64,000 nt of DNA from Prorocentrum cordatum. Taxonomy: Eukaryota. This document shows, piece after piece, positions 1 to 64,000 of this stretch. The notes beneath the pieces were generated by a model. That model was not told the DNA's origin. It saw nothing but the letters and a program-made list of their open reading frames with translations, and did no database searches. The stretch spans positions 1 to 64,000 of the forward strand of contig CAUYUJ010000104.1 in the NCBI GenBank assembly GCA_963575745.1. The letters are read 5' to 3'. Each line of letters starts with the position of its first letter. Positions within the stretch are counted from its first letter, which is position 1. The translations under genes and the position numbers were made by a program.

Positions 1-37
1 CCCAAGAGAAAAGCGGGTTCTGGTGCGTGCGGAGACC

Positions 38-39
38 TA

Positions 40-70
<31 letters not shown>

Positions 71-181
71 GTATTTATATATACATATATATATATATGC
101 ATCCCCTCTGTTTCTCTATTATTCCAACCCTTCTTACCTCCCTCGATCTCTATATGTTGTTGTGTGTTGTTTGTTTTTTTT

Positions 182-222
<41 letters not shown>
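38..222. repeat. (AT)n and (CT)n microsatellites
   Basis: Directly visible dinucleotide runs. Confidence 0.95.
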
Positions 223-223
<1 letters not shown>

Positions 224-402
224 GTTTTCCACGTCCGCCCCTCTCATCATCAGCGCCTTTCAACTTTAAGGTCGGACTTTTTAACTGGCTGGGCACAGGC
301 GCGCGCGGGCATATGCTGAGGGGGAGACTGCGTGGGAAGGGGCCGGGGGGGAGGCATGCTCCATCCTCTCCCTATCCCATCGCCGCTCGCCCCCCGACAC
401 CT

Positions 403-2524
403 CTAGACGTGGGCAAAATACTTGTTCATGCCAAGAATCGGCATCAGGGCCAGGCGGCTGAAAATTTTCGCCTCGAACTGGGCAGGGTGGCACGAGCGAG
501 CGACGACGGCGGCCAACCCGTTCAGGCTCTCGTCTAAGAACGTTGAATATGTTCTTGGGTTCCCGTGGGACCTGGCTGAAAGGGTGAGGTGAGCCCACAA
601 ATGATGTTTCGGAATGAGCCTCACACCGCATAAAACCAAATGTTTCACATGCGTGTCATATGTCTCGAACAACTCCCGCAAACCACCTTCAGTCATGATC
701 TCAGGCTCTTTCTTAATAATCTCCATGTGGCGAACGAGTGCCCGCCCAGCAACTCTAAGGTAGCCCCCTCCAAGAACTTCGTATTGGAGCACCAAGTGCA
801 ACGCCCATTTTACCAGGGGTAGGGTTTCGGCTGCTTTGGCATGGATGTCCCCGTCTGCACTTCCTCCAAACATCTGCGGCGTGAGAGTCTTCAATCGATA
901 GGATTGGTCAATCTTATGAGCGGCGTACCAGTCAAACAGCTGAGCTTCCAAATTCTTAAAACCTATATCGAGCAACTCTGGCTTCGTGGTGCAATCAACG
1001 CGCCAGGGGTTCACCTGGACTACACGAAACAAAACCGCTCGCACGAACACCTGCATCACTCCCAGATACAAGGTGTGCAGAGTATCAATCCTTAAAATGT
1101 CCCTGGCGTTGCCGAGCAAATTGCTGTCAAGAAGGGGGTTGCGTCGGAGGACGGGATCTGCCATCGCGCCGCCAACTGTGTGCCGCCGCCAAAACGTAAG
1201 ATGCATGGGGAGTGGGGCGGTCCGAAGGCAAGCGATGTCCCTGAACTCTGGCGACGGTTCCAGCCTGTCTCCTTTCTGGATGATCCCGCCGAATGCACCC
1301 GCATCAATAACAATGATCCCCGAGAGCCCCTTTTTAGACTTGGAATAAGAAGTTGCACGTATAATATCCATCCTCTCCATCTCCGTGGTTATTGTTACTT
1401 TTTGCTCACATCTAGTACATTCCTCATCGTAGCTGCGATGGTCATGCGTGCCCCATCCATGACCATCGATAGTTACATCATCAAAATCGTACATTTCTGT
1501 CTTTGTGGCTTTGCAGAAAATGCACGGGTGAAACTTCGCCTGCCAAGATGGGAATCCCAAACTGTCGCAGAACTCTGCCCAATCCCCCTTTATCTGGCAT
1601 AATGTGATTCGGACTGGAAGGTTGGGGGCATCAATTAATTTATTGTGATAGTGCTCGCCAGCCTGCCAAGGATGCCCGTCCCATTTCACAGCAGGCCTCG
1701 TGGCCGCCATGCCCGCCTTGAAACTCCAATGTAAAAATTCAAATACAACATACATCGTGCACCACCCCTTGCACCCACAACGACACTTCAAACTATTTCT
1801 GATGAACGCCACTGGGTGCCTCCGTTTAGTTATCAGGCTATGGCAAAATATAACTAGGAACCCCTCTTGCTTGCCAATGCCCTGCTGCTTGGAGTATACA
1901 ACGCCATCTAGATACAGTGCGACTGGGTGGCATGGCGCGTGATCTTCACGCGCAGCTCGCGCAGCTGGGCGCTGTTCGAACGACTGAGCCCATTCGGCAC
2001 GACCCAGCACCTCTGGATCGTGTAACTTGTCCGCCAAACTGGGGTCTGCTGAATGTTCTGCTGCCAGCGCTTCGTGGGGGGGGGGGACCATGAGCATGCT
2101 GCGAATTACCCGCTGCCGTCGTGACCACTGCGGCATATCCACGGGGACGCTGCTGACCTGCCGAACTAAGTGGAACTCGCGATCTAATTTCTTCTGGTAG
2201 TTCCCAGTATGGCGAGTCGGCTGGAGGCTATACTTCTGAAAAGGCCCAGAGGCCCCAGACGCATCCGCGTAAAAAACAATACTCGCATAATTCTTTGGCT
2301 GGCATCCTCCCCTCCGCGTATGCCTGGAGCCAGATATCAACCAGCGCCTCTCCGGCCTCGTGCTGCGTTTTCCGAGCCAAATCACATATCTCGCGGGTTG
2401 CCGCCGACCCAGAAGCTACATCCCATGCACCGTCGGGGACTGGCTCCCAAGACTCGTCTGAGTCCTCCCCCTCGCTTACATGGACATCCCACGAAGACTC
2501 TTTTCGTTTCTTCTTCGGTGGCAT
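403..2524 (-). CDS. CMC-superfamily (CACTA/EnSpm-Mirage-Chapaev/Plavaka-like) DDE transposase, split by one 1-nt frameshift near 2271-2276
   Basis: ORF 403..2385 has motifs typical of CMC transposases: ALYLDGV (first D), CxCGC, IKGDWAEF (second D) followed by HPCIFC, IDTLHTLYLGV (D-x2-H-x3-LG), PKHHLWAHL and GNPRTYSTFLDESLNG (E). The likely N-terminus MPPKKKRK... starts at ATG 2524 in ORF 2228..2539. Removing one T from the T6 run joins ELCEYCF to YADASG. No introns. Confidence 0.75.
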
Positions 2525-3317
2525 GTTGCAAAACAGCAAAAACCTCGAGGCCTAAACGAGTACGTAAGCGGCGATGGCGATGGACGTCGACGCAGAAAGA
2601 TGGGGATCGCTGAACAGGGGGGTTGGGCTACAGGCTGAGACGGGGGAGGAGGGAAACTGCAAAATACAAACGCACGCACAATGCTAAATCTGTTCGATCG
2701 TGGATGAGATCGGCGCCTGCGGGGGGGTGGGTCGGGGAGGGCAACTGGGGGCCAGGGTGCGTGAACCCCTCCTGGGGCAGGGGGGCGAGGAGCGGAAGGT
2801 GCGGGGGGGGGGTCGATGGCGTCTGTCCCGCCGCGCTGCAGACTGCCGCTAGATGCTACTTAACATTGTGGCATGCCAGACGCCTCCTCCCCTATAGTCT
2901 TTCTATAGTTTTTTCCTCTCTCGCGGGCCCTTGTCTCGTTCCATATGTTTGGACTCTTCGACCCGCCTCGCCATCTGCATTGCTCTTCGAGCCCCCCCGC
3001 CCCCCTGAAAAGGCTGCAGTTCCCTCGGCAAGCATGGGCCCGCGCGCCATTTCACGCGCAGAGCAACGCGCTCAAAGTCAAATGTGCACATCAGTATATC
3101 TGCGCAGCTGCACTAGCAGCTGCCACGCCGAGGGCGAACTCGAGAAAAGGATGATGACCCGCCCACCTCACTAATCCCATGGGCAGAAGAAGCGTGGATA
3201 GTGAACACGGCCCAATTCAAATTGAATGCAAATACCCATGCAGCTGGCACGTCACGCGGATTGCCCAACGTTAGTGTGGTGCCTGGGCGGATGGCGCGAG
3301 CATGCTGTCCGATCATC

Positions 3318-3470
3318 CCACCTCAGCCCTCGCACCTCTCATCGCTCTTCTTCTTTTCCCACCTCAGCCCTCACGCCTCTCATCCCACCTCAGCCCTCGC
3401 ACCTCCCATCGCTCTTCTTCTCATCTGATCAGCCCTCACGCCTCTCTTCCCGCTGCAGACCTCACACCTC
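3318..3470. repeat. Degenerate short tandem repeat (cctcagccctcgcacctctcatc-like units)
   Basis: Several imperfect copies of CAGCCCTC(G/A)C(A/G)CCTCTC separated by pyrimidine tracts. Confidence 0.7.
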
Positions 3471-3769
3471 TCTATCCGATAAATCTCATCAATCGTGCGC
3501 AATGGTGCGGGGTTTGCACGCATGCCCTCGCGCCTGCTGCAGCGACGCATGCCGCGCCTGAGCAGTGCCCCCTGCTCTCGCGACTGTCTCTGCCAGCTCG
3601 CTGGCCCCCCGATTGTCGATCCTTGGATCGCAGCGGGGGCGCAGGGGGGATGGGTGGCAGCCGCGGCGATGCAGGGTCGAGGGGGGGGAGCTGATCGAAT
3701 TCCTGGGAGCTGAGACGCCGCGGAAAGTCTGGCCCCCAACCATTTAGGGCGCGTATCGACGTTTATCGA

Positions 3770-3995
3770 TCTTGACAAATCTTGACAGATCTTGACAGAT
3801 CTTGACACATCTTGACACCTGCTTTGACCGGTTATTCGTACGTCAACATTGACAGGATTGCCCAAAGCCCGGTAATTTATGGGTCAAGATTGATGCGGGT
3901 GCCCTGGGACCCGGTAAAATACGTGTCAAGATGCATGTCGTTGACAGATGTTGACAGATGTTGACAGGCTGTCAAGATCTGTCAACATCTGTCAA
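3770..3995. repeat. Array of 10-bp TTGACAGAT(C/G) motifs ending in a 27-bp-arm palindrome
   Basis: Five tandem cttgacanat-like units at 3771-3820. Arms 3941-3967 and 3969-3995 are reverse complements with one mismatch and a 1-nt loop. Confidence 0.9.
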
Positions 3996-4088
3996 TGTGC
4001 GTTTGTTTGGGCGTTCAAACCGGGAAGGGGGCCTGCAAATCGCCGAACACCCGGGCCCCCCGTCCTCATGAGCCGTGGCGGCGAAGAT

Positions 4089-4292
4089 CTAGGAATCCAT
4101 GAACTTGGAGCGGGTGAGCTTCAGCGCGAACACGCAGCCCAGAACGCTCTCCACCTGCGGGGCCAAACGAACGGCAGCTCAAATGGGGGCGCGCGGGAAG
4201 CCATATATGCATATCTGCGCTATATATAATATCCAGATCGATGTATACATACTTACACACATACATGCCCACGATGGTGGACTCGGGGGAGG

Positions 4293-4327
<35 letters not shown>

Positions 4328-7300
4328 TGGGGGAACATAACAGAAATAAACTGAGATCGGCTGCTCGAGATCGGGGGCGCCGAGGCCCCCAGGGGCAGTG
4401 GCGCGGGGCGGGGGAAGGGCGTCCGCAATGACTTTGATCAGCCACCTGGCCGACGACGCCGTCGAGCCTACTCGGCACCTGGGCGACCATGGCCATGTAG
4501 TCACCGCCGTAGAGCTCCTGGACAGTGGGCGGGTCCATGCTCGTCCACATGCCGAGGAACTCGTCCTGGCGACCCCCCCCCCCCCGCCCACAATCATGCG
4601 TTCCGTATAGGGCCAACAATGCACGTATGCGTATGTATAAATGCGTGTACGAATATACTTTATATATTGCATACATGTATACCGTTTACATAGGGGCGTA
4701 GGTCTGATCAGACCCCCAGTCCCCAATGTCCTGGCCGACAGTGGTTTTCAGCAGCGTCAGCCTGTCGTTCAGCGTCTTGACCTCCCTGGAGTCTTTGAAG
4801 CTCTCCTTGGGGGGGGGATAGGGCTGATTAGGTTCCAGCGCCTCCATCTTCCCATCCTCCATCTCCTCATTCTCATCCTCATCCTCATCACCATCCTCAT
4901 CCTCATCATCCTTCATCCTTATCCATCTCCTCATCCGCATCCTCATCCTCATGGGGCTGCTCCCAGCTTGGGCCCCGCGTCGCCCAAGCTGGCGACTTGT
5001 TGACCAGCTTGAGGATGCTCTCTGCCGCTGCTATCTGCTTCCTGTAGGCCTCAGCTGTCTTCTTCGCCGCCGTGAGCCAGACCTTCTCCTGCTTGGCAGC
5101 GTCGGAGTCGGCTGGCTTGGCCTCGCCCTTTGTCTTGCGGAAGCCTGCATTCTGCCCGCGGCGCTGCTGCTTCGTCGCGACCGCCTCGCTTGAAGTGGCG
5201 GCGGCCTTGGGCGGCGTATCCAAGACTGGTGCCGCTGCTGCTGGCTGCTTTGCTGCGGTCGCTGCTGCTGCTGCTGCTGTTGCTGCGGCTGCTGCTGGGG
5301 CTGCTGCCGCCGCTGCTGCCGCCGCTGCTGCCGTCGCGGGCAAGCGCGGCTTCCCCGACTTCGCGGCCCCGAGCTGCTGGGTCGCTGCTGGAGCTGCTGG
5401 GGCTGCTGCCGCCGCTGCTGCACTCGCGGGCAGCTGCTGCTCCGCCTTCTCGGCCCCGAGCTGCTGGAGCGCGGCTGTCGGCGGCGCAGCCTGTGCAGCG
5501 GTGGGGGGGGTGGGGGCGTCGGCGAGGTGGGCCCCCCCGCCCTTCCAATTCCCCGCGGGGGGGCACGGGGGGAGGCTTGCTGCAACCATTCGGGTGCCCC
5601 GAACACCCTATATGCGTTTTTGAACGTCTTCGCCATAAAACTGAGGGGCGGCGGGGGGCACGTGCCGGACGGGGCGGGGGTGGCCAACGTCTTTTGTACC
5701 TTCCCCGACGGCCCTGGATTTCTCATTCTGCTCGAGCTCCCGCAGCGCCCAACGCTCGCGAAAGATGTTCTCGCAACCCTCCTTCATGTAGAGGAACTCA
5801 ATGCGTCGCGAGAGGCAATTGTACTTGAACCTCGTGGAAATTATACTCTGCACAAGTACCCCATCTTCCCTGACAGAACGTGCTCCACAATAACCATCCA
5901 AGAAAATCAACCTAACCAGACACAACCATCAAAACCATCGGGACCATCCTCGAACATTAATTCCTGGACACTGTGGGCCATCGAGAACTTCTGGTAATTC
6001 GATCCCCCCAGGAACCACCCCAGCTTGATAGCCGCTTCGCAATAATTAATCGCCCCCTCGACCGCGGCTGCAGATTTCCTGCCGCCCTCCTGCGCAGGGG
6101 TCGAGGCGACTCGAGCACATGTTCTTGAGGAGCCCGTGGCCCCTCAAGAACAGATGCCTGGGCCTTGACGGTGCATGCACAATCGCTGATACAGCTTAAT
6201 CTGATATCGCATCAGCGCCGCCCCCCTGCACTCCCCTGCGTCCTACTGCATCCTGTCCCCCCCCCCTCCGCCCCCCTGCATGCCGCCTCCCTTTCCAACC
6301 CCGTGGGAGCTCGAACTCCGAGCTCCGCGAGGACCACGCAATCGAAGTTCATCATCTCGCCCCAGCGCTTCTGACTGACCTCCTGCATCCTCTCGTGCAC
6401 GCGCTCCTCCTGCAGGATGAGAGGAGCGGGGGCACTGGGGTAGACCCTGAAGACAGATTGCCCCGCTGCACCGATGAATGGGGCGCGCGAGCGCAGGCGT
6501 CGGGGCGCGCGGGGATGGGGCGGGCATGGGGATCGGCGCAGGTACGCTATATGGGAGGGGTGGGCTCGATTGGGATGAGCGGTTGCGATGTCAGAGAGGC
6601 AGGGGTTTAGGGGTGAAGAAACAGGAGACAAAGCGTGACGACAGCAAACAGGGGCAGCATCGATACAAACGAGACATCAGGGAAAGGCGGTCCTTCTGCT
6701 TCTCGTAGCGCTTCTTGACCCAGTCAATTTTCAACTCGTTTTTCTTGCTCGGGCTGAGCAACCTGTACGCAGCGGGGTCATCGATCTCCCTGTAGAACTT
6801 CCTGCCGAGGGTCGAGTTCAAATTGAAGTTCCAGCCATCCTTCTTCGCGTCCTCTCGGGCGGTGGAACGGGGGGGGCGCCGTGGGAGATTGTGTGGGGTG
6901 GTGGGGTGGGTGGGTGGAGGCTTAAGTGTTAACTATACATGATATCAGGTAGAAAATAAGCTTACAAATATGTCGTCACATACTCACATGTTGTGTTGAT
7001 CGTGCGTTTCACGCATAAACTTGTTAGACCGAATCCGCAGACCATGCATTACCCCAGAGGTGGCGCCGATGTCTCCTCGAGAGCAGCGTCGCACATCACC
7101 TCCGCCTTGGCCTGCAACGGATCCTCGATCGCGTCGGGGGGCACCTCGGATATTGCCTGCTTCGACAGGCGTATCAGCTCCCGCTCGGGGTCCAGCATCG
7201 CGCCTCGGTCGCCCTCTCCTCCTCGATCCCCCTCCGCATCCTCCCCATCTGTCATATGCCATCCTCTTCCCCTACACGTCCCTCCTCCCCCTCCCCCTCC

Positions 7301-8560
7301 TCCCGCTCCTCCGCATCGTAGCTCAATTCCCTCCTCCTCGCCTCCCTCATCAGCATGAGGCCTCATTGCATCATGCCATGCCCTACCCTCGCACTGGCGC
7401 CTGCGGCAGCGCCAGTGTCCAGCTCCATCGTCGGCGAGTCGTCGGGCATCGTCTCGAACGGCGCTTCCGCGTCCACCATCTTCTGGCGCTTGCTGTCGTC
7501 GGCATTCTGGTCGGAAAGGCGCTTGAGCATCTGCCTCTCCGCCGCGTCGAGATTGCGGATCCTCTCGCGCTCGCGATCCTTGGCCGCGGAGAGTTGCTCC
7601 GCCGCTGCCTGGCACTCAGCCTCGACATGGGCGCACATCGCCGCCGAGACCTTGATCGGCGCCTTGAGCAGCAGCTTCTCCTGCGCCTCGGCCGCGGAGA
7701 GTCGCTCCGCCGCGGCCTGGCACTCGTCTTGGGCGCGCTTCGCCGCCGAGACCTGGATCGGCGCCTTGAGCTCCTCAGCCGCGGAGAGTCGCTCCGCGGC
7801 CTCGGCCTCGGCCTGGCACTCGGCCTTGAGCTCCTCGGCCTCGGCCTCGGCCTGGCACTCGGCCTCAACCGCCGCCGAGACCTCGATCGGCGACTTGAGC
7901 TGCAGCATCTTCTGCTCGGTGCGCCAGGTGCCGATCTCGGACTGGCCCGGCATGGTCTCGTCGCCAGAGGTCGAGTCCTCGCGGGGGCAATATTAAAGTT
8001 GGAATTCCCGCACGTGGGGGGCACATGCGACTGGCGATAGGATTGGGCGGGGGATTTGGCCCAGGAGTCCGAAAGCTCGATCACGTCGAGGGCCTGGGAC
8101 TCGTTTGGAGGCGTTTCCAGGACGGTCGAGCACTCGCAGTAGCCCTTGAACTCCGCACGATAAACAGCGTGGCAACGTTTGCATGTCCAAGAGTCCTTTG
8201 CAGGACGCGCGATTCCCCCCTCGCCCTCCTCCTTCTCCTGATCATGAAACCCCCCTCGAGCAATGGCAATGCTCGAACCCCCATCCCAATGAATTAAACT
8301 CCTCTCGCCTCGGGCTTGATTCTGAGCGGGCCGAGTTCGCCCGCTGGCTCCCTCCCCATCCACCGCCGCCGCATGCCCACCCCGCCCGCCCCCGCCACCC
8401 GCCGCCTTCGCGGCGGGTGGTGGGAAGTTGTCACATGGCCCACTTGGGCCCACAGAGGACGAGCGCCACGGATGAGCCCAGCGAAGCTGTCAATTACATT
8501 TGTTCAGTTTTCTGCTCCTGGCCAGCAGCCGCCTCCAGCTCCGCGCTGCCCGCCGCCATC
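4089..8560 (-). CDS. Multi-exon gene of unknown function (possibly two genes): Cys4 zinc-finger-like motif, AECQAEAE repeats, conserved-looking EGG...YC...KLG / YN..RRIEFLY segment, Ala-rich linker
   Basis: Protein-like segments separated by short microsatellite-containing introns: WTCKRC..YCEC (~8190), AECQA repeats (7363-7953), MLDPERELIRLSKQ (~7200), KKDGWNFNLNSTLGRKFYRE..KKRYEKQK (6860-6690), EERVHERMQEVSQKRWGEMMNF (6415-6310), EGGRKSAAAVEGAINYCEAAIKLG (~6090-6020), FKYNCLSRRIEFLYMKEGCENIFRERW (~5830-5720), Ala-rich 5500-4980, 4850-4690, 4570-4430, and last exon cag|VESVLGCVFALKLTRSKFMDS-TAG (stop 4089-4091). The 5' part and some junctions are uncertain. Confidence 0.55.
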
Positions 8561-8687
8561 GCGTTGGACAGCGTTCTGGTGGGCGTCGCGTCTAGACACC
8601 TATGAGTTCTCGAGGCAAAACGCCTTCAGCGCGGGCCCCGTTCGAATTGAAGGGAGGGGTGGCTCGAAACAAGCTCCTCGATCAGTA

Positions 8688-8767
<80 letters not shown>

Positions 8768-8844
8768 TACTACTACTACTACCTACTACTACTACTACTA
8801 CTACTACTACAACTACTACTACTACTACTACTACTACGACTACG

Positions 8845-8880
<36 letters not shown>
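8688..8880. repeat. (TAC)n microsatellite
   Basis: Directly visible. Confidence 0.97.
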
Positions 8881-8881
<1 letters not shown>

Positions 8882-9374
8882 TTCCACCTTGTCCTCCTCC
8901 TTCTCCCCCTCTTCCTCTTCCTCCTCCTCCGCATCATCATCATCGTCCTCCTCCTCCTGCCCCTACTCCACCTCATCTCCAACTCGCCCGAATCGGTGGG
9001 AGGGTCTTCCGCGCGGGTCTCAAATCGCCGACATCGACGGGGGGGGTCAGCGTTGGTCTCTGTTCGGGTTGCAGGGGCGCGGGCCCCCCCCGCGCATCGG
9101 CACTCCCCCGTCCAAATCGCCCAGGTCGATGGGGGGATAGGAGGGGTTTGAATTAGAGATCGCGCTCGGTCTCGGCGCGGGCATCCCGCGAGTCGACGGC
9201 GGCGCGACCAGGGGGCCGAAGCCGGCTCACATGCTGGGCGGCGGGGGCGGGGGCGACCACGGCGCCGAGTCCTGGGGCGCAGCTTATAAGCGTGATCCCG
9301 CCTCCCCTGCCCGATCTCGTAACTCAGCGACTGGGGGGGTGAGTCCTATACGATAGTACGGCTACAACAACAAT

Positions 9375-14397
<5,023 letters not shown>

Positions 14398-14724
14398 CCC
14401 TCTGCGGGTGATTCCCATGAAATATGCCTGGGCCACAATGGCTGTAAACTACATTTGTATGTGTATATATATATATATATGTATGTATAGAATATACGTG
14501 TGTATATATTGCATATATATATATATATAAATACATGTATGTATGTATACATATATACATATATATATACATATATAAATGTGCCTATAACATAGATGCT
14601 CGGGGCCACTGCCTCGGAATCAGCATCGGTAATCCCGCGTGCTCAATATATAGGACCCACGCGCTTACATGCAAACATCATGGGTACATAACAACTCATG
14701 GGCACCGTGCCTATGACATGGGGG

Positions 14725-17700
14725 CCACGACCCTCTGGGCAGGGCGACGCCGGCAGCGTCGAATAGAGCCTGCCCTTGACAAAGCCAGCTGAACATCGAG
14801 GCAAGCATGTGGGCGCCGAAGTCAAACGCGGCCCAGGCGGCATGCGGCGCCCCGCCCACCCCGGGGGTCGAGTGCTTGGCCCTCCTGGCGACTTTCTTGA
14901 AACTGGAACCAGCGGAACGGCAACCTGGAGATCCTGCGCAGATTTCAGAAAGCGGCCGGGGCATGCTTGCGTCGCTGATTCAGCAGGGGGCTTCGCCAAG
15001 AAGACAATATTCCAGTAGTCACACAGTGTATGAAGTCGGCCTTCAGGGGGCGAGACAGGCCCGTCAGGGCCAGCAGCAGACGCGAGCACCAGGCTATTCG
15101 AGAACGGGGCTCACATAGCAACCTGCTTTCCATATCACGGAATAGTGATGACGAGCAAGATCCCCTGGGAGCAGACGCAGAAGATGACGAGGCAGCCGCA
15201 GAAGCAGCGATCCCTTTTTCCAGGACAACTGTGCGCACTCCTGCAGACCGCTGCTAAAAGGCGGGCGCATGTCGTAGCGCCACAGAACAACCATCGACCA
15301 GTAGAGCGTGCCTGCGCGTGCACTGAGGCGTCGAGAAGTCGCAGAGAAAGCCCGAAATCTTGTCGCCAGACCGCTCTCGAAATACTTCGCGTCTCTGCTT
15401 CGCCTGAAGCCTGGAGGAAGAGGACGTCGAGGGCCCCCCCGGCAGCCTCCTTCAACATTAGCTTGCAGCGCTCGCTCGCAACAGGAGGGTTTCACGTAAG
15501 AATATCTTCATCGCCGTCGCTGAGCACGTCCATGAGGCGCTTCTTGAAGACAAGGCTCTGGAAGATGCGCCTCGAGATGGGGTGATCCGTCGGAGGCCAC
15601 GCAGCACGCTGTCGCAGCGCAGCGTCGACGGCGGCACGGTCAGACACCATCTTGGAGCTCAGCTCCTCCGGCGAGCCGATCGCCCCAGCCGTGGCCGCCA
15701 GCTGGCGCGCCACCCAGCCCGCGACCGAGCAGAAGAAGGGATTGAGCTCACAGGGTTGGTGCGCCGACGAGAGTAAGCGGGGGGGCCCGAGCAGACCGGC
15801 GCAGCCAAGGTCGGGGCGCCCCGGCCCAGGTCGGGGCGTGGACTTTGCGATCGTGAGCGGCTTGGACCTTCGAGGCTTCAGGCCCGTGAACAATCAGCGC
15901 CTCGTCAACTGAAGTCGCCGAAGACAGAGGCGAAGAACGAGAGGGGGGAGTGGCGAACCTGGCGGTTGGCATACCTGATCTATTCACAGACTGAGGCGAC
16001 CTTCATCCTGGACAAGCCGTTGTTCTGGATGTCAAGCATCACCGGCTGCGCCTCGCCGAGCACCGCGTCCACGCGCAGCGCGCGTCCAGGGGTCATCTCC
16101 GCAGCCGAACAGGAGAATCGATCCGAGGGAAAGGGTGGCAGAAGGATGGCGACGCCACGAGCTCCTCGATCTCCGCAATCACAGAAGCTGCAGTGGACAA
16201 TCACGTCAGAGCGGACCTTGCGCACAAAGTTGATCAATTGAGGACTGTCGCCGCGTGCTTCTTGCAGTCCCACGATGCTGCTACCAGTGACGCAGCGTCT
16301 ATGGTAAGCCAAACTGTTTCTGGCCCTTGGCTCCACCGCGCTGCAATGGAGCCCTAGCGATCCAGGTAGTGAAATGCAACGCCGCGCCGCCAGCGGTCGC
16401 TGGCAGCGAGACAAGGCCCGCGAAGCCGTCAAAGACACCGCTGAGTCTGGGCCGCGGGAGCAGAAAGAGACGATGTGGCTTCGGCGAGAGGCGGCGCTCA
16501 AGACCCAGCGCCGCGAGGCCCACGTCGCTCCAATGAACCGCGGAGGGCCCGTCGCCAGGGCGGGCCTCGACCTTGGGGGCGTCGGCGACATCGGCCGCGA
16601 GGGCGCCTCTTACGGTCGACGAACCAGCGCCTCTGGGGGCAGGCGCCGCTGAAGACGCCGCGGACCTTGCGAAGGAATACCTCGGTGCGCACTTGTTTGG
16701 GGCTCTTGTCAGGGCCGAGGTGAGAACGGGCAGGGTCAGCTCCCGGGACCGCGCAGCGAAATTCCCCCCACCGGCAGCCCTTCCGCAGGCATCCCAGGGC
16801 GCGCTGGTCTCTGCGGAGGGGTGGGGGTGGGGGGGGCTGCGCCAACGGCGCCGTTGAACGTGATCGAGAACTTCTTGGCAGGGAGGGGGTGAGAGCGCGG
16901 ATGTCGTAGTCACCCTCGTGGAAGTTGAGCTCAGCAAGGAAGGCGCCGATCGCGTCGCGCACGCCCTGGAGCCCAACCAACTTCGCAGCCACCGCAATAA
17001 CTTGGGAGGGATCGACCTCACGATCAAAGCCAGGGGGGACGAAGGGCCTCGCAGGAGAGGCGCTGCCGAGCTCAAATTGCTTGCGGATGTCTGAGATCTC
17101 TCTATGCATAGCGATGGTCTGCCGCTCGTGCTCACCCAGGGTAAGCTCCGACTCCGACGCGCTCTTGGTGAGCGCATCCTGCTACATCTGGAATCTGCTG
17201 GCGAGCTGGTCGAGCTGGGGGCGAATCGCGGACATAATTCTCTGGTCGGCAACCTGGGCATGCCCCGGAATTTGCTAGCGCAGCACACCCAAGGTCTTCA
17301 GGATCGGGTCGTTGGCGGCCTGCAGGGACGAGGTGGCCGCAGCATTGACTATGTCATCGAAGGAGCCGCGCAGGGAGGCGAAACGAGCCTCGATGTCAAC
17401 ACGATAGTAGTGGATGCTGAAGTCGGGAGTTCCCCGCGTCGCCGCCCGCGCCAATGTGATACACTTGGGGCTCGGCACGAACAGGTTATGCAGCGCGAGA
17501 AGGGGCACCGCCACGAGGAGGAAACCGAGCAGCAGTTTGTGCCCACGGGTCGGGAGGGGTGCCTCCCACTTCATCTGGGAGGGTGGGGAGGATGGCGTCC
17601 GCCTGCAGTCCGCCTGCAGGATGCTGGGTGGCTGGCTGTCGGAAAGGGACTGGCCCCCAGCAGGCGCCGCCATCCAGGCAGCAGGGGCGCCAGGGTCCGA

Positions 17701-18038
17701 TCGGCGATGAGAAGCATGCGCAAGCGGACGGAGATCAGCATCAGGACGAACATCCCAGCCACTTGGACACTTGTGCCTGCCCGAACGGTGAGGCTCCGCT
17801 GTCTTGGAGCGAGAGAGGCCACGCCGGTCAGCATCCACTGCGCTCTTGTCGCTGCGGGAGATAGAGCGAGCAGGCGAGGAACTGCGGCTGCCATCGGACA
17901 TCAGGGAGGCGGGATACTGGGAGGGCTGTGGAGCACTGGATGGAAGGGATGTCAAGCGAAAGCGCTATGGCACTGCCGCGGACTAGCGGTACCCGTTTGT
18001 CCCCCAGGGGGAACATGCATCTTGAGCCAAAACGGCTA
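14725..18038 (-). mobile_element. Decayed, 3'-truncated LINE (ORF1 remnant, APE endonuclease, start of RT region) with a 5' spliced-leader relic
   Basis: ORF1-like pieces (..GFDREVDPSQV..GPDKSPKQVRTEV). APE motifs: FTTW, IVGLQEARG, RGVAILLP, VFGDF, VSDR (SDH-like). Pre-RT motif STPGVGGAPHAAW (SAPGPDG-like), ending near LFDAAGVALPRG. Many stops and frameshifts. 5' end at the SL relic 18021-18038. Confidence 0.75.
18021..18038 (-). other. Dinoflagellate spliced-leader (DinoSL) relic
   Basis: Minus strand reads TAGCCGTTTTGGCTCAAG, 17/18 identical to the 3' part of DinoSL DCCGTAGCCATTTTGGCTCAAG. It directly follows a (CCT)n tract. Confidence 0.9.
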
Positions 18039-18754
18039 AGGAGGAAGAGGAGGAGGAGGAGGAGGAGGAGGAGGAGGAGGAGGAGGAGAAGGAGGAGGAG
18101 AGGAGGAGAGGGAGGAGTGGGAAGGGGAGGAGGAGGAGGAGGGAGGAGGAGGAGGAGGAGGAGGAGGAGGAGTGGAAGGAGGAGGAGGAGGAGGAGCGTC
18201 TCGTCCCGAAGTCGCCACGCACGCGCGGCTGTCGCGCACCGCGCCAGAGGTGCTCGCGCTGCGCCCCGGCAGAGCTATTCATGGGCCTCCCGGGGGAGGC
18301 CCCGAGCGGGTCAGCTGCGCCCCACAATCTCGGGGCAGCGGCCACAGAAACGGCATCTCGGCGCGCCAGGAAGAGGAGCAGGAGGAGGAGAAGGAGGAGG
18401 AAGAGGAGGAGGAAGAGGATGAGGAGGAGGAGGAAGAGAAGGAGGAGGAGGAGGAGATGGCGAGGATAAAGCGGAGGTGGAGGAACTCTTTGTTCTAGGA
18501 CAATCGTCCCACCTTCTCTGCCATCTGCTGCTATTCGGACAGCTGCTAGCCGCAGCGCCGCCCTGCCTGCGAACCAGCCGAAATCCACTCGACCTCTGCC
18601 GAGCAGCCGTCGAGCACGACACCGACATCAGCACGACGCTACCTCACCCGCCGGGTCCCGATGCAGGAAACGCACTGCGCGACTCAGGAGGAGGGGGAGG
18701 GGAGACGGGGGAGGAGGCGGCTCAGAGAGGAAGGGCTCCGGATGGGGCAGCGAC

Positions 18755-18875
18755 CCGATGCTACCATCCAACTCGATCTTCAGGGTCTCCATCAGGGCCT
18801 CGCAGCGCGCCTCCAGCACCGCCCGCGAGGCCTCCGCGTCGCCGGTCTGCATGTCGTCGCACCACGACCCGGCCT
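18755..18875 (-). CDS. Probable isolated host exon (unknown protein)
   Basis: AG|AGSWCDDMQTGDAEASRAVLEARCEALMETLKIELDG with high-GC3 codons, between microsatellite tracts. Confidence 0.4.
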
Positions 18876-19460
18876 CCGCGGCGAGCGGGGGCAGGCGAGG
18901 GAGGAGGAGGAGGAGGAGGAGGAGGAGGAGGAGGAGGAGGACGAGGAGGAGGAGGAGGAGGACGGACCCAGATAGAAGAGCGCGCCGAGTTCGGGTGACT
19001 GGAGGAGGACGAGGAGGAGGAGGAGGAGGAGGAGGAGACGCGACGGGGAGCTCGGCACGGGGCTCGGGGGGTCCAGGGGCCGCTCTCGGGCCCCCGGGGA
19101 GAGGTCCAGAGACGGCTTGCGGGGAGAAGCCGGGCTGGGGATGCGGTCGGGCGTTCCGTGGCCCCCGTCGCGCAGGAAGTCACGTCGCGGGAGACAGGGA
19201 TCGACCCAAGCAGTGTTTTTCGTCTTGGTGTTGCTCTCGTGCTTCCTCGTTTTGTCTCCAACCCACCTTTGCCACCAAGCAGGGTCAAAACGAAAACGGC
19301 CCACGAGAGCGCCACAACACCGTTCAGGTCGACCAATGGTCGGAAGATCTGGAACGAGGGGGGGGGCAAAGGGAGGGGGGGAGAGGGTGCAGGTGCCCTC
19401 GCACCATATCGGACATCCGACCCCATCCGGCCCATCCCTTTTGATAGAAAAAGACAGAAA

Positions 19461-19660
19461 AAAACGCCATAAAACATAAACTTTTGGCGTTCTGCGCAGA
19501 TCTCTTGGATCTGCGCCAGACCCCCCTCCCTGGCGCGCGGAGCGCGCCAGGGGCGGTGCCTCCGGCGCCAGGGGCGGCGCCGGTGCCACCGCCAGGGGGA
19601 CCCTGCGCGGATCCAAGAAATCCGCGCGGAGCGCAAACAGTGTATGTTTATGGCGTTTTG
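19461..19660 (+). mobile_element. MITE-like palindromic family B, copy 1
   Basis: Long imperfect TIRs (aaacgccataaa..ttggcg..cgcggat..cttggatc / gatccaagaaatccgcgcggagcgc..tttatggcgttt) and an internal hairpin cctggcgcgcggagcgcgccagg. Five copies in the window. Confidence 0.75.
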
Positions 19661-20026
19661 TTTTTCTTCGACTTATACCTGCGCGGATTTTCTCTATCCG
19701 TCGACGGGTGTCATAGCGGACCTGGAACCTTCGACAGTACACCTTTTTTCCAAATGTGGGTAGGTACAGTCCGGGAAGAGGGGAGCTGCGCACAAACGGA
19801 GGAGCGAAGCGAAGAGCAGGAAGACCAGAACGAGGAAGTAGACCAGCGGCACGAGGAGGAAGTATGAAGGAAGCAGGAAAGCAGGAACAACAACGAGGAA
19901 GGCAGGAAAGCAAGGAGGAAGTAAGGAGGAAGACAACTACGAAGAAACAGGACAACATAACAAGTGGAACGAGGAAGTACAGCCGCAGCAGGAGGAGAAG
20001 CGGGAGGATCAGGTGGACCACTGGGA

Positions 20027-20181
20027 TTAGGTCGGACGCGTCCTCCTACAAGGGGATTTTGGACAAAACGCTATCGTCAAACCATGTAACTGAAATAATC
20101 CAGAATAGTCGAGAAAGTGTGCCGATACCCATACTATTTCTATATATTATTTTTAAATGTAGAGGGACAGGCCCGACGTAA
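20027..20181 (+). mobile_element. MITE-like family A, copy 1
   Basis: ttaggtcgg..gtcctcctaca ... tgtagagggacaggcccgacgtaa imperfect TIRs around an AT-rich core. Confidence 0.7.
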
Positions 20182-20670
20182 CACTGAGACGGAGCAGCAC
20201 GAACAGGAGGAGCAGGAGCACAAACAGCAGCAGCACAAGCAGGAGCAGTAAGAGGAGGAGGCTCGGGTGGCTCAGCAGGCGGAGGCGAAGTCGGGCACGA
20301 AGGGGAGTCGGGGAAGAACCATGGTGAGGGGGATGACCAGGTTGAGGAGAAGGAGGAGGAGCAGCAGCAGCAGGAGGGAGGCATATCGATGAGGAGTGGC
20401 ATACCCTGATCGGTCCGATTCCCTACCGCCCCTCCCGATCTTCCTTCCCAGAACCCCGTGAAACCCCCTAGAACTGCATCGAACCCCTGCCTCCTCCTCC
20501 TGCACCTCCTCCTCCTCCTCCTCCTCCTCCTCCTCCTCCTCCCGCTTCATCTGCCAGGTTGGGGGTGAAAGTGCCGCTGGGCGGGGTCAGCCGGGCCGCC
20601 CGCAGCCGTCGTCGTTGCCGTCGCCGCTGCCGGCATCGCCGCCGACGCTGGCAACAGAAAGAGGAATAAT

Positions 20671-20845
20671 GTCATCAACATGAACTTTTGATGCTCCGAG
20701 CGGGTTTCTTGGATCCGCGCTGGACCCCCACTCCCTGGCGCGCGGAGCGCGCCAAGGGCGGCGCCGTAGGCGTCGCTGGGGGGGCCAGCGCAGATCCAAG
20801 AAGTCCGCACGGAGCGACAAAGCTTAACGTTTATGGCGTTTTTTT
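20671..20845 (+). mobile_element. MITE-like family B, copy 2
   Basis: Same TIRs and internal cctggcgcgcggagcgcgcca hairpin. Confidence 0.75.
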
Positions 20846-21475
20846 GTTCTCCGGTGCAGCGGAGCCGACGGCGACGGCGGCGGCGGCTTACCCGTATCTT
20901 GAGCAGGGACCGACCGTCCCCGCTTTCCTATAGGCCTACCACGAAATTTTCCCGGAACCTAAATATGTTCTAATAACCAATAATGTGCTTAGAACACAAA
21001 CCCGATGTGCTAAAATAGGGAAGTCCCAGCCAGAAATGTTCTAAGAACATTTCGTGCAAACCACGAAAAAGGTTCTCAGAACATTCTTTGGTAGGCCCAC
21101 AGTCGGACTTGATTGGAGAGGACCAGCGAGAAGACACGAGGCCCTTCCGGGGGCCACATTGCCGTAGGAATGCGAGAGGGCATGGGCCGCGAGGCACAGG
21201 ACACAAGGGTACCCTTGTTTGGGCAGGGTCGACCTACTAATCCAGGCCGACTGTATAGGCGAGCCAGGACGCTTCGCCACTGCTTGCGCATCCCGGCGGC
21301 GCCGGCGGCCAGGGCCTCGAACCAGGAGCCCGGCGGCGGGAGCCGCCGCGCCGCCTCCTCCGCGCCACGGGCAGGGAGGCTCTGCCCCCCGCTTCGTCGT
21401 CGTCGTCGTTCGTCGTCGTCGCCGCCGTCGTCGTCGTCGTCGTCGTCGTCGTTCGTCGTCGTCGTCGTCGCAACC

Positions 21476-21642
21476 TTAGGTCGAGCATGTCCTCCTACAG
21501 GCGGATTTGGGAGGACAACTTAAGCATAAGCAAAACATGCTCGAAAGTGACATCAGAACTAGTCAACAAATCGTCCCCATACTATGTTTGTTGACTATGT
21601 TTGAATACGTATTCCTCGTGTAGAGGGACATGTCCGACTTAA
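21476..21642 (+). mobile_element. MITE-like family A, copy 2
   Basis: ttaggtcgagcatgtcctcctacagg ... tgtagagggacatgtccgacttaa. Confidence 0.8.
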
Positions 21643-22669
21643 TCGTAATCATCGCTGTCGACGCCGTCGCCATCGTCACCGTCGCCGACGACGCCGTCGT
21701 CGTAGCTGCCGCAGCCTTCGCCATCGCGGCCGTCGCTGTCGTCGCTGGCAGAGTCGCCTTTGCCGTCGCCGTTGTTGTCGCCCGGGTCTGGCCGTTGTTG
21801 TCGCCCAGGTCCGGCGGCTTCCGCGGTGGCGTCAACTCGACAAAGGGCCCAAAGTGCCTCGGTACCGTTTTGAACCCTTTTCCCGTGCCGTGGGGCGCAG
21901 TCACCCGGGGAGCACTGCCGCCGACGAAAACAAAAGCTCCGTCGTCGCGTAGGAGGGTGAGGAAGGATACGTAGGATAATGGAGGGTGAGGAGGATGAGG
22001 ATGAGGAGGGAGGGCTAGGAGGATGAGGAGGGAGGACTAGGAGTCTTAGTCCTCCCTCCTTCGCTGCTCTTACTGATGCTGCTGCTGCTGCTGCCCCTCT
22101 TCTGTACGTTATCTTTCTCCTCCCTCGCAGCTGCTGCGATGTGTGCAGAACCTGGATGTAGATTTTGCGAACGGTCGCTTGTCACGCATTGCGCTCGTCG
22201 GGTTGCAACTTCTTGCGCCCGGCGTCGGAATCGGTAACTACGCCGATCGCTGCTCTTCTGCATCCCATACCACGAAGCCTAAGTCCGTCGCTCTGCGTCG
22301 TGCCTGGAAGAACATGCGACATATGTATAAATGTGTAGGCGTGGGTAAGAGCGTGCGCGTGCAACATCGGGCACGCAGGAACGTCTCTCAGCGAGCAAAT
22401 AGCAGAGAACATCGGGCGGAACGTGCCGCTCGGCGAGAACGACTTCGCAAAACCACGAAGAACCCGTTGACAAACTGCCCGAAGGCACCCGCTGTCTGGC
22501 CGCCGATCTCATGCAAAGCTGCACCTCGTAATCCGTGTTCAGAGAAGCTGCTCCCAATAGTGCCGATCGAAAGCTTCTAACGAAAAGAGCCTGTTGACCA
22601 ACATCTCCCACTCCCCCCCTGGTCCTTCTCCTCATCCTCCTCATGCTCGTCATTTCCCCTCCTCCAACA

Positions 22670-22860
22670 TTAGAGGCCTCCTAGATGGGGTCGGAGTAGA
22701 TGGGATCGGAGGATCGCGCCGCATCGACGACATGGACGATGCATCGGCGACGTCGACGTAAAGCAAATCGGGCTCCACATCGAGCCACATGGGCGAGCAT
22801 CGGCGACGCGGCGCGATCCTCCGACCCAATCTACTCCGACCACTGTCCGGGAGGCGTAGA
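22670..22860 (+). repeat. Palindromic dispersed repeat family D, copy 1
   Basis: gaggatcgcgccgcatcg..gatgcatcggcgacgtcgacgta..aaatcgggctccacatcgagcc..gcggcgcgatcctc. Second copy at ~42105-42340. Confidence 0.75.
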
Positions 22861-23806
22861 TCCTGTCCCTACCTCCAAAACATCCTCCCACTCCCCTCGT
22901 TCCGTCTTCGACGCAGCCCCCTCTCCTGAGCGGCCATCCTTTGTCGCGGGTCAAGGTGCACCAGGTCGAGCACCTCGCGCGGCTGACGGAGCCAGCCGAG
23001 AGGGGGACGCCGTCGCGGATCCCTTTGTCGGAGGGAGGGGAGCGGGAGGAAAAAGCAGGGGAAATTCTGTGGCAACTCGTGGGAGCCTCCTATACCACCC
23101 TGCTCTTGCAAACCGACGCTAGTCGACGCAAGATCGAATCTAGTCGACGCTAATCGAGGATAATCGACGCTAAATCGGCGCGATCTCATCGATTACCAGA
23201 CGCTGAACGACGACAGTGCACTCTAAAGACAGAAGTATGAGGGTACACAAGGCTCCCAGGATTAGCTGCCGACGAGAAGGGGATAGGGCAGAGATGGACA
23301 GAGGACAAGAGGCCCTCGAGAGGCAACACTCGGTGATCCTGCTTTTGCAAAAATGCATGCTGTGCGCCCTTCGCTTCTGGGGCTCCAAAAAGACGAAGAC
23401 GGTCATGGGGGGCCTGGAAGATCGCCCCAAGACGGCACACATGGCCCCACAGGAAGTCCCAAGCCGGCCCAAGAGGGCCCCAAGACAGATAGAGGACTCC
23501 AGGATGGCTTCAGATTGGATGGAACGAGATCGGAATTCAGATAAACGCACATTCAAACCGAGCGGTGGACTGGCGCGGGTGGTGATCTCAGTCCAAGACC
23601 GTCCGGAGACGGCCCAACGAGTCCCTCAAGACTACAACATCTCCACAGGATGCCGCAAGAATGTTCCCATAGATACCCGAAGAGGCACCTGGCGAGGCCC
23701 TCAGAGGAGAGAGGCGCTGAAAACCAAAAAAAGGAACTCAATGTGTTTCGCTCCCGAGGACTCTCGGTCTCAGATCGCCTCAGGGAAAATCGGGAGGCAC
23801 CGAGAG

Positions 23807-23930
23807 CTAGGCCAGGCATGTCCTCCTACAGGCAGGTTTTGGATGAAAAATAAAACGTATTCGAACAATCGTCCCCAGCAGATATTTGTCCAATGATTGA
23901 CTATTCCTCCTGAAGGACATGCCCGACTTA
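23807..23930 (+). mobile_element. MITE-like family A, copy 3 (shortened)
   Basis: ctaggccaggcatgtcctcctacagg ... cctgaaggacatgcccgactta. Confidence 0.7.
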
Positions 23931-24041
23931 CCCCGAGAGGCCCCCGATGCTGCCCAGCACTGGCCCAAGGGCAGCCCCCCCCCAGAGATGGGCCCAGAGT
24001 CTGCGGCTCGACGACCGAAGGAGTGAGGTCGAGGTCAAGAC

Positions 24042-24193
24042 TTAGGTCGGGCATGTCTTCCTACATGCGGATGTTGGAGAAACAGTGGCCAAAAATGCTC
24101 GCAACTACTCAAACATAGTCAAGAAATGGTCCTCAAAATCATTTGTGGATTATTTTTGAATACCCCTCCTGTAGAAGGACATGCCGGACTTGA
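24042..24193 (+). mobile_element. MITE-like family A, copy 4
   Basis: ttaggtcgggcatgtcttcctaca ... cctgtagaaggacatgccggacttga. Confidence 0.8.
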
Positions 24194-24711
24194 GTCAAGA
24201 CCCGTGTGAGTTCGCACGCCGCGCTCAACTGGCGGGGGTATTGAGCCCCGCCTCCCTACCCTCCCCCCCCCCCCCGCCACCCCTCCCCCCCACCACCCCT
24301 CCCCGGCCCACCCTGTGGAGAGGGGGGCCAGGGGTGGAGGGCCCCACCGTGCAGGGAGGGCACTTAAGACCCATCCCCCTCCAACCCCTCTCCCCCAACT
24401 CTCCCCTGGCGCACGAGGGGAACCAGGGAAACTTGGTAGTCCCCAAACGTGGCGGTGACAACACCCGGCGGTGAGCCTCGGGCGACTTGGTGTCACCACC
24501 CGGTTTGGGGACTCGTGTGGTTGATCGAGGTTGTCCCAAACGCTGGTGGGCCCAGGAGTCACAAAACCTGGCGGTGACCCCGTGTTCCAAAACGCGGCGG
24601 TGACTTTTTGGATTCCAGGTCACCACCTGATATCTCACCACCTGGCTTGGGGGCTCCCCAAAAGCTCAAGACCACCCCCCCGCCTCCCCCCCGTGGTCAA
24701 GGGGACAAGGG

Positions 24712-24868
24712 TTAGGTCGGGCATGTCCCCCTACAGGCGGATGCTGGAAGACAAATAGGGAGGAATCAAACCGTGCTCAAACATAATCATAAAATCATAG
24801 AAAAATCGTCCCCAGACTATCTTTGAATTATTTTTGAATAATCCTCCTGTAGAGGGACAGGCCTTTAA
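24712..24868 (+). mobile_element. MITE-like family A, copy 5
   Basis: ttaggtcgggcatgtccccctacagg ... cctgtagagggacaggcctttaa. Confidence 0.75.
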
Positions 24869-25094
24869 GACAAGGGGACCAACCTCTCTGGGGGGGGTGC
24901 CAGCGGGGGGGTCCCCGGGGGAGCTCCCGCACTCAGGGTCGGCGGCACAAGCCGCAACGCCGCAAGGCCTTCACGCTGTTCTCGGCGAGGGTGCAACCTT
25001 TCCTGCTTCTCGACGGACTCGCCTGTCTTTCCTCCAAGAGGGGGCGAGGGAGGGAGGGGACGAAGGGGGAATGCAACGGCAAGGGCAATCATAG

Positions 25095-25285
25095 AAAACA
25101 CAAAACATATGACCCTAAGCCTCTGGCGCTCCGCGCGGATGTCTTGGATCCGCGCTGGACCCCCATCCCTGGCGCGCGGAGCGCGCCAGGGGCGGCAGCC
25201 TGAGGCGCCTCCGGGGGGGCTCCAAGCGCGAATCCGAGAAATCCGCGCTGAGCGCCAACAGTCTATGTTTAGGCAGTTTTCTCTT
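25095..25285 (+). mobile_element. MITE-like family B, copy 3
   Basis: tggcgctccgcgcggatgtcttggatccgcgctgg..cctggcgcgcggagcgcgccagg..aaatccgcgctgagcgccaa. Confidence 0.75.
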
Positions 25286-27740
25286 CCTCGAGAGGAGGGG
25301 GAACTGCAACGGCAGGGACAGTCATAGGAGGGAGGGGGACGGGAGAAGACTGGAGGAAGGAAGGGGGGGCAATAAGAGGACGGGAATGTACACATGTTTA
25401 TGCCGCTTTTCCTTCTTCCGCCAAGGGGACGCGAGGAGATACCCTCCGAAGGCCCCCCCCTGCCGGGCACCACCGCAGCCAGTGCCGGCATCGGCGGCGG
25501 CGACGGCCGCGACCAGCGTGCCCTGCCGCGCATGGCCGCTGCACGTCCTCCCCCAACTCGGGCCTGCCGCTCGTCCAGCTCTTGCCCATCCTCCTTCTCC
25601 TCCTCCTCCTCCTCCTCCTCCTCTTTCCCCCCCTCCTCCTCCCTGTCCCCCTCCTCGCCCACCTCCTCCTCCTCCCCGTCTTCCTCCCGCTCCCACTCCC
25701 GCTCCTCCAGCTCCTCCTCCAGCTCCTCTTCCTCCTCCAGCTTACTTCCCTCCTCCTGATCCTCCTCCTCCTCCTTCCCCCTCCTCCTCCGCCACCTCCT
25801 CCATGCCGTCTGTCGCACGCCGAGGCCGGTCTCGAAAGGGCGGTACGGGCGTCTGGCTCTGAGATTTCCTGTACCGGTCGTGGCCCCGGTTCTCAAACAT
25901 GGACAGGAGCTTCGCTGATGAGGAGGGCGGGCCGTCTCCAAAAGTGTGGCTCTCGCCTGAGCGCCGCGCGCATTCGTTTTCAACTGTTCTAATGTCTTTC
26001 TTGGCTCGATGTTTTATTGGCTCGGTTTTAATCGAGGGCGGCTCGATCTTTTATGTGGCTCTCGCCTTGCCACCGCGCACATTCGTTCGAACACCTTGCA
26101 AGAACGTCACGGACTGAGGTCGGGCCGTTTTCAGAATGCGGTTTTCGCCGAAGCGCCGCGCACATTCTTTTGAAACATTCGCAAGAGCTTCACTGGTTCT
26201 CATCGTTAGCAAACCAAAGATGGCGTTTTGGATCGATTCTGGATAGTCAGGGCGCAACAATTGCGTTGATTCGCAGTGTTGAAGTCCCAGATTTGGTGTT
26301 CTGGCACGATTCAGGATCGCCAAGACGTAACGAACAATTCAACTCGTGGCGGAACTCGCTTCAAGATATTCACACGGTTGTCCCCAAACGGGGCACTCCC
26401 CTCAGTGGGAATGACCCCTTGTAGGGGCCTATGAAGGAGGCTCTCGGAGGGAGCATGTATTTCAACATCGTGAGTCTTGGGTTTACACTGGTCCTCCTCC
26501 CTCGCCTCCGCCTCCTCCTCCTCCGCCTCCTCCTCCTCCTCCTCCTTCTCCCTGTCCCCTTCATACTCCTACTCCTCCTCCAGCTCATCCTCCTCCTTGT
26601 CCTCCTCTTCCAGCTGCTCCTCCTCCTCCTTCTCCTCCTTCTCATCCTCCTCCTCCGCCTCCTGTTTTTCCAACTCCTCCTCCTCCTCCTCCTCCTTCTC
26701 CTTCTCCTCCTCCTCTTCCGCCTCCTGCCCCTCTTCCCTCCTCCTACCGAGTGTCACAAGACTGATCGCTGATTGCCACACGAATGTGCATACGGTTCAT
26801 CTCCTTGAGCCGTGGATGCACGTAATTAAGTTGCCCAGAGTAACCAAAAAAAAAAAAACGTGCGCTCGCAATGCGAACGTGCTCGCTGACACGGCGAGTA
26901 CCTGTGGCGCGGGAAATGTCACAAACCTCTTTGTTGGCTCTGTGCGCACTTAGCGCGTCGGCAGTGTCTTCAGAGTGCCGCGCATTCAAGAGTGCTCCTA
27001 CGCTTTCAAGATTGTTGCCTGGCTGCGCTCTCCAGATGGCTGCGTGGCCCGGCGAAGGCTCGCGCCAGAGCGTGTCCCCAGATCCTCTTGGCTTGGCTCT
27101 CCTCTTCTCCCCTCCCGTTCCCCTCCCTCCCTCCCTCTCTGCTCGCTCCTCGTCCCCGCCTCCTCCCCTCCATCCTCGCTCCAGTGCCCTCCTCGCTTCC
27201 CTCGGCTCGGCTCCTCTCGCCCCTCCTCTCTCCGCGCTCCTCCCCTCATCGAGTCCGCGGGCCCTGCCCCGCCTCGGGCGCGCGGATGCGGATGGCCGAC
27301 CCCTCGGCAAAAAAACCCGCCCCGGGTCGACGAGGCCGGACAGTCCACGGCCCCTCCCTCCCCTCCGGCTCGAGGCCCCAAACCCGCCTCCGGCTCGAGG
27401 CGACGGGCCCTCCCCCCGCCGTGCTCCCGAGCGCCCGCGCGCCCGGCGCCGGCCGCGCGCGTGGCAGGCAGGCGTCGCGGCTGCGCGACGCCCTGCGCTG
27501 CCAGTGCACCGCAGGAGCGCCTCCAGTGAATGTCAGAGGCCCACCGTGGCCGTGTGTCTGGCAGTCGTCCCCTGGGCGGCCTTGCCACACCTCCCTCCGC
27601 CTCGCTTCCTAGCATCCTCCTCCTCCTCCTCCTCCTCCTCCTCCTCCTCCTCCTCCTCCACCACCACCACCACCACCACCTCCTCCTCCTCCTCCTCCTC
27701 CTCCTCCTCCTCCCCCTCCTCCTCCTCCTCCTCCTCCTCC

Positions 27741-27749
27741 TGGCTCAAG
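27741..27749 (+). other. Truncated DinoSL relic at the LINE 5' junction
   Basis: TGGCTCAAG equals the last 9 nt of DinoSL and sits exactly at the microsatellite/element boundary. Confidence 0.7.
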
Positions 27750-27943
27750 ACCTGAGCACACCGCGGGAGGTGCAGGTCTCAGCATTGCCATCCAGGGCAG
27801 GCCCTGGGTGCTGGGGCCCAAGCTTGTTTGCTCTGCCCCCGTGCCGCCTGGTCAGCCCCAGGCAGAGGCACAATCACGACCCGCATCAGTGCTGCCATAG
27901 GGCCTCTCGTGTGCGTGCGCCAGCGCGCCGCCATCATCAGAAG

Positions 27944-29101
27944 ATGCCCGCCCAGCAGCAGAAGAAGTACATGGTCTGCTCGAAGCGAGGTTGCAAGGGC
28001 TGGGCTTGGTGCGCGACGAATTCTCGTCATTGCATGCAGTGTGGCAGCCGTTTCAAGCAGGGCGGGGATCATGGTCCCCCAGCTAGACCCCAAGGCGGTG
28101 GAGGTGGCCCCCAGGATGTTCGGCCTGACGTCGAGGAGGAGCCCGCCAAGCCAGGACGCTGGAGGAAAGGCTCCCGCGGTCCAGAGCGCCCACCAGGCCT
28201 GGGGCGCGGAGGCGGCCGAGTGGTCACCTTCGAGGATGCAGTTCCCGCTGACGACCCAGTCGCCCTGGCCCAAGCTCAAGTCACCTTCTGGAAAAAGTGG
28301 AAGCCAGATGGAGAGGAGCACAAGGCGGCGCTGGGCAAGCTCAAGTTCGCCAAGGCGCAGGCGCTATCAGCCAAGAGCCTGGAGCAGCAAGCACAATCCC
28401 TGTCAGATCAACTCCAGGTGCTGCGCCAGAGGTTGCAGTCGCAGAAGCAGGAGGCCAGCGAGCTGGTCACTACTATTGTCGAGGCAAGTGAATATCACGG
28501 CAAGCTGGTCGAGGAGATCGAAGCTAATCCAAAAGAAGTGCAAACGCTGGAGACACAGCTCAATGCGGCCACCCAGGCGGCTGCGTACGAGGCATCCAAA
28601 GCTGAAGATTTGCTCACCACCATTCAAGGAGTTATATCCGCCAGAATGCCACAAGGAGGACTGGCCCCACCTGAACTACGAGATAAAGTATCGGAGCTGG
28701 CCGCCATGTTCGACACCTTGCAGCAGCAACATGTCGCATCCCAGGCCTCGGGCGCACCAGCAGGTGGCGGCCCGCCTGCGGAGGCGGCCCAGCGCGGGGT
28801 CATCGACGGCTTCCCTGCAGTTGGAGAGAGCCCTGATGACGGCCAGGCAAGTCAGACGCCCGTGCCCATCCCAGGCCAGCACGTCCCCACTCCCGCCGAC
28901 GACAAGGAGCTGGAGTCCATGGCAGAGGAGCAGGCCATGGACACGTCTGAAGGCCGCCGCCGTGCGGCTGCTGCGCTATCCGAGGTCGCCCAGGGCATGG
29001 CCAAGATCCAGAGTGAGTCAGGCCCCGAGACCAAGAGGGTCAAGGCGGCAGCCGAGGCTGCGTCTCTCGCGGCCACCCAGGGCCAGAAGCCGCCAGGGTA
29101 A
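27944..29101 (+). CDS. LINE ORF1 (N-terminal Cys4 zinc finger plus coiled coil), 385 aa
   Basis: MPAQQQKKYMVCSKRGCKGWAW..CMQCG, heptad-rich middle (LEQQAQSLSDQLQVLRQRLQSQKQE), stop TAA 29099-29101. Confidence 0.8.
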   Translation: MPAQQQKKYMVCSKRGCKGWAWCATNSRHCMQCGSRFKQGGDHGPPARPQGGGGGPQDVRPDVEEEPAKPGRWRKGSRGPERPPGLGRGGGRVVTFEDAVPADDPVALAQAQVTFWKKWKPDGEEHKAALGKLKFAKAQALSAKSLEQQAQSLSDQLQVLRQRLQSQKQEASELVTTIVEASEYHGKLVEEIEANPKEVQTLETQLNAATQAAAYEASKAEDLLTTIQGVISARMPQGGLAPPELRDKVSELAAMFDTLQQQHVASQASGAPAGGGPPAEAAQRGVIDGFPAVGESPDDGQASQTPVPIPGQHVPTPADDKELESMAEEQAMDTSEGRRRAAAALSEVAQGMAKIQSESGPETKRVKAAAEAASLAATQGQKPPG

Positions 29102-32100
29102 CACTTATAAGATCGCTACTATCAATGGTTCCTGCTGGCCTGCTGTGCGCAAGTTTGTCCTTTCGCCGCAGTCTAGTGCAGTCGCGATCATCTGTGCTCA
29201 GGAGTGTAAGCTTGCCGAAGGAGATAGCATTGTGCGTAAGATACAATGGTGCTCGGCCCAGGGGTGGCTGGCTTACATCACGCCTGCAGCCGCGAGTGAG
29301 AATAATGAGTTGGTTTCGGGAGTTGCGATTTTGATTCGGGATGGCTTGGACCTCGGGGTCCAGCCAATCACTTTTTCTGCCGCTTTCGACCCCGCTCGAT
29401 TATCGGGGGTGTTGCTCGAACTTCCTGGGGTCCCGAAGTTCGCCATATGTTGTACCTACTTTCAGGCTGCTGCTGGTCTCTCCAAGACCAATTTCAAACT
29501 GCTGGCCGCCATAGGCCAACTTCAGGATGATTTGACCCATCCAGTGTTGGTTGCGGGGGATTTTAACCTAGCCCCCGCTAGGTTGGCCCAAGCGGAGTTT
29601 CTGTCCAGGTCCACGATGACCCTGCTTGTGCCGCCGACCGCCACCTACCGAAACAAGAAGACCAAATCCACGCTAGATTATTTCCTGTCTAGCCAAGGCC
29701 TCTCGCCGTGGCTCAGTAACCCCCGTACTCTTTCCTCGTATCCTCTCTCCCCTCACAGACCTGTGCTGCTAGATATTGTAGTTGAGAATAACTTTAATAT
29801 CCCCACGCTGCATAGGCCCCAGAAGCTACCCACACGTATCCCTGTGGGCCCGCAATTGCCAGAAGTGAGTTGGCACCAGTCAGCTGCTGCATTGGAGTAC
29901 GCTTCACTATTTATCGATGATGCTCAACGGCCGCTCAGCGATCAACAGCAGTCGGTGCTCCTGGACCACGTGTATTTCAGCTTGGCCCAGGACTTGGAAG
30001 CTACAATCAGTAAGAAAACTAACACCCCCCTCAAGCCTAGCAAGTACCCCAGGGCCCCACCCCCCTCAGGTTCTTACGGTCCCCGCTGAGGCCAAGGCTG
30101 CTAGGAGTAGGGCCAAATGGGTGGCCTACACGGGCCCGTTGAGATGGCTCATCAATAGGATCCAAGATTTCCATAGATGTGTTCAGGACTGGAATCTCAC
30201 TGAGTTTCAGGACGCTCTCGACAGCTGAGAGGATTGCCCTGAGCTGTTCACCACCGTCGTGTCCCTCAAGGAGGGGCTGCAAGAGATTAGAGTTGCTGCA
30301 GGTCTGTTGCACGTTGATTTCAGCGCTGGTGCCCTGAACCAGGCGCTGGCGATCCAGGTTCTGGACGAGCTGCTAGAGCACGTCACCAAGCTCCTGCATC
30401 AGGAGCAGGCGGCAGAGAACGCTGCAGACGGGAAGGCATGGAGGGATTGGGTTCAGGACAACATGAAGGGAGGAATGGGATGGGCTCACAGATGGACCAA
30501 GCGTTTGGAGGCCTGGAGGCCCTCGTCAGTTCCATTTAAGTCGCAGTATTCTGGCAGGCCCCAGCATATATTGCAGGCTGAAGCAGATCGTCTGGCAAAA
30601 ATATGGCAGGTTTCCCAGGATACCCCACCTCAGCTCGTTCCTGACAGAGAAGATCGAATTGCCCTGGGCCCCATCAGCCCCAAGAGACTACGACAGGTTG
30701 CGAAAAGTTTTCCCCATGCCACTGCCACTACCTGGGACGGGTTCCACCCTAGGCATTCCAGTATGTTGAGTAACGAACAGGCAGAGATTGTCTGCGATTT
30801 TATTGGCCTGCTGGAAAAGATGGGACATATGCCAACCCAGCTCCAAGGCATCGTATCGACTCTGATGATGAAGTTGAAACAGCATGATGCCCCAGCCAGC
30901 CAGCCCTCTTTCAGGTCCATTGGCATGCTTCCAGCTTTGCACAGAGTCTGGGCTAGGCTCAGGAGGTCAGCGGCCAGAGAGTGGGAGGCACACCACCGCA
31001 GGCCGTATCTTGCTCATCAGGCTGGTCACTCCATGGTGGAATTAGTATACAAACAATCCTTGGAATGCGAGTTCAACAGCTCTGACAAAGATCAACAATA
31101 TAGTGCCCAAGTTCTCTACGATTTATCTAACTACTACGAACATGTTGATCGGCCTTGTCTTGCTTATCGTGCTGTTGAATCAGGTTTTCCGTGTTGTTTA
31201 TTGCGTATCATACTATCTCAATATGCCAGTGAACGCATAGTTGCACTACAAGATTGTGCAGTCAGTGTAGGCAAGCCTTGGAGGGGCATAGCCGCAGGAT
31301 GCAGTTGGGCCACCTATCTTGTGCAAATGTATGTGCTCGCCCCGCTCGACGTGTGGACGCAGGCGCATTGTCATATCAGGCTCGCGATGTTTATAGATGA
31401 TCTGCTGCTCCAGTGCCACGGCCGCAGTTGCAGCCTCATCGTCAGCCAGCTCAATATTGTTGCCAGGTCCATGGCAGACTGCATCATCAATGAGTTTAAG
31501 TGCCAGATCGCCAGCAAGAAAAGTCAGGTCCTGGCGTCCCAGCAAGCCCTTCAGGATCAACTCAGGACGGCCCTCGGGCCTCTGGCGGGCCCGAACTCGG
31601 ATAGGTCTGGACCTAACCTGGGTTGTGAAACTGGGGCTGGACGGCCCCAACGACGTTGGAGAAAGCAGCGTAAGATTTCGGAGCGTCTTGATAAGATGCG
31701 TAAAAGACTTAACAGGGTTCGCATGCTCAAGAGAGCAGGGGGTAACACTCATAAGTTGTATAGGACTGGCCTCGAGGCGGCCACCACGTTCGGAGTCGAG
31801 GTGACTGGCATCAATGGCACGCAGTTGGAATCAGCTAGGTCGCAGTTTTTTGGCTGCTGCGGGACCCCGTTGCCCGACGCGCAGCCGCAGTTTGGCTCTG
31901 CTCATCCTCGAGGACCCCTTGTGGAAAGCTGCCCTGGGCCCCGCCATTATGTGGCATCGCCTTGTTTGGGGCGCCGCCACCCGCCCCCACCTCGCCGTGA
32001 CCAGCCTACAGCAGTTACGTGTTTGGGCTGAGGCCATCCTCCCGAGAGTTGTTAAATCTTGGGGCTCCTCCAGGGGCCCCCTCAGCGCTGCGGCGCTTTC

Positions 32101-33823
32101 GCTTAAAAGGATCGGTTGGAAATCCCAGGGACCATTTACTTTTGTGACCTCCTCAGGCATTGAGTACCCTCTCCCAGGACATTCCCCCGCCCTCCTCCAA
32201 AAGCTCATGGAGTTCGACTGGCGCGGCCAGCTCGCTTCCAAGGCGGCCGAGAAGATCGGCCACCCGAACGCCCAGTTAGATGTGGTTGCTGCCCGTGCTG
32301 CTCTGTCATCGCCAGACCTCCTTGGCCACCAGAAGGGAACCCTCCTCGCCTTCCTCACCCAGAGTATATGGACTATGGACAGAGCCAAGGCAGCAGGATA
32401 TGAAGTCGAGACTGGCTGCGAGTGCGGCCACCATTCGGACAACCTCGGCCACCGCATACTTTACTGCCCGAAGACAGAGAATCTCAGAACCACTCACTTC
32501 TCGGCAGCGGAGCTTCAGAATTTAAGAGAGCCTCCTCCCCAGACCCTGCCCCAGTATCTCGGTTTCCAGCTGGTGCCCGAGTATCGTGGAGAGAATCCTC
32601 CTGGTTCGGGCCTGGAGTTTGGGGAGTTTTGGTGTGCTCAGGAGGGGATCACCCCGCAGGAGGCTTTCAGCGAAGGGGAGGTGTATATAGATGGTAGTTG
32701 CACTAACCACGGTCACTATGTTTTCAACGCCGCAGGTTTCGCGGTTGTCTGCATGCGTAACGGTGAAGCTTTTGCCCATTTCAGTGGCCGAGTCGGCCAG
32801 ATGTTTTTACAAACCTCGGGTGCCGCGGAGCATTTGGCCGCTGTTGCGGCCAGTATTCTTTCTAGGGATGTGGAAGTCATTTACTCTGATTATAAAGGAG
32901 TTTTGTCCCTGCACCAAGGGTCTGAGTACCCTCGGCACAACGTGTGGGCTGGGTGTAAGGTCTTGGCTGGCAGGAGCCAGTTCCCCCTCGGCCAACGCCT
33001 GCGCAAGGTCAAGGCCCACCAAGACTTGCAGGCCCTCTCAGAAGGCAGTGAAGAGAGAAGGTTGGCCGAAGGTAATAGTACTGCTGACCGCATTGCCAAG
33101 GCAGCCGCTTTTAAAGGAATGCAGCCCAGTGAAGCAGAGAAAAGTGATTTCACTGACAGTCGGAAGTTTATCGTGCGATATTTGAAGTATGTTGCGCAGG
33201 CTCTGGGAGAGTGGCCCGCGATCGCCCCCCACCGCAACAAAGTTTTGGCCGCCCCAGAGAAGAGTTTTTCTCCCCCCACGGGTGCCGCCTCTGCCCTTTC
33301 GTCGTGGACGCCGCCGTCGTCGGTCGAGCCTCCCCCCCCTCCGCCTCCGCCTGTGCCCCAAGAGGAGCCCAGAGAGCCCTTCAGGTACCACGCATGGGCT
33401 CTCATTCACCAGTATCACAGGTGCATCCTGTGTAGAGTGCAGACCAAGTCTTTCAAACAGCGGGGAGTCTTACAGGCCCAGCATTGCCCAGGCCACTGTA
33501 AGCAGCTCTCCGATTTTGTGCATGATAATAAAGGCCACGATTTGTTTTACTACGAGCACCTTGATCACCCGACGAGTATCTTGGTTTGCCATAAGTGTGG
33601 ATCCTTCTCTGAAGGGTTGGGTCGAGGGCTCGCTAGTGCGTGCAGCACTAGAGTGAGCCACCAAGGAGCGGCCACTCAGCTAGCCCGCGTCCAGGAGGGT
33701 CGAGATCCCAAGGGCACAAAGTCGTCCCCGATCGTTTTTAAGACCCCCGCTACTCCCCTGGCCCAGTTGGTGCGCGAGGAGCGTGCCAAGACCCAAGGAG
33801 AGGAGGCACTAAGCCCTCCATAG
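29097..33823 (+). pseudogene. LINE ORF2: APE endonuclease, reverse transcriptase, CCHC finger, RNase H, C-terminal Cys/His fingers; two frameshifts and one stop as given
   Basis: APE: ATING, ICAQEC, SGVAIL, AGDFN, TLDYFL, SPHRPV. RT: WDGFHP, FRSIGML, LYDLSNYYEHV, GIAAGC, MFIDDL, NLG. CCHC: CECG..H..YC. RNase H: VYIDGSC, QTSGAAE, IYSDY, KVKAH, GNSTAD. Lesions: C-run ~30055-30066, TGA 30226-30228, T6 run ~31846-31851. Confidence 0.9.
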
Positions 33824-35384
33824 TCGGCCGCGCTCTCTCGCGGCGGACATCGAACACCCCCAAGCCATGTGCGTGTCCTCCTCCTCCTCCTCCTCCTCCT
33901 CCTCCTCCTCCCTGACCTCCCTCGCATCATTGCGTCATATCACTACTTCCTCCGTGCCTCCTCCTGCCTCTGTCGTGTCTTCCCTGTCCTTCTCCTCCCC
34001 CTCATTCTCTTCCTCCTCGTCCTGTTCCATCTCCTCCTCCTTTTCCTCCTTTTCCTCCATCTCCTCCTCCTCCTCCACCTCCTCAGCATCATCCTCACAC
34101 TGCTCGCCTTCGAAAGCATCCTCCTCTCTTTCTCGCAGCGCCATCGGGCGTCCCCGCGCAGTCGCCGCGCCCCGCCCGACCACGCGCGAACGCGCCGCCG
34201 TGGCCAGTGCGGGACCTGCCCGTTCCGGAGGGTGGGGGGGGGGGAGGAGGGCCGCCCACTCTGCTGTTTTACGATCCTGAGGCCCTCAGAGGGTGGGGGG
34301 GGAGGAGACGATGGAGCGGCCGGGCGGGCTCTAGAGACGTGGCGGCAAATTCCGAAGACGGCGCACGCTGCGCGTGGCGTTGTTCACGGCGCACCTGGTC
34401 CGTAGCGCTGGAGACGTAACGCACTCGACATTCGGGAAGATGGCCTGCTATAAATAACGACGTGCCGACGTGTAGTTCTGGAGTAATGTCGTGAGGTCGT
34501 TTCTGGTGTTCTCTTGGGTGCTGCCACGCGCACGCTCGGCGTACCCAGATTGGATCGTCAGTCGGGTGCGCCTGTTGTGGGAAGCCGTTGGGGGAGGAGG
34601 CCAGTGGTCTTGTGCTAGTCCTGTGTATTAGGGTTGCCCTGGCAGTCCAACAAGCCCACGACGTACATAATCCTCCTGTTTCAAAAAAGGTGGTAATGCA
34701 ATTCAGCTTCGCTTGCGACATCAAACTCGCTGTAGCTCATGAGATAGACGGTCATCAAACTCTTGCTCCTCTTCCTCCCCCTCCTGCTCCTCCTCCTTCT
34801 CCTGCCTCTCCTCCTCCTCCTCCTCCAATGCCTCCTTCTCCTCCTCCTCCTCCTCCTCTGCCCGTCCATTTCATATTCCGCCTTCCCTGTCTTATCATGG
34901 TCCCTCCTCCGCCAACGCCGTCTCATCACCCTCATCCGCCCCCTCTCCGCTGCACCTCGTCACCCTCAATTATGACTAGGGGGTGAAAAAACAAGGCCCG
35001 ACTCTGCCAGTCCGCGGGGCCTCAAGACTCTCGAACGCTCCCCCGGGGCGGGCTGCTGCAGTCAGCCCATACGATAGGGACGCACGCTAAGGATGCAGGG
35101 GCCTCAGAAGGCCGTGTCGACACTCTGCGAGCAAGGCGCGGCCAGCGAAAGCGGCCAAGGATGGGCTGAAAGGGAAAGATGCAAGAGAAACCTTGGAAAA
35201 TCGTTCATCGTTTACTTAACGGGTTGACTGCACCCAGATAAAAGACGTGCCCAATGCCCAAGAATGGCCCTGGGACCCCGACGCCGCAAGACATAACGCC
35301 AAGGCCGAATAGACCACGCCACGTCGGAGATCCGGGTCCGCAGCTGCGCGCCACCGCAAGAGGGCCCCCCTCTGGCGGATCCGG

Positions 35385-35450
35385 CCTGAGGGTGCACTTC
35401 TCGTCGTACATGTCGCGCGTCTCCTGCAGCAGCCGCGATCGCAGAAGCTC
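35385..35450 (-). CDS. Possible isolated host exon
   Basis: aag|..LLRSRLLQETRDMYDEKCTLR, high GC3, next to the TAC array. Confidence 0.3.
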
Positions 35451-35461
35451 TTGCGGGGAAG

Positions 35462-41333
<5,872 letters not shown>

Positions 41334-42104
41334 ATCCTCCTCCTCCTCCGCCTTCTCCTCCGCCTTGTCCTACTACTACTCGACTGCCGAGCAGAGAGCA
41401 GCGGCGGCGGAGGTCGAGTCGCAGCTCCTGCACTTGCGGCGGACTGATGACCCAATGCACAGGCCCCAGAGCTTCCGACGCTATCCCTGGGAGCCGGCTA
41501 GAAGGCCCCAGGGCCCGAAAAAGGCCCCCACCGGCCACAATAGAGGAAACACTCGAGGTCTGGCCTCCGGTCCTCCGCCTCATCCTGGTGTTCGCCGCCT
41601 CTGACTCCGCCTTCCAGGTCAAGTGCAACGGGGCCCCTTCGCATTCCAGGTCACAGGTCGTCCTTCTTACGAGAGCGGGAGGAAGGAATGAGGGGCAGGG
41701 GGAGGCGGAGAGGAAGGGGGCAGGAAGAGGGCCAGGAAATTAAAATGGGAAGGAAACGTGAGGAATGAGGAGAGAAGAGGGGCGATGGGAGGACCAAGCA
41801 TCCTACGTCGTGAGCAAATATGTAAAACACTTGTTAATCTATGCGCTTGATACTACTTGATTCCACGATGCGATCCGCTCTGGACTCCTGGGGCCCACAA
41901 TGGGACAGAATCGTCGTGTTGTATCCTTGCGCACGCCCAGATGCGAGGACACCCCACCTGCGGTCGGCATTAAGGCCATTACTTGAAACACACACTGGGT
42001 TCCCAAAAACAACCCCAAGAACCCAAGAGGAACCCACCAACATAAGCCGAATCTCCAGACATCCGACGTCATGAGCGTCTCGTGGCATGGGGGGCCCCAC
42101 ATCC

Positions 42105-42340
42105 CCCGACCTCCCTACCGAGAGACCTCCCGGATGGGGTCGGAGTGGATGGGGTTGGAGGACCGCGCCGCATCGTCAATGCATCGCATCGGCGATGCAC
42201 CGGCGACGCCAGCGATGCATCGGCGACGTCGACGTAGAGAAAATCGGGCTCCACATCGAGCCGCCTCGCCGATGCATCGGCGATGCGGCGCGATCCTCGT
42301 CCCCATCTGACCGGACCCCATCTCATCTTGGAGGCCTAGA
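42105..42340 (+). repeat. Palindromic dispersed repeat family D, copy 2
   Basis: Aligns by eye with 22670-22860. Confidence 0.75.
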
Positions 42341-42462
42341 TTTTCCCACAAGCCTGCTGCCCTACTGTGGCGGCCCCTGGGCCCAGAAACGGCCTCCCGA
42401 GGCCCAGCCTCCGGAAGAGAAGCAGCCGCCGCCGTGTGTCCTGCTTTCTCGCGGCGCTAAGC

Positions 42463-42616
42463 TTAGGTCGGGCATGTCCTCCTACAGGCGGATTTTGGAA
42501 GAGCAAAACAACAAACAAATGCCCCCAAATGGATCAACAATGATGAAACATCGTCCCGGAACTGTTTTTGGACTATTGTCCAATCTTCGTCCTGTAGAGG
42601 GACATGCCCGACTTAA
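42463..42616 (+). mobile_element. MITE-like family A, copy 6 (best-preserved TIRs)
   Basis: ttaggtcgggcatgtcctcctacagg ... cctgtagagggacatgcccgacttaa. Confidence 0.85.
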
Positions 42617-43937
42617 CGCTAGGCGTCTGGGCCTCTGCCTTCCGTGTCCATGCCCCAAGACCACTCTCGGCGTGCGCTCTGGCCCGCATTTCAAGGCCAA
42701 GCCGGACGTCGTGAGTATACCATACCCCCCACGGGGCCAAGACCTGCTTCCCGAGCCAGACAAGAGGCCACGCAAGGCAACTCTGGACCGCGGAGCTGCA
42801 ACGTTGGCTGCACAAGCGTGTTCCACTACGCGCACTGCGACAACTCGCAGAAGGCCCGGCCCCACCGCGCGGTTTCACGCTCCATTCTATCGAGGCGAAG
42901 CCGTGTTTCTCGAAAGCTTGCGACTAGGCGCTCTGCGAGTGGTGGAACGCGCTCGGAGATTGACGACGGCTGCGTGCGGGCGGGCGCTCTCTCCGTGTTC
43001 TTGCGCCGCACCAGCCCCGCAAGCAGCAGGCCCAGCGCGAACGCGTCGCGCTTGCCTGCGCTGCCGGGCCCATGCGGCGCCTCTCGGCGGGGACGCGGGG
43101 GGGGGGACCTCTCGGGGAGGGAGGGGGCGCGGGGGGACGCGGAGGAGGAGGAGGAGGAGGAGGAGGAGGACGAAGAGGAGGAGAAGGAGGAGGAGGAGGA
43201 GGACAAAGAGGAGGAGGAGGACGAAGAGGAGGAGGAGGAGGAGGAGGAGGAGGAACCCTCCCCCTCCAACTTATGGAAATGGCGGTGGGAAACAAACCCA
43301 TCATCCGTTTGTCCAGCTCCACTTCCAGCGGCAGGGCCACGAGGCAGCACCACGCCAAATCTCCCCCCACGCGCCAGCAGGCCTCCCCCCCCTTCCGAAG
43401 AGTCCCTACCTCCTCCCGCCCCCAGAGACCTCAAAAACCGAGGCGCGCCAAGTCAATCCAGGGTCAACTGGCGCATGAACGGGGGCCGTCGGAGTCTCAC
43501 GACTGACTGCGGCCACCTACTGGCGGGAGTTTCTCCTCATTTCCCCCCTCTCTCCCCTTCGCTCCTCTGGCTCACCCCCCCCTACTTCTCCCCGCCTCCT
43601 CCCTCTGCCCACCCTGGGTCTTCGGCCCGAACTGCATCGGGCTGTGAGGAGGAGGAGGAGGAGGAGGAGGAGGAGGAGGAGGAGGAGGAGGAGGAGGCTG
43701 CGAAGGAGCAGCGAGGACCGGCGAATGTCTCGGCGGAGAGCGAGGGGGGGAAGTGAGAAGGAGAAGGCCTTTTCAGAAGACTCAGAAGTCCCCAGGCCTT
43801 CTGAGAAAATTCCCAAGCCCTCCTCGAAGACACAAACAGAAACCTCAGAAGGCGCGAGTGCTTCTCAGAAGTCCCGCCGCTTTCTGAGAAGGCCTTTTCC
43901 TTCTGAATTCCGCCACTCCCTCGCAACCGGCTTGTGG

Positions 43938-44040
43938 GATACCGCTACTCCCCGGACCTCTCTCGGGGTGCGTTCTGACCAGGATTCCGAGGCGAATGCA
44001 GCGGTGGCGACGAGGGCCTCCGAGGAAGCCCAACCAGGGG
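43938..44040 (+). repeat. Dispersed repeat family C, copy 1 (others ~60355-60455 and ~61648-61755)
   Basis: gctactccc..ggacctctc.cggggtgcgt.ctgacca..gaggcgaat.cagcggtggcgacgagggcctcc.aggaggccc is shared by three loci. Confidence 0.8.
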
Positions 44041-46119
44041 GAAAGGGCGAAGGGTAGCAGCCTGGGTTCCTTTTCCTCCTCCTCGCTCGCCGCCGAGTGT
44101 GGCAAACGAGGAAGGGGCGATGGGCGACAGGGGGGGCGCGCACCCCGCGACGGCGTCGTCCGCGCGAAAAACAAGAGCGGCGGGGCGTCGGGCCTGGCAC
44201 GCACGGCGCCGAACGGGAGCCCGGGGGGCCCGCGACTACGAGCGCAGGGCCGAGAACACCGGGGGGAGCGGGAGAGGGGGAGGAGGAGGGGGAGGAGGGG
44301 GAGGACGAGGAGGAGGAGGAGGAGGAGGAGGAGGAGGAGGAGGAGGAGAAGGAGGAGGAGGAGGAGGAGGAGGATGTTCTAGGCCAGCAGGCTCCCCGGG
44401 GGGTGGGACAGCGAGGGGGCGGGGGAAGTTTTGGGCTCGAGGCTCGAGGTTTTTCCGACGCTCTCGTCGGTTCTCGGCGGTTTTCGGGACTCGGGATGCT
44501 TGCCAGCAGCTGCGCTTCGCCGAAGGCGTTCCGGGGGTGCCCGAATCGTCCCGAACGGCCGCCAGAGACCAGATAGATGACCCAAAAACCCAAATCGGCA
44601 GCGAGCGAGGGGGGAACATGAGACGGGACTTCTCAGAAATATGTGTTGTCTCCGGGGAAGGCTTAGAAAACTTCTCGGAAGCCCGGGGGACTTGCGAGCC
44701 TTCTGAGAAGGCCTTCTCCTTCTTACTTCCCCCTCGCTCGCCGCCGAGGGACACGAAGAGGGGAGACGGGTGGGAGAGGCGGAGGGGGGCGGGGGGAGAG
44801 GAGGCAATGTAGCAGGAGAAAAAGAGGAGGATGTGGACGGGTCGGGGGGGGGGATACTGGAACAAAAAAATGCGCGCTGGACATGGGCATCGTCGCTGCC
44901 CGCAAGAGCGCGCTGAACAAGATACTTCGACGAACGAGCCCGTGGGGGGCTGCTATCCGCCACCGTGCCTTTGGCACGTTGGGGCGTGGTAGAATGCCTA
45001 TTCGTCAGCTGTCTGCACGGGTCGGGCGCTAGCAGAACTGGGTTTAGTGGGACCTGGTTTAAGGACGTGTACCGGGGTACGCCCCCGCGCCCCGTTCCAC
45101 TAACCGGAACTGCCGTCACCCGAAAAAAACACGAGCTACGGCAGACCTGGTTTAGTGATTCTGGCCAGTTTGGGGGCTCCGAGGCCCTACCACTGACCGG
45201 GTCCCTTTACCTTGGGTCCTGGCTATATCCGAAGGGGGCTCTTGTATCTGTAACGGCGCTCCCTTCGGCGTCTAGACGGCCCTACGACACCGCAAGACCG
45301 CCCCAGAGCGGCTGCACGGTGACGCAAGACCAAAGGCCCGATGTGCTGGAACGGCGGCCCGAGATCCAAGAGGAAGCACCCAAACTCCAGCAGGGCTCCA
45401 AGAAGGTACCAACACACAACGTGAAAGGAGCATGCGGATGGCTTGCGTCCCGGCCTTTTCAGCTTAAGATGGCACGGGACTGTGGGAGGCTGGAGGCTTG
45501 AGACCAGTCCAATACCAAGACGGCATCATACGGGACCAAGATAGCATGTGACTATGGAACCCTCGAGACGGCATTCTGTAATACCAGGATGGCCACAATG
45601 CGGCCTGGACGCCTCCAAGAAGAATGAAATATCGCCCTACGAGAGGGTGACAACGCTCCCAAGGCCAACCAAGACGGCCCCAAGATAATTGGATCGAGCT
45701 TCTTCGCAAGAGCACGGAGAACCATCGCGCCAAAGACGGCCCCGGCACCCCCGAGAGGCCACTCTACAGGCCCACAAAAGGGTACCAAGACGCCCCAAAG
45801 TTCCCAACAGTCCTCCAACAGACCTTCAAACAGACCCCGAACAGGAATGCAATAAGCAAACAATGTAACGGCGGCGCCACGCTGCAGGATCGTAGAGTCA
45901 CTTCCCGAACAGCCTACTCGGAGACCTCGGTAGGACCAACCTGCAAGCCTCCCGACGATGCGCTGGCACGGTGGCGGGCTTCGCCATAGGCAGCCGGGTA
46001 AGTTCACCAGACTATTCACGATGCACGACGACGCCGGCGACCATCCATCATTCCCGGCCAATCACACCGACGACCCACGAGTGCCCCGCATCCATTCAGC
46101 ACACGCTGGGGCCGGTCTC

Positions 46120-47608
46120 CTGTATTCTCAGATCGGCGTAAGCGTTCACGTCGACCTCCCCGTCGTCTTCGTAGATGGACTGCCCCTTGATCGCCTTGCA
46201 GTGCTCAGTGGCCAGCATCTTGGCACGGTATTTCTCCTCCAGCGCGGCCATGGGATCCGCGGGTGCGTTCTCCAACATGGCCAAAGCAATCTTCTGGCGA
46301 CGCTGGAACTCCTCGAAATTTAGTTCCCTCCTCGGCAAATCCTTCTTCTTCGCCTTCCTTCCGCCCAGAACGTTCTGGTCGCTCCACCTCGGCGTGATGC
46401 CAGGCTGCAGGGGGTTGTCGTAGTACGTGATCGTGTACGAATCTTCAGACGCCCACGCCTCTTGTGTGAGGGGGCCCTCCAAGAACAGACCGACCATCAA
46501 GTACAGGATGTCAATGCGTGCGTGCTGCATCAGAACCACGTCCTGGAAGTCCGCCCACCCCTTCGGGATTAGAAAGCGTTTCAGGTTCTCCACTCCTTTT
46601 GGCAGCACTTGCCCCCCGCAGCGACAGCAGCCAGGACGGCACTGCAGGGGGGGGGGCAGGAGGGGAAGAGAGCATGATGATTAGGAGGAGGAGGAGGAGG
46701 AGGAGGAGGAGGAGGAGGAGGAGGAGGAGGAGAAGGAGGAGTAGGAGGAGGAGGGAGGAGGAGGAGGAGGACGAGGAGGGAGGGAAGGAGGGAGGGAGGG
46801 AGGGAGGGAGGAAGGGAGGAGGAGGAGGGAGGAGGAAGAGGAGGAGGAGGGAGGAGGGAGGAGGAGGAGGAGAGAGGCCTGGCAGTGCCCGTTGCCTGCC
46901 TCCCCTCTCGGCCCCACGCTCCTGCAGGGTGGCCCTGGAGGCGGGCCACCACGGCTCCAGTCTGGCCGACTCGCGTCAAAGCTCTGCCAAGAATGAATGA
47001 AGGGGCCCTGGGACACGCAAAGAAATGCACACAAATAACAAGGCTCCCCATATGTTCCCATATTTTGGGGGATGTCGTCTTCCCCCCCACTTCCCATATT
47101 TTCGAATATTTTCGGGGGAATCGACGATTAATTGTGTCTGTGTATTGTTTCCCCTCCTGGATGAAAATGACCTCCGATGTTCCCCAGGCCGATCTCCGGC
47201 CCACGGCCCTGCGCCACCCCAGAGCACCCAAGAGTGGCCCTGAGGCAGCAGCACACTGCCCCCGGGGGACTCCCGAGAGGCCCCTGGCGACGCTCTGATG
47301 TCACGAGAGCATTTCAACACTCACTTGTGCGGGTGTACGTGTGCCAGTGTGCATCGAGCAAAGAGGAGTCTGAAAGAACCCTTCAAACACCACCCAGTCC
47401 TCCCCAGATGACATACAGAGGGGACACGAAGCTCCGAAGAGGGCTCCAAGACGGCCCCAAAGCCACCCCAAGAGCGCCCCACTATATTGCCGCCCCACGG
47501 TAATCCAAGACGGCCCTATGCATGCCGTCGGACCGCGACAAACTGCGGAATGACCCCCCAAACACCCCGGCATCAGCATCAGAATCAGCATCAGCATTAT
47601 CATCGTCG

Positions 47609-47674
<66 letters not shown>

Positions 47675-50600
47675 CCATCATCGCTCCCGACCCCCCTCCC
47701 CTCACCCTCATCCCTGGCACGCCTTCACGTCGCAGTGGATAAAGCCTCTGCTGTGCAGGTGATCCAGGCCCTCCAAGCACTGCTTGAAAAGGCCACGCCC
47801 CACACCCCGCAGCACAGTACCCCAAACCCAACACTCAAGAGGCCCCAAACAGGGTCCCGAAAGGGCCGCCGAACGCCTCCCAACGGGGCTCAGAAAAGCA
47901 CCCCTAGAGGCGCTGAGGATGCGCTCCGCACGGCACATCCTGGAAGCGCTCCAACGTAGGGGCAACGTTAGGGGGGGACCAGCTCAGGGGAGGGGGGGGG
48001 GGGGGGGGAAACGTCGGCCTGGAGTTGGCGATGCACCGGCGATGGATCGACGAGGGGCCCCCGATAGCAAATCCGCACGGCAGGGTGGGCTATCGGGCCC
48101 CTGATCGGTGCGTCCCCCCTGAGCATTCCCGCCCTGTCGTTGCCCCTGGCGAGAACACTGCTGCTCTGCAGGTGCTCGCGCCACAGAAGCTCCGAGAGTT
48201 GCGTGTCTCAGCGGGGCCTAAGGGAGTGCGCAGGGCCGGTCTGGACCAATGCTGCTGTAGAAGGAGAAGAAGAAGAAGAATATGAAGAAGAAAAAGAAGA
48301 AGAGCAATACGACCAATAACATTAAGAATGACAGAAATAATTAAAGTAAGAATGCACATAAACAAAAAACGCAATCTACAGAAAACATAAACAAAAACTG
48401 TTGGCGCGTGGCGCAGATTTCTTGGATCTGCGCTGGACCCCCCTCCCTGGCGCGCGCGCCAGGGGCGGCGGCGTCAGAGGAGCCGCCGGGGGGGGGCCCG
48501 GCGCGGATCCAAGAAATCCGCGCGGAGCACCAACTGTTTATGCTTATGCTGTTTCTCTTCTTCGATTCCTGCTCATCCACCTGGGAGAGGCCAAGGCAAT
48601 CTGCAGCAGCTGGAAAAGGGGACGGTGCCAGCACCCCCGCGGCACCACCCCCTTGTCTTGCAGGACGGAGGGCCCCTGACGAGTCCTGGGCCACGGCCCC
48701 CGCAAAGGCATGCTCCCAGCCACCTCTGCGCCCTCCTGGCCCGGGGCTTCTTCCAAAAAGCCTGGGACCTCCTTTGGTGGGCCTGTTTTCCTCCACCACC
48801 ACCACCATAAGTTCGAGGGGGAGGGGGTCCTCCTCCTCCACCTCCTCCTCCTCCTCCTCTTCGTCCTCCGCCTCTTCGTCCTCCTCGCTCCTCGTCCTCC
48901 TCGCTCCTTCCCCCCCTCCAACTGCTGGTGGTGGTGGTGGAAGACAGGCCCGTCATCCTTCAGACAGGCGCCGAAGGGGGGGGGCCTCGGCCCCCGCAGG
49001 CACCCCTCGCGCATCTGGGCTTAGGTCGGGCGTGTCCCCCTACAGGGGGATGTTGGACGAACAATAAAAAATAGTCAAACAATGCTCAAACATAGTAAAA
49101 ACAACAACTTACTCAAAACATCGTCCCCAGACTATTGTTCGATTAGTTTTGAATCTTCCTCCTGTAGAGGGACAGGGCCAACGTCACTCTGGGCGGCTCT
49201 GGACCTGGGAGGGGCCGAGACGCGGGGGGAAGCTTGGCTCGCACGCCGCGCGCGACAAGGGGGGCAGGCTCCCCTCGTCGCTCCGTGCTCGGGTGCTGCT
49301 AGAAGTGCCCCTGGCCCAAGGTAGCCCCCAGGATTTCCAGTCCAAGGAGGCCCCCACGGCCTCCAGAGAGCACCCCATCACGAGGCTCAGGGGGCCCCCG
49401 AGGCGCCAGGACTGAGCGAAAAGTTTGGGGGCGCCTTGGGCCAGGGGCGCCCTTAGCAGCCCCCGACATGCGTCCGAGTCCCACTGACCCTCTGGACGCG
49501 GGTGGTGTAACGGCGTTTCTGCTCGCTCGCCCAATCCTCCGCTTCCCCTGCTCGCCCCCACCGTTCGATGAGGGGCGTGCCCCTCCCCTCCCCTTCTGAA
49601 GGGGCCCTGGGACACACAAATAAAAACACAAAGAACCATATTCACCATAGTTTCCCATGTTTTCTGGGTGTTTGTCTTCCCCCGCCCCCACTTCCCATAT
49701 TTTCCCATACTTTCCTGGGAGTCGACGATTAATTGTGTCTGTGTTTTTTCCCCTCCTGCCCCCCCTCCCTGGGGTCTGGGGGTGGGGGGCTCGGCTAATA
49801 CGGCGACCCTTTGTGACCCAAGGTGGCTTCGAGATGGCGCAAGGCAGCCGAAAATGGCTGCAGATAACCCCCAACAGATCACCAAGGTACCCCAAGACGG
49901 CTCCACGTGCCCCTGGAGCCCCCGAGGAAGAGCCCAAGAGGCCAAAATGTGTTCAACGCCAGAGGTGAGTCAATGATTGTGCAAACTGGCGCAGGAGAAT
50001 CACGTGGGGAGCCCAGTCGGACCCCAAGATGGCCCAATTGGCCCAAGAGGCACCCCGATGGACCCCAAGAGCGCCCCAAGGAGAGCCCCAAGAAGGCAAT
50101 GTCTCTTCCATCTCCTGCTCCTTCCTCATCCTCCTCATCCTCCTCCGATAGCTCCAGGAGGAGGCTACGTCGCTCCTGCGAAAAATTGCCTGGTCATCGG
50201 TTCTGGCCGGGCTGGTGGGGATTTGCGAAGCATCATAATGTTAGATCTTCTGCTGAATGGAAAGCATTGACGGCATGTCCGGCTGTGTTCCGTCCGCGAA
50301 GCGGCGTGTATCATGGTCGAGGGACACAATATACTCGAGACCTATTCTGACGATGTCCTTCATGTGGAAGGGCACCTCTGCAAGGTCGATGCGAATGTAA
50401 TTCTCGATGGAATTGCAATTCCAATCTGGCGACCGCCCATCCATTGCCCTGGCACCCTCGCCGAAGAACGCGTCGACAAACTGGTCCACCTCCGTGGAGT
50501 CGATATTGTCTTCGTCGAAACCGCACTCGTCGTACTTGCGCCGGCACTCGCTGTCCTTCAGGCACTTGTACGCCTTGTTCAAGTCCTGGAACCTCTCGTG

Positions 50601-52294
50601 GCTACCCCCCGGCTTGTCGGGGTGCAGCTTCAGTGAAAGCCGCCTGACAGGAGGCGCAAACCCTAGTTACACTTGCACCGGTCCCAAGAGGGCTTAGACA
50701 CCTAACCTTAGCCCAGAATCAGAATGTTTGGCCAGGAGGAGGAAGAGGAGGAAGAGGAGGAGGAGGAGGCGGAAGAAGAGGAGGGGTAGGAGAAGGAGGA
50801 GGAGGAGGCAGAGGAGGAGGGGGAAAAGGAGAAGGAGGGGAAGGACAAGGAGGAGGAGGAGGAGGAGAATAATGTGGAGGAGGAGGAGGACGAGGAAGAG
50901 GAGGAGGGGGAGAAGGAGGAGGAGGAGGAGGAGGCAGAGGAGGAGGAGGATGGGGAATAGGAGAAGGAGGAGAAGGAGGAGAAGGAGGAGGAGAAAGATG
51001 AGGACGAGGAGGAAGAGGAGGAGCGGAGAATGTGGAGGAGGAGGAGGCAGAGGAGGAGGAGGGGGAATAGGAGAAGGAGGAGAAGGAGGAGAAGGAGGAG
51101 GAGGAGGAGGAGGATGAGGAGGAAGAGAGGAGGGGTGGGCTGTACAGCTGGCGCCCTCCCTGCCTGAATGCGCGGACGATCTCCGGCTGGGAGGCCGACT
51201 GGGGGACGCCCAGCAGCTCGTAGTACGGCAGGCGCCGACGCTCGTGCGCCTGGTGAAACGCATCCAGCTGCTGCCGCGCCCCGGCCATTCGGCCCCGCGC
51301 GGAGGAATATTTTTCGTCTGCTTCACGTGTGCAATTTTGGGCGCCCGAGTTATCCGGGGTAACTCGGGTCCGGGGTAACTCGGGTTTGGGTTCCCGGAAA
51401 AGGAACCCGAGCTAGCCCTGACCCGAGTTACCCCTGATGATGTGGGGCTCTGGACGCCCGAGTTTTCCGGGGTAACTCGGGTCCGGGGTAACTCGGGTTT
51501 GGATTCCCGAAACACGAACCTGAGTTAACCCTGACCCGAGTTACCCCTGATGATTCGGGGCTCTGACAATTGGTCTTGTTAAACTGTAGTTTGGGTGGGA
51601 GCCTCCATAGTACACTGCATTTCTCCGCTCCGCCTCCGGTCCCTTCGTCGATGTTGCTCGTTCGATGCTGCACCATCGGCAATTTGGCTCGAAGAGCCCC
51701 TAGGGGGCGAAACGCGTAGTCTAATTGTGAGTTCTCTTGAGACTCAATGAAAAACATGGGCTGACAGCAAGAAGCCATTACCAAGACACCCGGTGCAATC
51801 GTGGAGTTCCGAATGGGGCCACGAAACGCGGGCGAGGTGTGCCGAATGTAAGCTCGGGGGGTACTATGCAATAACGCCGTTGGGCTTCGGTTCAGCCCCC
51901 TCGGGGGCCACGAACCGAGAGAAGGGTGTGCCGAAATCGGCTGGGCTACGCTATGCGGTACCACACGTAAGAGGACTTCAATGGAACCCCGGCCACGAAC
52001 CGTGTGGAGGGTGTGCCCACATTGGCTGCGGCACCAACCCTTGGTGGTTTCGGTGGGCCCTCCTGAATGGGGCCACGACACGGGTGAGGGGTGTGCCAAA
52101 ATTGGCAAGCGGAAGGCAGAGGAAGGACGAGGAGGGGGAGGGTAGAACGAGACGCGGGGCGCTGCTGCTTCAAAACGATGAACCACTACCACAAGAAGGC
52201 TCGGAATATCAGACAGCTGAGTAAGACATAAGAAGCCGTGCTCCTCCTTCTCCTTCTCCTCCCTCTCCTCGACGCGCTCGGACTATACCACCAT
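46120..52294 (-). CDS. J-domain (DnaJ/Hsp40-like) protein, multi-exon; extent beyond these exons uncertain
   Basis: Exon ~51249-51164 (AHERRRLPYYELLGVPQSASQPEIVRAFR, GC donor) splices in frame to exon 50643-~50310 (RLSLKLHPDKPGGSHERFQDLNKAYKCLKDSECRRKYD), giving an intact HPD motif. A likely further exon lies at ~46560-46120 (DVVLMQHARIDILYLMVGLF..ADLRIQ|GA). A tentative first exon is 52294-52268. Confidence 0.75.
46997..47160 (+). repeat. Dispersed repeat family E, copy 1 (copy 2 ~49597-49760)
   Basis: gaaggggccctgggacac..cacttcccatattt..tcgacgattaattgtgtctgtgt..cccctcctg is shared. Confidence 0.8.
47723..47782 (-). CDS. Isolated protein-kinase exon (subdomain VIa-VIb)
   Basis: ttttcaag|QCLEGLDHLHSRGFIHCDVK|GC donor, the classic catalytic-loop approach HxDxK. 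Confidence 0.7.
48381..48560 (+). mobile_element. MITE-like family B, copy 4
   Basis: Same TIRs and cctggcgcgcgcgccagg hairpin. Confidence 0.75.
49021..49186 (+). mobile_element. MITE-like family A, copy 7
   Basis: ttaggtcgggcgtgtccccctacagg ... cctgtagagggacagggcc. Confidence 0.75.
51342..51565. repeat. Tandem dimer of a ~113-bp unit with internal inverted repeats
   Basis: Each unit has ggggtaactcgggt twice and its reverse complement acccgagttacccc. Confidence 0.85.
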
Positions 52295-52879
52295 GGCGAC
52301 GATGGCCCCCGGCGGAGGCCCAGAAACGCAACGATCCAAGCCTCCCCGATCTTCGCCACTGCCCCGTCCTCCCCACAAGCCGACACTCCGATGCCCTCCC
52401 TCAGCTTGTTCCCCCTCCTCCTCCTCCTCCTCCTCCTCCTCCTCCTCCTCCTCCTCCTCCTCCTCCTCCTCACTCCTCCTCCTCCTCCTCCTCCTCCTCC
52501 TCCTCCTCCTCCTCCTCCTCCTCCTCCTCCTCCTCCTCCTCCTCCCTGGGAGGCCGCGGGGAGGCGACCGCGAGAACCCGCCGGGCGCTGGGCCAACACG
52601 GCTTCGCCAATGCGCCCCCGCCCCGGGCGAAGGCACGGCGGGAAGGAATCGGGAAGGGGGGCATCGGTTGCCAGGAGGCGGAGGGCGGGGTCGAGGAGGA
52701 GGAGGAGGAGGAGGAGGAGGCTGAGCAGGACCAGGAGGCAAAGGAAGAGGACGAAAAGGAGGAACGTGCCCTCGCCAGGAAGGAGGCGGGAAGAGGAAAA
52801 GGGGAGAGGGAAAAGGGGAGGCAGGGGAATTGTGGAGGCCTCTGTCAGACCTGTGCTCCAGGGAAATTGAAATTATCGG

Positions 52880-53740
52880 ACATGCTAAGCTTCACGAAGC
52901 CTTAAGCCTTGCAATGTTTGACCGAGCCCTCCTAAGTGTTGGTAAGCCTTGTTACTAAGGCATGCTAGGCACTGGTAAATCTTGCTAAGCCTTACTGAAC
53001 CGTGCGGGGCACTGCGACGCCCTGCTAGGTCCTGGCCCGCCCTGCTGAGCCATGCCGTGGCAAGCTCTGATATGCACTGCTGCGCTTGGTAAGCCTTGGT
53101 AGGCCAAACCAAGATTGACAAACCTTGCAACGCCCTGCTAAGCCGTGTTGAGCCTTGCTCGGCTTGGCAAGTTTGCTAAGCCCTGCTGAGTTTTGCTGAG
53201 CCCTGCTGAAGACGTGGTAAGCCTTGCGATGCCTTCGTAAGCCCTGCCAAGCCCAGGTAAGCCTTGTTGAGCCCCACTGAGCCGCGCTGAGCACTGCAAA
53301 GTCCTGCTCGGTCCTAGTACGCCCTGCTGAGCACTGGTAAGAATCGCTCTGCCCTCGCATGTGCTGCTAAGCCCTGTTACGCTTGATAAGCCTTCTCTGA
53401 GCCCAGCTAACCTTGGTAAGCCTTGCCAAGTCCTGCTAAGCGTTTTGAGCCTTGCTGAACCTTGGCAAGTTTCCTCAGCCCTGCGAGCCCTTGCAACGCC
53501 CTGGGTTCTGCTGAGCTTTGCTGAGCCCTGCTAAGACTTGCTGAGGGTTGTCAAGACTTCGAAAACCCTGCGGAAGCCGTCTGGCTCTTGCTCGACCCCG
53601 CTGTCCTTCTAAAGACGACTACGCTCTGGCAAGCTAGGCCCTGCCAGGTCCATGTACGCACTGCTGAGCCCTGCTCAGCTTTCGGTAAGTTTGCTATGCC
53701 TGGCAAGCTCCGCTAAACCCTGTTACGCTTGGTAACTTGA
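52880..53740. repeat. Degenerate ~10-bp satellite (ctgctaagcc/ttggtaagcc)
   Basis: Dozens of imperfect (c/t)tgctaagcc-like units. Confidence 0.75.
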
Positions 53741-54207
53741 GTTCCGACAAGCGCTGCAAAATGGTGAGCTCTGCTCAACGATGTCAAGCTTGGACAGCCG
53801 TAGCCGTGAGATGTTGTGCATCATAACAAAGAACCCATGGCAGGGAATCCTTGCAAAGAGGAGAAACAAAAAAGGGAGTGGGAGGGGGCGTGGAAGGGGG
53901 AGGGGGAGGAGCAGGAGGAGGAGGAGGAGGAGCACGAAGAGGAGGACGACGAGTGACTCACGTTCCTCGCCCCCCCCCCACTGATGAGAGAAACGGCTGA
54001 GCAAAATCTGTGGCCCCCCAGACAGATGCGCGATTGTTTGTTTTTTTGTTTTTGCTTTTACCTAACAGCTTTTGCTGATAGGTTTCTAGTGGTCTCAAAA
54101 AACAACATCTTGACGCCCCAGGGGGGTCTGGGCGGGATCCGGACAAAACTGGACAGATCCGGCAGCCCCAGTAATCCTTAGGAATCCTTCGAAATTCTTA
54201 GGAATCC

Positions 54208-54540
54208 ATTCCCAGAACACCATTCCCAGGCGACATGTTGAATGCCCGAAGCCAACTGTAGGCCACTTCATTCATGTTCTTCGTGTTCCCAGCACACCAT
54301 TCCCAGGCCACGTTTTGAATGCCCGGAGCCAACTGTAGGCCACTTCGTGTCCTTCGTCTTCCCAGAACACCATTCCCAGGCCACATTTTCAAAGCCCGGA
54401 GCCAACTGTAGGCCACTTCGTGTTCTTCGTCTTCCCAGAACACCATTCCCAGGACACATTTTGAATGCCCGGAGCCAACTGTAGGCCACTTCGTGTTCAC
54501 ACCACTCTTGTACCATATTCTGACTGCCCAGAGCCAACTG
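54208..54540. repeat. ~73-bp minisatellite, about 4.5 copies
   Basis: ttcccagaacaccattcccagg..gcccggagccaactgtaggccacttcgtg units start at ~54208, 54286, 54359 and 54432. Confidence 0.9.
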
Positions 54541-55540
54541 TGAGGCTGAGGCTGAGGCACGCTGAGGCTGAGGCAGGCTGAGACTGAGGCTGAGGCAGGC
54601 TGAGGCTGAGGCTGAGGCTGATGCAGGCTGAGGCTGAGACGCTGACGCTGAGGCTGAGGCAGGCTGAGGCTGAGGCTGAGGCAGAGGCAGGCTGAGGCTG
54701 AGGCAAGCTGCGGCTGAGGCAGGCTGAGGCTGAGGCTGATGCAGGCTGAGGCTGAGGCAGGCTGAGGCTGAGGCTGAGGCAGGCTGAGGCTGAGGCTGAG
54801 GCAGAGGCAGGCTGAGGCTGAGGCCGCGGCAAGCCGAGGCAGGCTGAGGTTGAGGCTGAGGCAGAGGCGGGCTGAGGCTGAGGCTGAGGCTGAGGTTGTG
54901 GCTGAGGCCAGCTGCGGCTGAGGCTGAGGCTGAGGATGAGGCCGAGGCAGAAGCTGAGGCTGAGGCAGGCCGAGGCTGAGAGGCTGACGCTGAGGCTGAT
55001 GCAGGCTGAGGCTGAGGCTGAGGATGAGGCAGAGGCAGGCTGAGGCTGAGGCTGAGGCAGGCCGAGGCAGGCTGAGGCTGAGGCTGAAGCTGAGGCAGGC
55101 TGAGGCTGAAGCTGAGGCTGAGGCTGAGGCTGAGGATGAGGCTGAGGATGAGGCTGAGGCAAGCTGCGGCTGAGGCAGGCTGCGGCTGAGGCTGATGCAG
55201 GCTGAGGCTGAGGCAGGCCGAGGCTGAGGCTGAGGCAGGCTGGGGCTGAGGCTGAGGATGAGGCCGAGGCCGAGGCAGGCTGAGGCTGAGGCCGAGGCAA
55301 GCCGAGGCAGGCTGAGGCTGAGGCTGAAGCTGAGGCAGGCTGAGGCTGAGGCTGAGGCTGTGGCTGAGGCAAGCTGCGGCTGAGGCAGGCTGTGGCTGAG
55401 TCTGATGCAGGCTGAGGCTGAAGCAGGATGAGGCTGAGGCTGAGGCAGTCTGAGGCTGAGGCTGAGGCCGAGGCAGGCCGAGGCTGAGGCCGAGGCAGGC
55501 CGAGGCTGAGGCCGAGGCAAGCCGAGGCAGGCTGAGGCTG
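54541..55540. repeat. (GCTGAG)n/(GCAGGCTGAG)n satellite
   Basis: Directly visible, about 1 kb. Confidence 0.95.
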
Positions 55541-55699
55541 CGATTGCGAGAACAGGAGAATTCTACAACTGGATTCTCACCTGAATCTTAAGGGGGATGC
55601 TTCCAGATATGATTATACACATCGCTGTTAGGTTGTTTCGTCGGGATATGTTTTGTTTTTGGGGGGGGTGCGAGACTATGATCAAGTTGCAAGTGCAAG

Positions 55700-58600
55700 T
55701 GCAGAAACCGATTAAGGCCGAGTTTGCATTAGCCGCCGTTTGTGGTCGGCCCTGCTTGAGCTCTCGCGGACTAATCCTTGCTCAAAAAGGTTTAGATGCT
55801 CCCCGCCTGCGCGCGCGGGTCGGCCAGGGCGGCGCAATCTTCCCAGCCCACAGACCTGCCGATCAACAACGGCCCCGCCCACGCCGCACTAGCACGGACA
55901 AAGGGCAGCATGATAGTTGAGAAGATGGGATGGATGCAGCCAGCCCCCCGCCACGCGGATCCTACCACCAACGGGCGGTGAGAAAAGGGCTGCGTCCACG
56001 TTGGCTACGGGGCGGCAGCGAGATGACCTACCTTCTTTCAGCTTGGCAGCCGACGCGGAACCTAAACATTGGGTCGACGAAGCCTACACTCACCGAGCCG
56101 ATGAGCCGGGAGCAGCGGGGCGAGAGCAGCAACGGCAGGGAAGGGGGACAGGGGGAAGCGCGGAACCTGCTCTTCTTGCCTCTCACGATCCCGTTCGGTC
56201 GCCACCTTCGCGAAACAATCGAGGGTCGCGCGAAGCAGCCGCACGCGCGCGAGCATAGCCTGACATTCCGTTATTTCTGCATGCAAGAAAAACATCTGGC
56301 GGATAGTCTCAAGGGCGCGGCAAACATGGGCGGCGGCCTCTGCAGTAATTTCAGCCACCGCGCTGTCACGCACTAAGCTGCTGCGCGATCCTTCCTCGAC
56401 AATATCAGACTCCGTTAAGTGGCTGCGCGTGAGCAAAACAAAATACGATGAGCCGGCCCGTGCTGCTCACTGAGAGCATGTCCAATCAAGCCCCATCTGT
56501 CGGCTTCGGGTCCTTTCAGCGTTAAATGCGCTTGCTCGTACCGCGGTTCGGAATCTGCGATGTGCACTAGATGGCCCTAGCCAGACGTAGGGGCGACGAG
56601 CGAGGCATTTATCTCGCCTCTAGTCACAACCTCTAACGCGACCTGCCTATACCCGACAGAGGGCCACAAAGAGAGGCCTCCACTCTTGTGGGCTCTATGA
56701 AGGCAAACTTCGCAAGAGCCGCACCTACGCGCCTAAGACGGAGCAACTTTGACTTCCCCCCCCCCCCCCCCCCCCCCGAAGCATCACCCGCAAACAAAAT
56801 GGCAACCTCTGCAGGTCCCGCCCCGAGACATGCGCCAGCGTACTCGGGCACGTTACAGATCTCCCACTGATCCTGATCCATGTTTCCCCGGGTCCAAAAG
56901 GCCGCCCCTGCGTTGACTTGTGCAATGGCGGCGGGAACTGATCCGGCGGAAGCCTCATGCACGGGTGATTTCACATCTCGCATCGCCAGGAATCTCGCAC
57001 CCCCAAAAATCTCAAATCACCCACGCATTGGTTCGAGCCTCTCCTTTCCGCGACGTCGAGTCCAGCAGCCTGCAGCTGCTAATAGTGATCATGGTCTCCG
57101 CTAGGCGCCCGCCCTGTGGGGCCATCTCCAGTTGGCGAACTAATGTAAAACAAAACACTCAATTACCCAATCCGCCTCAAAGATATTGACGACCAGCTTG
57201 AAACCATATGCTGCGTCGAGCAACCTGTTCTAGATCGCGCGACAAGTGATCATGCCGATCGATGAACGAGTTGCCTATGTAGACTTGGTTTGGGAGAAAG
57301 CCATTGCTGGACGTCGCCATCTTGGGGCGGATATGACCACGACGAGGAGGCTTCAGGCGCCAATGCATGTCGCGCAAAGGTTCAAATCACTGCAGGAGCT
57401 GGGCCTCTGGCACTTCTGGATTGATCGGCAGCCATCAACTCCTGAAGCTTCGCCTGGGTCAGGGGCCAGATGCGCTCAATGGATGGGCGAGTGCTGGCTC
57501 GATCTCTCCAGGTCTTGAACCGGGGATCGATCGCCTGCAGCGGCAACGGCAACGCAGCAACGGGGTCGACCTCGCGGGCCCGGAGGTCCAACGCAGTGGT
57601 CAGGCGTCGTCTATTAGAGCCTCCGCTGGTGTCTTGTGCAAGCCTCCTTCTGGCAAGCTGCAGTTGCTGGTCGGAGACGCCGTGGGCCTGGTGCCCGCGC
57701 AGGCCAGCTGGAAGCCCTCCTCGAGGTTGCACCGTCGAAGATGCCCTTTACTGTCAGGATGCTTTCGCGATGCGTCTAGTTTTGAATGGCATGTGGTTGT
57801 GATTATATTGTCTGGGCCGTCTTGTGCATCTGGCATGCCTGCTGCTACGCCCGAAATCAACTCCCAGGCATGTGGACTGCGCGACTCCTGCGACGACAGA
57901 GTCTTCCAGCTTTGACCGCTTTGACTGCAACCTCGAGCAAACGTTGCGCCAATTCCTGACAAACGTGTAAAAAAACATTCCGTCAACCCGTCGTGGAATG
58001 GGATGAGTCGCCCACCCGCAATCGACGCCCCATTGCGGAGTGCACGGTGGCAATAGTACACAGCGCATGATGAGCAAGGACATTAGCGAACCTTGTGCCA
58101 GAGCGTAGACCCCGCACTGAACTCTGGCTCGGTTGGACCGGTGGGGTAGCGGCGCCCATCTGCTCCAAAACTCGCGCAGAAACGCATTGAGCTGACTCCA
58201 GATGCAGGAATGGCCGCATGGAAATTCATTCGCAATGCAGCTGATACTAATGGTATCCAAAGAATCGAATAATTAAACGCTTGGAATTTCGAGGATGGCG
58301 CGTCCGCGCTGCATTCGGGAATCGCACGCGACTCAGAGAAGCCTCGTGAAGGCACACATTGCCTTTGACCGCAGCATCCCAACTGGTGGACTGCTCGCTG
58401 GTCCACGTTTGGACCTCAGGCTCTCTCATCATCGACCATGCGTCACCGATCGCCCATGCCACACCGATTGCCCTGTCTCGTCGGGCCTTTTTGGGCGACA
58501 ACCTTCACGTAATTAGCTGCGCTTGCATCTGCCAACGCAACGCCTCCCCCGCCACCGTCACCACGAATGCGAACTTCGCCAACCCAGCAACAGACAAAAG

Positions 58601-59670
58601 TTGGAAACCGACTGGTATGAATCCATCCGCTCCGAAGCCTGCGCCAGCCTTCATGCGCTGGCACGCTCGCAGGACGGATTGCCCATTGATAGGAGGCAGA
58701 ATTCACGCGGGCGGAAAATGGCAGAAGGGCCTGCAAGGACCAGAAAAAAAGCCTCGTGTTTCAGCACAGCTTTGTTCTTCAGCGACTTGTGCAATACTCG
58801 ATTGGCGACTGGACTGACAACCCATTCTCTGACATCACTGAGTGGCGCGGCAGCGTACCCCTGAGCACGCTCAGTTTCTCGACGTGCGCAGGGCCCCCAA
58901 GCTTCAAGAACTGGCAGCGGGGCTCGTCCTCGCTCGCTGAGGAAAGCTGCCCAACGCTCGCATGGGGGATCTCAATCTGGCCTCGTCATATTAGCGACGT
59001 CATCAGGCGTGCCATATACCATGTTGACACATGCTTCCACGTGCGACAAACTGTGTGCAACTCCATTGTCGCGAGCTGCGCGCCGACATCTCCCTGCAGT
59101 GACCGTGGCCGAGAGCGTCCACCATGGTGCTCTGGTGTCGCGCGGCTGGAGTTCCATTTCGTGGCTAATCTCTCGCAACCTTGCGAACTGGTCCTTGAGC
59201 GCCTTATGGAGGGCTGGATCCTGGGTGGCATGCAGGGCCTTGTGGACTAGTTTGGTCACCTCGTCGGGCTGTGGCGCGGGGCCACCTTGCCCCTTGCTTC
59301 CCCGACCACCGCTTCAGGATACCATGCGGCTGCTGCCAACCATCCTGGGGCGCGAAGACGGCATGGAACTCCTCATCACCCTGCGGAGCTCGCACCTCCT
59401 CGACATGTACCTTCTTACCCTGGTACAGTGTGACACGTTCCTTCGACTTACTGCATCGATTATATCGCTTACGTAGGATACGATTCCACGCACACTGTCC
59501 ACATTCGCATCGCGTCAACAGCTGTGCAAACATGCTGTCAGGGCATGTGATGATATGCCTTTCTTGGTCGAATGTTCAGGGTTGGTGGCAACACCAAGGA
59601 TGAGTCCCTCAAACGCTACGGGAAATTGTAAAGGCCCGCTGAGCTCGCTGCAAAAATGGCCTGAACCCAA
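55700..59670 (-). mobile_element. Heavily decayed LINE (ORF1 Zn finger, RT, RNase H; endonuclease region apparently deleted)
   Basis: ORF1-like CECGQCAW..RC. RT remnants GADGFIPVGFQLLS, DRAIGVAW, WDAAVKGN. RNase H remnants FAGDASGG..RRVGAAL, GPLSG, RSHL..AE..A. Many stops. Degenerate SL-like TTGGGTTCAG-GCCATTTTTG at 59670-59651 next to (CCT)n. Confidence 0.7.
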
Positions 59671-61854
59671 GCGGCGCTCGAGGGGGGGAGGAAGGGGAGG
59701 AGGAGGAGGAGGAGGAGGAAGACGAGGAGGAGAATAAGGAGGACGGGGGTGCGGGAGGGGGACGGGGAGGAGGAGCAGGAGGAGGCGTGCGAGGAGGTGG
59801 AATATGAGTAGCTGTTGTTATTCACCCCCAAAAAAAGAGAAGGCGAACAATATATTGTGTCTTTGTTTCGGGGGGACGGGGCGGGGGGGCGAACAAGAAA
59901 CGACCGTGTCTCTTCTGAGGAAAAAAAACGGAAAGGAAAAGGAGGAGGAAGGAAGGAGAGAAGGAGGAAGAGGATGGATAGGAGGACGCCACAGGAACAC
60001 GCAGAACATCCAAAGACGCACGCGCGAATTCAGTTTAAAATTCTCGCGCGCGCGCGCCCTCGACCCGGAGGTGCACCACCTTCCCCCATTTTCGAACGGG
60101 AGAGGTAGGGGACGCGACGGGTCCGCACGCACCGCTCGTACGACGCAACGGAAGGAAGACAACCTGCCACCCAATTTGCAGCAACGACTGCGGCTCCCTC
60201 TGCGACCCGATCGGCGCACTCCCCTCATCGTCGATGCATCTTGGCTTCGGTCTCCTCCTCTTGCGCCTCCTCCGCTTCCTCCTCCTCCCTCTTCCTCCTC
60301 CTGCTCCCCCTTGTCCTTGTCCTCTTCCCTCCCCCCTGGGGAAACCAAAAGGCACCGATACCGCTACCCCCTGGACCTCTCCCAGGGTGCGTCCTTACCA
60401 AAATTTCGAGGCGAATCCAGCGGTGGCGACGAGGGCCTCCCAGGAGGCCCGGAGAAGGGAAAACGGGCGAAAGGTAGAACTACGTATGGGTACCTGTTCC
60501 CTCCTCTGATGTCGTGGTTTCTTCACAACGCGATCCCATACATCCGAAGTCGTGATTTATTCTAATGTATTCCATATGCACGGGGTCCCCATAGGTCTCG
60601 ACCCCTTCCCCAGGACCGATTATTCATCCTGCGGCGTGTTTTGACGGTCCTGGGGCCAGGTGAGGGCCCCGAGAGGCGAAAAACGACAAGAAACCTGTCC
60701 CTGTTCTTAATTACCATCCCCCCGCCCATCCCCTCGACGCTCCTCGCTGGCAGCCCCAGGCAGCGCGCAAAGTATCCCCCCGCCTCCTCCGGCGGCATAA
60801 TGAGAGGCATCGTGCACTCGCCGGCGAAGAGGGAGCACGTGCTCCCGGGGCGCTCGTCCTCGGCGGCTCTCCCAGGTGGGGCCACGAGGGATGGGAGGAG
60901 AAGGAGGAGGACGAGGAGGAGGAAGAGGGCGGAGGAGAGAGGACGAGAAGGAGGAGGAGGAGGAGCACGAGGAGGAGGAGGAGCAGGAGGAGGAGGAGGA
61001 GTAAGAGGAGGAGAAGGAGAAGGAGGAGAGAGAGGGGAGGGGGAGGAGGAGGAGGAGGTGGAGGAGAACGAGAGGGAGGAGGAGGAGGCGGAGGAGGAGG
61101 AGGACGAGTAGGAAAACGAGGGGTGGCGGAGGAGGAGGAGGGAAGAGAGGAAAGGAGGAGGAGGGGAGGGGAGGAGGAGGAGGAGGAGGGGGAGGAGGAG
61201 ACGGAGGAAGGGGAGGGGGAGGAGATGGAGGAGGAGGAGGAGGAGGAGGAGGAGGAGGAGGAGGAGGAGGAAGAGGAGGGGGAGGATGAGAAGGAGGGGG
61301 AGGAGGAGGAGGAGGAGAAGGGGGAGGAGAAGGACGAGGTGGAGGACGAGGAGGAGGCTTACCATTCACGGTCGAGCAGCGTCGGCCTTGGACCAGGACG
61401 CTGGCCGAGCTCGCCGTGGAGCCGCGGCCCTCAGGACGTGAGAATATCACTGCACCGACCCGACCTTGCAGACGTGCTGCAGCAAAGTGTGTGGATCTCT
61501 GCCGATGCAAGACCCCGAAACAGCGAGCGAAAGACAAAATGAATGACACGTGGATTTGTTTTGTAGTCTGCATTCCTGGCAACATAAAACCCGCACGCAA
61601 TTCCCCAGGAGTACCACCATGAAGAACAGAAAAGGATCCAAAAGGTACGGATACCGTATACGGCTACTCCCAGGACCTCTCCCGGGGTGCGTCCTGACCA
61701 GGATATTTCGAGGCGAATTCAGCGGTGGCGACGAGGGCCTCCCAGGAGGCCCCAAGAGGGGAAAGCAAGGGCAGGGTAGAGGTATGGATGCGTCTTCCTC
61801 CCCTGGCTTTGAGGCACCTCGCCCTCAGGACCCCATCCCCCAGGGCCCGTGTCT

Positions 61855-63089
61855 TTGACCCGCAGACGTCCGTGGCGCTCGTCGTGGAAACAGAGCCGTT
61901 GGAGCTGTTGCGGAGAGGCGACTCCGCGCAGAAGCTCTCCTCCGTGACGCTCGTCAGGAAGGGCATCGCGCCGGCGAAGGGCGTGACGGAGCTCCTGGAG
62001 CCCGGGGACCTCTGCCAGGGCGGGGTGGCCTTGGGGAGCATCTTCGGGATCTCCATGTTGGGTGCGCTGCCGAAGTCGATCAGCACAACTCTCTCCTGCT
62101 CGGGAAGAGATGAGGACCCACTGTGGATGCCGTGACGCTGGGCATTCTAACAGTCCTGGCAATGCATAACACTGTCTCTTGCACGTGTTTTAAATGCTTT
62201 AGCAATGTGTCAGCATGGTTTGAACATGTCTGAACATGTTTCAAGCATGTTCTGAGCATGATTTGAGGTTCTGCGCGTGTGCCTTGACAACGCGCCTCCT
62301 CTACATTGATCGTCTTCTACCAAGTGGAAAAGGAAAGAGGCAGAGAGGAAGGAAGGGGGAGAGAAAGAGAGAGAGAGAGAGATAGAGCAACAGACATGTA
62401 TTGAACATGCGGACAAGTAAGGCACACAAGCGATAGTACATGAACGCTTGGGGGGGCAGATACTTGTTCATGTCATGTGATGACACTCTCGTGCACTTCG
62501 CGTGCGAATCGTTTCTAGCGAACACTTGTCCTTGAGAAGCCCAAATGTTGAACGGATGTACGTGTTCGCACTTGCAGCAAGAATTGAAGAAGTAGCAGGG
62601 ACGCGGACTGAACAGAGTAATCCAGACAGGAAGCCGATGCCATGGCAATCATGCGCGAATCAACACAGCACAACCCATTGTAAGAAAGACTTCGAACGTG
62701 CAAGGCTGGACAAGACAACGCAAAACAAAACAACGCATGGACTAGTACGGGCACCCACTGCTGCCGTTCCTGCTCCTGCTGCTCCTGCGCGTCCACCTTC
62801 TGGCCCCCCGTTCGCTCATCCACTTCTCTTCCAAATCTCCTTGTGATCGTGCGTTCTCGCCAATTTCCTTGTCAAATGTTCTCACGCCGCGCTGTGTCGT
62901 TTCTGCTTTGCTCATCTGCCCGTTCCTTATCTACTACAACTGACTTCTCCTGCTGACCCGCTAGTGCTGCTCATCCTTCGTGATTCCCACACGGATTTCC
63001 GGATTTCCCCCCTCAGCGACCCTCTCCTGCTCAGGCGTGGTGCCCTCGTCGATGATGACGTTCCTGGAGTGGAGGTCGCGATGGTAGAC
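61855..63089 (-). CDS. Protein kinase, two consecutive exons (catalytic loop and DFG/activation segment); other exons not resolved
   Basis: Exon 63089-63027 (cag|VYHRDLHSRNVIIDEGTTPEQ|GA) joins in frame to exon 62095-~61855 (cag|ERVVLIDFGSAPNMEIPK..TDVCGSK). Confidence 0.8.
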
Positions 63090-63474
63090 CTGACACGTCG
63101 TGGTGAACATACTCATCCCCAACAAACACGCTCGAACGATCTGCGGGCGGATGCTGAAAACTCTCAGTGCTGCAGCATGCCGAGCTGGATCATACGTACT
63201 TGGAGTGATAGGGTTCGCTCGCGCAACTTGTTTGGAATTTCGGAGGCGTGTGGCCGAGCTCAGAACTGGTCACGTGCTGTCGTGTTCATTCCAACTTCCT
63301 CTGGCGGCGCGCAGAGGAGGGTAGGGAAAGGGGGGAAGGCTTCTTAGAAGGAGGCTGCTCCTTAGAAGGCGCCGGCCTTGCATCTACAGACGAGGCCCGC
63401 GCCTTCTAGGAAAGGGGTGCTTCTAAGAATCACCTCCCCCCCTCCCCCTACACCCCTTTGCGCGTGGCTGCTCC

Positions 63475-63650
63475 TATAACCGTAAACTTTTGGCGCTCCG
63501 CGCGGATGTTTGGGATCTGGCCTGGAGGCCCCTCCCTGGCGCGCGGAGCGCGCCAGGGGCGGCGCCGAAGGCGCAGCCGGGGGGAGCCCAGCGCGGCTCC
63601 AAGAAACCCGCGCGGATCGCCAAACGGTTGCTGATGGCGTTGTTTCTTCT
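63475..63650 (+). mobile_element. MITE-like family B, copy 5
   Basis: aaacttttggcgctccgcgcggat..cctggcgcgcggagcgcgccagg..caagaaacccgcgcggatcgccaaa. Confidence 0.75.
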
Positions 63651-63754
63651 TCGCCCTAACCCGCCCCTGCCACTGCAACAAATCCGTACCTTCCTGGGCA
63701 GGTTGGGTCTACCGGGCCCCTGTCGGCGAACAATGGGCGATTGGGGGTCGATGC

Positions 63755-63900
63755 ATCCCCCCTATGCCGATCCCCCCCCTATCGTTGCCCCCCCTTTCCC
63801 CCCCTATGCCTAATCCCCCCTATGCCTATCCCCCCCTATCCCCCCCTATGCCTATGCCTATCCCCCCCTATGCCTATCCCCCCTATCGTTGCCCCCGACT
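63755..63900. repeat. (cccccctatgcctat)-like minisatellite
   Basis: Directly visible imperfect tandem units. Confidence 0.8.
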
Positions 63901-63987
63901 ACCCCCCCCCCCTGCGCGTGGCTGATCCCGCTCCTTCTCGCGGCGCTGCTCCTGAGCGGGAGAGCGCGAGGTCGCGGCGCAATAGAG

Positions 63988-64000
63988 TTAGGTCGGGCAT
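63988..64000 (+). mobile_element. Left end of MITE-like family A, copy 8 (cut by the window edge)
   Basis: ttaggtcgggcat matches the family A left TIR exactly. Confidence 0.6.

What the first reader, a model, noticed from the sequence alone, without database searches (positions are those of the whole stretch)
14725..59670. Spliced-leader-capped LINEs that sit in (CCT)n microsatellites
Seen: three LINEs with dissimilar ORF1 sequences share one 5' architecture in their own sense: (CCT)n tract, then DinoSL relic, then 5' leader/ORF1. The relics are 18038-18021(-) TAGCCGTTTTGGCTCAAG (17/18 match), 27741-27749(+) TGGCTCAAG, and 59670-59651(-) degenerate TTGGGTTCAG-GCCATTTTTG (weak). The intact copy ends in (TCC)n, not poly(A). 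Known: dinoflagellate mRNAs are SL trans-spliced, and SL relics mark retroposed cDNAs. Inference: these LINEs may need no internal promoter. They could be cut out of host read-through transcripts by trans-splicing (the relic's terminal AG behind a pyrimidine-rich CCT tract makes a ready acceptor), then re-insert at or regenerate CCT tracts, which would couple retrotransposition, SL recycling and microsatellite growth.
Basis: partly seen in the sequence, partly recalled or inferred. Interest (0 to 1): 0.85.

Follow-up and report, generated by a model that had tools for sequence, protein, structure and literature searches.

The report
Leader-tagged jumping gene in CCT repeats
One clear retrotransposon (LINE) and one decayed repeat in this dinoflagellate-like DNA begin with a piece of the host's universal mRNA leader directly behind a CCT repeat, which fits elements that are copied from leader-capped RNA into CCT microsatellites; the third claimed case does not hold, and the proposed splicing mechanism is untested.

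Summary
Partly confirmed. Of three claimed LINEs, only one is secure: 27742-33911(+), with ORF1, APE endonuclease, RT, zf and RNase H. It is multi-copy in public runs and has 2526 protein relatives. It starts with TGGCTCAAG (the last 9 nt of DinoSL) flush against a 127-nt CCT/CCA tract, and it ends in (TCC)12 with no poly(A). It is not intact: it has two frameshifts and one in-frame stop.

The element at 18038->~14600(-) starts with a genuine 18-nt DinoSL relic (17/18; none this long in 200 shuffles) behind a 150-nt CCT tract. It is repeated elsewhere, but its LINE identity rests only on weak leads.

The third element is a decayed, 5'-truncated RT fragment (58702-57385, -), and its "relic" is at chance level.

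The link between relics and CCT tracts is beyond chance in this window (about 3e-5), although the window holds 36 CCT clusters.

The most economical reading combines three known things. The LINE RNA is trans-spliced like any dinoflagellate mRNA. Full-length reverse transcription copies part of the leader. The (UCC)n tail primes insertion at CCT microsatellites.

No whole genome, related DNA loci or RNA-recorded runs could be obtained.

The parts
27615..27741 (+). (CCT)n-(CCA)7-(CCT)n tract directly upstream of the LINE; read as the remainder of the target microsatellite
27741..27749 (+). TGGCTCAAG, the last 9 nt of DinoSL (the T could equally belong to the CCT tract); the 5' terminus of the LINE
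   Evidence: Chance level as a word; 2 of the window's 3 exact GGCTCAAG words belong to leader matches that start within 10 nt behind a CCT cluster
27750..27943 (+). 194-nt 5' leader of the LINE
   Evidence: no similarity to the other leaders
27944..29101 (+). ORF1, 385 aa, with a Cys-rich N-terminus and a coiled-coil at about residues 135-225
29055..30055 (+). APE-type endonuclease (Pfam match 29187-29708). It starts in the +1 frame directly after the ORF1 stop, with no ATG nearby
30050..30063 (+). C-run holding one extra base relative to contigs of all 4 runs laid; this frameshift separates EN from RT
   Evidence: table 4 (30055 'left out 1' in X1, X2, X5, X6)
30226..30228 (+). in-frame stop codon in the EN-RT linker
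30229..31875 (+). reverse transcriptase (Pfam RVT_1 match 30907-31527); a second frameshift lies near 31850-31880
31805..33823 (+). C-terminal part of ORF2: a zf-RVT-like region, RNase H (32678-33109) and a Cys/His-rich end; stop at 33821-33823
33824..33911 (+). 52-nt 3'UTR followed by a (TCC)12 tail (33876-33911); no poly(A)
33912..34120 (+). degenerate CT-rich stretch downstream of the tail, read as the other side of the target tract
18047..18196 (-). 150-nt CCT cluster upstream (in sense) of the 18-nt relic; 8 more CT-only bases bridge to the relic
18021..18038 (-). DinoSL relic TAGCCGTTTTGGCTCAAG, 17/18
14600..18020 (-). body of a decayed, repeated retroposed element. It has a coiled-coil-like frame with stops and an endonuclease-like remnant at 16022-16579, but no RT. 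It ends at a (TA/TACA)n microsatellite
   Evidence: (X2 contigs about 85% alike)
57385..58702 (-). decayed RT fragment of the same superfamily, in three colinear pieces; 5'-truncated, with no C-terminal part

Best explanation
A multi-copy APE-RT-zf-RNase H LINE, and probably a second decayed relative, are propagated through RNAs that carry the dinoflagellate spliced leader, as ordinary dinoflagellate mRNAs do. When target-primed reverse transcription runs to the 5' end of the RNA, part of the leader is copied. A new copy therefore starts with the 3' part of DinoSL, 9 nt in one case and 18 nt in the other. The LINE RNA ends in (UCC)n rather than poly(A). That tail can pair with the nicked (GGA)n strand of a CCT microsatellite, which biases insertion to CCT tracts. 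The result is CCT upstream of the leader piece and tail plus CCT-rich DNA downstream. What is shown: the domains, the tail, the two leader pieces, their abutment to CCT tracts, and the repeated nature of both elements. What is inferred: trans-splicing of the LINE RNA, tail-target pairing, and targeting of CCT tracts.
For: LINE identity and family:
- Pfam gives Exo_endo_phos 1.5e-8 and RVT_1 3.1e-7.
- There are 2526 relatives at E<=1e-3.
- Among 8 long relatives, Exo_endo_phos is found in 5, RVT_1 in 6, zf-RVT in 3 and RNase_H in 4.

Repetition:
- In run X2 the LINE body lies at depth 53-124, against 3.8-17 for its flanks.
- In X1 the values are 4.5-11 against 0-0.9 (the tool warns that this depth is not a copy number).

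Leader pieces:
- The 18-nt relic is far beyond chance.
- The 9-mer sits exactly at the CCT/LINE junction.

Link to CCT tracts:
- The window has 36 CCT clusters and 3 exact GGCTCAAG words.
- For 2 of those 3 words, the maximal leader match starts within 10 nt behind a cluster end.
- The chance per word is 36x11/127960 = 0.0031, so 2 of 3 gives about 3e-5 (my arithmetic).

Tail: (TCC)12 follows a 52-nt 3'UTR, with CT-rich DNA beyond it.

Precedents read as passages:
- Relic DinoSL marks retroposed transcripts (PMC7245778; PMC12014239).
- The GO class 'RNA-dependent DNA replication' is enriched among DinoSL-relict genes (PMC5585692).
- The I element ends in TAA repeats and UnaL2 in TGTAA repeats (PMC3747384).
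Against: - There are only two cases, both in one window.
- The 9-mer is not significant as a word, and the LINE's 5' end was defined with its help. The independent check, the depth step between bins 27116-27779 and 27780-28443, is coarse.
- Under a strict rule (perfect (CCT)4 ending within 3 nt upstream, true of 0.85% of strand positions), only the 27741 site passes. The 18038 site lies behind the imperfect CCTCTTCCTCCT.
- The second element could not be shown to be a LINE and has no (TCC)n at its 3' side.
- No target-site duplication can be read inside a microsatellite.
- I saw no contig bridging position 27750 among the rows shown (table 8; 116027 rows not shown).
Confidence: 0.55

Rival explanations
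1. The elements have no promoter. A CCT tract followed by the relic's terminal AG forms a trans-splice acceptor. Any read-through transcript is then cut exactly at the element's first base and re-capped. Insertion into CCT tracts re-creates the acceptor each time, which couples retrotransposition, leader recycling and CCT growth.
For: The geometry fits. At 27741 the first AG after a 127-nt pyrimidine tract is the relic's own AG, 8 nt downstream. At 18038 the tract runs into TAG|CC and then CAAG|. Passages report that genomic leader-like sequence can sit at the exact trans-splice site (PMC2488372) and that relic-bearing retrogenes are re-spliced (PMC12014239). LINE depth is roughly flat from 5' to 3' in X2 (104, 53, 79, 120, 124, 119, 101, 106, 114). 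This hints that most copies are full length, though it is weak evidence by the tool's own caveat.
Against: [quoted passage not shown] The third element looks like a 5'-truncated RT fragment that also lies about 45 nt behind a CCT tract. Targeting explains that; an acceptor role does not.
Confidence: 0.22
2. Coincidence plus ordinary mRNA recycling. The 18038 unit is a retroposed host transcript or pseudogene rather than a LINE. TGGCTCAAG at 27741 is a chance word. CCT tracts are simply everywhere in this genome.
For: - The 9-mer is at chance level.
- The window holds 36 CCT clusters.
- Element 1 has no verified LINE domain.
- It ends at a TA-rich microsatellite that could descend from a poly(A) tail.
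- Its leader near 17992 lies at far higher depth than its body (X2: 588 against 4.6-17, with 24 contigs), as a common 5' UTR would.
Against: The joint placement of 2 of the 3 GGCTCAAG words at CCT cluster ends has a chance probability of about 3e-5. The word at 27741 lies exactly where the multi-copy LINE body begins. The atlas lead and the weak colinear endonuclease matches favour a decayed LINE for element 1.
Confidence: 0.15
3. Template jumping. On reaching the leader at the 5' end of its RNA, the reverse transcriptase jumps to the (UCC)n tail of a second LINE RNA. This would create a tail-to-head junction without any CCT target.
For: It would place (CCT)n flush against the leader piece, as seen. 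That end-to-end template jumps are known for the R2 reverse transcriptase is recalled, not checked here.
Against: Upstream of both CCT tracts there is no LINE 3'UTR or ORF2 C-terminus. The sequence upstream of 27615 is unlike 33824-33875. The C-terminal HMM has no hit near 18200-20000 or 26000-27600.
Confidence: 0.05

Closest known systems
Dinoflagellate 'mRNA recycling': retroposed genes with relic DinoSL (Slamovits & Keeling 2008, recalled; Song et al. 2017, PMC5585692; Stephens et al. 2020, PMC7245778; passages read)
   Same: A 3'-anchored piece of the 22-nt leader is encoded in the DNA at the sense 5' end of a retroposed unit. Song et al. also report RT-related GO terms enriched among such genes.
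   Different: Here the tagged unit is the retrotransposon itself. It ends in (TCC)n rather than poly(A), and the tag lies flush against a CCT microsatellite. None of the passages I read describe this. I did not open their supplementary gene lists.
LINEs with simple-repeat tails, and microsatellite-targeting non-LTR elements: the I element (TAA)n and UnaL2 (TGTAA)n (PMC3747384, passage); microsatellite targets of sequence-specific elements (PMC4640811, abstract in the listing; Kojima & Fujiwara 2004 seen only as a reference)
   Same: The 3' end is a short tandem repeat instead of poly(A), and the same repeat flanks the insertion. This fits tail-target pairing or slippage during target-primed reverse transcription.
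   Different: The repeat unit is TCC. The host is a dinoflagellate. The domain set is APE-RT-zf-RNase H. Target specificity is inferred from one full-length copy.
Trypanosomatid L1Tc/ingi with the Pr77 internal promoter (PMC1874656 and PMC8190864; abstracts in the listing)
   Same: A LINE living in a host in which mRNAs are SL trans-spliced.
   Different: According to those abstracts, L1Tc solves expression with an internal promoter that gives unspliced transcripts. Here the copies carry a leader piece, which points to spliced transcripts.
SL-gene-specific elements SLACS/CZAR/CRE and NeSL-1 (recalled; not read here)
   Same: A retrotransposon adjacent to spliced-leader sequence.
   Different: Those elements insert into SL RNA genes and use a restriction-like endonuclease. 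Here the leader piece is the 3' part only. It lies at the element's own 5' end, is followed by the element's leader rather than an SL intron, and is preceded by CCT repeats. The endonuclease is APE-type.

Membership tests
APE-type non-LTR retrotransposon (LINE) | Apurinic-like endonuclease N-terminal to the reverse transcriptase in one ORF2 | tested here: met
   For 27742-33911: Exo_endo_phos 1.5e-8 and RVT_1 3.1e-7, colinear with long relatives. In this copy the ORF is broken by two frameshifts and one stop.
APE-type non-LTR retrotransposon (LINE) | The same domains in the elements at 18038-14600(-) and 59650-57385(-) | tested here: inconclusive
   Element 1: no Pfam, PDB or homology hit; atlas lead to Exo_endo_phos at 0.88; weak colinear EN matches at E 0.44 and 3.4; no RT. 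Element 3: RT pieces only, at E 0.0015, 0.096 and 0.26 by HMM, and tblastn 8e-7 with 10 of 152 relatives.
APE-type non-LTR retrotransposon (LINE) | Repeated in the genome | tested here: met
   Contigs of 4 runs from 4 studies cover 27956-33864 at 93-99% identity (96-99% for all but one piece). Depth is about 10-fold above the flanks in X1 and X2. Element 1 also has contigs about 85% alike in X2.
APE-type non-LTR retrotransposon (LINE) | Target-site duplication | not testable with these tools
   Both flanks are CCT repeats. No empty-site allele was obtained.
DinoSL-relic-bearing retroposed sequence | The 3'-anchored DinoSL sequence in sense at the 5' end | tested here: met
   18038: 17/18, beyond all shuffles. 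27741: an exact 9 nt, significant only by position. 59670: not met.
DinoSL-relic-bearing retroposed sequence | Transcripts of the locus carry a fresh DinoSL joined at or within the relic | not testable with these tools
   No run listed as holding the stretch is on record as RNA. All four runs laid were contigs: three marked 'DNA?' and X5 of unrecorded kind.
Microsatellite-tailed / microsatellite-targeting LINE | The 3' tail is the same simple repeat as the flanking target | tested here: met
   A (TCC)12 tail, with a CCT tract upstream and CT-rich DNA downstream of the one full-length copy.
Microsatellite-tailed / microsatellite-targeting LINE | Independent copies consistently lie in that microsatellite | not testable with these tools
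   No genome is held. No related loci were found in metagenome, viral or prokaryote-genome collections. The junction rows were cut from the output.
SL-RNA-gene-specific retrotransposons (SLACS/CZAR/NeSL) | Insertion inside an SL RNA gene; restriction-like endonuclease | tested here: not met
   The leader piece is followed by the element's own leader (ACCTGAGC... and ATGCATG...), not by an intron starting GT, and is preceded by CCT repeats. The endonuclease is APE-type. No Rfam family matches in the window.

The most novel reading that the evidence does not exclude
Dinoflagellate LINEs of this family may have given up an internal promoter. Landing with a (TCC)n tail in CCT microsatellites inside transcribed DNA places each new copy behind a long pyrimidine tract, with the relic's AG as the first acceptor. 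Host read-through RNA would then be trans-spliced exactly at the element's first base and re-capped with a full leader. On this reading retrotransposition, leader recycling and the spread of CCT microsatellites form one self-sustaining cycle, and the same machinery could be the long-sought source of the abundant leader-tagged retrogenes.
Probability: 0.2. Interest if true: 0.75.

Novelty: new variant of a known kind. Interest (0 to 1): 0.45.

Why it matters
It is not known which reverse transcriptase makes the very many leader-tagged retrogenes of dinoflagellates; LINEs are only presumed (PMC5585692 and PMC12014239, passages). A LINE family that itself carries the leader tag shows that its RNA passes through the same capped pool and that its reverse transcription reaches the cap. 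That makes it a concrete candidate. A (TCC)n tail would also distinguish the products of this family from poly(A)-primed ones, and it might explain part of the CCT richness of this genome. If the acceptor model were true, it would be a new way for a mobile element to obtain expression. To a specialist, however, a leader piece on a dinoflagellate LINE is expected rather than startling, and LINEs associated with microsatellites are known from animals.

Tried and rejected
- Whole genome: none is held.
- Related DNA loci: ORF1 as query in metagenome contigs gave 90 pattern matches and no relative. An 11-sequence RT alignment was rejected as too variable. A 4-sequence alignment found no relative in metagenome, viral or prokaryote-genome contigs.
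- Scan of prokaryote genomes for GCCATTTTGGCTCAAG: 122 loci, nearly all chance hits or bacterial motifs. About five look dinoflagellate-like (L007, L032, L042, L090, L102), too few for any CCT statistic.
- Sequencing runs: no RNA holder was listed.
- Laying 4 contig runs at 80% likeness: the output was dominated by high-copy repeats at 19-26 kb. No empty site and no bridging contig were seen.
- Element 1 homology: one search used the longest ORF (16302-17297, -). I later saw that this is not the protein-like frame, so that blank says little. The 'longer' search with 15983-16609(-) found nothing. PDB, EN-HMM, hhalign and a second atlas query gave nothing. A read-through reference was rejected because of its stops.
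- PDB sequence searches with the LINE's RT, EN and C-terminal part found no relatives, so no clade assignment was made.
- Leader similarity among the three elements: none.
- Minus-strand ORFs across the LINE's flanks are merely Glu-rich translations of CT repeats.
- Earlier scan notes held nothing relevant.
- Literature searches found no paper describing leader-tagged LINE termini or CCT targeting in dinoflagellates. Supplementary tables of PMC5585692 and PMC8045281, which may list RT genes with relics, were not opened.


Full report
**What the window is.** G+C is about 0.51-0.65 outside a 5.8-kb (TAC)n satellite. CCT/AGG microsatellites are frequent: 72 perfect tracts of at least 4 units, merging into 36 strand-specific clusters, or 2.5% of bases. 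One 18-nt piece of the dinoflagellate spliced leader is present. These features fit a dinoflagellate nuclear genome. The G+C resembles the 59.7% reported for Prorocentrum cordatum (PMC10666404, passage), which is a lead I did not test. No whole genome is held for the window.

**The secure element.** It spans 27742-33911(+).
- Behind a 127-nt (CCT)n-(CCA)7-(CCT)n tract come TGGCTCAAG, a 194-nt leader and a 385-aa ORF1 with a coiled coil.
- An APE endonuclease follows (Exo_endo_phos 1.5e-8), then an RT (RVT_1 3.1e-7).
- The C-terminal part matches relatives at 1.8e-48. It holds an RNase H-like stretch covering positions 5-140 of the 141-position profile, at E 0.0075, which is below the Pfam cutoff.
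- The RT has 2526 relatives at E<=1e-3 among 1.84 billion representatives.
- Among 8 long relatives, Exo_endo_phos is found in 5, RVT_1 in 6, zf-RVT in 3 and RNase_H in 4.
- The stop codon is followed by 52 nt and then (TCC)12, with no poly(A). Degenerate CT-rich DNA follows.
- The copy is not intact. All four runs laid lack one base in a C-run near 30055, which in the window separates the EN and RT frames (table 4). There is an in-frame stop at 30226-30228 and a second frameshift near 31850-31880. Assembly error cannot be excluded for the homopolymer indel.

**Is it mobile or repeated?** Contigs from four runs of four studies cover 27956-33864, with 2-23 differences per 214-1183-nt piece; one 307-nt piece has 52. 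In X1 and X2 the body lies at about ten times the depth of the flanks. The step falls between bins 27116-27779 and 27780-28443. The tool warns that such depth is not a copy number, so I treat this as weak support for a 5' boundary near 27750. Depth is roughly flat along the element in X2. That hints at mostly full-length copies, with the same caveat.

**The leader pieces.**
- The 18-nt match at 18038-18021(-) is real. It has 17/18 identities. None of 200 shuffles gave an 18-nt match, and matches of 12 nt or more occurred 0.13 times per shuffle. Its Smith-Waterman score is 31-32 against a maximum of 25 in 10 shuffles.
- The 9-mer at 27741 is not significant as a word. SW 18 occurs 4.1 times per shuffle. 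For 3'-anchored matches of 9 nt or more with at most one mismatch, 14 were observed and 11.9 expected.
- The sequence at 59670-59651 does not reach SW 18. I reject it as a relic.

**Association with CCT tracts.**
- The window holds three exact GGCTCAAG words.
- For two of them the maximal leader match begins 0 nt and 8 nt (all C or T) behind the end of a CCT cluster.
Two of three then has a probability of about 3e-5 (my arithmetic).
- Under a stricter rule, a perfect (CCT)4 ending within 3 nt (true of 0.85% of positions), only the 27741 site passes. The 18038 site lies behind CCTCTTCCTCCT.
- The adjacency is therefore not explained by CCT richness alone, but n = 2.

**The other two 'LINEs'.**
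- *Element 1 (18038 to about 14600, minus strand).* It is repeated: X2 contigs of 323-491 nt differ from it by about 15%. One frame looks like a coiled-coil ORF1, interrupted by stops. No tool verified a LINE domain:
  - Pfam was blank on 17 ORFs there.
  - PDB was blank.
  - The family's EN-HMM and hhalign gave no support.
  - Two large-database searches were blank, and one search used what I now think is the wrong frame.

  In its favour are an ESM-atlas lead whose top three named clusters carry Exo_endo_phos (score 0.88, lead only) and two weak matches to the secure LINE's endonuclease, colinear at its N- and C-terminal ends (E 3.4 and 0.44; hhalign aligned the same C-terminal segment). It has no RT. 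It ends at a (TA/TACA)n microsatellite, not at (TCC)n.
- *Element 3.* It contains three colinear RT pieces on the minus strand:
  - 58702-58508: HMM positions 109-156, E 0.096.
  - 58504-58250: HMM positions 175-225, E 0.0015.
  - 57747-57385: HMM positions 465-523, E 0.26 (tblastn 8e-7 with 10 of 152 relatives).

  It has no C-terminal part. In the secure LINE the RT profile starts 2.6 kb from the 5' end. Here the claimed 5' end is only about 0.6 kb upstream. This is therefore a decayed, 5'-truncated fragment and not a third example of the architecture.
- ORF1 and leader sequences are indeed dissimilar.

**Mechanism.** The simplest account joins three known things.
- Dinoflagellate nuclear mRNAs receive DinoSL, and retroposed copies keep a relic of it (passages in PMC7245778 and PMC12014239). 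RT-related GO terms are enriched among relic-bearing genes (PMC5585692).
- LINE cDNA synthesis that reaches the cap would copy the leader. The two junctions each share a single ambiguous T with the CCT tract, which is typical 5'-junction microhomology (inference).
- LINEs can end in simple repeats used in priming or slippage (PMC3747384 passage), and some non-LTR elements target microsatellites (PMC4640811 abstract).

A (UCC)n tail pairing with a nicked (GGA)n strand explains CCT on both sides of the full-length copy. It also explains why a 5'-truncated fragment may lie near a CCT tract.

The geometry fits this. But Bachvaroff & Place found only an AG and no simple consensus at acceptors (PMC2488372), and no RNA evidence could be obtained. 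Template jumping onto another tail is unlikely, because no LINE 3' end lies upstream of either tract.

**Novelty.** Five literature searches, with passages read in eleven papers, turned up no description of leader-tagged LINE termini or of TCC-tailed, CCT-embedded LINEs in dinoflagellates. Supplements that may list such genes were not opened. Each ingredient is known, so I class this as a new variant of a known kind. It is of moderate interest and needs the genome-wide junction table that I could not make.

Noticed in passing
35464-41293: A 5.8-kb imperfect (TAC)n satellite, about 1944 units at 78% matches. G+C drops to 0.37 there, with strong C over G skew.
   Followed up: partly
19148-26451: Very high-copy interspersed repeats: summed contig depth reaches thousands, and 5x10^5 in X5 at 23796-24459. 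There are poly-C loose ends at 24246-24304, and several 150-200-nt repeat families recur in the window (for example 19472-19671, 20673-20853, 25108-25291, 48386-48565, 63475-63653).
   Followed up: no
17992-18014: The leader just behind the 18-nt relic lies at far higher depth and in many more contigs (X2: 588, 24 contigs, all with T for C at 17992) than the body of the element (4.6-17). This short segment therefore belongs to a much commoner repeat or a shared 5' UTR.
   Followed up: no
43141-43288 (-) and 48793-48908 (+): A conserved motif of about 35 nt ending ...CCATAAGTTNGAGGGGGAGGG directly precedes a CCT tract in two inverted places, 85% alike. It may be the tail end of another CCT-tailed repeat family.
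   Followed up: no
14429-14443 (-): AGCCATTGTGGCCCA(GG), 14 of 17 to the DinoSL 3' part, lies directly behind the (TA/TACA)n microsatellite that ends element 1. At SW 20 it is chance level on its own, but it might be a worn relic heading a further retroposed unit.
   Followed up: no
54200-55600: A long tandem array of short GCTGAGG/GCAGGC-type units. On the minus strand it reads as PQPQP/ASASA repeats.
   Followed up: no
29099-29110: The ORF1 stop is followed at once by the endonuclease in the +1 frame, with no ATG nearby. ORF2 may need frameshifting or reinitiation, or this copy may carry a further indel.
   Followed up: no
L011, L017, L036, L045, L098, L103, L107, L118; and L004, L020, L039, L055, L062, L065, L088, L110: The 16-nt DinoSL core GCCATTTTGGCTCAAG recurs in bacteria inside two conserved contexts. 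One is a Legionella group (...AAAATCAG|core|CTAGCGAAAT). The other is a group with ...GCTACGT|core|CCTGTCAG...TTGGCTTGT, which looks like a structured RNA or a repeat.
   Followed up: no
L007, L032: Short high-G+C contigs binned into bacterial MAGs carry the full 21-nt DinoSL. This is probably dinoflagellate DNA mis-binned.
   Followed up: no
21301-21374 (-): ARAGORN calls a tRNA-like fold with an abnormal 2-base anticodon inside the high-copy repeat region. It could be a tRNA-derived repeat or a false call.
   Followed up: no
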